64,000 nt of DNA from Ascidiella aspersa (lineage: Eukaryota). Below are positions 1 to 64,000 of this stretch, in pieces. Both the position numbers and the translations under genes were made by a program. The stretch lies in assembly GCA_963924565.1 (NCBI GenBank), contig OZ004607.1, positions 28,210,001 through 28,274,000 on the forward strand, in the 5' to 3' direction. Below the pieces are notes generated by a model that was not told where the DNA came from, did no database searches, and worked only from the letters and a program-made list of their open reading frames with translations. Positions within the stretch are counted from its first letter, which is position 1, and each line of letters begins with the position of its first letter.

Positions 1-2295
1 TTTTTTATTTTTGGCAATGTAATAAAAACTTGCACGAAATTTTTAAAAAATGCCAGCATAGCAAAGTAACTCAATCTTCAAATTCATCAGGATAAACGCT
101 CTGTATTTTTCGTTCAGTGCCGCCAATGACCCTCCAATGACCTCACAAATTGACGAAATCATCTTGATAAATGCAAACGAGCGATTAGTTCGCGATTCTT
201 GATATGCGCTAAAAATTATTAGTTCGCGCGACCGCTAGGTGGTCATAACCTTCATTGTATTTTAACTCGGTTGCAGTAGCATATTTCCGAGTTTAACCGG
301 GAACAGAAAGTTTTTTGAGAATATTTGTTTCATCGAAGCGTGACGCCATCTTTAAAATTTTCACGACTCGCACCCATACAAATAACACTAACAATAATCT
401 GTAATCTGACCCAGGCCCCTTCTAACTCAGCCTCAAAATATTCTTACGCACTAAATAAAATATTCGCTCATTAGAAATTTTTTTTAGAAGGAATACTGTT
501 TGTAGTGCTAATCTTATAGCGCCTACATACCTGTGACTGTCTTGTTACAGAAAGTCTATAAAACACTGACAAGGTGTATAAGGTATTATGGAACACATTC
601 AACGCGATACCTTTTAATAAACACCCGTTGCATTGTTTAAGCGTCAAGCCGCCACGGCTGACGATTCTGTGTTTACTGGTGTGTGACAAGGACGACTTTC
701 TACTGGAGACAGAAGTGAGCATTAAGGGTCAGCGGTACGTTGTGCAATCAAGATGAGATGTCCAACCTTCTCACGGGCAATGAGCGCATTTCATAGCTAG
801 TCTCGGCATTTTTACAGCACTTTCGTCGGTTACTTGGTGCTTCTTTTGAAGGTATAAGGACAAGTAAGCTGTCGATGTTGTTAGATGATGCAGCGTGATT
901 GATTTAAATCGAACGAGCTAAGGAGGTTACCTTTGACGACTTTTTTATTTAAACTGTAGGGCACAGCATTTTTCCATGTTGTAGGGCATTGCAGGTTTCC
1001 ATAGAAATAAAAAGTTTGAGGCGAAGCCTTTGTTCGGTAAGTTTTTTAATAGATAGAGTTGTGTGATGAATAAATTCTATCGAGTTTTACAGGGTATCTA
1101 AATGGTGTTAAGAAGGAACACGTTCCGAACAGGTACTTCGAGAAGCGACTATGAAATTTAACATTTTTCATAACTATTTTTACGCCATTATGCTTACACG
1201 TTTATATTGAGTGCAGCAGTTGTTACAAACTATATTTGGACGGGTTAACTGAGGTGTAGCAAGCCTTGGCAAAACGCATCGATGACTTTGCGTCTGTCTT
1301 TTCACGTATATTTAGAGTAGCCTAATACCACCTTTCAAGCCACTTTGTAGGCTTTATCAACACAGGACAACCCTTCGCTATTAGTGAATACAAATTGTAC
1401 ACCGTTAAAGCGTTTTGTTAAGATAAACCACTGCGTTAATTGCAGCAAAATCCACATCCTACCCTGATTTTTGATGCTTTGGGATAAGTTAAGGACAAGA
1501 GCGAGTAATATCGTGTATCTATAGTGACGTCTTACTTTGACGAAGCAGCAGTAACAATTTTAGGACGAAAAAAATGATGAAAACTGCTCTTAAAGTGTCG
1601 GGCGATCGCATTAAAGTTCCTCTTCTAAATAATAACGTAGATGTCAAGCAAATCGCTTCTGGTTAATTTTGCGTCGGGTTTATGCTAACGAGCGGAACAT
1701 TCAGCAACTGTATATAGTTTTCGTAGAAGGGCTTAGTTGTTTAAGGGACAATCGTTAAGATCACACCTGGTCGTATGTAACCTAAGAAGAAGTACTTACT
1801 GTGTAATGCGCATGGTCGATTTTAGCTGTTGATTGGTCGAACTCGATTGAGTTGGTACTTCGTATTCACGATACGGGATTGCTTGAAACACACAATCCTA
1901 TAAATAGCTGAACAAAAGCGAAGCAATTGTTTTATAAGAGAATGGTCACCGGACAGTTTATTGGGCCTTGCGGCTATCTGAAAGATTAGTAACAATCGAT
2001 CGGGTTGTGCAATGAGTAAGGGCAGGGAGAAATGACACAGTGGTTTTATGAAGTTAAAAATCTGTTGAGATCACCAGCAATATATGACACTACTCGTCTT
2101 ACTGGTCAGATTTTCTAAATTTTATTGCGCTACGAAGTTCAGTTTTAATCTGAAATAACAAATTAATTTGAAATGAGTTGAAAACTTAGTTTTACTTATT
2201 TATATAGATCTAACGCTCGTATTGTTTTTTCAGCTTCGTTCAGAGTTATTTTTCTGCAGTATGTTCCGCGAGTAAAAGATAACGTCGTAAACACG

Positions 2296-5200
2296 ATGAT
2301 GTCGCAGAATTGGAGTGTAGAGTCGTCCACGGTACCGGTAGCGTCGTTTCCCGAAACCGTGGAAGGCGCTATCTTTTACCAGTCTGTCAGCACGAAGACC
2401 ATTGACCTGATCTTTTTGTCCTTTCTGGCCGTGATCGGGACTTTCGGCAACCTGATGGTTATCGCTTCCATCATTTTTGCAGGACGAATCCTTAAAAGCG
2501 GAAACCTTTTCATAATCAACTTGGCCGTAGCCGACCTAATCGTAAGTTGCCATTTCCATATGGGGCCTTTAAAGAGGCCTTTTTTCAGCTTTTTATGGCC
2601 CTAGTTTTAAACAGTAAATGGATTGCATTCAGAGCCACGTTTGCAGTCTATCTGTAAATTGAGTTGCTTTTCAGTTAACGAAGATGTTTTTCTTAAAAAT
2701 TCCGCTCAGCAAGAAAATTGACTAATATATAAACATATATATATATATAAACAAAACTAAAAGTAACTTTTGGTTGGAGAATATTAAACAGTTAAGTACA
2801 GGGACGTGCAGTCAGGGGAGGTAGATGAGGCACTGCATATATCAAGCAAAAGTTATATCAGTTATATCTCTACCGTAAATTTTACGTTTCCATACCTAAA
2901 GCGTGCTTTATTTTTTCTTCTAGTTCTGTTGTGTTATTCATATCAAGCGTTCACGCGGTAATTATCATAGAAATACGCAAAGTGAGGCAGCGCCAAGCCG
3001 TGCCTCTCTTCGGATCACAGAATTGCCATGCAATGCATTATGCTAGCTTTTTTCTTTCGCTAATTCTCTCGAAAAACATGATGAACAATTTAGCTATGAT
3101 TGGAGGCATGCCTCAATTGTGACGTTCCAGCTATGAAACCTTTTTTCGTCCAGCTTGAATGCCCGCATAGTACGTGTAATTTTTGTAGTGTAAGACTCTA
3201 AAGTTAAAGTCATAAACAAAGGCAGACCTGTTGCAAATTTTAAACTTTTGCATCAGAAGACTGGACAAAAAAATAACACGCAACTTATAAAGAGATTGGT
3301 GAAAAAGAAGTAGATGTGTAGCTGTCATGACGTAGCCAGGGCCCAGGGGGGCCATGGCCACCCGAAAATTTATAAATATTGTACTCTTAATAATAATTTG
3401 TTTTGTGGCATTTATGAGCAGTAACCTACCACCACAACAGTCGATCACAGGCGTGTCACACCTTCAATTGTCATGCACTGTTACGTCATAAACGAAAAAA
3501 CGATGTAGTCATTAATACGTTTGTTATTTTAATGTAGTTTTACTACGTTTTAGTCGTTTTGTTTTGTCTCTGAATGGTTTTTGAGTTTATTTATTGTTTT
3601 ATTATTACGATACCGTTTTTGTGGTTGTTAAAGAAAAACGTGACTCGAAAAAATGTGTGCCTCACCATCTAGGAACCTCACCGCACGTCACTGTTGGTAC
3701 AATGTATAGGTAAACCTTAACAGCACAACATGCACCCACTGCCGACACTTAGCCTCTGTTAAACTTCGTATAAACTTTCCGCAATATAGCACGTTTGCTT
3801 GTAGTTAATTGTAAAAATTACGAAAATATTTCCCTTGATCCTGTCAGGTTTCTGGTATCTATGTGCCAACCATCGTGGCGAACGTGGTGAAGGGTGAAAA
3901 CACGTTGACGCCGCTTCTCTGCAAAGCAACTGGCTACATAATCACGGTGTCGTGCGTATGTTCGGTGGCCAACCTCACCTGCATCGCCGTCAACAGGTCA
4001 GTTAGTAAGACTGGCAGTATAAACGTTCGTCGGTTCTTCGAGATGCCTTGGAATTATCTGTTTTTTCCTACTTGAATATAACAATTGTTCAAACATAATT
4101 TCGTTTAAATGCAATTTATTATTTTGAAACTGTTTAAGACGTATGCCATGTTGTGCATGTAAACGCTATAAAATTATCCGTATTAATACATTTTTAGATG
4201 CGAGCTTCTGGATATTGCTAAATAAGTATATTGAATGTTTTGGTTTGGGCGTAATACGGTATTTGGCATACCCAATCAGATTTTATTCTTCATTTTTTTG
4301 GCGAATTCATTGCCCATTTTAAAACTTTGTGTTGTAAACCACGCCAAGTCAATTCTAGCCAAACGTAATTTCATTTCTAGCCAAGCGTGATTTCCGATAT
4401 AAATAGTCTAAGTTAAATTATCCATATTCAATTTGTTAAAGCCGTTTAAAAATGTAGTGATTTGTACAGGTTTAGTCTTTAAATGTACAAAATAAAAAAA
4501 ATAACAACCGAAATCGATTCAAAAATTATACATCAAAAATAATAAATGAACAAAGGGGTGTTTGGTGTTAACTTTGTAAAACACAGTGGGACTGCTTATT
4601 GTATAACAACACTTATCAGCACTGGTTATTGCTCGGTGGAGATTGGTTTATTGCTCGTTAGGGTTATTGCTCTACGTCGTAATGTGGTTGATTCCCAAGT
4701 GTAAAAATTAAAAGGTGTCCACTGTCCATATACATAACATGAGCAGCTGTCTATGCCAGGTTTCGATTGTAGCTCACTTAGTTTCGGTTTGACCAAACCT
4801 GATATAATAGTATGTGCTTGTGTAAGTTTGTAATGTTTTACCCAGTGTAAAAAACTATAGTAAGAAATATAAATACCATTTTGTGAAAGGCGGATTATTG
4901 GCTAACCGCATGTTCTTGGATTTGTATATTATTGCTTACAACCCCTATGTGAGGCCTTAGCTTATAGACTTTAACGCATGATTGCGCGCACTGACACTGC
5001 TTCTATAATTTAATGCACAGCCACTTAGGAAGTCCCTACAAGGTTTGATACAATACCGCAGTTTATTTTTATGTGACCTTACCAACATACCATTTTTAAG
5101 CCGAACCCAATCGAGTACGAACGCAAAAGTCCCCGGGAAATGCCAACAAGGCAATTTTTGCCATAGCATAGGGTTCTATTCGGTTGAACGACGTCTGCTT

Positions 5201-8200
5201 AAGGCACTGTGGTTTACCAGACAACTGTAATATAAGGGGTCGGCAACTTTTTTCCTAGTCGCGGGATAAAGCCAAACTCATGTTTTGGGCCGTATTGAGT
5301 TTTACTTTGTTGTGAAAACGTATAGCTTCTTACAAATGCCGCTAATCAGAAGCGAACCTAATATTTTTTCGCATTTCAAAATGGGTCTTACATTTCTTTG
5401 CGCGAAAAAAATGTCGTTCGTATGGTTTGAGATTTGAGCCAACAGGGCGCAATTCATGGTCACAATAAACAGCGAAATAATAATATATTTAAATAACAAA
5501 TTTTAATGTTAGTATAGTTCTTGGATCTGCGAAAATATTTCACGGTTTGATTTAAACATGTATAACTAAACCTGTAGAGTTTGTGGGAGCTTACATGCGC
5601 CTTTAGGTCGCGGAATTTTTCACCATTTTCGCATTTCATGCATTCTTTTTTTTTTCGTGAAAACCTGTTTGTGCGTGAAACCCTGGCGATGTTAAAGCGA
5701 CTCGGTTTCTTGGCCGGCCAATAAATGCGAGCTCTTATTTGGTTGGGTAAGCAGGCACCACAGCAAACTCGAAATGTTAATCGATGTAGCAAGTCACAGC
5801 TATTTTTGGTTAAAAAAGGCAAGCAAAGAGCAATGCATTGTACAGAGGTCGACTTTTTCGATCAATCAACCCTGGTCGCATGTTATCTCACTCAATGTCC
5901 GTCTTACACGCACCTGCTACTAAATATTTAATGTCGTCGCTTGAGTGACTGATTTTTACGTGCTGTACACTGTACGTTTTAGGTACTTGGTCATCGCTCA
6001 CCCATGTAGCTACAGGCGAAGGTGCTCCAAGCAGAAGCTTCTCTACGCGATCGCCTCGACTTGGATCTGGTCAAACCTAATATCTTCCCCAACCTTCCTC
6101 GGCTGGAGCGACTTGATGTGAGTCTTGGGGCCGAAACGTGTGATGTATTGGCCACCACAAGTATTCAAATATTGTGTAAATTACATTTCTTTTTGTGCCT
6201 GTAAATACAAAGCTTTCTTCAATTTTTCCTAAAGTTGCAAACAAGGGCAAAAAAACAAAGGCTAACTCAACAAAAAGTACAAAATATTTGTTCTTGCTAA
6301 ATTCATACAAAAGGTTGCAATATATATATAGTAATTAAGGGCATGCAAGTGTTGCACTTTGAGATTTTTTTAACTTTAATAACACATAGTCTAAAGCTGA
6401 AAATGCAAAAAATACAACCACAGTGAGTCAGAGTGCTCGTGTTGGCCTTGTTGTACCTATATTCCAGTTAAACTTACTGAGCAAACTTAAATCATACATC
6501 TCTTTATTCCATAATTTCTAAGACTAAAACCGGAGCTGCTGTGGAGTCGGTTTAAATAACCCGAGTCCGATTCCGGCCAACAAAATAAACCCTATAGTAC
6601 GACTCCCGAGTCCCGAGTCCGACTCCGGCCAAATGTATGGTTTCGTGTTTTTTGAGTCCCGAGTCCGGCTCAGACTCTACTGCAGCCTTTATTCCGCCAA
6701 TTTACGTAACGTAACAAAATACGGTAGATATTGAGCAATCCGACTATGGGGGTGACATATAACTCATTCACTCATAACCATCATATATGGTTGGAAAATA
6801 TCCACCAAATGTCGTTCCGCCTTTACCACTCACAGTTAGCGGTCAAATCAGTTTCGAAATCTGGTACTGCGCATTCGCAAGTCGGACTCCAGCAAAAAAA
6901 TCGGTTTTGTCGAATGCCCAGTCCGATTCTGACTCTGCATCCCTGACTAAAACTATTCTGTTTTTCTTAGCTACGACGAGAAGATGGTGGGATGCTCGTG
7001 GGATGACACGGCCTCAGTGAGCTACAATATACTTTTCATGACGCTGGCTGTTTTTATACCCGTTATCGTCATTTGCATTTGCTATTGGAAACTGTACAAG
7101 TGAGAATTTACGCTTGTTCAAGAGATTGCCCGGCGAAAAATTTGCCATTTTACTAAAATATTTTACAAACTAAGTTTCATGTTAAATTATTTTCTATTTA
7201 ACAGTCGTTTCTTTAAAGTTTTCAGTCAACATCTTTAAATATAAGCCATAGTGCGACGGGTTCGTTACTGCGAGTATAGTTTCAGTTGTATATATCTGTA
7301 AATTCGCTTCTATGGTATAAAATACAATTTTCTCCTCGACTATTAATTAGTTTCTACAGCTGACAGTTCTTTTGTGGCTCGCAGGTGCGTCAAAAGCCAA
7401 GTGGTCTGGGTTCGCCACATGGGGCTTACCCCCGATAAAATGAAGCGGCGCCAAAAGGAGGAGCTAAGTTTGTTGCGGACCCTGGCCACTGCCATTATCA
7501 TCTTCTTGGCCTGCTGGACGCCCTATGCCTTCTGTACCACGTTTTTCCCGAAAGAAGTGCCGTTGGAAATTAAGAAGGTTCGCATAGCTGTTTTGTAACT
7601 GCTATATACGGTCACGTTATTCGTTTTATCCAAAACTGCTTATTCGAATAGTGGTGTACAAGTGTTTATTAGTAGTGCGTACTTAACCTTTTTAATTCCG
7701 CATTTTTAACGATTGAGGGAGATATAAATATTGAACTAAGAGCTGTTTACCAGTCTAGCCTAAATCAATGGGATATTTGTGAGATAATACCTTCTGCTAT
7801 AAGATTATTACTAAACAACTGGTATTGCTTAAAGGGCTATACTTTTTTCTCAGGTTTTTTGTTGGTGTGGTATTACTAACTCTGTAATGAACTTCATCAT
7901 TTACGGAGCAATGAACAAGACCTACTACAAAGGATACAAGGATCTACTTTTGTTTATCTGTTGCAGAAAACGACAAACAGTCAGGTGCGGGGTCCTAGGT
8001 TAAGTTTTGTCAATATACAACAAATTGTGCTGTAGCTGCTATAATAAGCGATTATTATAGTTTGACCACTATACCTAATATGGCCATAATCAATAGAGAA
8101 AGTGGTAATGAAACATATAGTAATTCTAAAAAAGTTAGAAGAAAAATTCTAAAAAATTAGAGCAATTTTGAATTGCTCGAGTGATTTTGTCAGTTAACGG

Positions 8201-8310
8201 TGCGGGAAAAGTCACATTTTAACAATACTTTGCTATATCTTTTCAGAACAACTTCCACAGTTATCTTGTCTATAAACAGTCGAAAAGGAAGCCCTTCCAT
8301 ACCGTGGTAA
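2296..8310 (+). CDS. Class A GPCR, melatonin-receptor-like orphan (family A, gene A1), 7 coding exons, ~348 aa
   Basis: Exons 2296-2541, 3848-3996, 5983-6117, 6971-7099, 7385-7577, 7854-7984, 8247-8310. All introns GT-AG with consistent phases (0,2,2,2,0,2); spliced length 1047 nt with no internal stop. Motifs: TM1 GTFGN, TM2 GNLFIINLAVADL, TM3 C...NLTCIAVNRY, TM4 W...P, ECL2 YDEKMVGC, TM5 P...CYW, TM6 FLACWTPY, TM7 NSVMNFIIY, helix 8 then CC. The last exon is less certain: TGG TAA read-through versus a gtaaga donor at 8307. Confidence 0.9.
2799..3693. mobile_element. Non-autonomous DNA transposon (hAT-like ends) in A1 intron 1
   Basis: Left end cagggacgtgcagtcagggg...gatgaggcac is an inverted match to the right end gtgcctcaccatc...cctcaccgcacgtcactg. 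No ORF; TSD not clearly preserved. Confidence 0.6.
6531..6945. mobile_element. hAT-type MITE with perfect 8-bp TSD in A1 intron 3
   Basis: ACTAAAAC directly repeated at 6523-6530 and 6946-6953. Degenerate TIRs (cggagctgctgtggagtcgg / ctgactctgcatccctg) and internal gagtcc/gactcc repeats. Confidence 0.78.
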
Positions 8311-9029
8311 GAATGACATTAACTCATAATTTATAAATGTTTGTTACATAATTCAGAGTAGGAAACGAGTACAGAACAATAAATGTAAAGCTTTATGGTC
8401 CTGATATACGCAGAGCAGTTTTCTTTGCAAATAACAAGCTACTTCCTTTTCCTATTTTTTTTAAATTACGCAAAACATACTTCTTGTTCAGCATTAGTTT
8501 TCATAGTAACTTCAAACCTTTTCCGGCGAAGGGAGAAACAGCCGAAGAAATTTGAAAATTGTTTCAACACCCCTTTTAACCATAATGTGCGACAGGAAGT
8601 CACCAATTCGGCTACCCAGTACATTCAAATTGAACCTTATATTTCCAACGCCTTGTGCTAACTTCAAGTAGACATAAACATGTAACCTCTCCAGCTTAAC
8701 GTAACCAAGTCATGCAGAAACTTGTGCGAGAGCGTAATGCAACATCCCGTTCAACGCTGCTTATATGGCAAACAGGATATCTTGAGTGTAGGGGTGTAGC
8801 TAAATTCTGTATGATAAGCCTATTATTAAAAATAAAATGTCTTTAATAAAACACTCTATTGAAATCTGGATACCAATTTCTTCAGTTTTTACACCAAGTG
8901 TAATTTTGGCAAATATACGCTTGTCATTCATTTAGCGTCAAAGCGTATAGTTCCAATGTATTTTTAGTTTAAGTTACCGATGTGTTGCTTCCGATTCAAT
9001 GACGATATTGCAAAGATGATATAAATCGG

Positions 9030-9128
9030 GGAAGGACACAACATGGCATTAACTAACTTAGATTGACAAAATGTAAATCGGTATGCTTCAGAGGTTAGAA
9101 AACGGTCAATATTTCGTTCATATTTTAA
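9030..9128. repeat. Dispersed ~100-bp repeat; second copy at ~58952-59053
   Basis: acacaacatggcatta...ttagaaaacgg...atttcgttcatattt is collinear at both loci. Confidence 0.65.
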
Positions 9129-11211
9129 TGACGGAATACATTCGCCGAAGCGCAAGAAATATATCAATATTAAGTTTTGTACACTTTCGTTAGAGAGAGT
9201 GCCACAGTGCAGAAGACGGTTTTTTCTGTAAATATGCAAAAAAAATCGCGTGGAACATACAAGCAAGACAGAAAAGATTCGCGTGAGGCGCGAAAACAAT
9301 TTTCATTTTAGTATTTGAAAAATGCTAAAAATAGACTTTGGCGGGGTCATGACTATATCTGTCCCTGAAAAGAGTGTTTACGATAGGCTACAACCAAACA
9401 TGTGGAAACTAGCGCTTGCTTTTGCTTAGCTTATGTATTTTAGGAAAAATAAGCCGGGGATTGGATCAAAGTGTTTGGCAGGCCGGATCGGGCCCACGGG
9501 CCGAATGTTGCCCAGGCCCGATATAGAGTATTTTTGGTTATACGACTTTACAATTTTCCAATAAATTTTTAAATCTGTTTTTTTGTGCACAGCAAAGTAG
9601 CTGCTCAACCGAAGCAGCTTTGCGTTGTCTTATCAGAAGAAACAATCAATACCTCGCCGTCTCAATTGTGATTAAAAAGTGAAAAAGCAAGCTCATATCG
9701 TTACTTGTAAAAACGTGCATTAATGAAGGTGCTGTATTACAATTAATATAAGTTCGCATTTTTTTTTGTCAATTCTATACCGGAGACAACATATAGACAT
9801 TATTAAAACATGTTTATCTTGGTCCTACTTTTTAACTAAATTTAAAAAACAGGGGCAATTTACTTAAAATACGGCAATGGTGCAGCCTTCATGGGGATTA
9901 AATATAGTATCATCAGGTGACATTTTTATGACACGTTTGAAAATTAACGCATATTCTAAAACAAATAACAACCTTGACTGCCATTGCCTATATAGGGATA
10001 TTTCTTATCAGGACAATTCGTTAAATGTAGGCGAATTATTGTGTTAATGACAGTAACACAAATTTTCATATTTTAGACACGTGTATGTCTTGAGACTTCC
10101 AAAAGCAACCTATAAAATTTGTTAGTTTGTTTGGAAACATGTCCGTTTGACAACTGCAGAACATCGACAACTGAATGACAATATATGCGTTCATTTAAAA
10201 ATGTCGTTTATACAGAATTTTTTTAAATTGTGTTTTTCTTTATTATTTCCAAACTGTGATTTTTTGTATTCTATTTTGCCGTGTTGTTGTAATATACTTA
10301 AATGACAAAATCGGTTTCCCTTATATGGTAAGGGCAGAGCAATGCCATTTTATGTTTAAAAATGTTTAAATATCTTTTACTTTGTTTGAAATATTGTGGT
10401 GTTACGCAAGACCATGGTTAGAAAGGAAAAATAAAAGAATCGTTCAAATTGTATTCGCATTAAGGTGTTTATACATTAATAAGCCTTTTAGTGTAAGCTT
10501 TTATATTAGTTTGGTAAATAATTTGGTTTGAAAAAGCCCTGAAACTCAGACTGCTTGGAATACATAAATCAATTAAAAGAGGGAATTTTATAAAAATAAT
10601 CTATTTATCTTATCTAATTTGACAATTAAGTCTTGCTCTTTATACCGTTTTGACTAGTTGAGCAGACTTCGAAAACGTTGATGTAAGTTGCCTCTATCTA
10701 TCGTTTAATTTAAACAGACAATTTGCAGATTCAAAGAACTTTGATTGTACGATTCATTTACTGATTTGGTAGCACTGGTCTAAAGCATATTTTTAATAGC
10801 GTCATAAGATTGATTTCTATAGCCTAGCCTACATATTAGGCGAAACAATAAACGGTAATAATATAATGGATTTTTATATTGATGGATCTGGTCTCTTGGT
10901 CTCATCAGGAGCGGGTCCTTATATTATGTTGACGTCCCAAATTTACGTCATAATATGACTTCATGAAACTGGCGAAATTATGAAACATTGTGTTCTTGAT
11001 CATCATGTGCGCAAATATGAAACTAAAATAGAGTTTATACACATTCCAGAAGAAAAAATGCGGCAAAGAGTTTACACCGACGAAACCTGATATTTAGAAA
11101 ACAACGATTCCAACATTGCTAGATATATTCTTGGTATAGGTTTTACAAAACAATGGCCATAAGCATGATAAATCAATTAATTAAGTCGGTAAAAACTGTA
11201 TTTGTATAGAT

Positions 11212-11515
11212 TAACAGCAAAATACTCTAGCAAAGCTAGCAATTCAGGTCAGACACAATAAATAGATCTTAAAAGATATATATATATTTCGACAATCAAG
11301 GCATCGTCAGTATATCTGAATAAAAACAAACGCAACAGTATAAGAATAAGTCAGAAACATCTATAACCCTAATATACTTTTTGCTTTGTTTTCGATTCAT
11401 GCTCAGGTTTCAAGGGATAGCTAACTCTAATATACTGTTTGCATTGTTTTCGATTCATGCTCAGGTTTAAAGGGATTACCTGAAATGCTAGCTTTGCGAG
11501 GGTATTTTGCTGTTA
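11212..11515. repeat. Fold-back element: ~30-37-bp inverted repeats enclosing a ~58-bp tandem duplication
   Basis: taacagcaaaatactctagcaaagctagca (11212) versus tgctagctttgcgagggtattttgctgtta (ending 11515). The unit taaccctaatatac...gctcaggtttcaagggat occurs twice at ~11364-11477. Confidence 0.65.
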
Positions 11516-13832
11516 CTGATTAGGAATTAAGGTCGACATTTATCTTGCAAGGGTCAAGGTGATTTCCATTATTCACATATTCAGTGCAACATTGCATAGA
11601 TTAAGTTGACAAAACATTTATGATAGAGTAACACTGCACGCTCGGTGGATTTGGAATAAATTCCCCCTTAAAAAAGGGTAAAATATATCAAGTTATAAGT
11701 CTCGTAATTTTTGCATATTAGAAGAATTTATAGTAATGGTATAAAAATGTTTTTTATTGGTCCTTATTCCAACCTTAACAAACGAATGTGTCATCATTTT
11801 ATTTGTTGTCATCAGTTTCTGCGAAAAGTGGTGTTCAGGTCTCGGTAAATACCAAACACGTTTCGGGCCACCAAGGGCGCTGTGGAGTATTTCATAACAA
11901 AATTTAGAATCAGAAAAAGTATGTACGAGGTAAACTGATACCAACGTATTTTGTTCTTTTTTAGTATGGTCTTTGTGTTAAAGCTGGTTAATGAAAAATT
12001 GCGTAAACCATTCAAGATCTTATCATACATAAAAGCGAAATTGAAATCAATGGAAACAATAAAAAAAACTAAATGCATTATTTTTTGCTATTAATGTTTT
12101 AAAAATAAATTTCTGTCAAGCTAAATAAAACGGTCGATATTATTTTGTACGGTCGCCTGAAATACAAATTATTTGAAATACAAATGAAATACAGTTCTTT
12201 TATATTTCGTTGGATTATTTTAATACAAATGTAGGCTACCAATTGACATTGACTTGAAAATGTCTGGCGACGAGCATAACACTATGAACAAGATTGACAT
12301 ATCCGCTTCATATTTGTTAACTGGAAAACTGCAGGCAGTGCTGTTAGGTTAAAAGTCAAGTTGATATTTTACACCTTCTGTTAAAATTAAATAAAAAATT
12401 AATTGCAGTGTTTATTAATTTACCTCCAAAAATAGGGATTGCAGATGTAGCTTATAGGCGTTAAATATAGTTCTAAAACAAATAAACCAAGAAGTAACAA
12501 CTGCAGAAATTAATTAAAACCAATGTGAACAGTTTACTACCTTAATATGTTATATTGCTGAAGTGATAGATATTTGTGAACAAAATTGTATTATTAACAG
12601 TGTAATGCCGGTTAAGATCTAATTGAGCAAATTATTAAGGTTTCAGTATAATGCTTTAATAGGAGAAAATCCCCAATTTTCAGTTGATCTTGATGGTAAA
12701 TTATAAAACCTAAATAAATTAAAATTAGAAAGCTACTGAATAATTTATTAAATGTATTGAATAACTCGGATTGAATATTTTTTGGGGCATTATTCAAATA
12801 TTCAGGGCCGGGATGTGAGAGAATTTAGTATTTTATTTTACTACCCAGCAAAAACAAATAGAACCAATGTTTTAAGACACTGAAGTCAGTGCATGTACTG
12901 TGCAAGTTTAAAAGTAAACCAAGGACCACTGTAAAACTGACAAAAGAACATACGTAATTAAACTGCTAATCAATAAGCGTTTTACGTGAACCTTTTGTTT
13001 ATTTACTTTAAGCTTTGGGCGTTGAAAGCGGTTAAGGTTAGAAAAATGCATCAAACGTAATATTTCTACTGCGACATGTTTCTTAAGGCACGCGCTTTCT
13101 TATCTTTAAAATTATCTCATCCCACCACGCATTGTAGAATTCAGGCAGGCCACCACTGAAAATGAAAACGTCCTGTATTTGTAAATTGACACCGTCCCCA
13201 ATTGAGAAGACAATGCACGAATGGAATGCCCAGATACATGCAAGGAAGAAAAGCAACCAGACCAGACGTTCTCTAAAAATATTATTTAATTTAAGCGTAC
13301 GTCTGAAACGGCTTTCGACAAATATACCCTTTTAAATTTTGGATAACGTTTTTCTCTTGAATCGCGTCATACCTGACTTAATACGTCAAAAATGCGTAGG
13401 CTATAAAAATGAATATTCCTGTTTCAACACAGAGAGAAATTCAGCCTAATATCTTACACCCGAATGTAAAGCGAGAAAAAATGGTTTGCAAAACTTGATG
13501 CAATTTCATCCTGATTGCTACAAATATGAGGCTGCGATTATAGTAACAGCAAAAATCAATATCAATATATTTAAATTACCACCCTTCAGCATTAAATTGC
13601 CATCCAGCATTTTCTACACTGTGAAACACAACAACGTTAACAAATATTGAAAACTTAACAATGGATAATCACGCTACCATGCCAGATGGTACGATAAGAT
13701 AGCGATTATTTGGTTAGAGTTGATTTTTTTAATAAAACTAATTATATTATTTCATTAGTTGTCGAATAAAAATCAATCTAATATTAATTAAAAATAGCTG
13801 AGGAGAAACGCAACAGGGGGCGTGGCGTTATT

Positions 13833-14482
13833 TTGCACAATGTCCGCAAAACTGTGCACGCCAAAATGTGCAAAAAATGTGCGCACATTTTAAACTGCCT
13901 TCAAAAATGTGTGCACTTTTTTCTAACAATGTGCGCACATTTTAAACTGCCTTCAAATATGTGCGCACTTTTTTCACAATGNNNNNNNNNNNNNNNNNNN
14001 NNNNNNNNNNNNNNNNNNNNNNNNNNNNNNNNNNNNNNNNNNNNNNNNNNNNNNNNNNNNNNNNNNNNNNNNNNNNNNNNNNNNNNNNNNNNNNNNNNNN
14101 NNNNNNNNNNNNNNNNNNNNNNNNNNNNNNNNNNNNNNNNNNNNNNNNTCGAGTTCGAGTTCGAGTTCGAGTTANNNNNNNNNNNNNNNNNNNNNNNNNN
14201 NNNNNNNNNNNNNNNNNNNNNNNNNNNNNNNNNNNNNNNNNNNNNNNNNNNNNNNNNNNNNNNNNNNNNNNNNNNNNNNNNNNNNNNNNNNNNNNNNNNN
14301 NNNNNNNNNNNNNNNNNNNNNNNNNNNNNNNNNNNNNNNNNNAAAATGTGCGCACATTGTTGAAAAAGTGCGCACATTTCTAAAGGCAGATCAAAAGGTG
14401 CGCACATTTTTTAAGGCAGTTCAAAATGTGCGCACAATTTTTGCACATTTTGGTGTGCACATTTTTGCGCACATTGTGCAAA
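13833..14482. repeat. Fold-back element with modular arms of aaatgtgcgcacattt subunits, spanning an assembly gap
   Basis: 13833-13981 and 14343-14482 are approximate reverse complements built from palindromic tgtgcgcaca units. N runs at 13982-14148 and 14175-14342. Confidence 0.75.
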
Positions 14483-16444
14483 CAATGTTCGCATCCCCGT
14501 CTCGAGAAACGGGTGCCGGTTTGATATTGACTCATTTTTCGTCCGTTACGCTCCCTTTGTTTATACATTTCCAGAATTAAGAAAATGAATAATGCACAAT
14601 GTATTCCTCAGGGACAGGACTTTCGTTGAAGCTTTCGACACCGCCGTCATAACTTTTACTTCTCGTAGTTCGCGCGACAGCACAGGAGAAATGTTGACTG
14701 GTTTTCACCGAAATACCACGTTTCACCCGATCTCACAACAACGTGAGCGCATTTAAACTGACTCACCGACAACGGGCGTCCTTCAAACCGTCAAAAAACC
14801 CCTAGGTCGCTGCTCTACCGCGTCGACGTCGATGTATCAGTGACAAGCATCCGTCCGCTTGTAGTGAAGCTATTTAGCCGAACTAAAAACTAGGAAACTA
14901 TAAAACTGTAGCCGTGAGGGAAACAACGTGCGACTTTAATAAGATCTTACACCTTCAGTGCAGATTTGATTTGACAGTTGATTTTTTGTACGGCCGTGGC
15001 TGATCCATGTAGTGCTATGTTATCAGGTTTGATGTTGACGAGTGGCCAGGACGACGCAAAAAGGAAACCTATTTTCTGAATGCGGGCTGCTCGAAAAAAG
15101 GGCGCACCTACTGTACGTATTTGTGATGTAACCGTCACACGCAGTGGTTAGTCAATTAGGTGCGCCGGAGCCATTTTTGCTCGGGCAGCAACGTCATTTG
15201 CAAGAGCATTTATAGGCTCGACAGTCGCCTTGCTTGGAAGAGGATTTCCGTGCGAGCGTTTTAACAGCATACGTTGCTCTGATTGTCATTTCCCGGGATG
15301 TTAGAAATCAGTTAAAAAAACACGCAACTTTGGGTTCTTATTTGATTCGCGATTCCACGAGTTTAACGAGATTTGGTTTATCGTTATCATGAAGTTCGAA
15401 CAGGTTCACTAGATTTGAGCGGCGTTGTTACTGATACATTAAAGTGAATCTATTGCGAAGATTGATTGCAACAACAGCAGTCGCAAGAATTTTTGCCGAA
15501 GTTGTGCCTTGTGCCCAATTCCCAATAAAAATAAAAGGTATATGACGAAAACACGTTGTTTCTGTAACGCTTTTTAAAAAAGAAATATACTTCAAAAAAA
15601 AGGACAAACGAACGTTGCGGCAATGTATGTGTGTAGTCCGCAATAAAGTGTAACGAAATATTACAATGACGGGTTTGCGGTCTCGTATAGCGTTTTTTCC
15701 AGACAGGCTAAGCTGGTCGACGAACGCTATTTCAGGCAAACCTAAGTCGCGTTACTCATATACGCAGACAAATTTAATCGACATCTCCTAATAGCGTTGC
15801 AGACCACAGCTTAAATAAGCCTAACTTCGAATAGCCGTACAACGAAACGAACGTGAATGTGTAATTAAAGCAACCATGTAGTACGGAGCCGATGAGTTCC
15901 CTTGGGTAACATGTAACATTAGGACACTTGTAAATTGCGAGTGGAAGTTGGACTCTTTGTGAACCACTCGGTATGTTATTCTAGCGCGATGACAGTGGGC
16001 AGTCGAAAGGTTTAGAAAAAAAAAATACTTCGAGAAATATCAGTAGCACTACAGTAGAAAATTTAAAACCGTTTGCTTTACACAGAAATTAGTCGAAGAA
16101 ACAGTCATGTTAAAAGAGTTGTACGATTAAAACGCGTATGTACTGTATAGGGGTAAGTGAGTTCAAAACACCACGCAAAACTTCGCTGTAGATCTGTTTT
16201 TGCGATTTTGCTTGCCACACGGCGACGGGTCACTGATGTGTCAATAACAACGTCTATATACGCGAGCGCCGCGATTTCCAAGTGGCAAATGACGTTATAC
16301 GGTTCTGCTGTGGTCGGGTTGAGTTTGTCTAGCTTAAGTGCTGGAATTTTAGTTACAAAAATACCCGACGCCAGTGTGCCACTCTAACGCTCCCGACATT
16401 TGTGTTTCAGTTGAACAAGTTCTGAGCGGTTACCTAACGATATA

Positions 16445-19400
16445 ATGACCAGCGAAAACGGTTCGGAACATGGGCTGTGCTACAATCTGAGCCAGCCCTT
16501 CTGTGGGGTATACGACGCCGGACGAGTGCTGGACGCTATTTTCCTCACGTTGCTCACTGTGTTTGGTACCATCGGCAACCTCATGGTGATTTTCTCTATC
16601 ATCCTTTCGCGTCGAGTGCACAAAAACGGCAACGTGTTTATCATCAATCTGGCGGTGGCCGATCTGATAGTAAGTGTTCGTTGTGTATGCGTTACTACTG
16701 CAAAGTTTATTGGTGAACGTCCGCTTTATGAATTTGACGAACAACGTTAGAATAAATCCTTTTAAATCGTTGTGACAACGCGCTATAACAAGTGGACAGG
16801 AAAATGACACTTTAACTTATACAGATAAATGCTGAGAAACGCCTGTTTTTTACCCACGTCAGTAAACTTCGAGTTGTTGTCTCAACCTGACCGCAACCAC
16901 CTGTTGTATCTTGTGACAAAACACAAGTTCGCAGTTAGTTTTCGAGGTTTACATTTATCGTTGACGAATATTTTTTTTTATTGCTTCACGAATACATTTA
17001 CATTTATTTGTAGCGTTAATACATTTACATTTAATAATCCGATTCGCGATTAAGGTAAAACAACATTTCACTAACTGCAACTGTTCTTAATAACTAAACC
17101 GTGTATCAATTTTAAAGAGCCGTGTATACCACATATGTGTACGTCTGTTGATTAGCCCCCTGTTGTCGTAAGGACTAACAAGTACGGCACTTTTATTAAT
17201 AGTACGGCAAAAACCGTACGGAAACCCATCTAAATCAGTCGGCTTATGTAAGTAACTTTACATACTAAATCAACATTACCAAACACCCCAAATTAGATAC
17301 GCAGCGTACCACCCCATTAAATATTCTTTGGTTCCTTTTTACAAATTCATGATAAACTTCAACCGCTTTTCCAGTTTACAGTTTTGACATTCACCGTGAA
17401 AGATCACACGATTTGACGAGCGCCGCTTCCATTGCGTGATAAGGATATCCTTGAATTGTCAATTGGCGCTGCATTGAAGTGTGTGCGAACTTGTGTATCG
17501 CATAGCTAAATCCTCCATAACAAGTCGGATGGCACGCCCGAAGGCATTGATCAGACAAACAAAAACAAAATTTTGATTACTGAGAAATTTCGAAAGCGTC
17601 GGAATTTTTTAATAATATAGGCAAAGGCTTGGGTGTGAATTTCCCATCGCCTGTCGATGGAATTACGCAAGTCTATATACGGTTCATTGTTTATCTAAAA
17701 TTAAACCTCAGATAAGGTGGGCTTCACTTGTCTGCGTGTCTGACGCACAGGGCTTTTTTATCGAGAGTATAATATCACGCCAAAAATATGTGAATAAACT
17801 TGTTTTGGAACTTTCCGCCGAAACACTAGCACGTAAAAATATAGCTAAGATCAATTTCCATATAAAGTTTGCTGCTTTCAGGTTTCCTGATAAAATTCCA
17901 ACCAAGGCGACATGCTTAACCTACATGTCGCTATAGGCTAGAACATGGCATTATTGGGTTGTTTCTAGAGATAATAATTAGCATTGTAGGGCTGTTGTTC
18001 TGTGTTTTTCTGTGTTTTGCTTTGTGGTTTTAGCACCGCGCCCAAAGCACAACAGCTCCTAAAGCTCTGCGAAGTCGAAATTAAGTGAACTTTGGGGCAA
18101 TGCTAAAAGTAGCGACGTGGAACCGTAGGTTGGATGCGTTCTTAAACCAACGTGTAGCAACCGGAACGGCATTTCGATGCGCACCTTGCCCTCGACCTTT
18201 GTTGATTTCTGCGTAACTCTTTGTTGCGTTGATGAAATAATAATAATATATTTTTTTGTTAATATCGGGATCTAAGCCTGCTCACACATTTCTAGTTGTT
18301 GATCGTTTCTCCATATCGTAAGATCAAAGCAAAACCACAAAGATTGTAAAAAACATCCAGAACAACTTTATTCAACAAAAGCGGAATACTATAGTTATGT
18401 AGTTACGCAAAAAGCATCTTCAGTTCTGCTAAGATTCTTATTCAAATAGAATTCTTTCTGTGGTTTTGTTTGGATCGTTGTTGCGTTGTTGCTTCAACAC
18501 GAAGATCCAGAGTTGGCGAAATTCGAAAACGACCGATCAATAGGTCGCGAATAGAACCTGGCGAACTTATTGCCTCGGGAGTAATTGGCTTTTGTAATTT
18601 AACGCTTCCCTACACAGGTCACCGGTTTCTTCACGCCGACTGTAATTGCCAACGTGGTGCTGACGACCAACGCACTTCCAATCGGCGTATGCCAAGCGGC
18701 GGGTTACCTGGTCACCGTTTCTTGCGTGTGCTCTGCCAGCAACTTGGCCTGCATCGCTTTTAACAGGTTTGCTCCCTCTGATAAAATTTGTCGCTTACAG
18801 CTTGGCTGCTCCCTTAACTGCACAATCAATATAAGACTTCCGTGGTTTAAAACTAGACAATTTGCCAACATGCGCACTGTGCATAATTGGTTGAGTTTCA
18901 TTATACGCTAAACGCTCGTGTTTGGTTTTGGCTTATGTACAAACTATTTGGTGGCCAACGTTTCGCTTCACCAACCAGTTGTTTAAATACATTTCGTTCA
19001 AATATATACATTTCCGTAAATTGTAATACATTTCCGTAATTGTAATAACAATAATATTAAAAGCAATCGTTCTAATTTTAGAATGTAAAGTTACGTAACG
19101 CCATTCGACTAAATCTAGTCAAAAAAAAATCCGTTTAGTCTTTTGTCTGTATAAAGTTAAAAATATCACACGTTGGACACAAATACAGAAACGTCCAAGT
19201 AGCTTGAACATCAGCCAAGTATGTCACGAACCGTTTCTTACAGATATTGGGCTGTGGCGCGGCATACCTCTTACAAAAGTGTATTCACCAAGAAGCGCAT
19301 CTACATAGCAGCGGTCATCAACTGGATCTGGGCGAACCTCCTAATTATGCCAACCTTCCTGGGCTGGACGAAACTAGAGTAAGTGCGCGTAACATTATAC

Positions 19401-22400
19401 AGAACAGTTCGCTTTGCTTGCAATTGTTTTATAAGTTGAATATGAATCAGCGGTTCTAGTTTATTTTCATGAGTGACTGCGGATGTTTAGTGGCCTTCAG
19501 TGACCGACCGTAATACCAATTATATATATTTAAGACCTAATTTTTAAGGGTTTCGAACGTGTTCACCAAATCACATGTCGCCTCAAAATACAGCTTATAT
19601 AGATTAATGTTTTGTCGCTGTGACGCCGAGTGTAGCTGTAGCTGTATTTATACTGGCCTGTGGAAAACAAATGAGCTCCTCTTGGACGCCATATTAATTG
19701 AACAAAAGCATTATTACTCGAGGGTACCCAAATTAAAAATAATATTTGTATATATCTTGGAACCAATCTTATCTATAAGATGTGTATAAAGATATGTCAT
19801 GACTGCGTTACGGGTTGGTATCTATTATAATCAATTATTCTTACATTAAAATTTAATTTAGGCCAACGAAATATGCTTCAACAAGCGTCTTTACATCTAT
19901 AGTATTTTTGTTTAAAGACAGCAAATTAGGAGATTTGATTTAAACGATTTGTTTCCAGTTAGGTTGTTTGTTAAGCCATAAAAGTTTTAAAATAGAAAGG
20001 AAAATGCTAAAAAACAGAAGAGAGTACTTTTCCACTAGAGTTGGTTTCTAAAGGAATTAGAAAGCAAAAATGATTTCCTTTAACACTTTAGTAAATAATA
20101 AAGCTGAGCTTTTAGCAAGAAAATATTTTGACAGGTCCGAAATTTTATTCAAAATGATATATAGATTAATGTTCCATGTTTTGGAGGTTTTGACACATCA
20201 AGCCTATATGATTCCTTTTTCAGCCCATTACCGAATCATCCAGCGTTGTACGTTGTTCGACATCTCGATTGCTATGCTTATAGTTGTCATTTTGCCCACG
20301 CTAGTAATGAAACTAATCACCGTTGATATGTACATTCTGAACCATTCAAACTACGTGGTAACCTCAATGAACCCCGGTAGGTTTTCGAAAAAAAGGTCCG
20401 GACCTACAAAACCAGAGTAAAGTTGAATTGTTAAATAAACAAGGTTAAGGATTAAAAAAAACGAAATGTTTCTAAAGAATATCAGTTATCTTCAGGTGAT
20501 TAAAATGATGGTGGCACTAATGTTCTAGCAAAGAGTAGCGATTAATGAAAATCCTGACCAACACAGAGTAAGTAGTTCAGCAGGATGTTACAGCCTTAAC
20601 CACAATCAAGTGTGCTTGATAAATTGCAGATCGCGCGTGCATCTGCGGAAGTCGCGAGACCCTATACCAATGGCCAGCAAGAAAGTTTTTTTTGCACGCA
20701 GGTACGGCCCTGAAATGCTGCTGTGCTCCTACAACAACGTGATAGCGCCCAGCTACAACGTCTTTGTGATGGTGCTTGCCATCTCCCTACCCATCGGCCT
20801 CACAGTCTTCTGCTACTGGCGTCTTTTCGCGTGAGTCAACAAGCATCCGCCCGCTGTACATTCTGCTTTTGCAGTGACCCCGATTAAACTTGTATAGCAG
20901 CGAACCGCAGACCGCTGTCTATTTGGTAGGCACGGCTCGGTGCGGAAGATCGTCATTGGCCTTTGTTTGCGCCCCGCAGCTCGGCATTCTGCGAAATCAA
21001 ATCAACCGGGTCGCACTTGTTTGCGCGTTAAAGGCCATGACTATATGGTGACTTCTTTATGTGTGTGGGCACGGGTTTGCGGTTGGTTTCGGTCAGGATA
21101 TCCACACCGCATAGGAAAATACCTAGTAATGTATCCTTTACCTTAAGTGCTCCTAAAAGGATCCCTCTCATTAGTGTTGTTCAATCTCAAAATACCTTTT
21201 AAGCTGGGTAATTTTCACACATCTCGTATCGAGTTTAACGCTAAGTATATGCATGATCGGATCAACCAACATATCTTATTTACCATGTTGCAACGTTGTG
21301 GGATATACAGACATGACCTTCTCAAACTTAAGATAGATATATTGAGATTAAAAAAAAATTCAAATTTACAAAAAGAATCCATTTTAAAGTACATAAACTC
21401 TTGCCCGTTGAGTCCATTGGGTCCAAGTATTCCCTTGACATTTCGTCAGCTGATATCACATGACAACTCAGTCAAGATAGAGTTATTTCTTTACTGGCTC
21501 CACAAGTGTCTTCTGAGAGCACTTATAGACATAACGGCAATGACTTATTAAAGTTTAATATGCAAATTTACGAGCTTGCGCAGTGTGTTTCTGTATGTAT
21601 ACTTTTTTAATTCCGACACTTCCTTGTCGTCATTTCGTAGTTTATTTAATTTTTATTTTTTGTCTTAATGCCGATTTGCGAAGAGGTCTTACATACCACC
21701 ACAGCAGTTTGTATCCTTAAATTAACCATTTTGGCCAATTGTGCGCCTTAAATTAACAACACCAGTTTACCTGATGTGCAGTAAATGGTAATCTTAACCT
21801 CCACTGCAACATTCTGTACCCTAATTTAAAATCTAAGCGTCTAACTGTAGGGCTGTAAAGAAGCGGGGTGCCAAGATGCGGCGGGTGAGCTCCCTGCCAG
21901 CGACCGGCCAACGCAACTTGGAGCATAGACAGCTACAGAAGCAAATCAACTTAGCCAAAACGCTGGCGATGGCCGTGTTGGCCTTTGTCGTCTGCTGGAC
22001 TCCCTACGGCATCCTTATCATACTCAGTCAAAATATCGTGCCCCCGATTGTCAAAAGGGTAAGTGATAATGGTATACAATGTGCAAGTCTATACGCCCAA
22101 GAAATCCGAGATAAAATAGCTCACTTGTAGTGCTGTAAATTGATCCCTCACTTTGCCCTAATTTTCTTGTGTTTCGCTTGACGTATTGCTAGGATTTACC
22201 CTGGTTTTAGTGTCGCCCGGGTTAAATGCATCAAACATGTTTATACCTGGAAAAATACATCACCGCACGTTTGCGCTTCGTGCGACGGCTGTTTCCGCTG
22301 ATTATAAGATACACTAACAGAGACCGATTGTTTTTTTTTTGAAGTATAACAAAATAACCAGGACCGCTTGCAAAATGACAAAGCATTAAGTATACCCCCG

Positions 22401-23926
22401 GGATTTCTGATCCCCAATTTTCCTGAAAGGACTCATTCTTTCGTTGAAAGTTATTCGACTTCACCTTTGTCTCCTGTTAAAAAATTACATGAAAATGTAA
22501 TTCTTTTAAAAAGATAAGCTAGTAAAAGAAGTAGAACATCTGGCATTTTTTACTGTCCCCAGCGGACAATTATTTTTTTCGGTAAAGAGGACGAAACCCT
22601 AGGAAAAATGCTAGCACAAGGTGTAATTATCTGAACAGCTTTGTTTGCAATTTATTTTTTTACACAGACGTTTTGTTGCCTAGTACAGCGACGTAGACAT
22701 AGCTCTTGGTGCAATTGATAAAACCTTTGAAAATGACAACCCAGAATTGAACTGATTTAACCAATTTTAAAATCCCCTTTAAAAGAATTCAATGCCGTTT
22801 AGGAGCTTTAAAGTCCATCTTCAGGCAGAATAAAACTAGTGCAGTAAAAAATTCAAATGGCTAATAGTAAAAATTGCACTTTTATTAATTTTATAGAATT
22901 ATACAAGTTGGATTATTTAGATTTTAAATTTGACACCACTTTTATCATCGCGGGCCTTAACATACGAAATGCCATTATTTTCTTCAAACGGATCTATTTT
23001 TTTAAAAGGCCAAGCCTAATACGATTTTGTCAACGTTGTTTATTCTAGGTTGCCTCGCGTTTGATTCTTACCAACTCGGTGATCAATTTCGTCATCTACG
23101 GTGTGATGAACCCGACCTACAGAAAGGGTTACAAGCTGTTGATCAGCTACGTTTGCTGCTGTGTGACGAATGTTCCGTAAGTTTAGTGGAAATACAATAG
23201 GGCTTTAACAACCTAATTCTTGTGACACAGTTTATATGTCAATGGATATTTTGATACGATGTTAACCGGAGGTAAATCGTTTTACCCAGGTTATAAAAAA
23301 TACCAAAGCTACTTTATTATATGTAGTTTATAATAATACTGTTAATAAGTTTGTACAAAAACAAAATAACACGGTTTCTTTAGACAGAAACCAATACCAA
23401 AACAATATTTTCTTATTTTAATTAAGCCTTTTTTTAGCTTTTTTCTTAATTTAAATTGTTTTCTATCACCAGCGGTGTCAAATCAGAGATAGATTCTCAT
23501 TCAACCAATGGCACTCACGCGAAGAGGTTTCAAAGTATGTTTTCAAGATCGAACCTACAGGTAAACGGACTTCCATTGTTTGATTAACACGAGAAGGAAA
23601 TAGTCTATATACTTTAGTCTAGTGACTATAGTCCATTTATGTATCAATAAATCGTTACTAACAACCATAACACAGAAAGTGCATTTTATGGGTAAAAAAT
23701 AGTATGGCTAAAAGGAATTTTATGTCCTGGGTTTTGCAAAACAGTTTTTAGATTTGCGCTTTTACTTATTTATGTGAAATTGCTTTTTATTTAACGTAAT
23801 GTCCCCTTTCAGAAACCTTCACCTGCGTTGTCAGTCAGTTCAAACACACGACGGACTGTATTGCAAGTCACTCCTCAACTTACACCCGACGGTTCTAGAA
23901 CCAACTTGACTAAATCAGTCGACTAG
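16445..23926 (+). CDS. Class A GPCR, melatonin-receptor-like orphan (family A, gene A2), 8 coding exons, ~391 aa
   Basis: Exons 16445-16669, 18618-18766, 19244-19378, 20702-20830, 21851-22058, 23049-23176, 23473-23560, 23813-23926. Exons 2-4 are 149/135/129 nt, the same as A1; spliced length 1176 nt, open. Motifs GTIGN, NLAVADL, CIAFNRY, FVVCWTPY, NSVINFVIY, CCC after helix 8, Ser/Thr-rich tail. Confidence 0.92.
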
Positions 23927-23949
23927 TTAAATGCTAGCGGGCTCCAACC

Positions 23950-24530
23950 ACAAGACTAAAATAAGAACAACACCAACGTCGGAATAAAACATATTTGGAA
24001 TAAGACCAAAATAAGACCAATACCTATAGTCGTAAGACTGTCTTAATCGGAATAAGTCCTAAACCCGTCGGGATAAGACCTATGTGGATTGAATCAGGCC
24101 TCTACAACACTTTACCTAACCCAAACCCCCACCCCTAAGTACTTTGCTAACTCCCCTAATATTTTCAATCCTAACTCATTTTCCACCCATTAAAATCTGG
24201 TGCCAAGCGGCGGAGCACTAACTGTGCCGTTCAAACTAGGGTGCCGAAACGTCGACATCAAAACGGCCGATGTCAGACCCATGGCCACTGATCGTCCAAT
24301 ACCCTCTCTCTACAGTTTCAGACGGTACTTTGGCCATTTGGGCCTTATTCCGATGAATTAAGGACTTATTCCGACAAGTTTATGTCTTATTCAGACGATT
24401 AAGTTCTTATTCTGTCATAAATATTGCAACATATTTGTTTTTATTCTGGCGTTGGTTTAATACTACTGGGATTATAGAGTTTTCTGCTTTGGTTATTGTT
24501 GCTTTTTTGGTCTTAATGTGTATTCCCATG
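23950..24530. mobile_element. Palindromic MITE-like repeat, copy 1
   Basis: Left arm has ggaataagacc-type subrepeats and right arm the inverse cttattccga. The core gtgccgaaacgtcgacatcaaaacggccgatgtcagacc is shared with 26600-26645. Boundaries approximate. Confidence 0.6.
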
Positions 24531-26304
24531 CTTAGCCTACCACGATTCTAACTTGCCGTTTTTGTGTGGTCATAATTGGCTGAACGCAGTATGCGTCTTT
24601 TGACTGAGATTATGTTCCTTTGCCAAACGGCTAGATGTTTAACTGTTTTATAATTAGTAAATATCCCACAATTAAGTTGCTTTCAGGTAAAACTGAATGT
24701 TCTTTGGTTACCATAGTTACGCCGATTTGTATTTTACTTTTCTATACATTTTATCAGCGAGACCGTCGTTGCTTTTGTTGTATCCCATGTTTCTTATTGT
24801 CGATTGTACACAACGCAGTATATATCTTAAATATCTTTAATAAACATACAACAATCCCTTTGATGTTCGGCCTTTAATGCTTTGTACTTAGGCCATAACC
24901 AGAGATGTCCGTCACTTGGCATTTTTATTCCGATATAAATTCTCGCTGTTAAGAGAAAAAAGTACCGCGATCCGATCATTTAACAAATAAGGTCATTCTT
25001 ATGATCAAACAAGCAAAATTCGAAAGGGTAATATGTAAAAAGATTTTCAGGATATTAGGCCGAAATCTGCTTTGATGTTACGAATCTGATTTATTTTGCA
25101 TTTTAATGTAGTATTTTTAGATACTTACCTTTTCTCCATAAAGAAAGCGTTTCTTCGCCTAATATAAAAATGATCAAATATTTTTTTTTAGGATTTTATG
25201 CGGTTCTTACGTTTATGCTAGATTAGTGTTCTTTTATGGGCAGTGTATTTTAACAATATATGGAGCTCGCTTAAGTGACTAATATTTAGGACTGAAATTC
25301 TATTAATTTCTTTGGAACCAAGTAACTAGATATTAGAAACTTTGGCAGCCTGTGTTAAGATTGCAATGCAGAGCAACCTCCATGATGTTTTGCTTTTTTT
25401 TTTTTTTTTCCATGATGTATTGCACAAGAATCTGTATTCTATTCACTATTGTTCCTGTGCATCAGTTGTCCACGATTGGTTGGCCATGCGACGAAATTTT
25501 TGCGTGTTTATTAATCTTAATTTATACTGTGGCTTGAAACCTGACAGGTCCCTTGGTGTCGCTAAAGAGTTTTTCATATGTTTGGTGGATATATTTAACT
25601 TAAATGCTATACCGACAAACAATATGAAACAAATTTTTCCTAGGTAATGAAAGTTAAAAGGGATGACGTGGTTGACAAAATACATTTAAAGCATTAATCT
25701 CACAACAAAGAGACCTGAAGCCGTTATATAGCTTGTTTACATATGTCAAAACCCACTCAACTACATTAATCCTGGACCATAACATGGTTGCAGAAAGCAT
25801 CGAATTTGTTGGGAATAAAAACAAAAACCGCGTTTCAAAGCAATCCATATAGTCTTTGTTAGTTTTCTATAATAACGGTTTGATTAAGGGAGGTAACGGT
25901 TTGTGACATTAATAAGGTTGTTTAGAGAACCATATGGTATGTTTTCTATGTAACTTAGTTTCAAAGTAATTGTGCTTTATACGAATGTAAATAGGCTGTT
26001 CAGTTGTCCAAAATAACTTAAAAAACAATAAAATATAATTCTTTTATTTGAGATTTTATTTTGAGAACCACAGAAATTTGATTTTGCAAAAGCTGAAGCA
26101 TGTGTAGTGGGCTCTGCACAACCAGACTGAATAAAGTTTAATATAGCTATGTTCTTATTTAAAAAAGCTCCTACAGTTTAATCTGCTTCCAGCCCTAATA
26201 GTTTTCCTGTTTTTAATGCCGGAATAATGGGATATTCTGCCAATGGATTTGGAAAAAATGCCAATCTTTTATTCTAATACACTTGTGTTTCAGCATAAAT
26301 TAGG

Positions 26305-26800
26305 GGACTCCAGTAACAAGACCGAAATTAGAACAAAATCAACGTCGAAATCACCCAAAGTTCGGAATACGATCAAAATAGCCTAAAACATAATGAAGTC
26401 GGAATAAGGGTTTAATCAGAATTATACCTAAACCAGTCGGAATGACATCTAAATGGCCAAACAATATTTAAAGGATTTACCTAACTGTAATCTCACGTCT
26501 AACTTAATTACTAAATTTCCTAACAATTCTTATCCTAACTGTAATTATAACTTTCCTTATTACTCATCCATAACAAAAACGAAAACGGCGCCAGTTTGAA
26601 CCAGGGCGCCGAAATGTCGATATCAAAACGGCGGATGCCAGACCGGAGACCCAAATCTTCCCATACCCACTCCCCCAGTTTTATATGTTATTTAGGTCAT
26701 TTACATCCTACATGTTAAAAAAAAGAAAAAAGGCTTAGTTCTTTTTCCCACGATTTAGGGCTTGTTCTGAGGTACAGTAGATATTGCATATTTGACTTTA
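26305..26800. mobile_element. Palindromic MITE-like repeat, copy 2
   Basis: Same organisation as 23950-24530 (gtcggaataag subrepeats, ctaac-rich block, gcgccgaaatgtcgatatcaaaacggcggatgccagacc core). Boundaries approximate. Confidence 0.55.
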
Positions 26801-28535
26801 TTGTGTCGCTCATCCTAAAATTAAATGTTATTACAGATAATTCCAGATAGATATGGTGCGTATTAACAAAGCCTGTGTTTTGCAATGACTTTAACTATCA
26901 TATTTTTTGAACAAAATTATGGGACTAACTATACAAGTAACAAACGAATAGGTGCTAAGAATGGCAAATTAGATGCAAGGCATGTAAAAAAATATGCATG
27001 TGAGGCCTATTTGGTTGATCAGATCGACATCAGCATTCACGTATTTGCAGGAAACAGCAATCGTCTGGGAAATGTAAATATAATACGTAATGCCGTAGCA
27101 ATGGCGCTCTAATCTCTACTGTTTTGCTGTTCGTTTTTTACCGCTTAAATACGTTATCATCACGGGAGTAATAAAAGAGGCGTATTGTTTTTGTTTAAAG
27201 CAGCGGAAGTCCCTAATGGCGGCATGACGTTCTGGCAGATTAATGTAGATCACCATACATACAATATGAACAACACCAATCTTATCGACACTAATGAATG
27301 ACGTTTTCACCTGGGTTTAAAACAAGCTTCATCAGAAGTGAGGGATTTTGGGGTAAAACCAAAATATAAACAACGTGACTTGTGAAAAGGAGCATAGTAA
27401 ATATACATTGTGACATCGCCTACTTTTTGTTTCGACAAGGCAATAAGGTATTATAACTTGATTGTTATAATTCGTCCACAATGCGCCTAGAATGAAAGTA
27501 GAACTGATAGCAAAAACACATTAAATCAGGTGTGGTATGTTTTAATATTCAAACCTAATTGAAGCAAATTAAAATTACCCTAAATTAAATTTGTATACAC
27601 ACTAAATGCAATCTTTATAACAACCCTTTATTTTATACTGTTAGTTGTAAATAGATTTGCTAAATCGGAAACCTGCTTGTTACGTTTTGCAATTGGAGTG
27701 GACGTAAAAATACGTTCATTAAAATTAGATTCAAAGTTACAACAGGGTTACCAAACACGTTGAAAAAAGCAACCAAAAATTATAAGCAAATCGTGGTATG
27801 AAACGAATGACACAGTGGTATACATGTGGACATTTGTTTTAAACTCAGGAAGTTATTAACTTTTCAACCAAAACGATGTTAGGTCGCAAAAGGACAAAAC
27901 GAAATGTTACCGCTGGACATCCGCTGCGCAACTACTTCCGTTGGTTAGGTCACAAGCTAAAAGTTGGTAATACGAAACGAATCCACATTGAAATATCAAA
28001 GCTATAATTGCGGCGATTTTCAACATTACCACAAACCTATTTATAAAAGTTCCATTTTTGTCGGCGTATCCGGAGCATTCCTGCTGCTAAACATGTTGTG
28101 ATACACGCGTTTTTATTGTTATACAGGCCACGTCACGTTTTTTGACGTGACGCATTTTATTGCCATGGTTATTTCGAGTCTTTTTCACAGCATTATTCGA
28201 GCTAAGTTAGCGGGAGTTAACTTTTTAGGGCAACATTAAATATGCTTTATCTTGGTGAAAAACACTGCGCTGTTTCAGGAAACAATTAGAACGCATACGT
28301 GGAATTTTATACCTAACTTTTGTTTGTAATGTACGCTTAGTTTGAATTGAGTGTATCTAATGCTTGAATTCAGTGTATCTAAGCCAATAAATATAGTGAA
28401 ACCTAGGGGTGGTAATTTCGTCGATGGCTAGCCAGAGGCAGTATTTTACCGAGTTTTACGTATACCCATACGTTTATATTGTATTTGTGTGATTTTTAGA
28501 AGTATAAGATACAGTACACAGTATATATGGCCAAG

Positions 28536-28840
28536 TGGTGCTCATTTAATAAAAAACGAAAGTAACAAATTACATCAGTTACATTCAGTGCGACGGTTGC
28601 CCTTGCTTTTTGGCAACGAGTTGTTCAATGTCTGGTATAAAGTAGTATATAGTGCACAACGAATATCAGATTGAAGTCGGTTTCGTGGTTTAGATTTTAT
28701 AGTAAGCAATGTAGAGAAGCCGCTTTGCATAGGTTAGTTGAGGAAAGTTGAAGAAAAAAGCAGAATATTCATAGCTTGAATATCTATCCCTGGATTTACA
28801 ACATATAATGAGAAAATTTACCCCGGGTTAAGAAGGTCTG
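28536..28840. mobile_element. 5'-truncated copy of the MITE at 33370-33768
   Basis: Collinear similarity from tggtgctcatttaataaaaaacgaaagtaacaaattacatcagtta to aaatttaccccgggttaagaaggtctg. Confidence 0.75.
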
Positions 28841-31408
28841 GTATAACGCGACGCAATTCCCGTTGTCACGAATGCCGCTTGTTTCGTCACACATAATTAT
28901 CTGTTACGCAGACCAGTTTGACCAAGTAAGGTTGTCAGTTCATCAAATCACTGGACGCGCCTGTCTCGTAACGCTTATCATCGAGAGGTGTGCATGGGTT
29001 CAGCGCAGTTTCCTTGGGTTAGGTGAGGTTCTTCGCGATGCGCATACGACCATTTGTTATCGGTGGTATTAAGTTATTTTTACGCAAAGCCGCCATTAAC
29101 AACTTAAACAAAATTAGCCGGTTGTGTAAAACTGTAAGTGATGCTTTTTATTTAAGCAGAGTGCTTTAGTTTAAACTTGCAACGTGTGTAGCGCATTGTG
29201 ACAAAGAAGTAGCAATTAAAAAATCGCCACCCAGGCTGTCTAAATATTGGTGACCAAATGTATTCTTCTCAACATCATCTACGGGTCTGCATTGGACAAA
29301 TGTTTAAAAAGAGCCTTTTCGGAACAAAATAGGTAAGAAAGAATCGACAAACATTCGACCTGGGTAAAATTTTGCGATATAAACTTAAGGAAGGCCTGAA
29401 TGGTGAACGCTATGTTTTTTGGACAAACATGGCTATGGGCGTATTAAATTAAATTTTAATATATGTTATACTAAAACATAAAAATAGAATTTCACGTTCG
29501 TTAATAATTAAGTCTTTCCAGCGTACGCAACGTGTCCCGTCTCATTTGTGAAAACAAAGCTTTTAGCGCAACGGTTTGAAGAATTACCGCAATACAATTT
29601 AATCTAACACAATTGCGTGGAACATATAATTCGTAGAACTTGTTGATTGCTCGACGTTAAAAGTAAAGCAGCCTATACGTGTGTTAAGGTGGTTTCGAAC
29701 TTGGTAATTAATTTTATAGCCGTGAGACTTGATTTGTTTGTTTAAGCAGCTATAACCAGCTAATTGTCAATTGCGCACGAATAGCGTTAAATATCCGCGT
29801 TTGCGTAATATCAAGTTAGTCCCACATGGTAGGGATATGGTATGCGATTAAAAGAACCAATTTAAGTTTAGCTAATAGGTAGGCCGTAGTAATCCGAATT
29901 TACGATAGTATAATTCTTCTGCCAAAGTCGTTTGGGCGTCAATCACTTTGTCGAGAAATGTTAAGGTTGTTGGGAGTCAATTTAGCCTTTTTAGCATTTG
30001 TTCAATGTATTTCGACTTTATTTATTTATTTACCTTTCACATTTAACATGAAATCAGCAGATCTTTGAAGTTGTATTGTGCCGGTACTTAATGACGTCAC
30101 CTCTAAAATTTTCTTGTCTACCCTGGTCCACGGTAAGCAAAATAAAATTTAGGGGTCCGCAAGAAAAAGTTTAAGAGCCACCGATTTTGCCGAATTGAAC
30201 AAAGCAGTTCATCGGCAAAAGATAAAAGCGCAGAGTACTAGGCACGTGTTCCTCGGCGCATAACTGCTTATCAGCTAGACATTAACAAATCGTCGGCGAG
30301 TTAACTGTCAGGCGCCGCTACAGATCGCGATCAAAGCCTACCTTGTCGCGGCCATCAAGACAGCGCCTGAAAGTGGGATAATTTTGCGCGCCGAACTGAC
30401 CAAGAGATTCTATTGGTTGAAACAATGTTCCGACCCCCTTTGCTGTTCTATGTTTTCGGCAGTTCAGTGCACGGGTGTTGATCAGAGCATGCGCCTTCCG
30501 TTTGTTTCTTTGTCAGGCAAAATTGCGTGCAGCTCGTTTTTTCGGATAGACAGGCGCTCTAAAGTTTGATTGAGTTTTCGCTCACCCCATCACCTGCAAA
30601 ATTATGCAGGCCGCTGGAACAGGTGTTTCAGAAAAGGTAAGCACGGATGCTTCCCGTGTTAGTGATGACGGCGAAATACTCACGTACGAACAAAGCAAAA
30701 TGACGCACTACAAGGATGTACGTCTTTGTTTTGGCAAGTGTGCGAGCTTGTCTTTCCTATATACTTGTAAGGCGTAATTACTCCCTAAACCGCATGTTTA
30801 CTTTCTTACATAAAGCCGTTACCGGGATATTCGTGACCGCCAGAAACGAGCCGTTGAACCAAGCTAACTCCCTGAACTCTGTACTTTTGCTGTTTACGTC
30901 AGGCTTTGTCTAGACCGGAACAAAGTGCTTGTAAACAACGGGGGGCGTAATTATGACATGGGTACAAATTTCATTAGCAGCAACCAAATTGTGTCAGCTT
31001 TAATCTAAAAAGAATTGTTTTTACTGGAATATGTCTTTTTAGTGTTGTAATAGCTGCATATGCCAAGCTGCCTGCGTAACGTTCGATATGCACCAAACCT
31101 ATTCAACTTTATCTTAATTGCTGTCAAACTTAAATGTAAAACGACAATGTCGCAAGTTGAACTTGGTTAATATTGTAACGTAGTTAGTTTACCGATTAGT
31201 GGTTTGGCAACAAAAAAACAATATATCGTATTGTTCATTAAGCATTTTAATAAGATAAAATAAAAATAATTTTATACGTTCAATCGAAAAGTATTTTATT
31301 GTCTGACAAGCACAATATTATTTATTTGGGAAAGATGGAAAGGTATTTCATACATGCTTTTGAATTGAGATTTGTTACGTATTGAGTACGCGACGCCACA
31401 GTTTAAAG

Positions 31409-31767
31409 CAGTGTTTCTTAATCTTTTTTACCTTACGGCGCACCTGTAGACCTCTTAAAACCTGGCGAGCAAAGACGAGCTCTAATTATTTTAGTCAGAC
31501 CGGTGCTTCGTTTAAAATATTTGCACGTATTTATAGGTCTTATAGTTGCTTTATCGTTAAATAATTGTGGAAGAAACTGGCCAAGCCGAACAAAACAAAA
31601 TGTTTTAGTCTCATAGTTGCTTTATCATTAAATAAATGTGGGAGAAACTGGCCAAGCCAAACGAGAAAAAATAATGATAAAAAAGTATGTTTTATATTTT
31701 TTAGAATACTTTGTCTGCCAGCGGCGCACCTAGGAACGTTTTATGGCCCACCGGTTAAGAAGCGCTG
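31409..31767. mobile_element. hAT-type MITE, CAGTGTTTCTTAA TIR family
   Basis: Ends cagtgtttcttaatc and ggttaagaagcgctg; subterminal ggcgcacct motifs as in the copies at 57277 and 62266; TSD degenerate. Confidence 0.7.
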
Positions 31768-31813
31768 GTTTCATTTAAAGTGGTCAGCTCTGAGTGACAG
31801 GAATGCGTACATT

Positions 31814-32158
31814 GTTTGTGTGTGATCTGGCCTGCTGCAGAAATTCGGCTTTGCCGGTCGTGTGGTGTGCAGTGTAAAGCAGTGTCCAAGCTAAGCATAA
31901 ACCATCGTCTCCAATGATGCGATTCAGTTATGGAAAGCCTTGGCGTTATTTTGAACTAAGTAGTCCGTTTGTGTGTGATCTGGCCTGCTGCAGAAATTCG
32001 GCTTTGCCGGTCGTGTGGTGTGCAGTGTAAAGCAGTGTCCAAGCTAAGCATAAACCATCGTCTCCAATGATGCGATTCAGTTATGGAAAGCCTTGGCGTT
32101 ATTTTGAACTAAGTAGTCCAGTTGCGCAATAGCAGGAGTCCAGTTGCGCAATAGCAGG
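31814..32158. repeat. Perfect 153-bp tandem duplication followed by a 22-bp tandem duplication
   Basis: 31814-31966 equals 31967-32119; agtccagttgcgcaatagcagg occurs at 32115-32136 and 32137-32158. Confidence 0.9.
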
Positions 32159-33369
32159 AAATGACCATAGTTTTTGTGGGAGTTACCTCCCAACTGGTGA
32201 TGAACACTGATCATACACCTTTGTGCAAGGTTAATGTAACTTCCACTTGTACGTCTCAAATTGTTTTCCATTTAGGAGAGGTGCGGTGCTCTACAACAAA
32301 CGGGCGAACGCTATTGTCTACATTGCAGAGAAATTGGGATAGCATTCAAAAGTTCGTGCAAATACTTGTAAAAATAAACAGGGTATTACTAGTTATAAAA
32401 TATATTTACTCGCTGGTATGCGGAAATCGTCATCTCGCATGATTTTTATCCATCAAAATTGCACCAGGTAACGCCATTTTCCATTTAATTTTGCAAACGT
32501 CTGCAACCCGCTTTGAACTGATGTGCCCCAAGGTAGTCATACAGGAAATGAACATCTGTTTGTCTCGCATTTAAATGGATCCAAGAGGATGCAGCTTCAC
32601 ATCATCAGCAGCGCGTTAATCAATGGCGACCCATTATTTTGAGGTCATATAGGCAACTGAACTTAAGATAAACGTAAAAAAAATTCAAAAGATATATTGC
32701 ACAGATCAAAAAACGACCTCACCCAATACGAGTTCATTTGAAATCGATTGCTATTTAATGGGCATTCGCACTCCTCCGACATGGCCTCATTGTACCTGTA
32801 AAACGTGACCAACACGCCAGACCTCTTCCTTCGTAAAACGGAAGATTATGCATGTTCGGTGACATCGTATTAAACCCACACCAACCTTAGCGACGTAACC
32901 GCAAATATTAGAATCCGCTCAGGTGCTATATGATGCATTAAGATTATACAGTGGGCGAGTGGTGTTATTGTTGCATTTTCGCAGGTCACCACACCTTTCT
33001 ATACTTGTGCAACGCATGTGTGTGCGTGTATTCGCGCAATCATAAACAAACAGCGTTTTCGTTGTATTTTTTTCCAATAGTAGCATAGAAGCTACAACCT
33101 CAAACGGACTAAATGGTAAAAAATGCTTCGTTACCGGTGTGTCTTTACCACTACAAGTGTTGATGTTGCTTGTTTTGTAAACAATGGCCAAATGAAGCTT
33201 ATCGCAAACGTTTTGTCTTGGCGCGCCTAGCACTAAGTATGAACTCCTACATGGTCGTGCACGACACATTCGCACTGCCAAGCAGCCTATAGCGTCCAAC
33301 GTTTGTCAACAAACATCGGTGACTAAGTTGTGTCATCCTTTGTTTTGTGAAATAGCCTACTAGCTAGCA

Positions 33370-33768
33370 CAGGAGTTCTTAAACTTGTTTATATGTTTTA
33401 CCCTCTTAACAAAGATGAATATCAAATTTACCCCCAATATATAAAGTGGTGCTTATTTATTTAAAAAACGAAAGTAACAAATTACATCAGTTATATTCAG
33501 TGCGACAGTTGCACTTGTGTTTTGGCAACGAGTTGTTCAATGTCTGGTAAAGTAGTAGATAATTCACAACGAATATCAAATTCAACGTGTAAAGTCGGTT
33601 TCGTGCTTCAAATTTGATGTAAGCAATGCAGCGAAACCGCTTCGCAAAGGTTAGTTGAAGAAATCGGAACCAGAATATTCAGAGCTTAATTACATATCCT
33701 TGGATTTACGCCCTAAAACGAGGAAATTTAGCCCTTGAAGTAAATTTACCCCAGGTTAAGAAAGGCTG
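33370..33768. mobile_element. hAT-type MITE with perfect 8-bp TSD
   Basis: AGCTAGCA at 33362-33369 and 33769-33776; imperfect TIRs caggagttcttaaac / ggttaagaaaggctg; second copy at 28536-28840. Confidence 0.85.
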
Positions 33769-35047
33769 AGCTAGCAGAAGCAGTAACGAGCTTATTACAA
33801 CAGAAAACTGATGCAAATTTCTTGTCAGAGGGCGCGAGTTACCTTGCTCGTCCTAGGTTTTTGCATGCCTCAAAGCCCTGGAATCAAATAAGGTCGAGTC
33901 GAGGGTAGGCCGAACCGTGGTGCTTTCAATTGCGCGGCAACCACAACGGAAAACCCTTCTACAATGGAAGTCCGTCAGCATGCGGTGATGGTCGCTTGAC
34001 GAGGTGCTTGTAAGGTGACGCGTTGGTGCCCCAAGCCAGGCGGCTCTTGCTATTTAGCTGTTAAAACGTTACACCATCTAGTCAGGAAATTGAATTTCGA
34101 CACCCAAGTCCCCGATTTGTAGGGCTGCCCTGCGTTATTGGCAACTTGCTTGCTGAAATCCGAGGACTTTTCAGTAACGACTGCTATTGGGAAAGATTAA
34201 GGGAGGGATTTTTAAATACAGAGGCTTGGTTCATATCCAAAATGATTAGAAAGTTTAGCGATTAACCCAGACTTTTGAGTGTATTTTGTCAATAATTTCA
34301 CGATTAGAGTGAAATACAGTTTTGACTTAGAATTGATAACGTATAAAAGTTTCCTTATCAGCTTTATTTATTTATATTTATAAGGATAGGTTAGATTCGC
34401 TTTTGAGTTTTCTTATCAGGGTTTTTATAAAACAGTAGCTTTAACCCTTTATAACTGAACTTCAACGACATTTCTTGAATACACTTATGTGGGAAATTTC
34501 AAAGCACGGGAAAAATGTGATAAGAGAGGACAGCGCTAATTGAGATAATGACTCAACTTTTCATTGTCCAAAAAAATGACACGAACTGTGTCGTTTCCAA
34601 TATTTAAACGTGTATGACACAATCGCTTAAAAAAACAACAGCAATCGCTATATTAAGGTGACCGCAGGTGCGTACCCGGCATTCAAAGTTCGTGTTTATT
34701 AAACAGGTCACTCGTTTATTATTGGTTTCGATCCGCGCTGCCTTAATCGTTTATTACCGGGTCGCAAAAGCTGACCTGTCGAGCATCGCCGATCTACCAG
34801 AAAAGGCGCTAGTAATCGATGGAGGCCGCAAATAAAAACTTGCAGAATATTACTTTTATGCAAATAAGTTTTTTGCACGCAAATTTCGGGCTGCCATTCT
34901 TTTGTGCAGATGGTATGAATCAATAGCTCAATTTTTGGAAGAAATTCGTCGCAGTAACCAGGGTGTTGACCATCTAAACGTTTTATTGTTTTACAGGTAA
35001 ACTCAAAAAGGTTAAAAATATTGACAATAACGTAACAAATTTCAAAC

Positions 35048-38000
35048 ATGGACAGTCGGTCAGTAGAGCTGGAGTTACTTACCACGGCCAATCTACTTAC
35101 GACAACGGACCACGAAGTTCACGTGGATGATCATGATCATGATCACGATCATGGCCATCACCATCACGAAGGTTTCATACAGGAAAGGACTCCGGTCGAA
35201 ATTGCCTTCGAAGTCATTTTCCTCCTTTTATTGGCCGTCGTTGGCACTCTGGGCAACCTTATGCTCATACTGTCGGTCACACTGCAGAAGCGAGCGCACA
35301 AAAACGGAAATATATTTCTCATTAACCTTGCAGCGGCCGACCTCGTGGTAAGCATACAGTACTCGCTTTGTGACAGAATGTTCGTTAACGGAAGTTTATG
35401 TTTCCTTTTTACTGCGACATCGCGTTTACCGCCCGTTTTAATTTCAAAATTTTCACCGACTTCTTAAATAACAATTATCGCCTTGTATTCTTCATTTGAT
35501 TTCTCTCACAGATATGCAATATTTGTGTGAGTTAACGGAAATTTGTGATTACCATTTTATAGCAACATCGCGTTCACCGCCCCACTTTAATTTGCGGTAA
35601 ATCATCAGAAAATCGAAAAATGTCTTTTAAAATAGCATTTAAATACCCACCATTGTAATTTTCATTTGATTGTAACTTAAGCGATTCTTTTTGAATTGTC
35701 AAAAAAGTCCAAATTTTGTCAAAATTTACACGTTAGGTCGAAATTTGTCAAACTTTTTTCAAGTCAAAATCGATTAAAAATGTTAATACACGTTTACAAA
35801 ACTGACAAAACTATACTCATCTTTTCAACTTGTCGTTCAGTAAAAACTTAATCAAAATAAATCTTGTTTTCAGGCCAAAAAATAATCGCCCTAATTTTCA
35901 CAGATATGCAGTATTTGTGTGCCGGCTGTAGTGGCCAATGTTCTAATGGGCACCAACGCTCTTCCTGCCATTGGCTGTAAGATACTGGGCTACATGACGA
36001 TTGTTTGCTGGGCCAATTCGCTCTCCAACATCGCATTCATCGCCGCCAACAGGTAATTGCTCATAATTACGAACTGATTAACCTATTTTATTCAAAAGTG
36101 GTAAGTTTAGGTCAAAATACAACAACAACTTTTGCAAACAGTAACGTTCGATCGGCGCTCATAAATTTACGATGCAACAATTCCTCCAAAAATTCCATAT
36201 CTTATGTTTTATATAAATATGTATTGTAAATATAAATCAACATAGCTGTTTAGACCAGTGCTTTCCAACCTTGTTCAGTTCGCGACCCACTTTTAATGCA
36301 AGTTATGTTGTGCGAACCACAATGAGATATGACCAAATTGTTTAGCAATAATTTAAAATGCAACTGATTGAAAATAAGATTAACAGTTACATAAAACCTG
36401 CATATTTACTACTGGTGTACGTACTGAAATAGTTCATGCGACAAAACACATCTAATTGTTACGTATTTGTTACATTGTTGCATGAACCTTACGTACCGGG
36501 TAATGATAATGTAATAATTTCCCGAACTAATGGAAAACTGTAACATTTATAAATGCTTCGCGACCCACCTGAAAGCTACTGCGCATTGATTACCTACATC
36601 TTGATTATAATCAGGTACTGGGCTGTTGTTCGATACGAGTCACATCCAAAGGTATTTTCGAATCGCAATATGATCTTCATGGTGGTGGTCACGTGGATAT
36701 GGGCTAACCTTCTCGTACTGCCGGTGTTTACAGGATTTAGCGAACTAGAGTAAGTTTAGTTTATCGATTTTCATGTAACGTTCATGTAAAATATTGTAAA
36801 ACTGTGTAATAAAGCCCCTTGTGTTATGTTTATCATTATTTCAAAAAGAATGTACAATTGTAGCCTATTAAACGTATTACACATTTTTATTACACATTTT
36901 TTTTTTTTTTAATTTGAATATGAATTTATTCCTTAAACAGGTTTCTTATTATTATAATTTAATATACTAATGCTATTAACATTTGTAACCTAAATCATAT
37001 CTAAATAATGCGCTGTCGTTTAGGTATGACGCCAAGATGCAGATTTGCTTGTGGCACGACAGCAAGAACCCAGCCTTTAACACCTGTATGATGGTGGCCA
37101 TTTTTCTTCCGGTTGTGCTGATCATCGTCTTCTACTGGAGACTTATGCAGTAAGCAACATTTTCTATCGTCTTTAACAAATAGTTGTTTTCTTATAAGTC
37201 CTCAAAGCTGTTAAGGGTTAAATTACACCATTCTGATACAAAGTCAGGTAATTGAGCACATGCCGTAAACCAGCGTGGTCCACCTACAGGCTCCTGGGCC
37301 AAATGTGGCCTGCGAACTCTTTTTATTGGTATGTCTATCGAATAACTTTAGTTGTATAACTGCACAACAGTCCGTCAGTTTTTTTTCTTAAGGTTACTTT
37401 AAATTACGACGTAGCGTTAATACGCAACTTCTGAAGCATGTATAAGACGTTTTTGTTCCTCTTACTAAAATTTAAAAAAATCTGTTTCCGCCCGCGACGA
37501 AATATAGTTGGACCACGCTTCATTCATAGTCAATCTTAACTCTAATTTAGTTTTCAATTTGGAGCTAATATGTCAACTACTTTTATTGTCGTGTACCACT
37601 TTATAATTTTGTTTCAGTACCTCGGGATATAGACGAACCTTTACTTGACCAAAAAACACACAAATAAATAAACAAATACCTCGCGAACAGCTCTAATTAT
37701 TCTACATTAGAGGTAAAGTTGATATTCCTAAAAGACAACAACGCGTCATTTTTAACTCTACACAAGAGCGGAGGCTGCCCGTATACCACCTGGAAAGCCT
37801 CGCGTGCTTCTTCTATAGTAGTACTTGCACGAGTAGTTGCCGAACACTGCTGTACACAGTTGCCCTTTTTTTCAGCTCGGTTCGAAAGCGAGGCAAGTGG
37901 GTAAGGAGGATCAGCAGCTGCCCGAAAAACGGAAACACGAGCGGAGGAGAATCGGGAGGAGGAGGAGGAGGAGGTAAAGTAAGAGGGTCGGTGCGCAAGG

Positions 38001-39568
38001 AAATCGATCTTATGAAGACTCTGGGTGCCACGGTGACGGTGTTCGTCCTACTGTGGTTGCCCTACGCACTCATGCTCGCCATCGACCCGAATGATGTGCC
38101 GGCTGTTGCCGAGCAGGTTTGTATTGTTATGATTAAGGGAAAGCCCTAGTTGTCACTTTGTTTATCTTTCGCATTACCACTTTTTATAGGGCCAAGTTTT
38201 ACCTTAAAACCCACGTTCGTGCCAAAGCTGGCCGATGAAAAACTTTCAACTGATTTATTAGCAGTTTATTTTTTAAAGATGGTTGAATTGGCAGTAAAAA
38301 GAATTTAGCGCAACAATAGCAATATCCCTAAAAACGCCACACATTAATTTGTTTTTGTTTTTTTCACTTTGCCATTATAGTCACATACTTATATGATCTC
38401 TTGGCCAACCAGTAAAACACTAATATACTAAGCAAATGCTTACTCAAGTCAATGAAAAAAAAACCTTGTAATTTTAACTTACTACGTAAATATAACTTAT
38501 TAATTAATTGCAGGATAACTAAGTTACTTATTGTTTTGTTCTTCAGGTGGTCGCCTGGTTGGCTCTGAGCAGCTCAGCGATGAACTTCATAGTGTACGGC
38601 GTGGTGAACCCGGTTTACAGACGAGGCTACAAGAGGTTATTTCGACGAGCATGCCGATGCCACAAATTAATTCCCGGGTAAGAAAAGCACAAATAACCAA
38701 TTGTACTGCTAAAGCGTCGCTCACCAATGTATGCATAAAAAATTAGCGTTTGTTTAAAAAGTTTGCCTTATATCCATAACTTGCCAAATCTTCAAACGCA
38801 AATGATATAAGTTTTATAATAAAGTTTATTTTTGTAGAAGTGATCCCGACAGCAGCTCCACCATGACCATGAAACCAAGAAAGGCGACTGTCAGTTCTGT
38901 AAGTGTGTGTCGCGTTACTCTATATGTCGTAAAGTTTTTTTCAGAAAAATAGTTGTTGTAGCATCTTTAGTGTTGAAATCAGCTGCATCTTTATTCAAAG
39001 CAAAGTCATTTAACAGTAGGTTAAGTTCCTATAGTATGGAGTATTCTGTGGTGCGCAACACCCAGAGACATTTTGCGCAGTGACGTTTTATCGCACTTGC
39101 CAAACCATATTTAAAGCTCGGCAATAAACCTGGACAAGTCTGTACAATTGGATGAGCGAAAACCATAGATTATTTATATATATACTTTGTTGTAAATCAT
39201 TAAACTAACCCTACTAAATTTTTAATTAATTCGGGGTAGCTCTGCCATAAAATATTCATGCTTATTCTTATAAACATTGAAAAAAATCCTCGAAGGTACT
39301 CTGGTAGTACGATTACACTTTGCCATAAATTTTCACCTCGTAGCGATTACAGCAGAAAACCAAACAAGAATCGTCAACAGTGATTTTGTAAAACAAACTA
39401 GAAAGCATTTGTTTTTATGTGTTTTTTTAAATATTTTTCCAGCTCCATGGAGCCAACTGCAGACGAATTACCACGCCGCAAAGGAACTACGGCTTTAGGA
39501 GCGAAGTATCAAGGTCTGATGCTAACGACCTTACCACAGACAGCGCCAGAAGCAAGACGCTGATCTAA
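35048..39568 (+). CDS. Class A GPCR, melatonin-receptor-like orphan with His-rich N-terminus (family A, gene A3), 8 coding exons, ~422 aa
   Basis: Exons 35048-35347, 35904-36052, 36615-36749, 37024-37149, 37876-38116, 38547-38677, 38838-38898, 39443-39568. Same intron positions and phases as A1/A2; spliced length 1269 nt, open. Motifs GTLGN, NLAAADL, FIAANRY, FVLLWLPY, SSAMNFIVY; poly-Gly in ICL3; ends ...SKTLI. Confidence 0.92.
37271..37520. mobile_element. hAT/Charlie-like MITE in A3 intron 4
   Basis: TIRs cagcgtggtcca / tggaccacgct with subterminal gggccaaatgtggcctgcg and gcccgcg motifs. Confidence 0.6.
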
Positions 39569-41616
39569 AGGGGTTACCATCAAGAATCAATGAAATTTGA
39601 TAAACTGCAAAAAATTATTACGTGTCGATTTTATTAGCGTGAAGTGCCGGGCACAACACCGAGCGTTTTAATGCCAGGTGGGACGTTTACGACTAGCGAT
39701 TTTGAAATGCTTTCGCCAAAACTAAGTTTTCATACTACCTTGGGCACAAATCTAAAAGTGACAGGGAATAAACTGAATTTGTGACAACCACAAGACAACC
39801 TTTATACGCATTGTTTTGTTCCAAATCTTTGTACTAGTGTTTTACAGCGCACGCTTCTAGGAAAGACGATTTTCGCATTGTTGCTTAGGATGTTTTATAG
39901 TGTTCCAATTCCGCTCCAATAGGTAAATGGCGCAATACGTTTAGCCATTACTGTCGCTCGGCGAAGTTTCAATTGGTGATGCGATATGCACTACCGTACG
40001 AAACATTTTTGTGATACAACGTGACATTCACGATGCTTAAATAGTTAATTTTTTACAAACTCATCCTACTGTACTGCTATTATACGGTATTTTTTACAAA
40101 CAATTCACGGTACCGTGTTATCTAATCTCCAAATTAACATGTTGTTTTATGGTCTATTTTAGGCGTTTACATAAGACATGTTCCATACATTCATTTTAGC
40201 ACGTTTCAGAATTGCATGTTCTTTAATTTTTGTACCACTCTTGCCAAATGCAACGCCCACGACTTTAAACGGTAGAAAAAATTAATTTTGAAACATATTT
40301 GTGAATAAATAAATGTAAAACGTTGTTATTACATTGTCCGCTAGAATGAGCAAGAGATCAATTTTTACATTTTTTTAAATCTTTAAGACATCCGCTTTTG
40401 CTGATGCAACATTAAACCCAGACAAAAGTACTTTTCGTTCAATCCATCGAAAACGCTCCGAATTTTAAAGATCACTATTAGTTTGCGAACCAAAGGTATC
40501 TCTAAAAACGCGCGGATTTTGTACAATGCTGTTTTATATATTACACTAAATTAGTTTTGCGTTAGTTTAGGGGCTTTAGACGTATGTTTTGCAAAAAGGT
40601 AAATACAAACAGGCCATAACATAAGAAGTTCTATATCAATCGTTAACCTTGAGGTTTGTACGAGACAACCCATGGTACCTATTTGTGAACAAACGACACC
40701 AAAGACACGTGCCCAGGCCCTTACCTAGCCTGAAACTCTGTAACATTAGCAACATACTTTTACGTGATTTTAAGTAATTTAGTATTTACCTCAAAGTGTG
40801 AAACAACCATTTAGGTTATATTTAAGAATAGGAAAGTCAGTTATGCTTTCATTTAAAATAAATTTGACAATGCACCATTGGGGAAACAAACACAAAAATA
40901 ATATGCAAATATCGTCTTTTTAAAAGCAACTTCTTTCTATACCTTTAGTTGTGATGCGGCTATTTGCATACACATATCGACGGAAGTCTGGCAAGTAATT
41001 ACACCGTTGTCGAAACCTATCTAACCAACAAAATGACTTGGCTGGCTTCTGGTCACGGTAATCGCATGCTGCCTTCAGTGGTGCACTTATGTCGCACAAG
41101 TCAAGTCAGATTTGCTATTAGCCTAAGTTGACTTTACTCGCAATATCTTTCTTATCACGGGAGCACAGAAATATAGAAGGACAATCAGATGTAATATTTT
41201 ATCCTCAGATGCAATACGGTGAATTTGGCAGCAAAGCGGTTAAATCGTTTGTCTAATTGAGATATCAAACTAATCCGTATTTAAAGTAAAACGAACATGA
41301 AAGATTCATTTGTTAAAGAATTATTTCAAAATATGGCATGAAATGCATAATCCTATTAATTTTGGCTTCTTTTTTTTCTGGTTTTCTTGGTGTTTTGCAT
41401 TACTAACCAGAAGTCTCATGTAAGATTGCTGCATTAGTAGCCTGAAGGTTTTAGTTCAAATCATTTTTGTTTTAAAAAAAAGAAATTTTATTGAATTTAT
41501 AAATGTAATTTGAGCAAGGAAAAAACGGATTCGCGTATAGTTGTTGCTCAAGCATTAGCCACTGTAACTGTTTTGCTTGCAGACAAACAAAAAGTCATAT
41601 TGTAAAATCAGGAATC

Positions 41617-44600
41617 ATGAAGTACTTGAGTTTGCTGTTCAGCTTTGTTGCCGCGTTTTCGATTCCGATATCTTCGCAAAGAACAGCAACGCAAAGGCCT
41701 TCTGTACCAGGATCGGCAACCAAAAAGGTTTTGTCCGCGATCAAGCAGCAGGCCCCGCCCATTTTCGTACGACCCCATCAGCCGCCAGAACACCCAACGG
41801 AGAACCCCACAACGCCTCCGGCAAAAAAAAGCTTCCCTGAGTTCGACCCGGATCAATTGCCAACAGAGGACCCCATATTGGGTGTTTTATCTACAAGGTG
41901 GCACCCCAATCAACCAACCCCAACCGCGCCTTCTCCTAGTGAACCCCAATCAGGGATTCTCACAATCGGAGTCGAAACCCATCACCCATCGTCCCCACTC
42001 CCTAGCGTTGACCCAAATCCGGCAATACATCCGATAGCTTCCGAGGCGATTAGCACAAAGTTGAAATCGTCCACTGCGCTTACTACGCCCTTTAAAGTCA
42101 CGACAGCATCATCTACATATGTTTATACCCATTTAAACGCCAACTCTACCAACCTGGAACCGATTTTTAACGGCTTCCCAACGTTTTGCTCGTACGATGC
42201 CATAATCCTGTGCGCGGGTGTGCCGTTGATGCATTGCAAACGCTGCAGCATGCAAACCGCCGGCTTTTTCGCCTTCGCGATTGTCGTGCTCGCCTTTGCC
42301 ATCATTTTCGCCAACGCCCTGGTGATCTGGGTCTTCGTCAAAGGAAAGTCACTCTTCGTCAGCAGCTACGTGAAGATCAAGACATCGCTGGCCGTCGCCG
42401 ATCTATTCACAGGTGATTCTTACCGCCTGTGGCGAAACCATTTCATGCAAAATCTGGGGTCTCGGAACTTTATGGAATTAATCTAATAAGTCGTTTCAAA
42501 AAACCATATTATTATCATAAATCAATACGTCGCTTTTATAGATAAACATCACGACTGAAATGTTTTAGCAACTGCTGTTAAATCTGATACAAAACGTTTT
42601 TAAAACGTGTTCATTAAAAATGTATTTATTACTTTATAATATTACATATAGTAAAGGTACTTAAAATGTTATTAGAATGTTATTCTAAACGACCCAGCAA
42701 TAACAATTTTGTGTTTTTAAAGCCACTGTAAAATAAGGCTTTGGAAGTTTAAATATCAATCGTTTTATAACAAATTTATTTTTAGAAATACATAATTCAT
42801 CATTTCTGTAAGTAAATATTACATATGAAATATGTATATGGAAACGCTTTTAAATCGTGTATGGAAACGCTTTTTAAAAATGTGTATGGAAAACGCTTTT
42901 TAAAGTTTTACAAAACGATTTCATCATTAAACAACTACCCTATATAGATACGCTTCAACCTTGAATTTAGGCTCACCAATTTCAAATACTGGCAAGCCTT
43001 TATGACAGACAATGAAAAATTGATATGCCATACAAAAGTGGCAAAATTTGAGGATAGCTTTTTTGTGTTCTTTTTCAATACTTTATAGAGCTCAGAAACT
43101 TGAGGGGTTTTGTATGCCATCTTAACGAGAGACTATTTGGATAACTAGGCTGGATAACTGTAAGGATTGTCGATCGCGGTTAAGACACTTGTAAATATCG
43201 ACGATCGAGGGTCGGACATAAAATTTGTATTGATCTTATTTGACTGGGTTATTATAAATCGAAGTAAGCTAAAAAATAACTCAAAATATATAGTGAGTTT
43301 AAAATTGCATTAAAATTGAGGTTATTGCTTTGCATTCGACAAACATTCCTGTTTATAAACACATATTAATAACTTTGTTTTTCGAAACATGCTGCGGGCC
43401 TGATAATCAAACTGGCAGGCCAGATTTGGCGCGCGGGTCGTAGTTTGGTGATCCTTTGTATATAGCAGGGCTACTGAACTGTTTTTAGCAAAAGTCTAGT
43501 TACAAAAGTTTAGCATTTGCTTAGGTCCGTTATAACTCTCATGAAATAATTTATAGTCATACAAAATGTAATACGTATACATATGTCCTTCACTTCAACT
43601 GAGAATTCTGTGCTGTCCGTTACTAGAAAGTGGTTTTCAATAAACAGCAACAATTTTTTGCCAAGATAAAAACGATTAAATCGCAATGCTAAGTAAATAC
43701 TGAGACAGATAAGTTCCGTATTCTGACCGCGGCCCCCCAGTTAAGTAGCACTGGTATGTAGGCACTCTAAGCATATTTAAATCAATTCTGACAGGTGTTT
43801 TCTTACTGGTGGTGACCCTTCCGAACTTCGGCCTGACCGTGACCATGACGCCCGAAGAACTATTCCTCCACACGATGGCGCAACACGGGAGCGCCTGGGC
43901 CAGCGTCGGTGGAGTCCTGTACCTCCTCCTCTTTAGCTCTTCTCTTTACCATCTTGCCTTCCTGGCACAGCAGCGATTTTACGCTATCGTGTATCCGACA
44001 AAGTACAAACTGATTAAGGAGAGGTCGATATACATCGGGATCGCTGTGGTCTGGCTACTGTCGGTTTTCGCTGCCGTTTCTCCATGTAAGCAACATATAT
44101 GGTTCTTAAAAAATGAATAATGCTAATATAATTTGGAACGCAGATTTTCTAGGCAGAATTGTGTAGGCTTAAACATTTTTTCTACATTAGTGCTTAGTTT
44201 CAATCATTTGAATTTGAAGCCAAGTGCCAGATCGACAGATATGTTTATACGGATTCCCAGGGAGCAGCGAAAGAACTTTAGGTCATCAAAGTCAGCCGCT
44301 CTCTGATCGCAATATCATCAGAATACATGTGCAGGTCAAGAGTATAGAATAAATAATTCGAAAACAAATTAAAATACAATAAAACAACAGGATTTCTGTT
44401 GTTTCGGCCGTAATGTGGTAAAATCAGTTCAGTCGCGATGTTGTAATAATTTGTTTTCACTGACTCTATTAGAAGTGCTTATCTAGGTGGATCATTATTC
44501 GATGCGCGGCTTTTTGAGTTGATTGGCATCTAAGCTGTAAAAGATCCATTTTTTTAGAAATGCAAGGAGATTAATTAACTATTTCAATATCACTTCAAAA

Positions 44601-47335
44601 AGTGTTTTTAGGCATAATTTATCTTTTTAAAGTCAAAAAGTAATCATCGTTTGTTTGAATACAAGCCTAGAAAAGTCTAATCGCCGGATGTGTTTTGCTT
44701 ACAGTGTGGTTCCCTAACAGTTTAGTTTTTGCTTACACCCATCTGACCTATCTGTTCGACGTTACGACGGCTGAAATCAGCTACACTTCCAACTACACCC
44801 CGATGCTTATTTTTCTTCTCGTCATTTTTGCCATTCCGTTTCTCTGTTTGGTAGGTATTGAATCTTCACTATATAGTTATTAAAGAATAAGTTCTCGTCG
44901 ATTGTAAAGATGTAATAAAATAAATTTTTAATACGGTTTTCGGGGGTCTTAAGGTTTGTGATTTTTTAAGGAACATCGTTTGTCATTATGAAATGTGATC
45001 GTATAAAGTTTTTTGTTGTTTTCCTTTTGTTGTTAACCCAGCCATTCAACGATGAAAAAATAATGACGCCAGATTTTTATCTACTGTGAAGATGTCAAAT
45101 AACTGGGGTAGGGACTAGTAATGTAACGTGGTTATTGCAAGGAGATCATTTGAACCGAAAGCGTCTTATAATCGAAGCAAACTCGCAACGTGCAGAAAAG
45201 CAAATTAGGTCAGCATTTGGAAGCGACCGATTGGCACAGGAAGCAATTATACGGGGCGGCCAAAAATATATCCAGATTAAATTTAACAGCAAATCGTGCT
45301 TTGTGCTTTCCAGGCGTGCCTGTCTGCTATCACCGGTTACCTCACCGCGCGCTTCGTTGACAGATCATCGCAGATGACAGGCGCCAGTCGGAAAAGCGCC
45401 AAGGAGATGAGGGTATTCGCCACTCTGGCCGTTATGCAAGTCGGATTCACGCTAACATTACGTAAGGGTATATACGCGGCGCTGTTACGTGTACGGGCGT
45501 TGGTCCTTTTAAGTCGTCATGCAAAACGTGCTATTGCAATTAGGCGGGGGCTGTCCGATGTAGAAGCAGACGAATTAGCCATAGAACGTTTAGTATCAGT
45601 GCAAATCATGCCGATTTCCAAAATAACCGCTTCAAAATGCTTTACAAAATTGCATTCGGAATCCGACATCCACAAAACAGTATTAAATATAGTAAAGTTT
45701 CTTACATAATTAGGTAGATTGGGGGTTGACCGAATTTTGTTTATCATTTAATAATGACGTAACATAGTTACATCATCGCCAATAAATCGTGTGCTACCAT
45801 AAATGTCGCAAGCCACCTTGCTTTTTTAATGCAGTATTAAAGCTGGTGAACACTTTAGTGATCTACGTTAAAATTGTACCGGGTTAAAAGTACCAGTATA
45901 TAATAAAGGTATAATGTATTCTCACTGCTCAGTAATCGAACTTAACTAGCTTTTTTCAAAGTATTAATCACCAAGTGGCCTACCCCTGTTATAAAATAGA
46001 GAAAGCAAAAATAAATATCTCCCCCCCGTGTCAATGCCAACGAAGTGACGATGTGAACAATTGCCCTGAGGTCCGCATTTCAAACAAACATTTACACGAA
46101 AAACAAAAGTAAACGTGTTGTCGCCGTGTTTGGCTGATTGCTGCTCGGAACGAAACCGACAGCAGATTACCCATCTTTCTTCATTAAAACACGCAAGAAT
46201 TTATAGCAAAATTCACCCAACTGCGCTTCATGCGTTTCCACGTCGATAGGTATTTCAGCATGCGCTTTACAGCTATAACCTTTTGAACTGTCGACTTTCG
46301 CGCAGTTCCGTTGTTCGTTGCCACCGTGCTGTCCTACACACGTGACCTCGAAAACGAGTCGCTGGCTGTTCCGTACGTCACCTGCTTCTATCTGTCCCTA
46401 TCAAACAGGTTAGTCAACTCATAAGTATAGTGTTCCGCTGCCTAGTTCTGTGTCAAAGACTAGACATAACACAAGGTGGTTTACTTAATTGCTTTCGCTA
46501 TTGATACGTGATACATAATCATAATGGGTGTGGTCAATACAGTCACGTGATACACTGTTTACATAGAAATCAAGTAATACTGTATAGTTTGTAAACACTA
46601 CAATAAGGACGTTAAAGATGTGCCACCAGGCCCACTTTTGTTTATTTTTTTGCGCTCTGTCTGTCCGAAAACATATATTTTTGCCCGCTTTAACGAATTG
46701 CCGTGTAAGACTCATTAAAGTGCAATTTTTACCAAATGAATCTAAAATCGCCTTTGATCTGTCAATCTGTGAATTTATTCTATGTGTCATTAATCTTTAT
46801 CTTAACCAAAAAAAAACGCAATGAAAAATATATGGTCATAATATTTTTCTGTAGTTGACATTTCTTCGTCACTGCATTTACGTCTAATTATTATAACAAG
46901 GAGCAGTGGCGTCAAAATCATGCCCAAATAGAATCAAATGGTATATTTACTTCTCAACAAATTATAAGTGGTAAATTGAATTTGCAATTAAAAACATTAA
47001 AGCGGTTTTATACTGTTGAAGATGTCTACAATTTTCGTGTATATTCTTGCATACATGTTCTGACAACCTAAATTACCAAATGGCAGAAATATACCCTTAC
47101 ATTTTTGTTCGATTTTGAATATTTTAGTCTCGTCAATGTCATTGTGTACACCGTCGTGGATCTAAAGTTCAGGAACTCGGTCAAGAGAATTTTCTCCACT
47201 TCGGCTCGATTGCAGAGAAAAAGAAAAGCCAGAATTTACGGTTCCACGACAATTCGAACCCGCAAATCGATTGTTCGACTGAGTTACTTGCCTTCCAAAA
47301 CCCCAATGTACGTACACCGGGACTCAGTCGTTTGA
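41617..47335 (+). CDS. Non-canonical class A GPCR (family B, gene B1) with signal peptide, Pro/Thr/Ser-rich stalk and Cys-rich cap; 6 coding exons, ~563 aa
   Basis: Exons 41617-42412, 43795-44085, 44705-44850, 45314-45461, 46306-46408, 47128-47335; phases 1,1,0,1,2; spliced length 1692 nt, open. Seven hydrophobic segments with TM1 AN, TM2 SLAVADLFTG, TM3 SSLYHLAFLAQQRFYAIVYP, TM4 W, TM5 P, TM6 FTLTLLP, TM7 SNSLVNVIVY, helix 8 DLKFR. Confidence 0.92.
42836..42904. repeat. Three ~23-bp tandem units in B1 intron 1
   Basis: tatggaaacgctttt(t)aaa occurs three times. Confidence 0.7.
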
Positions 47336-47598
47336 AAAACCGGTGCCCAGTGTGTATTTTTCATTGCAAGAGTGCGACTGTGAGTTAAACAGGCAAAAAA
47401 CACTTGTTAGAGACTCCGTTGTGGTAACGGACTTGATAAAGCTTGTAAACAAAAATATTTTAAGGAATTCACGTTAAATATAACTGCATTGTATATGCAT
47501 TTAAAACTCGTATCCTGTTTGGCGGTAAACATTTTTGCTTTAAATATATGAGTTTCATCGATCCGCCGGATTTAAAGCAGCTGACAAACACCCTAAAA

Positions 47599-47915
47599 CA
47601 GGGGTGTCCAACTCAAACATAGCGACGTGACAATTTTTATCTTATAACTTCTTCTCGTGCCAAAGTTTATTAGCAACTACTTTTTTTCTAATATTAAAAG
47701 CGCTCTTATACAAAAAATAAAAACAGTATAATGTTATAATATCAGCAGTAATTGTTTGTGGTCGTAATTGCTGTTTTGTGAATAAACGTTAACAATTGAC
47801 TGTATAATAAATTTAGCTTTTTTGACATTTGGCTGTATTTTGGGGGGCTTGGGTGCCAATTTTTAATAGGTCGGTTACCACATTTGGCAAGCGCGCCTCA
47901 TGTTGGACACCCCTG
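47599..47915. mobile_element. hAT/Charlie-like MITE downstream of B1
   Basis: Perfect 14-bp TIR caggggtgtccaac / gttggacacccctg; flanks ccctaaaa and tgctaaaa (6/8 TSD). Confidence 0.8.
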
Positions 47916-49564
47916 TGCTAAAACATCGCCACGTGTTTTATATAAACTGCAAAGCCAACATAGAACGGGTAAAAAAGGTTTTTGGTATGTTCCACGACTC
48001 AAGAAAACCGCGCTTGTGGTAATCGGTTTCCTTCGTCAACACCTTTTCTGCTGCTCAGGTGTTGACGAAGGAAAGCGATTACCACAAGCGCGGTTTTCTT
48101 GAGTCGTGAAACATACATTTACGCGCCAGCACCATGAACGTAAAAACTGACGTTCTAATGCCGATTAGCTATCGCGCGCTCTTACATCAATGAGCGTTGG
48201 TGCGAGTTTTCAATCGCACGAATTGTTACTTTTTGATTTATAAGGAATCTGTTTTAAATGTAACGTCAGTATCCTGATGAAGACGTTCTGTATAGCACGT
48301 CGAAACGTCGATCGATTAATTATTAAGTTGCTAGGCTGCGTTAACACATACAGGCTAAACAGTTATTTTCGTCATAGTCACCTACATATATTTTCGGCGA
48401 TTGTCGGATTTCCTGAAAACTTAATTTATTCTGTGTCAAGTATAAAGCACGATCTGTCGGCTTCGTTCGATCTAGTATCTGTTTTAAATAAATTGCATAA
48501 TATTTGACTGACGGTGACAACACATATTTTCTACAAATACGTCTATTTGAAATAAACGCTCGACACAAAAATCAAGTTAGCAAAGCAAATTAAAAGAAAC
48601 TGAGCAACAATATAGGCATGCATAAGCTGCATTCGTACAATTCTTACTAAATGTATCTTAAAGCATGTTTTTTATAAGCAGTGCTTTAATGTGCACAAAA
48701 ATTTGACTAGAATTCATTTTGGTATTTACAAATGACTTTACTTAGATTTAGCCTAAGTCAGTTTATCTAATGACTTTATTTAAGTTAAGGTGCTTTAAAC
48801 AGAGCAAAATTGGGTTATTTAAGCCAATCAGTTATACTTTATACAATAAATGTTAACTTTCTATTCGTTTCCTTTTTTGGTGTTTCCCAAGCGAAACTTG
48901 GGCAGAACAAAACGCGTTTACCAATTTTATAAGTTTTAATGTTTATTTTTGACAAAAGCTGCAACTTGAATTGACTTACTATGGCAATGAGTTGGACTGG
49001 GACTTGTCGTGTTATTTTTTGCAAACGACTTGACTTGGACTTAAAACATTTTAAAAAGACTTGTTTACAAAACTGCTCAACCAAGGCAGAGGCGGAACGT
49101 GATTGAGTTTGCGTAATCACATGTTCAAAGAGGAATAACGTCATTAAAACGTAACAGATCATCAGCAAGCAAAAATGCTTCCAAATTTTCTCCAATAAAA
49201 ACTTTATACATGCAGTAAACCAGTGGTTCTCACCATTTTAGTTTCCACTAAAAAGAACCGAATGGATTTACCCCAAAACTATTAAATTCTGCCCTACAAT
49301 CGATCAATAATAATTTAAACAATACTATAAAAACTTGTAAGTTGCATGCAGATATACAATAAAAACTCACATATTTAAAATGCTTTGATTGTACTTTTAG
49401 TGGTAAATACATCCGCTCATATCATTGTTAAAATTGCCAAAAATGTCGAACTGCTTCTTTAGTGGGGAAATACAAACCGGGTTAAAACAAATTTACCAAA
49501 GCTTTGTGCATTGCTATTATTCCCACCCTGATAATCACCATGGAACGTCGACTGATCAATAATG

Positions 49565-52500
49565 TCAAGCGATTGTGTCTCCCTTTTTCGAGGTACTCTG
49601 GGACAACTTTCGGGACGATTGCTGGCTCACCCTAGTCTTGGTGCTGTGAGTTGAACCAGCTGACGACAAGCGCGCTTTGGTCTTTTTTCCGAGGCAAGGC
49701 AGCAGCTTTACAACGGCGTGTCGAAACTTTTCGTCTACCACGCTGTACACAAGCACGTTGACCAAACTGGAAAATCGAAAAATAATTGGCCCGAATTTGG
49801 CTATTACATTCTTTATGGAAACTCAAAGTAAATTCAACTGCTATACCTGTTTGACATTGCAAGATAGAAACTTGTTGTATAAGGGACAGCCAGCGAAGCG
49901 AACCCCAAAATTCCAACGTAAGACAAAATTGTCGTTACGAAAAGTGGAACTACAAATACGCACAAGAAAGATTAAACGTAGGAAACCTTTAATTGCATCA
50001 ATATATAATCATCGCACTATAATGCAACTACTCGCTCTAGGTTTTTTCTCGGTTTGTAAAGGTTTTATTGGCGTTTTTACTAGTCATTTGATGTTAACCT
50101 ATACTTGATTAATATAGAGGACATAGTTTTAAGCACCCAGCACGGTAGTATTCGCTGTTATACATTATGAATAGTCGAAAATTCTGACACTTCGCGATCA
50201 ATAGTTTTAAGAAAATGCAGCGTAACATTTGCAATCCAAACCAAAATTCTCTCGTGGCAAAAACAGTGTGCGTCCACTGTCAAAACAAAAGCCTTTAATA
50301 GTCCATAAATAGCTAAAATGTACTCGAATCATAATAATCAATTACTTACGCAATGTGACTGTGAATCCTATTTGCATTGCAGCCAGAGTTACAAACACCT
50401 TCGCTTCGGGTTTGCCCAACTGCTGCGTAGTGCGTATGTGCGAAGATTTCTTCAAATAGTCTCTGGTGAAAATGGCTGTCACCACAGCTATTGAGGTCTT
50501 TCGCAAGAAAATACAAAATAAACTGCCTTAGAAAAACGCACAATAATGTTGTATCAATGGAATAGTCCTAAATTACTTTTATTTATTTTAAAATTGCAAG
50601 CTTTCTGTCTAAAACTATTTAATTAAGATGTTCATCTCACCATGAGCAAAAATGGGACAAGAAAGACAATCACCAGAAATGGAATCATCGGTGCGATTCC
50701 ACTTCCAGCTTCATCAGCCGCCACATCGTACAAGAAAGTTATGTGAAAATATCCAAAGACGAAATGATGCGGAAACCACACTGAAAGAAATCAGGGAACA
50801 AATATTTGTGTCTGTTTCGCAGGAATATCACATGATTGTAAACGACCATAAGGAGGCCGTAATGCAACGCAAATAGAAGAAACACGCAAATAATTTCCTC
50901 CGTATTCCTTCCGTTAATTTTGTTGCATCATATGTTATGTGTTGCAAATGTGAATCAAAACGGTGGCGGGTCTGTTTGCTATATGTATGTGTATTGCTTA
51001 AAAAGTAGTAACCGTAATTTTTCGTGTGTGAACGTGTTCTATGACGTGTGTTGAATTCGTCGAAATATTTTTTATGATTTTCCGTTAAGATAGCGTCTAT
51101 GAAAACCTGGTCGTTATTTGAAATCCTAAAACCCCCTCCAGTAACGTCATCTTGTGTCAACTATCGCCTGCTGTAAATATACAAAGAAAAGCAACCTTTT
51201 TTCCTTTTTTTAATTTTTGGCATACGTTTCCAAAAATAAATTTAGAAGTGGAATTTTGACTGCCAAAAATTAAATAATGTATAGTCGGGTGGCTAATACG
51301 AAAATCTTGCTTTTAAACCAAATTGTTTTTTTGTTTACCTTCAATATGCAATGTCAGCGTCCATCCCTACATTTTTTACATGCAAGCGAAGCATATTTTA
51401 CACATGGCGAATTAAACCGTTAGCCTAATCCATTCTTTAAAACCGAGTGAAATGCTCGCGACATTTCTATTTAGAGAGTTTTTTTAATTGTGATGTCATT
51501 ATTTAGTTAGCGACTATAATGTTTTAATTTGTTTTCTTCGAACTGTCGTTGACTACTTGCCAATAAGCAAGCAAGCCGCGGTATTTCTCCACTTAACTGC
51601 CTGAAGCTGAGGGAAGCGCCAAGCCTATCAGTGCTTACATGGGGAAATCGCTGCGAGAAGCGCCAGTGACCAAACGACGGCGATCCCAATCTGAATGTTT
51701 CGCTCCTTGACGTGTTTGTAGGTAAGTGGCCAACGTATGGCGTGCAGGCGCTGCTGGGCCAAGAAGATCAGATGGTAGAGCGACGAGGTAAACAGCAAAA
51801 GGTAGAAGATGCCGCCCGCGGTCGCCTGCGGGGATCGCCTTTGCTGGATCACGTATTCAAACAACTGTTCTCCAGTCATCTGCAATGTCTTGCTGAAGTT
51901 GGGCAAGGTGACCAGTAGAAGGAAAAGGCCTGAGCACAGTAAAAATCAGATCGTAAACAGCCGGCCCTGCGGTTAAATGGAAGCGGTGCCTGAAGGTATA
52001 CGTCAACAAGTTACTGAAGCATAGGTGACTAGATAGGCATTACTAGCAATCGATTATTTCTTTATCGCCTGATCTATAAATCGTGGCTTGTAGGAGTTAT
52101 CATCCCCACAGTATTAGGCAATTAATCAGTATAAGACAACTTATACCCAGTTGAGAACTACTTCCTGCTAAGTACTCCGAGTAAATTAAAATATGTATAT
52201 TGGGAACTCTCACCAGTTAGCAGATCGGCAGCCGCCAAGGAGAGCTTGATCTTTGCGTAATTTCCAAACTCGTCGCTGCACTTGACAAATACCCAAATGA
52301 CCAGCGCATTGGCGAGAATGATGCACAGCGCGAGGATGGCAACGGCAAAGGCCAACAAACCGGCCCTGGTCATGCTGCAGAGGGAGCACTCGCGCAGGGA
52401 AATGTTACGACAGACAGATACCGCCCTGAAGGCGCAGAACGTCGGGAGGCCGTTCAGCGTTTTGTTCGTTGAGTTTGTTGTGCGGTTTGCTTGTGGGCTG

Positions 52501-53289
52501 AGAACGGCCGGCGGACCGAAGTAGTAGTCGCCATACATCGGTGGCGAGTCATAGATGCCGCCGTAATACGTGTCGTTCGGCAAGGGATTTAAATCTTGGA
52601 AAAATCGTTACACCTTGTAAAACAAATCGTTTTATTCCACCACCCCCCTCCCCCCAAAAAACTATGACAAAGCGTGGTAGATTGGTGATGCACGTAAACA
52701 CATATTTTTTTAACCACGAGAGTTTTTATCGGACCCTCTTCAACTTTTGGTTTCAATGAAAGAAATTTCCAGCTTAGATATAGACATCATTTTTAGCATA
52801 ATAAAAGAAAAGAACATATTTCACCATGTGCACTTCCCTTACATTTGCCTGCAACAAGTATATGCGAGCAACGGTTGCTAGTCTGAATAACAAGAGCATA
52901 TTTCCTTCATTGTTTGACTTTTAATACGTTTTGGGCTTTACGTGTTATAAATATACATCAGACTACTTCACAGAAATACCTTGGTTTTCATCAAATGGAA
53001 GAAAAGGGGCGGGATCGGTTAGGTTTTCGTCGTTTTGAATTGCATCAGAATTAGTGGAGTTTGCTGCAATTATATTGGTTAAAGAAAAGCGTGTTGTGGC
53101 TAAGTTTTTTTTAAATATTCGATAAATAGGTCGATAAATTAAGAGTCGTAGAGATATTGCACATGGCGTCATACCTGTAATTGAAGTTGCCAAAACGCTT
53201 GTGTCATTTGCCGGAGCAGTATCGGTCAAACAAAACGTCAAACAAAACAAGAGGAGTAGACCGGTCGGCTTAACAAATTGAAATTTCAT
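49565..53289 (-). CDS. Non-canonical class A GPCR (family B, gene B2), signal peptide plus Tyr-rich N-terminus; 8 coding exons, ~487 aa
   Basis: Minus-strand exons 53289-53175, 53063-52980, 52594-52214, 51929-51639, 50780-50641, 50497-50350, 49949-49847, 49766-49565; spliced length 1464 nt, open. The 291/148/103-nt exons match B1. Motifs SLAAADLLTG, QQRLHAIRWP, FTVTLLP, SNSLVNVLVY. The two N-terminal introns are less certain than the rest. Confidence 0.9.
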
Positions 53290-54275
53290 ACTAGTGCTAA
53301 CTACTCTTTATTATTTTACGAACAATTCAAACCGGCTTTGTAGCAACTGTATAAAATTAGAATTTGAACATATCGATCTAAATCGTTATATAGTTTTGCT
53401 ATCGTATAAAAACGTTTGCAGAATGAAAAAAGGATTAGCGGTTTGCCTACACAGCAGGAAGTGTATCTGCGCAATCTGTTTTGCACATCCTTTGTGCCTA
53501 ACCAGGGAACTCTAACGAATTCGTGTAGCGGCATGTCGTACCTTTTGTAAGGATATCCCGCAGTGCGAACGTACAGGCGGGACTCTTCGCGAAAATATGC
53601 CGCGCATTGTGCAAATCGGTCGGCCCTAAATAACAACTCATAAACTTGCAGAGGGGTTTGCGCGTAAAACAAGAGTTCGCTTTTTCCTTAATATATATAT
53701 AGGAAAAGAGTTAGGAAATAAACATTTTTATATAAAAATTCTATAGATTATTCACTTGAGCTTAGTTTCAATAAATAAAGTTCACGCATATTTGTGCAAT
53801 GATCAACAACGATTACATGAAATTCGGCACAATACAAATTGCAGCCTGTCATGTATCGGCAATTATTCATGCAAAATGGCCAAACGTGCCCTTACTGTGG
53901 ACCTAAGCTTATGTTTTGATAAAGCACAATGCGCACGGCATGTAGTAAACATGGAGGTTGTTTTTTGATGAGTTGCAACTTTCCATGTACTTAAAAAGTC
54001 CAAAGCTTCAAACTAGAGTGCATTTATAGTATAAAATTGTTACAAATGTAAAGGTAAACGCGCAAATTTTGTTGATGATTTAGTCAGACAGATGTATATG
54101 ACAGTGTTTCAACCAGTTAACATTTCTTAATTCAATGAATGTCGTAAGCCTGACTCTATACTCTTAGTACCCGTAGCGAAGCTAATTTTACTGCCTACCG
54201 AGTTACCGTAAACATTTTTGTTGCATGCAGAAATTCACGAACGTCAGTTGAGATACGAATACGACAAATTAAAAC
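53290..54275. promoter_or_regulatory. Candidate shared (bidirectional) promoter and 5'UTR region of head-to-head genes B2 and B3
   Basis: Only 986 bp separate the two divergent ATGs. There is a central AT-rich tract with atatatatat/tatataaaa at ~53690-53740 and a splice acceptor upstream of each ATG. Based on geometry only. Confidence 0.45.
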
Positions 54276-56788
54276 ATGTCTAGCCTCCAGGATTTTTCAA
54301 TTCCACCACCGCCGCCGCCACCGCCAAATACAACTGTGGAGTCGACGACGGTATTCGACCCGATTATGTTCGACCTGTACGATTGGGTGGTTGATAGAGT
54401 CGTCGTAGAACCAAATGTAACCAACGTGAGCGTCCTTTGCGGTTTACCGGCCTTCTGCGAGGCTAAGGCGGTCGACACGTGCCAAAATGTTACTTTATCT
54501 GGATGCCAAGTTTGCAGTATGGCCGGAGCGGGAATATTCGCCACAGTTGTCCTGTTGCTGGCTCTTTGCATTCTGTTCGGAAACGGATTTCTCCTTTATT
54601 GCTCGCTTCTGAAAAGAGACGGATTCACGGGACATTACAACGCCGTCAAGTGTTCGCTGGCCGTCGCCGATATGCTTACAGGTAAAATAAACATATATAC
54701 ATATTAAGGAGTTGTTTACTGAAAGCCACATTGATGTAATTTTATATTTTAGCTTAGTCAGCACCTTTTTCAAATAACAATTTTAAGCCCATACTTGTTT
54801 TAATCCGTTGCTGGGTTTATGCCGCATAAACAAAATTGAGCAAACAAATGGGACACTTAATTTATTGCCCCCGTTTGCGTTCCTTTTCAAACTTATTACT
54901 TCTTCTCGTGAATGCGAGTAAACAAAACATTAACAAGAAAGGTTACTTTCCTGTTCACCGAGTTACTTCTATGACAAGTAGGATTTAGTTTAATTCGACT
55001 TTCATTTTACTGTATTCACCTTGAATCAAACGAAAATATTAGTATTTCCGAAGTAATTTTATATAAACGACAATTGTTTTCATCAACGTTAGAGAATAAA
55101 ACGCGAAATACAGAAATGCCATATTATTTACAGGATTTCAAATTCTGTTTGTAACCTTACCGCATTTCGCATGGACAATAAACATGACGCCTCCCCAACT
55201 TGACGCATTCCAACTATCCTTGCGAGGTTCACAAAAGGCCAACGCTGGTGGTGTATTCTACATGCTCGGCTACGTCGCTTCCATCAACCATCTTATGTTC
55301 ATGGGGTTCCAGCGCCTTTACGCCATCCTGCGACCTCTTCATTTCAAACTACAGAAGAGATTAAACTTGTATATCGGCCTGGCGCTCGTCTGGGTTGTTT
55401 CCATTCTGTCCGCGGTTGCACCACGTAAGGTTCAAGAGTTTTTGTATGGTAATGGAAGGGTTTATTACCGATGCCGGTCTTATATATATTAAAGCTTTCA
55501 GCTATTGGGTACTTACTTAACAGGAGGGTGGAGAGGGCAAGCGGTAAAAACATAGAAATATTGGCCGCAAAATTAGCAGTTTTTGGATGTTATGTTTTGC
55601 AGTTTGGTTTTACGACTTTGTGTATACCTATACGCACATCATATTTCTGTACAACTTGACTGTAAGAAACGTGATTGAACCAATCAACTTTACTTCGCTT
55701 GGTGTGCTTTTGGTGGTCATTCTTGGAATACCCTACATTATAATGGTCGGTAGCTGCTGATTTAATTCGTTTATTTATTAACACATTTTTATCAAAAGCT
55801 CGTGCCTGAACGAAAAAATGCTCACTGAAATTTTGTTCTCGGTAAAGACAGCCACAACAATCGGTACTGGTCTCGTGATTCACTTTAAGATCATGCGGAG
55901 ATGGAGGTCGCTTTCCAACACAGACAACGAAACCATTTCAAAGCAAAGGAAAGAACGAAGAATGTTTGTCACTCTTGCCCTTATGCAAATCGGTTTCACG
56001 GTAACTCTCAGTAAGTTTACATTCGTCGGAGTTAATTAAATTGGGTTAGCTGCCACTAGAACAGATAGTTAGTAAATCTAATGGGGTACAATAATACACA
56101 TAATTAATCTGGCCTGGGCAAAATTTCAAGTGGAAGGGAGTTGTGATGTGACAATGCTTTGTAGTCAAAATCTACTTTAAAGGGTGCATTTCTGTGATAC
56201 TTGACATTTATAGCGATAGTGTCATAAACATTTAAGTTTGTTATTTTAAATGTATTTCCTTTATTACGCTGTTGCACCCTTTATTAAACAATTTTGTTCT
56301 ACCCGTTTGTACATAATGTAAAAAGGAATTAGTCTCGGAAAAATCTCCACAATTTAGAAACAAATTAGTAACTTAACTCCATCTGTGTTTCGTTTAGTAC
56401 CTTTGGCTGTGGTGGGCATCCTGAACTTTGTGCGCGTGCTCCAGTGCAATACCACCCCGACGCCATATTTGGTCTGCTTTTATCTCGCCACATCAAACAG
56501 GTGCGACAATATATATAGTTATTTAAACATTTGATCAAATTGACAATCGTTAAACTAACGCTTCTCTTTAGTCTGGTGAACGTACTGATATACAGCGTCA
56601 GAGATGAGAAATTTCGTCAAGCGATGCGTGACGACGTCAAGATCATATGTCGAGAAAAAAGCCAAAGACTTCCCCTGGCGACAAAAGATTTATCCAGAAC
56701 CAGTGCCAAGGATAGCGCCAAAAGCAACACCTTGAGTACAGTTGCTCATTCCACAGATGCTGTAGTCGCTTCCAATACATCGCTGTGA
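54276..56788 (+). CDS. Non-canonical class A GPCR (family B, gene B3), no signal peptide, poly-Pro N-terminus; 6 coding exons, ~440 aa
   Basis: Exons 54276-54681, 55134-55424, 55603-55745, 55848-56010, 56398-56500, 56572-56788; phases 1,1,0,1,2; spliced length 1323 nt, open; in-frame TAA just upstream of the ATG. Motifs SLAVADMLTG, FQRLYAILRP, FTVTLIP, SNSLVNVLIY. Confidence 0.92.
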
Positions 56789-57276
56789 AGCCTTGCTTGT
56801 TATTATAAACAATATATGTCTCATGGTTAAGGATGTGAACCCCGTGTGAACTGATAATTAGTTTCAAATGGACACATCGCTATCTGCGTTCGAGTTTAAA
56901 GCAGTGGTGTGGGAAAGCCGGAGAGGTTCGAAACCGCGTTCCAGTAAAATAATTGCTACCGGATATGCGTTCCGGTAATATAAGTTTTGCAAGTTCGCTG
57001 TACCGATAACACAATTGTTATGTTTTTTACAAGCCATCACGCTATCTTTTCACCTCATCAAACGATACAGTTCCGAAGGTTACTTTGTTAGACGTTATCT
57101 GCTACGACATAACTTTACGACGTCATCTCGAAATATTCGCATACGTTTCGATAAAAACATTTTTCACTTTCGCCCCTGCTTTAAAGTGACTTTGTACTTT
57201 ATAAACTTTCTTTTATTCTTGAAATTATTGAAAAAACATAAAAAAAACCGTTACCACATAACTACCTCTTATACGC

Positions 57277-57579
57277 CAGTGTTTCTTAACCTTTTCTACT
57301 TGGGGGCGCACCTATAGACGTATGGAAAACGTGGCAGCCCACCTTACGAGCGAAGCGAGCGCGAAATGTTTGAGGTGTACCGATATTTCTCTTAAAATGC
57401 CTGCATTTTTTATTATATGGGTTTTATAGTTACATATCTTTATAGGGACTTCCAGCCTTTGAGACTGAAAACGTTATTTTGTCTATTAAAGCCCATTAAT
57501 TTTAGACTTATTTCGACATGGTTTTTCCTTTCGCGGCGCACCTAGCAGCATTCCATGGCGCACCGGTTAAGAAACGCTG
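57277..57579. mobile_element. hAT-type MITE, CAGTGTTTCTTAACC TIR family
   Basis: TIR cagtgtttcttaacc / ggttaagaaacgctg (14/15); TSD ttatacgc / ttatatgc (7/8); body similar to 62266-62807. Confidence 0.85.
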
Positions 57580-58224
57580 TTATATGCATTGCGTTCCGCT
57601 AAACAACAAAAGCCTTACAAATGTGATGAGGAATGATCAGCTGTTTGGTGTTGAGTCTGCATTTTGTCAAAGAGTGGCTATTTTGTGTCTACAAATAGAG
57701 GAGGGCGGCTGTGCGCATTTTTTTGGCTATTACTATAAAAGAGCAAATCATGAAAATCGCAGTTTAACAAGTTAGTAAAAAGGTAATTAGGTTTCCAATA
57801 TGATGTTGACCTAGTGCGTTACTTAAATGTAAAATATTCATGTTTTTTGCAAAAGCGTAAACGCCAGTGTATTTGGCAAATTCACTTCCAAAAATAGTAA
57901 GTCATTGAATGCCTTTCTTTAATAATATAATAATTTTGCGGATTTATCATTAATTTTTTTGAACACAATTTTCTTAGTTTTTGTGTAAAATGATAAAAGC
58001 AACGTCTGTCGCCTATCTTTATTTCTATTTTACAGTAAGGCAATGGTTTCACGAATTCTATACAGAAAGATTAACATTAAAAACAGTGAAAAGTGTCAAG
58101 CTAATTGCTAGTGTGTATTTTTAGGGTTTAAGAACAAAAACCGCGAGCTGTTAAAAGGTAATCGTCTTGTTAAATCTGCTACTATTGGGTCCATCACTCT
58201 AATTTGCCGCGTTTAACCGTTAAT

Positions 58225-58448
58225 TTGACGCCTTCCAACTATCCTTGCGAGGTTCACAAAAGGCCAACGCTGGTGGTGTATTCTACATGCTCAGCTACGT
58301 CGCTTCCATCAACCATCTCATGTTCATGGGGTTCCAGCGCCTTTACGCCATCCTGCGACCTCTTCAGTTTAAACTACAGAAGAGATTAAACTTGTATATC
58401 GGCCTGGCGCTCGTCTGGGTTGTTTCCATTCGATCCGCGGTTGCACCA
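58225..58448 (+). pseudogene. Orphan copy of most of B3 exon 2 (TM3-TM4), no splice sites
   Basis: Aligns without gaps to 55200-55423; 7 mismatches in 224 nt by eye. The 5' part of the exon, the acceptor and the gtaagg donor are missing, and the flanks are unrelated to the B3 introns. Confidence 0.88.
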
Positions 58449-58557
58449 ATTTTTAACTAATATTATTTTCCATAAAAAGTCAGCCGCCGTGTGGATATTA
58501 TTTGTAATTTCGTTAGGTGTAAAGTACCTTTTTGGCAGTTCGAGTGACTATTTAGAA

Positions 58558-58933
58558 CAGGGGCCGGCAACCTTTTTCTAGTCGCGGGCCAAAACCAAAC
58601 TCATAAAGGTCTCTGCGGGCCGCACAACATATGTTAACTGAGATTTTGTGTTAACAAAATTTTGGAACAACTGTGAATCTGGCGGGCCTCGGATTTTTTG
58701 CACTTTAAAAACGTGTTTAATTACATTCAAGGAGGCAGTAAAATGTTGCCGCAAAACGCGAAAAATTAGCGTTTGCTTGGTTTGAAATTCGAGTCCACAC
58801 GTCGTCATCCATACTACTAATGAAAAGTGTAATCAAACTACTTTTAGGACACGCGATGACCTTAATAGTTCTATAGTTCAGTGTTTAGTAGTTTTTTAAG
58901 TCCGGGCAAACGGCGAGTGGTTGCCGACCCCTG
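58558..58933. mobile_element. hAT/Charlie-like MITE
   Basis: TIR caggggccggcaacc / ggttgccgacccctg. A related left end (ggggtcggcaactttttt...ctagtcgcggg...ccaaactcat) lies at ~5236-5282 in A1 intron 2. No TSD match. Confidence 0.7.
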
Positions 58934-60390
58934 ACAAGGACGGTTTAAACCGGAAAGAACACACAACATGGCATTAAATAAATTAGGTTGTCAAAATGTG
59001 ATTCGATAAGTTTTAGAGTTTAGAAAACGGGAGGTATTTCGTTCATATTTAAAGCACACATAGTACAAAGGTGTTAGTAAAGAAAAGAAAATGTTTAAAT
59101 GTAACAAAAAAGTTTGTATATGTGTTATAGTTAATTGTTTAGCTTCTGTTAACGATTTAAAACACACAAAAAAATCTTATAAACAGAAAACTGTTTTAGG
59201 TAAACACTATAGCGTTTCTAAAACAGGTTAAAGCTTCATTTAGAAAAATCAAAAACAATTATGGCTGACAGGACTTGATAATTTTTATTTTGAGTTGATG
59301 TTTGTAGGTGTGGCTAAAACTGCATAAATCTAAATTACCAGCAATCGTGAAAGTAGTCTAACCGTAATGAGAAATTAACCTTGTAACAACTGGATCTTAC
59401 GCTTAAAAAAATTACGCCAAAAAGCAATATTTAAAATTATAGTGTTGCTAAAACTGAAAATATATTGAAATGTATTAAAATCGGTTCGCTTTAAAGTTTA
59501 GGTGTCACTACTTTTGTGCAGTGAATATTTTAACCGGTTTATGTAACCTTAAGAACAAAGCGAGCAAGGTACGACATGTCCAAACAAAATACAAATTATG
59601 TTCAATAAAAATGGAGAAAAAAGAGGGACATATTGAAGGTGTTAACAAAGAGTCAGATCCCATATTGAGGTTTGGGCCATTTTCAGGGATGAAGTCAGAA
59701 AGTTACCTGATAGCGTAACGTCATAAACAATGAATCTTAAAACTCTGTTGTGTTACTGCGATCGCCGACTTGTTTTTGTAGCTCCTCAACCTGAATAGCA
59801 AGAGTTATGTTCACCGTGTTCGTGTTTACGATAATAATTCTGCGTCTCGCTTTTGTTTGCAGTTTTTTTGCAAGTAACTCTTTCAAAGAACGCGTTTGCC
59901 CAACCCTACAATATACCAACGTGCCTTAGGTATCCGTGGCTGCGTTTTTAAGCTCATGTTTCTTTGCTGTATTTTGTTGTGCAAATAAATAAGGCTGTGC
60001 CCTCAGGCATAACCTCTAGTCTATAAGACACATTACATTTACATGGTATGGCTTTGACCATGGTTTACCGAATAAAGTATTCAAATTCGTAAATATTTTA
60101 CTGCAAATTGTAAAACCTAAAAAGGCGCCGGGTAAAGTTTTGCTGAGTTCTTGTGATAGGCTCTTGTGTCAGTTTTCAGTTTTTACAGTAAGAGGTTTAG
60201 TGCCGTTTAGCACTTATACCTATTGTGCTGCTTTGTGGCCTTTGTTGCATCTTCAGTTTGAATTGCCACCTTCATTGCGCCTTTAAAATTTATCTCATCG
60301 GCGTTGGTTCGAAAAGGTACTTTCAGTACTATAAAGAGTGTGTGCCGGGCTTAATCCAAACTTAACTTAAGATCACACAAGGCTACTTCG

Positions 60391-60452
60391 AGGTAACGCG
60401 TGCTGCCAAGTCGCCCGGTTTAGGTAACGCGTGCTGCTAAGTCGCCAGGTTT
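60391..60452. repeat. 31-bp tandem duplication
   Basis: aggtaacgcgtgctgc(c/t)aagtcgcc(c/a)ggttt occurs twice. Confidence 0.8.
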
Positions 60453-61846
60453 TAGTATCAAAATATCTCGATAATAATAATTTAAGAGGCAGTTTACGAC
60501 AGAAGTGGCATTTCAAACGTTAAACCCATGTTTTCAAAAGTCTATGTTTGATTTGTCATGAATACTCTTTGGCATATGTTTTTTGTCTGTCGCCTCAATC
60601 GCTTTGTTTGAAGTTTCTAGACTTATCCAGTTGTCGTACCACAGGCCGTTAGGACAAACTGTTAGAAATGTTTTTATTTAATTGAGGGTTAAGGGATAGA
60701 AATGTTTTGTTATTTAACAAAGGGCTTTGTGGCGGCTTTTTGCTTTTTTTATGTAATGCATGTTTTTTGTTGGGGTAAGAAAATTTTAAGTACATTTCAG
60801 TTGGGTTGTCGCAATTAACTCTGGCACACTGGCTGCTTAGTTAAAATGGTTTAAAAAAAAACGACACGACTTTTTTGTACAGCAACGGTTATTGTTATGC
60901 CGCTCAAGCAGTTAACGTAAGCTCGCTGCCTAATGCCGTGGGCAGATGTACTCGTGCTAGCACTATGCATCAACGGTCTCGTAATAACATAAGTTAATCT
61001 CACTACCTACAATACACTTACTTATCAGAAAACAAATATATAGCAAGCCGTTCTATAGTTGAGCCGGTGGGCAATACAATTACCATAATTAAATATAAAA
61101 ACAAAATGGTTTAGTCGCGTCAAATGAATTGGTTTGTTCGGGAAAACGCCTTTTGAAGTTGGTTACTTATTCTTTGTGATATTCGGAAGACTGGTGTGAA
61201 AACTGCACATCGTTCAGCAGGATCTGCTGATGTCTTTGATTGATTCGTTTCCGTAAGCTTTAGCGCACGACACGTACAACACGTTTCTATATTGGCAAGA
61301 AAAAAACTTTTATTGCCCCTGAAGATTTGCCAAATGCATTTAACTAACCACTAGAGTCCACATCCAATGATAACGTAATGTCTAACTTTTTTAATTTGAC
61401 TTGACAGTCTTGGAAAGGCCGACCTTAATACTTCAGTTAACGCAAAAATAAAATAAAGTAATTTTCGCAGCTAAATCGCGGTTGTTATGCAAGGATGATG
61501 GATGTTTTTGACGGGGTGTTTCGGACACACATAGCATTGACTTCCTTTAGTAACGTATAGGGCAAAGGTGTCATCGGACATTTAGGCTTGTATATGTTAT
61601 GCCCGAGCGAACAGGTATTAATGAGGAGTATGTAAGTGTACCTATACTTTTTACAGGTTAGGTAAATTTAGAGCTTGTTTAAAAAAGATCAGAAAAGTTC
61701 ATACAGAACCACTATTTTGAAACATATTGTGTTATAAGTGTTATAAGTGCATATGGGTGGTTTATCGGAAATATGCTAAAGGTAACAATTTATAAAAGAA
61801 AATTCTGTTTTTACCAAAACTTGCAAAGGAATAGAAAAACAACAAA

Positions 61847-62258
61847 ATGACGAGCCCGGAGCAAAATATCTCAGCTATTCCGTTTAAATTGGTTATTGTA
61901 CCCGAATTTATAACAATGGGAACACCGCTCGTTCCCCTTCTAGGCAACTGGATACCTGACCGTCAATTTGTCGCACCTACGTTTGACAACACAAGCAATG
62001 TGACAAGCATCCTTTGCGGTTTACCAGCCATTTGCGATGCTAAGGCGGTCGACACGTGCCAAAATGTTACTTTATCTGAATGCCAAGTTTGCAGTATGGC
62101 CGGAGCGGGAATATTCGCCACAGTCGTTCTGTTGCTAGCTCTTTGTATCCTGCTCGGCAATGGATTTCTCCTTTATTGCTCGCTTCTGAAAAGAGACGGA
62201 TTCACGGGACATTACAACGTCGTCAAGTGTTCGCTGGCCGTGGCCGATATGCTTACAG
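61847..62258 (+). CDS. First coding exon (N-terminus, Cys cap, TM1, TM2 start) of a fourth family B GPCR (B4), partial
   Basis: ATG 61847 to phase-1 donor ACAG|gttagc at 62258, the same position as in B1-B3. The 3' ~250 nt are ~94% identical to B3 exon 1. No exon 2 found before the window end, so the gene either continues beyond it or is truncated. Confidence 0.82.
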
Positions 62259-62265
62259 GTTAGCA

Positions 62266-62807
62266 CAGTGTTTCTTAACCTTTTTACTTGGGGGCGCACC
62301 TAAACACGTATGAAAACGTAGCGGAGCACCTTGCGAGCGAAGCGAGCGCGATTTTTTTCAGGTGTACCGGTATTTCTCTTAAATTGCCTGCAATTTTTTT
62401 TTTTAAGGGACTCCAGCCTTGAAGACTAAAAACGTTATTTAGTCATTAAAGTCTTATTTCGACTAATTTTGAACTTATTTCGACATATTCAGGTCTTATC
62501 TGGACTATTTTAGATCTTATTCTGTCGTGGTTATTATTGGAATTTGGCGTTATTATGCCGGCGGTCTTAATAGGCCTAATAATGGTAGCCTATTATAGAT
62601 TAATTATCTGATTTAGATATTGTTGCTTTGTAGGTCTAATTGCGTTTTCTACTTAAAAGGCTTGTGAAATTAATGAGCTAAGCTTAATAGGAAGGAAAAA
62701 AGTATATGTTTTATATAATAGGACCTATATACGTTTTATTTTCCTTTAGCTCGCGGCGCACCTATAGCAGTCTTCCATGGCGCACCGAAACGCTATAGGT
62801 AACGCTG
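62266..62807. mobile_element. hAT-type MITE inserted at the B4 exon 1 splice donor
   Basis: Perfect TSD GGTTAGCA at 62258-62265 and 62808-62815. Left TIR cagtgtttcttaacc; ends aacgctg. Same family as 57277-57579, with extra internal sequence. Confidence 0.85.
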
Positions 62808-64000
62808 GGTTAGCATAAGAGTTATTGCTTTAAATTACCACCCTTATAATTAAAAGGTTATGTTTTTATAGCTCATATAGTTTTCTCCCAAATTTCTATT
62901 GGGCACTGTGCAACGATTAATTTTATTATCATCCTTAACAAAGCATAAAAATGGCATTGCAAAAGCTTAAAGTGGTGCTATACGAATATCTCCACAGACG
63001 GTGTTTTGTCAATAGGATTTAATAATTAATACCGTATCTTACGTAATTGTTCCTAACACCGGAATCACAGTGTACTATTTTTAACAAAGCTAAAAATTTA
63101 TGAAACAGGAAGAACCACTGTTAGTCTAACAATTGTGTTAATGACATTTATTTCTGTCCTCAATCTATGAACTCTTCTTAACTGTTATTTTAATCAATGG
63201 CCCAAGCAAAGCTTTTCTAATGGCCTTATCAATAGAAAGGAGACCTGTTTTGCTAACACTCGACAAACTCTTTGTAACAAGATTTATACACAATTGAATT
63301 CCCTGCAACTGCTGTAAAAAGAACTGTAACTGCTGTAAAATGTCTTCTTAGTCCTACACCTGAATGAGTTATTTGCATTTATTTTTTTAATTAGGTTTGA
63401 TTAGTGCCTTGGTTCTCGGATTTTTATTAAATGACGACATAAAATTTTTTTTCAGAAATGACGTCACAAAGTTACATGTAACAAAACGCCATAAATAGGT
63501 AAACCTTAAGAACGCCACATAGTTCGTTCATTTTGTAGTTTTAGGTTGGAAATGTGTTACCTTTAATGCAAAAGGTACTTTATTAAGATTTATCAATTCG
63601 CGCAAACGAAAATATGCCTTTACATAATGTTTAAGTTTCCAAAATTTCATATTTCAAATCGGACGATGAAGCGCATGACGCCTTTGGACTGAAACGATTT
63701 TTAAATTTTGGGCTAAAACGCATAAGGAACAACTGAGAATTTTTTTGCAATATCGTAGTTAAAATATGCAAAAAACAGTTTGTTGGAAGGTGGTCATGAC
63801 CACGTGGTCCCCTCGATCCGGCTCTGCCTTTCAACCAACCGCACGAAAACGTAAGATTAATTGTAAGACTTAGAGACTAGGATGGTCTCGGTGCCGATCC
63901 AATACCAATGTTATTTGTGCGTTTTAGCCCTAGTTTTTCTAACGCAGCAATTATAGGCTATAAGTTAAAAGGTAGATTTATAAAGAAAAATAGTAAAAAA

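Follow-up and report, generated by a model that had tools for sequence, protein, structure and literature searches.

Non-vertebrate melatonin receptor (MTNR)-like genes are reported in Ciona, where six of them form the sister clade of the vertebrate MTNR genes; melatonin was not tried on their products, as far as the accessible text of that study goes, and as of 2020 it gives no tested ligand for receptors of this type (PMC7541902). For the vertebrate receptors, the available portion of PMC8786939 describes the roles of N162 (4.60) and H195 (5.46) in the melatonin pocket and the NAxxY motif of MT1 and MT2. Two other systems bear on extracellular His residues. According to the parts of the literature available, GPR39, a Zn2+-responsive orphan receptor of the ghrelin family, has a zinc site made of His17, His19 and Asp313 which is also pH-sensitive (PMC8070507) and may be allosteric (PMC13494238), and the His loop in the ectodomain of the transporter ZIP4 binds Zn at low uM, while ZIP4 zinc sensing is unchanged by mutation of its His-rich sequences (accessible text of PMC7949119).

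The window considered here is a stretch of 64,000 nucleotides from the ascidian Ascidiella aspersa, and it carries three paralogous receptor genes on the forward strand: A1 (2296-7984) and A2 (16445-23176), each with six exons up to helix 8, and A3, which has eight coding exons with canonical GT-AG borders and encodes a product of 422 amino acids. Exon 1 of A3 (35048-35347) codes for a Thr-rich segment, a His-rich tract, TM1, ICL1 and the start of TM2, and holds no N-glycosylation sequon. Exon 2 (35904-36052) runs from TM2 to TM3 and includes C3.25, T3.32, W3.36 (codon 36009-36011) and the NR of an NRY motif; exon 3 (36615-36749) supplies ICL2 and TM4 with V4.60; exon 4 (37024-37149) supplies ECL2, with the stretch C-L-W-H206-D207 (His codon 37055-37057), and TM5 with A5.46 and P5.50. 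ICL3, TM6 (W6.48, P6.50) and ECL3 are encoded by exon 5 (37876-38116), and TM7 (NFxxY, L7.43) and helix 8 by exon 6 (38547-38677). Exon 7 (38838-38898) is a predicted part of the C-tail that agrees with the tail of the ortholog described below, and exon 8 (39443-39568), read from the sequence, completes the C-tail through the TAA at 39566-39568. Upstream, a splice acceptor (AG 34995-34996) is followed by a 51-nt 5' leader (the two together spanning 34995-35047), and an in-frame TAA between this acceptor and the ATG at 35048 means that the start cannot shift upstream, so that the N-terminus is fixed.

Window positions 35108-35170 on the forward strand translate to DHEVHVDDHDHDHDHGHHHHE, 21 residues of which 10 are His, 6 Asp and 2 Glu. 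These are residues 21-41 of A3, in frame with the ATG and with TM1-TM2, all within exon 1, and the His/acidic tract is thus real and coding. Hydropathy places the onset of TM1 at about residue 49-52, 8-11 residues beyond the tract, which bears out the preliminary description of 10 His in 21 residues shortly before TM1. That description had also noted mixed CAT and CAC codons together with a gatcat repeat; the count is five CAC and five CAT, and a GATCAT-type run occupies the middle of the tract. Since the N-terminus has no hydrophobic leader, the tract would be extracellular under class A topology. With the His frequency of related N-termini (1.9%), the binomial probability of at least 10 His in 21 residues is about 1e-12 per window, a figure that leaves out repeat slippage, by which tracts of this kind become far likelier.

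A search with the exon-1 protein against 1.84 billion representatives gave 102 matches, the best of which, P0001 (E 1e-18, spanning the tract), is Phallusia mammillata CAB3254766.1, annotated as "5-hydroxytryptamine receptor-like". Its tract has 9 His in 21 amino acids together with 9 acidic residues and follows a Thr-rich segment, at the same position as in A3. The preliminary description had proposed checking orthologs for conservation of the tract, and in P. mammillata both composition and position are kept. Trees grouped A3 with P0001 at a support of 100/100, and at 100 SH-aLRT in repeat trees, the last of which omits four distant rows (P0092, P0093, P0095 and P0102); core identity is 187/283 (66%). 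A second pair, the paralog L004 and Phallusia P0080, clusters likewise (90 SH-aLRT), as expected for one-to-one orthologs. The AlphaFold2 model of the ortholog, built from a 20-row alignment, has seven confident helices (pTM 0.70), the first beginning at residue 42, six after the last His; pLDDT is 33-37 over residues 1-30 and below 50 for residues 1-34, and the tail is accordingly predicted to be disordered, in a model that says nothing about metal contacts. The ECL2 pair H206-D207 is common to A3 and P0001, and Styela P0085 has the ECL2 His without the tract.

A3 is a class A (rhodopsin-like) GPCR. The anchors N1.50, D2.50, R3.50, W4.50, P5.50, P6.50 and Y7.53 and the cysteine pair between C3.25 and ECL2 are all present; Pfam 7tm_1 matches the ortholog with E 1.8e-42, and three A3 exons give matches below the cut-off. 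Within class A, a profile of 20 relatives searched against the PDB found MT1 first (7vgy, E 4e-68), then MT2 and GPR50 (to 2e-65), the next family following at 6e-58. Named relatives from Ciona, Clavelina and Styela are annotated as melatonin receptor-like, as are the top feature and structure matches in the ESM Atlas. With P0001 alone, phmmer separated 5-HT1A, squid rhodopsin and MT1 by no more than 3 bits, and the MTNR-like assignment therefore rests on the family profile. Judged by these comparisons, A3 belongs to the non-vertebrate MTNR-like clade, bearing NRY and lying closest to MT1/MT2/GPR50 and the tunicate MTNR-like proteins. Compared with the six Ciona genes, the A. aspersa genome yields six exon-1 matches. 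A3 and its MTNR-like relatives alike have NRY in TM3 and Y-D-x-K/R-x-x-x-C in ECL2, whereas A3 differs from the described systems in having V4.60 and A5.46 for N4.60 and H5.46, NFxxY for NAxxY, W3.36, no N-terminal sequon, and the His tract.

Several other identities were considered and rejected. V4.60, A5.46 and NFxxY rule out a receptor of the vertebrate MT1/MT2 type. Aminergic receptors are recognised by Asp3.32 and opsins by Lys7.43, which forms the Schiff base with retinal. A3 and P0001 both have Thr at 3.32, against the 5-HT annotation of the ortholog, and A3 has Leu at 7.43, although squid rhodopsin is the top Foldseek match. A zinc receptor of GPR39 type by homology is likewise rejected, as the nearest relatives are MTNR-like and GPR39 is absent among the top matches listed. 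For GPR4, GPR65 and GPR68 the observation is that they do not appear among the top matches of P0001 and of the family profile. The parallels that the preliminary description drew are not ones of kinship for GPR39, and probably not for GPR4/65/68. Among 21 aligned rows, W3.36 and N3.38 occur only in A3 and its ortholog, position 3.36 being mostly Cys elsewhere; a Trp at this place could make the pocket narrower or form a toggle together with W6.48.

The tract is rare in the family and in the genome. Six exon-1 matches were found in the A. aspersa genome (308.6 Mb, 75 contigs), three of them inside the window (A3, A1 and A2) and three at other places on contig C1, and none of the five paralogs carries it, which confirms its reported absence from A1 and A2 and extends it to three further genes. 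N-termini could be parsed from 95 of 112 related proteins, a set which, the query having held the tract, is if anything enriched for His-rich matches: the count per 21 residues is 2 His or fewer in 91, 4 in one and 9 in P0001. The only other His-rich case is the near-identical pair P0096/P0110, a distantly related melatonin-like receptor fragment whose first 21 residues hold 8 His (5 after the TM1 cut) and which has two more His after TM2; this suggests that His-rich N-termini evolved repeatedly in the melatonin-like branch. A first metagenome scan confirmed none of 597 stretches. A second gave 78 loci, and among the tunicate-like metagenome loci L040-L057 the 10 distinct N-termini all lack a tract (0/10), none exceeding 1 His in 21 residues. 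L040 and L043, nearest to A3 by path, were rejected as orthologs: both are without the tract and W3.36, both have sequons, and a sister position is unsupported. Weak word-based searches, from which absence is not implied, confirmed 0 of 761 candidates for exon 1 compared with longer proteins, 3 of 3384 for P0001 and 2 of 579 for a two-sequence profile (neither with the tract), and no third ortholog was found by them. In the accessible Ciona supplement (PMC2396169) there are three family members, two without N-termini, and none is assignable as the A3 ortholog. The tract is thus found in two species only. Within the coverage of open papers we found no report of it or of a natural poly-His GPCR N-terminus, and the accessible part of PMC13746493 holds nothing on a His-rich GPCR N-terminus or on this receptor. 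What is new here, as the sequences compared indicate, is a His/acidic tract common to A3 and its Phallusia ortholog and specific to one ortholog group. Two further searches were set aside: the (His-x)6 pattern is uninformative in this genome, its 5700 matches being swamped by CA microsatellites, and the ZrgA and CbtA Pfam matches on the tract are compositional and below cut-off.

Nine or ten His in a flexible run, matched by an equal number of carboxylates, typically chelate Zn, Cu and Ni. On that chemistry the tract very probably binds metal ions of the Zn/Cu type; that metal then affects A3 signalling stands near an even chance. The reading we tentatively favour, and would put somewhat short of even, is that A3 is an orphan MTNR-like GPCR whose His/acidic tail chelates Zn2+/Cu2+-type ions and thereby tunes signalling. 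At seawater pH the His would be neutral and the tail a polyanion of about -9; a metal would draw it into a more compact form, and the bound ion could bridge the tail to H206 and D207 of ECL2 across the pocket, in the manner of the three-residue GPR39 site. In acid the His would become protonated and let go of the metal, in which case pH would act through the same site. GPR39 and A3 are alike in being class A receptors with N-terminal His near TM1 and an acidic or His partner in an extracellular loop, but they lie on unrelated branches, and the GPR39 site has two His and one Asp where A3 and its ortholog have 9-10 His in a tail predicted to be disordered; the zinc function demonstrated for GPR39 is for A3 a proposal. 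The ectodomain loops of the LIV-1 ZIP proteins (ZIP4/6/10) share with A3 a (DH)n low-complexity extracellular segment, but A3 is a GPCR with no transporter domain, and the likeness is compositional, with shared descent unsupported. The ZIP4 precedent also means that metal binding by a His-rich loop need not mean sensing.

Selection could instead have retained the tract for a job other than signalling, as a polyanionic or hydrophilic tail that serves as a substitute for N-glycans, in the orientation of TM1 or trafficking, in metal- or pH-dependent internalisation, or in the capture of a cationic ligand, and this we regard as rather unlikely. The acidic N-termini of chemokine receptors capture cationic ligands, and the A3 N-terminus has 12 acidic against 2 basic residues. 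It also lacks the sequon that 87 of the 95 related N-termini carry, as a glycan substitute would predict; P0001, however, has a sequon (NIT) and the tract together, and nine or ten His would be superfluous for a role in charge only. The accessible text of PMC7949119 adds a cytosolic His cluster of ZIP4, which acts in degradation.

Quite unlikely, in our judgement, is that the tail senses protons directly, titration of its ten His moving the charge from roughly -9 (pH 8.1) to roughly -1 (pH 6) and switching the receptor upon acid release. Computed with independent pKa values, the charge swing is present in both orthologs (-9.3 at pH 8.1 and -1.3 at pH 6.0 for A3; -7.3 and -0.1 for P0001), and the blood cells of Ascidiidae are, in the portion of the literature available, described as highly acidic. 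Extracellular His that titrate near neutral pH also contribute in GPR4, GPR65 and GPR68, and divalent metals modulate GPR68 (accessible parts of PMC13494238 and PMC8993716). These receptors, however, probably lie on a different branch and, according to the same sources, use 3-5 dispersed His on structured surfaces rather than a tandem tract, together with a buried triad of acidic residues that is proposed to do most of the sensing; a disordered tail alone would couple poorly.

The tract might also be low-complexity sequence that is tolerated, having originated by slippage in the ancestor of the two species and then persisted or been regenerated without function, which the balance of the evidence makes distinctly improbable. 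The GATCAT run in A3 is a slippage signature, and the gene contains a second repeat, a GGA-repeat in ICL3 (37943-37975, forward strand) that codes for GGESGGGGGGG. Against this, the codons of the tract are mixed, the order of residues differs between A3 and P0001, and the P0001 tract is non-periodic and not a clean repeat, so that the two have composition in common and the tract is not a fresh microsatellite; the ICL3 repeat, which served as an internal control, is confined to A3 and has no counterpart in the ortholog, the ICL3 of the pair being unalignable (1/17). Of the 62 occurrences in the genome of GAYCAY x4, which encodes (Asp-His)x4, one is at A3 and the other 61 lie at C8:3.958-4.024 Mb; confined to A3 and this cluster, the repeat is not a microsatellite that is scattered freely here. 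Exons neighbouring the C8 sites show similarity to the ZIP zinc transporter family (E 6e-7 and 9e-3), with scores that miss the curated cut-off since the exons were scanned singly.

How far the shared His content exceeds drift is harder to judge, as the N-termini of this receptor group appear fairly similar between the two species in general (17/33 identities in the control ortholog pair L004/P0080 against 16/40 in A3/P0001). Under the most lenient setting of a simple decay model (d=0.78, 14 ancestral His) drift keeps the His with P=0.38, and under the other eight settings with P from 0.09 to 1e-8; on this modelling, selection on the His content of the tract is likely. The preliminary description had named high length polymorphism as evidence against a function. 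No length variant was seen in 5 runs from 4 studies, a sample of low power since coverage is shallow and contigs drop rare variants, and one or more of the runs may be the window's own source. The tract is identical in the X2 contig (34700-35727), which has two non-coding substitutions and no gap; contigs of X3 (34997-35297) and X5 (34930-35172) match it exactly, as does that of X4 (35013-35163), which covers all of the tract except the last 7 bases. X4 is labelled as another organism but is near-identical and is not counted as a second species. In X6, 28 raw reads give a depth of 3-6 at the tract with no indel listed, and the A3 introns show indels in X2 and X6.

The suggested link to a metal-accumulating ascidian holds in so far as P. 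mammillata is a classic vanadium accumulator, but a vanadium sensor is barely credible, given that, in the accessible text of PMC11043195 and PMC9486056 respectively, V(V) in seawater is an oxyanion, which the acidic tail would presumably repel, and Vanabin2 uses Lys/Arg amines rather than His/Asp to bind V(IV), while the acidic-tailed VanabinX does not bind V.

Chelation of Zn/Cu-type ions by the tail, with its possible effect on signalling, offers a cheap and sharp hypothesis for deorphanising the receptor: the His tail is tag-like, and five tail-less paralogs and a second ortholog provide built-in controls. Were metals to gate A3, metal sensing by a GPCR would have arisen convergently, on a design different from that of GPR39. 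A stronger version, which we hold to be unlikely, is that A3 and its Phallusia ortholog form a dedicated transition-metal receptor derived from the MTNR-like branch independently of GPR39, with a pocket narrowed by W3.36 and the poly-His/Asp tail as sensor; such a receptor would have arisen in ascidians, an animal lineage known for extreme metal handling. If metals do not gate A3, the tract would still be an ortholog-specific feature overlooked by the "5-HT receptor-like" annotation.

Low-level transcription of A3 is suggested by RNA run X7, 6% of which was read. Four reads lie near exon 1, oriented as sense transcripts would be in the usual stranded libraries, and extend no further than about 35127, within the opening codons of the tract; exons 2-8 have no reads in this 6%. 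Two of the reads start at the acceptor and then run into different sequence, a pattern expected of splicing. At the acceptor the RNA depth rises from 1 to 3, and contig X3 begins at 34997.

Some features of the surrounding sequence are recorded here in their own right. In intron 1 of A3, positions 35512-35532 (forward strand) are a near-copy of the start of exon 2 (AG, 15 nt, GTGAGT), possibly an in-frame micro-exon of five codons or a decoy acceptor. Introns 1 and 2 also contain high-copy interspersed repeats (35570-35900 and 36250-36580), where X6 depth is about 100-fold that of unique sequence. The region C8:3953000-4026000 (L037-L039) consists of repeated ZIP-type (LIV-1-like) zinc transporter exons, and its largest array (L037:4905-5942, reverse strand) is a 346-aa open frame made almost entirely of (DH)n-EVTTE/V repeats and is unusually large for a His/Asp array. 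Within the window, a second tandem group of rhodopsin-like genes occupies 41617-62300, with SLAVAD motifs at about 42385, 54654 and 62231 on the forward strand and 52241 on the reverse strand; one of these genes has a long Pro/Thr-rich N-terminal frame (41617-42486).

What the first reader, a model, noticed from the sequence alone, without database searches (positions are those of the whole stretch)
41617..62258. Expanded GPCR family in which a 4-Cys N-terminal cap accompanies loss of the TM3-ECL2 disulfide and rewritten activation switches
Seen: B1-B4 share GxPx(F/I)C-x7-C-x7-C-x2-CSMxxAG directly before TM1 (B1 CSYDAIILCAGVPLMHCKRC, B2 CAFRAVSVCRNISLRECSLC, B3 CEAKAVDTCQNVTLSGCQVC), while everything upstream differs. 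In B1-B3, position 3.25 is Ala and ECL2 has no Cys. DRY is QRF/QRL, CWxP is TLLP/TLIP (no W6.48) and NPxxY is NVxxY. D2.50, S3.39, N7.45, S7.46 and N7.49 (sodium pocket) and R3.50/Y7.53 are kept. Known: C3.25 is absent in melanocortin, S1P/LPA, cannabinoid and GPR3/6/12 receptors, several of which use an N-terminal lid, but these generally keep E/DRY, W6.48 and the N/DPxxY proline. Inference: a lineage-specific orphan receptor family with a disulfide-knotted lid and an unusual, possibly constitutively active mechanism; tandem expansion fits chemosensory or immune sensing. I do not recognise it as a named family.
Basis: partly seen in the sequence, partly recalled or inferred. Interest (0 to 1): 0.85.

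Follow-up and report, generated by a model that had tools for sequence, protein, structure and literature searches.

The report
Sea-squirt GPCR family with cysteine cap
The window holds four intact, spliced genes of a large receptor family found so far only in sea squirts; a small disulfide-bonded cap sits just before the first membrane helix and several classic class A GPCR switch residues are replaced, but its ligands and signalling are unknown.

Summary
B1, B2 and B3 lie wholly in the window. B4 has exon 1 here and five more exons just past the end. All four are intact six-exon class A GPCR genes with GT-AG introns at the same positions and phases.

All four carry C-x7-C-x7-C-x2-C two residues before TM1. 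All have Ala3.25, no ECL2 cysteine, QRF/QRL, TLLP/TLIP and NVxxY. The sodium-pocket residues, R3.50 and Y7.53 are kept.

The cap is a family feature:
- At least 47 exon-1 copies exist in this 309 Mb genome.
- About 140 of the 150 listed database cluster representatives keep all four cysteines.
- Every named hit I sampled is an ascidian (Ciona, Phallusia, Clavelina).

C2 and C3 are lost together, which implies C1-C4 and C2-C3 bonds. A fifth cysteine co-varies with an ECL3 cysteine.

W6.48, P7.50 and Y5.58 are missing family-wide. Q3.49 marks only one subfamily. E6.30 is mostly kept, which argues against obligate constitutive activity. The cap and 7TM core are under purifying selection (dN/dS about 0.15), while the N-termini drift.

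Two Ciona members were listed in 2008 as unclassified "Other Rhodopsins". I found no description of the cap. Ligand and coupling are unknown, and RNA evidence could not be obtained here.

The parts
41617..47335 (+). B1 gene, 563 aa, six exons: 41617-42412, 43795-44085, 44705-44850, 45314-45461, 46306-46408, 47128-47335
   Evidence: Frames and junctions read codon by codon. The model assembles without an internal stop and all introns are GT-AG. Exon 2 matches Pfam 7tm_1 at 35 bits, above the 30.5-bit cut-off. The N-terminus has a signal-peptide-like start followed by a 190-aa region that is 40% Ser/Thr/Pro.
42172..42252 (+). B1 cap: G-F-P-T-F-C, x7, C, x7, C, x2, C-S-M, directly before TM1
   Evidence: This copy has no N-x-S/T sequon after C2, and it lacks both C0 and the ECL3 cysteine.
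49565..52583 (-). B2 gene, six exons on the minus strand: 52583(or ATG 52538)-52214, 51929-51639, 50780-50641, 50497-50350, 49949-49847, 49766-49565
   Evidence: The reading frame is intact and all introns are GT-AG. The first in-frame ATG is at 52538.
52371..52451 (-). B2 cap, with an N-I-S sequon two residues after C2
54276..56788 (+). B3 gene, 440 aa, six exons: 54276-54681, 55134-55424, 55603-55745, 55848-56010, 56398-56500, 56572-56788
   Evidence: The exon 3/4 junction was taken as phase 0 by analogy with B1, B2 and B4. A phase-1 alternative changes one residue only.
54441..54521 (+). B3 cap, with the extra upstream cysteine C0 (L-C-G) and an N-V-T sequon. The partner cysteine lies in ECL3, in exon 5.
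61847..62258 (+). B4 exon 1 (cap at 62018-62098). Exons 2-6 lie beyond the window at L031 3320-3610, 3676-3818, 4444-4606, 5196-5298 and 5835-6012.
   Evidence: The gene is an intact 429-aa model, 72% identical to B3.
58227..58454 (+). Lone relic of exon 2, 93% identical to B3 residues 159-234, with no other exons nearby
   Evidence: Local tblastn of the B3 model against 56801-61800. It was also listed in the genome search, with one TAA stop recorded inside the match.

Best explanation
B1-B4 are functional members of an ascidian-restricted subfamily of class A (rhodopsin-like) GPCRs that has been tandemly expanded in this genome.

Each protein has three parts:
1. A freely evolving N-terminus. 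Most paralogues begin with a signal peptide followed by a Ser/Thr/Pro-rich glycosylated stretch of 30-260 aa. Some Clavelina relatives carry arrays of Sushi domains instead.
2. A constant cap of about 25 residues ending two residues before TM1.
3. A conserved 7TM core.

The cap is most likely a small hairpin held by two nested disulfides, C1-C4 and C2-C3. It often carries an N-glycan on the C2-C3 loop. In most members a third disulfide ties it to ECL3, from a cysteine five residues upstream of C1.

I infer that this cap and ECL3 tether took over the structural role of the TM3-ECL2 disulfide, which the whole family lacks, and that it shapes the entrance to the ligand pocket.

I infer that the receptors are ligand-gated and G-protein-coupled in the ordinary way. 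The sodium pocket, R3.50, E6.30, L3.43, P5.50, F6.44, N7.49, Y7.53 and F8.50 are kept. However, W6.48, P7.50 and Y5.58 are replaced family-wide, and the acidic 3.49 is replaced in the subfamily that includes B1-B4. The details of the activation relay must therefore differ from textbook class A receptors.

Shown here: the gene structures, the conservation, the covariation, the selection pattern and the taxonomic range. Inferred: the disulfide bonds themselves, the lid role, G-protein coupling and the ligand class. My best guess for the ligand is peptides or environmental or self cues, as expected for an expanded sensory or recognition repertoire.
For: Genes and family size:
- Intact six-exon models with conserved intron phases.
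- At least 47 exon-1 copies, none with a stop, and at least 52 exon-2 copies in the genome, mostly in tandem clusters on contig C1.
- 11 of 12 further paralogue regions show the cap followed downstream by an NVxxY-type TM7.

Membership and range:
- Pfam 7tm_1 is met by B1 exon 2 and by full-length orthologues at 61-70 bits.
- A profile of cap+TM1+TM2 finds 169 proteins among 1.84 billion, and every named one sampled is ascidian.

Conservation in 33 full-length sequences:
- C1 and C4 33/33; C2 and C3 31/33.
- A3.25 30/32; no ECL2 Cys in 29/33.
- W6.48 0/33, P7.50 0/33, Y5.58 0/33.
- D2.50 31, S3.39 29, R3.50 30, E6.30 21, P6.50 32, N7.45 31, S7.46 32, N7.49 32, Y7.53 33, F8.50 32.

Disulfide pattern:
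- C2 and C3 are lost together in two unrelated sequences, P0030 and P0145.
- C0 and the ECL3 Cys are both present in 23, both absent in 9, and mismatched in 1.
- 140 of about 150 representatives keep all four cysteines, and 75 of 151 aligned stretches carry the sequon.

Structure:
- AlphaFold2 models of two orthologues give the cap pLDDT 92-97, with isolated bridge residues at exactly C1 and C4, a one-turn helix between C1 and C2, and TM1 starting two residues after C4.

Selection:
- dN/dS for the 7TM core is 0.167 (B3/B4) and 0.127 (B1/B2).
- In two other tandem clusters, cap-to-TM2 is 0.15-0.21 against 0.73 for the N-terminus.

Expansion and expression elsewhere:
- The tree shows species-specific clades of tandem neighbours.
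- The Ciona member ci0100154142 has cDNA and EST matches listed in the 2008 catalogue.
Against:
- No structure coordinates were available, so cysteine-cysteine distances and the position of the cap over the pocket were not measured.
- C2/C3 co-loss rests on two sequences. Two other representatives lack a single cap cysteine (P0113 and P0131).
- Ligand, coupling and expression sites are unknown.
- The full-length analyses used database orthologues 30-40% identical to each other, not the window's own joined proteins.
- Placement within class A is unresolved. HMMER ranks aminergic and adenosine receptors first. Language-model features of the full-length protein point to LGR-type receptors, but not once the N-terminus and cap are removed.
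Confidence: 0.7

Rival explanations
1. The family is, or includes, the urochordate-only peptide-receptor clades that have already been deorphanised in Ciona (the Ci-LF and Ci-YFV receptors). In that case B1-B4 would be receptors for tunicate-specific neuropeptides. The family would be partly characterised, and ordinary agonist-driven signalling would already be demonstrated for it.
For: Shiraishi et al. 2019 (PMC6475428) describe the following:
- Ci-LF-R and Ci-YFV-R clades with no non-urochordate relatives.
- Only 21-26% identity to cannabinoid, adenosine and adrenergic receptors.
- Multiplication by paralogy within Ciona.
- Expression in the siphons.

My family behaves the same way in searches: aminergic, adenosine and CB1 receptors are its best solved relatives, and it has a Ciona-specific clade of close paralogues. 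One Ci-LF receptor gene (KH.C4.122) and one catalogued cap-bearing gene (ci0100154142, chr_04q) are both on Ciona chromosome 4. That is weak support.
Against: - The receptor sequences (Dataset S3 of that paper) are not held as text, so no comparison was possible.
- None of the Ciona members found carries such a name.
- Four of the five LF receptors are on chromosome 2, whereas the catalogued cap-bearing genes are on 3q and 4q.
- Ciona has several other unclassified rhodopsin groups (23 'Other Rhodopsins').
Confidence: 0.2
2. The receptors are ligand-independent or self-activated. Either they are constitutively active because the acidic 3.49, W6.48, P7.50 and Y5.58 are gone, or the cap acts as a tethered agonist or inverse agonist that relays events in the variable ectodomain, as the hinge does in glycoprotein-hormone receptors or the Stachel in adhesion GPCRs.
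For: - Neutralising D/E3.49 raises basal activity in several class A receptors (my own knowledge).
- The cap is the only constant extracellular element, lying between very different ectodomains (mucin-like stretches here; Sushi arrays of 600-1100 aa in Clavelina) and a constant core.
- Full-length language-model features resemble LGR-type receptors only when the N-terminus and cap are included.
Against: - E/D3.49 is kept in a third of the family, although those members share the same cap and core.
- R3.50 with E6.30 (the ionic-lock pair), the sodium pocket and L3.43 are conserved. These are features that stabilise an inactive state.
- No functional data exist.
- The N-terminal regions evolve almost neutrally (dN/dS about 0.73), which fits a spacer better than a precise sensor.
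Confidence: 0.12
3. The family is a degenerate offshoot of LGR/relaxin-type (delta-group) receptors that lost the leucine-rich-repeat ectodomain. On this reading the cap is the remnant of the cysteine cluster that closes the LRR/hinge just before TM1.
For: - Automatic names 'relaxin receptor 2' for the Phallusia and Ciona members.
- The nearest ESM Atlas clusters for full-length P0001 are all LGR-type (GRL101-like, TSHR, FSHR, RXFP1), scoring 0.88-0.92.
- Some members carry large ectodomains.
Against: - No LGR, TSHR or RXFP chain appears among the best 60 of 578 solved-structure matches to the family profile. Aminergic, adenosine, NPFF and CB1 receptors lead.
- The LGR signal disappears when residues 74-385 alone are queried.
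- The cap has no match in any solved chain. Alignments start at TM1.
- No LRR or GnHR_trans Pfam match.
- In the 2008 catalogue the genuine Ciona LGR-like/LDLa cluster hits LGR8 at about 1e-30 and keeps NPxxY, whereas the cap-bearing genes hit GPR50 and HTR1A at about 1e-6 and were filed elsewhere.
- LGRs keep the TM3-ECL2 disulfide (my own knowledge).
Confidence: 0.1
4. The array is decaying: these are pseudogenes or non-functional duplicates whose odd motifs reflect relaxed constraint.
For: - One lone exon-2 relic lies between B3 and B4.
- No transcript evidence could be obtained.
- B2 lacks a signal peptide, and its open frame extends upstream of the first ATG.
Against: - All four models are open, with canonical splice sites.
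- dN/dS is 0.13-0.21 for the cap and 7TM core.
- The 'odd' residues are themselves conserved across ascidian genera.
- All 47 exon-1 copies lack stops.
Confidence: 0.03

Closest known systems
Ciona 'Other Rhodopsins' ci0100154142 and ci0100142144 (Kamesh, Aradhyam and Manoj 2008, PMC2396169)
   Same: They belong to the same family. ci0100154142 shows L-C-G-F-P-S-F-C, the further cap cysteines, QRL, M-Q-I-G-F-T-V-T-L-V-P and N-S-L-V-N-V-L-V-Y. ci0100142144 shows ERL and N-S-L-V-N-V. The authors suggested that such genes are ascidian-specific.
   Different: They were only catalogued, as unclassifiable, with best human hits GPR50 (1e-6) and HTR1A (4e-6). Neither the cap, the lost disulfide, the altered switches nor the family's size was described. 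Ciona has roughly ten members, against at least 47 here.
MECA-cluster receptors (MC4R, S1P1, LPA1, CB1)
   Same: They have no C3.25-ECL2 disulfide. The N-terminus folds over or beside the pocket. MC4R has an N-terminus-to-ECL3 disulfide (my own knowledge). CB1 appears among the sequence hits at 5e-7 to 1e-5.
   Different: They keep DRY, W6.48, NPxxY and Y5.58 and have no four-cysteine hairpin before TM1. No orthology is shown: aminergic receptors score better.
Melatonin receptors MT1/MT2/GPR50
   Same: They also have an amide in place of the acid at 3.49 (NRY) and a non-proline at 7.50 (NAxxY) (my own knowledge). GPR50 was the best human BLAST hit of a Ciona member in 2008. A 'melatonin-related receptor' cluster is among the structural look-alikes.
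   Different: They keep C3.25-ECL2 and W6.48 (my own knowledge) and have no cap. They are not among the top 60 profile hits.
LGR / glycoprotein-hormone / relaxin-type receptors
   Same: They have a cysteine-rich hinge directly before TM1 that couples a large ectodomain to the 7TM core. Glycoprotein-hormone receptors also lack W6.48 (my own knowledge). The full-length protein's language-model features resemble them.
   Different: This family has no LRRs, and neither the cap nor the 7TM core is detectably similar to LGRs by HMMER. LGRs keep the TM3-ECL2 disulfide and NPxxY. The Ciona LDLa/LGR-like cluster is a separate family.
Urochordate Ci-LF / Ci-YFV peptide receptor clades (Shiraishi et al. 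2019, PMC6475428)
   Same: They are tunicate-only class A clades, only distantly similar to amine, adenosine and cannabinoid receptors, and multiplied within lineages.
   Different: If they are, the family would have known peptide agonists.
Tunicate-specific 7TM family of KH.C3.516 (Johnson et al. 2020, PMC7397655)
   Same: It is another expanded, tandemly arrayed, tunicate-only 7TM family proposed to be chemosensory.
   Different: The published KH.C3.516 sequence has none of the defining motifs: no cap, no S-L-A-x-A-D, no QRL/ERL, no NVxxY (by eye). It is a different family.

Membership tests
Class A (rhodopsin-like) GPCR, Pfam 7tm_1 | Significant match to PF00001 above the gathering score | tested here: met
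   B1 exon 2 alone scores 35.0 bits against the 30.5-bit cut-off. B3 exon 2 scores 24.5 bits, E 2e-5. Full-length orthologues score 61-70 bits over profile positions 1-260.
Class A (rhodopsin-like) GPCR, Pfam 7tm_1 | Reference residues N1.50, D2.50, R3.50, W4.50, P5.50, P6.50 and P7.50 | tested here: inconclusive
   Six of the seven are present in B1-B4 and in 30-33 of 33 family members. P7.50 is absent in all 33 (V 28, F 3, I 1, W 1).
Class A (rhodopsin-like) GPCR, Pfam 7tm_1 | Seven-helix bundle plus helix 8 | tested here: met
   AlphaFold2 models of the orthologues P0001 and P0018 reach pLDDT 82.5 and 79.6 and pTM 0.78 and 0.75. Foldseek matches class A structures with target-normalised TM-scores of 0.75-0.81.
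Class A canonical extracellular staple | C3.25-ECL2 disulfide | tested here: not met
   A3.25 in 30/32 sequences and no ECL2 Cys in 29/33, including B1-B4.
MECA cluster (melanocortin/EDG/cannabinoid/adenosine) | Closest sequence similarity to MECA members, with DRY, CWxP and NPxxY retained | tested here: not met
   Aminergic receptors outrank CB1. W6.48 and P7.50 are absent, and 3.49 is Q in B1-B4.
LGR / relaxin-type receptors | Leucine-rich-repeat ectodomain and an LGR-like 7TM | tested here: not met
   No LRR or GnHR_trans Pfam hit. No LGR-type chain in the top 60 profile hits. The LGR-like language-model signal is lost without the N-terminus.
Ciona LDLRR-GPCR / 'Unclassified LGR-like' cluster (Kamesh 2008) | LDL-A repeats or a relaxin-receptor-like TM region (LGR8 hits about 1e-30), with NPxxY kept | tested here: not met
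   The supplement sequences of that cluster show N-P-I-I-Y-type TM7 and no cap. The cap-bearing genes are filed under 'Other Rhodopsins'.
Urochordate LF-R / YFV-R peptide receptor clades | Sequence membership in the clades of KH.C4.122, KH.C2.1132, KH.C1.745 and the other receptors | not testable with these tools
   Dataset S3 of PMC6475428 is not held. No other paper lists these identifiers.
Cap-bearing ascidian family (defined here) | C-x7(or 10)-C-x7-C-x2-C ending two residues before TM1, plus A3.25, no W6.48 and N-V/F/I-x-x-Y | tested here: met
   B1-B4 meet all of these. So do 28 of 30 paralogous loci and 140 of about 150 database representatives.

The most novel reading that the evidence does not exclude
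The cap, together with its tether to ECL3, is a self-contained extracellular coupling module. It replaced the TM3-ECL2 disulfide and links interchangeable ectodomains (mucin-like stalks, Sushi arrays) to a 7TM core that works without W6.48, P7.50 and Y5.58. That would be a class A architecture in which the receptor is driven through its own tethered N-terminus, as in LGRs or adhesion GPCRs. Ascidians would use it as a rapidly expanding recognition repertoire for settlement cues, self/non-self or microbes.
Probability: 0.15. Interest if true: 0.8.

Novelty: new variant of a known kind. Interest (0 to 1): 0.5.

Why it matters
Tunicates are the closest living relatives of vertebrates. Their large sets of unclassified rhodopsin-like receptors have been left out of GPCR phylogenies since 2008.

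This family gives a natural experiment. A conserved, selected class A core keeps the sodium pocket, R3.50/E6.30 and Y7.53. It has dispensed with four features usually treated as near-universal: the TM3-ECL2 disulfide, W6.48, P7.50 and Y5.58. In their place on the outside it has a defined disulfide module.

The family offers a testable case of how the extracellular staple and the activation relay can be rebuilt. It also offers a candidate sensory or recognition repertoire for ascidian biology, such as larval settlement, siphon chemoreception or haemocyte recognition. If the deorphanised Ci-LF or Ci-YFV receptors turn out to be members, agonists are already at hand for structure-function work.

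Tried and rejected
- The search for homologous proteins with P0001, with the family alignment A3 and with the Ciona alignment A5. The word filter returned only a few ascidian members plus unrelated dopamine and TAAR receptors. This gave Ciona member names but was useless for finding outgroups.
- The KH.C3.516 tunicate 7TM family: checked against the published sequence and rejected as unrelated.
- The Ciona LDLa/LGR-like cluster: rejected as a different family.
- Ci-LF/YFV receptor sequences: no supplement is held. No other paper or supplement lists the gene identifiers.
- The cap profile against solved structures at E up to 10: no chain aligns to the cap.
- Pfam on long N-termini of exon-1 fragments: no domains except Sushi in Clavelina.
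- Foldseek against the PDB: generic class A matches only.
- A Pfam 7tm_1 scan of this genome to find LGR-type 7TM exons for a direct profile comparison: it gave only six strong single-exon hits and was not pursued.
- The melatonin-receptor review did not contain the motif statements I wanted to cite. Those statements remain my own knowledge.
- Earlier-findings searches for the same family elsewhere in the genome found nothing.
- Pseudogene reading: rejected on open frames and dN/dS.


Full report
**Scope and method**

The window is G000:C1:28210001-28274000 of a 308.6 Mb assembly in 75 contigs. Those tools received single exons by reference, or database orthologues returned by earlier calls.

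Joined models were built only inside local scripts, from window.fa and L031. I used them to check reading frames, align the four paralogues and count substitutions. There is therefore no read evidence, and I did not try to get it another way.

**Gene models**

Stop-to-stop frames and codon-by-codon reading of each junction give the same structure for all four genes.

- There are six exons, all introns are GT-AG, and the phases are 1,1,0,1,2.
- Exon 1 ends inside the Gly codon of the TM2 motif S-L-A-x-A-D-x-x-T-G.
- Exon 2 is 291 nt in every gene and exon 5 is 103 nt.
- The TM6 motif spans the exon 4/5 junction and the TM7 motif spans the exon 5/6 junction.
- The assembled models have no internal stop: B1 563 aa, B2 417 aa, B3 440 aa, B4 429 aa.

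Two corrections to the finding's coordinates follow.

- Its end, 62258, is only the end of B4 exon 1. The other five B4 exons lie just past the window (L031 3320-6012).
- The B2 start listed at 52583 is a TTG under the bacterial code. The first in-frame ATG is at 52538.

A lone fragment of exon 2, 93% identical to B3, lies at 58227-58454 with no other exons around it. It is a relic.

Counting from R3.50 gives A3.25 in all four genes, and ECL2 has no cysteine.

The other motifs are as follows:

| Position | B1-B4 |
|---|---|
| 3.49-3.51 | QRF (B1), QRL (B2-B4) |
| 6.47-6.50 | TLLP (B1, B2), TLIP (B3, B4) |
| 7.49-7.53 | NVxxY |
| Kept in all four | D2.50, S3.39, N7.45, S7.46, N7.49, R3.50, Y7.53 |

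Everything upstream of the cap is unalignable.

**Size of the family in this genome**

The genome holds at least 47 exon-1 matches, none with a stop, and at least 52 exon-2 matches. Most sit in tandem clusters on contig C1:

| Location on C1 | Exon-1 copies |
|---|---|
| 27.86-27.96 Mb | 12 |
| 28.25-28.27 Mb (this window) | 4 |
| 28.43-28.50 Mb | 6 |
| 33.37-33.52 Mb | 12 |

A few more copies lie elsewhere on C1 and on C2, C4, C6 and C8.

- Of 30 loci fetched, 28 show the four-cysteine pattern directly before TM1.
- Of 12 further 10-kb regions, all 12 show the cap, and 11 show an NVxxY-type TM7 downstream.
- Where the TM3 and TM6 anchors were caught, they read QRL or ERF and G-F-x-x-x-(L/M/I/T). 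None has Trp.
- Most paralogues begin with a signal-peptide-like stretch followed by 30-260 aa rich in Ser/Thr/Pro with N-x-S/T sequons.

**Range outside this genome**

A profile of cap+TM1+TM2 (A2) was searched against 1.84 billion cluster representatives. It returned 169 proteins at E ≤ 1e-3 and 107 at E ≤ 1e-10.

I looked up 30 of them. All 21 that carry a name come from ascidians: Ciona intestinalis, Phallusia mammillata and Clavelina lepadiformis. Ciona savignyi came up in a separate search. The other nine, from Logan, JGI, ENA and MetaClust records, give no organism.

The automatic names contradict one another: relaxin receptor 2, TAAR9-like, tachykinin-like peptides receptor 86C, octopamine receptor beta-1R-like, apelin receptor-like and LPA receptor 3-like. 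That is what one expects when there is no true orthologue among named receptors.

Earlier follow-up notes of this scan independently call the genome a sea squirt.

**Family-wide conservation**

I aligned 33 full-length sequences: B1-B4 plus 29 database members.

| Feature | Count |
|---|---|
| C1, C4 | 33/33 |
| C2, C3 | 31/33 |
| A3.25 | 30/32 |
| No ECL2 Cys | 29/33 |
| 6.48 | never Trp (L 20, I 5, others 8) |
| P6.50 | 32 |
| 7.50 | never Pro (V 28, F 3, I 1, W 1) |
| 5.58 | never Tyr (T 15, C 5, S 4, I 4, ...) |

Residues that are kept: N1.50 33, D2.50 31, S3.39 29, L3.43 31, R3.50 30, W4.50 33, P5.50 31, E6.30 21 (plus D 2), F6.44 31, N7.45 31, S7.46 32, N7.49 32, Y7.53 33 and F8.50 32.

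Position 3.49 is Q in 18, E in 9 and D in 2. This genome also has ERF paralogues in the 28.43-28.50 Mb cluster.

The retained R3.50/E6.30 pair, sodium pocket and L3.43 are features that hold class A receptors inactive. They speak against obligate constitutive activity.

**Disulfide pattern of the cap**

Of about 150 representatives aligned to the cap profile, 140 keep all four cysteines. An N-x-S/T sequon sits two residues after C2 in 75 of the 151 aligned stretches.

- The only sequences that lack two cap cysteines lack C2 and C3 together. These are P0030 from Clavelina and the divergent P0145. This implies C2-C3 and C1-C4 bonds, a nested hairpin rather than a knot.
- A fifth cysteine lies five residues before C1 (L-C-G-F-P-x-F-C). 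It co-occurs with a cysteine in ECL3 in 23 sequences, is co-absent in 9, and is mismatched in 1.
- That pattern tests and supports the separate first-stage note on this window (s1-802166). B3 and B4 have this pair; B1 and B2 lack both cysteines.

AlphaFold2 models of two orthologues, each with a 26-sequence alignment, agree with each other.

- The N-terminus is disordered up to a few residues before the cap.
- The cap itself has pLDDT 92-97.
- DSSP marks isolated bridge residues at exactly C1 and C4.
- A one-turn helix lies between C1 and C2, and TM1 starts two residues after C4.
- ECL1 contains a helix and ECL2 is a hairpin.

I had no coordinates, so distances and the position of the cap over the pocket remain unmeasured.

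**Selection**

- For B3 against B4, the 7TM core has dN/dS 0.167 at dS 0.79.
- For B1 against B2, the core has 0.127, with saturated dS.
- In the 27.9 Mb cluster (11 genes), the cap-to-TM2 segment has a median dN/dS of 0.15 and the N-terminal region 0.73.
- In the 33.4 Mb cluster (7 genes), the figures are 0.21 and 0.74.
- Few pairs exceed 1.

The cap and core are constrained. The N-terminus is close to neutral, with no clear sign of positive selection.

**Tree**

A maximum-likelihood tree was built on the 87 usable columns of cap-to-TM2. Resolution is low and many forks are open. It splits the family into two groups (support 97/94).

- Group I holds most Clavelina sequences, including the Sushi-fused ones, three Ciona genes and Phallusia P0075. 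Most of its members have E or D at 3.49.
- Group II has Q at 3.49 in every member that is in the full-length table. It contains all 28 sequences from this genome that were included, a Ciona-specific clade, C. savignyi, two Phallusia genes and one Clavelina gene.

Within group II, the tandem neighbours of this genome form their own well-supported clades. The expansion is therefore lineage-specific. The ERF paralogues of this genome were not in the tree.

**Relation to known receptors**

- Pfam files the orthologues under 7tm_1 at 61-70 bits.
- Against all solved chains, P0001 alone reaches only 2e-9, to the histamine H4 receptor.
- The family profile reaches 2.6e-24, to the beta-2 adrenoceptor. 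It is followed by dopamine, adenosine A2A, serotonin, TAAR9, NPFF1, CB1 and rhodopsin. No LGR, TSHR or RXFP chain is in the best 60 of 578.
- The cap matches nothing: alignments begin at TM1.
- Foldseek gives generic class A matches.
- ESM Atlas features of full-length P0001 are nearest to LGR-type clusters (0.88-0.92).
- When residues 74-385 alone are queried, those clusters vanish, and assorted orphan and peptide receptors from many phyla take their place.

The LGR resemblance therefore comes from the N-terminus and cap, not from the core. I regard placement within class A as unresolved, with a lean towards the amine/adenosine/MECA/melatonin side.

From my own knowledge:
- MECA receptors also lack the TM3-ECL2 disulfide.
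- MC4R has an N-terminus-to-ECL3 disulfide.
- Melatonin receptors have NRY and NAxxY.
- Glycoprotein-hormone receptors lack W6.48.

Each deviation thus has a precedent. I could not find the combination together with the cap in any family.

**Literature**

Kamesh et al. 2008 (PMC2396169).
- Their supplement includes two members, ci0100154142 (chr_04q) and ci0100142144 (chr_03q). I identified them by searching the supplement for short motifs.
- Both are filed under "Other Rhodopsins", with best human hits GPR50 at 1e-6 and HTR1A at 4e-6.
- cDNA AK113479 is listed for both, and several ESTs for ci0100154142.
- The authors excluded such genes from their trees and suggested they are ascidian-specific.
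- Their LDLa/LGR-like cluster is a different family.

Johnson et al. 2020 (PMC7397655).
- They describe a large tunicate-only 7TM family around KH.C3.516. Its published sequence lacks all the motifs here, so it is unrelated.

Shiraishi et al. 2019 (PMC6475428).
- They deorphanised urochordate-only class A clades (Ci-LF and Ci-YFV receptors). The description would fit this family.
- I rate identity at about 0.2. It is the first thing to check.

I found no paper describing the cap.

**Verdict**

- The family is real, selected, unnamed and ascidian-restricted, and it is strongly expanded here.
- The cap is best read as a two-disulfide hairpin, often tethered to ECL3. It accompanies the family-wide absence of the TM3-ECL2 disulfide.
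- Constitutive activity and the lid role are untested. The retained inactive-state residues argue against obligate constitutive activity.
- It is a new variant of a known kind, of moderate interest.

Noticed in passing
window 2182-7595, 16415-22127 and 35036-about 36000 (+): Three genes of a different class A family lie upstream of the B array. Their exon 1 carries G-N-L-M-V-I and N-L-A-V-A-D-L, and a later exon carries a canonical C-W-T-P-Y. The third has the His/Asp tract noted in the first-stage note s1-802018. They keep W6.48 and are not part of the cap family.
   Followed up: no
database proteins P0058, P0089, P0093, P0095, P0132, P0134, P0143 (Clavelina lepadiformis): Members of the same cap-bearing family are fused to N-terminal arrays of Sushi/CCP domains and reach 600-1340 aa. 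Both RefSeq and an independent annotation predict these fusions. Sushi arrays on a class A 7TM core are unusual. These members keep E3.49 and have x10 instead of x7 between C1 and C2.
   Followed up: partly
window 58227-58454 (+): An isolated copy of exon 2, 93% identical to B3, lies between B3 and B4. The genome search recorded one TAA stop inside the match. It is a remnant of a partial duplication.
   Followed up: yes
G000:C1:28428615-28502376 (for example L039 and L043): A neighbouring tandem cluster of the same family keeps E3.49 (S-C-E-R-F and S-I-E-R-F) and has M-V-V-G-F-T-I-A-L in TM6. So both the acid-keeping and the Q3.49 types coexist within 250 kb.
   Followed up: partly
window 13982-14342: Two runs of N (167 and 168 bases) are flanked by short repeated coding-like words.
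   Followed up: no
ECL1 of all family members (for example B3 exon 2, 55134-55424): A conserved N-x-S/T sequon and W-T-(M/I/L)-N-x-T motif in ECL1 is followed by a predicted extracellular helix. ECL1 is unusually long and structured for a class A receptor and may pack against the cap.
   Followed up: no
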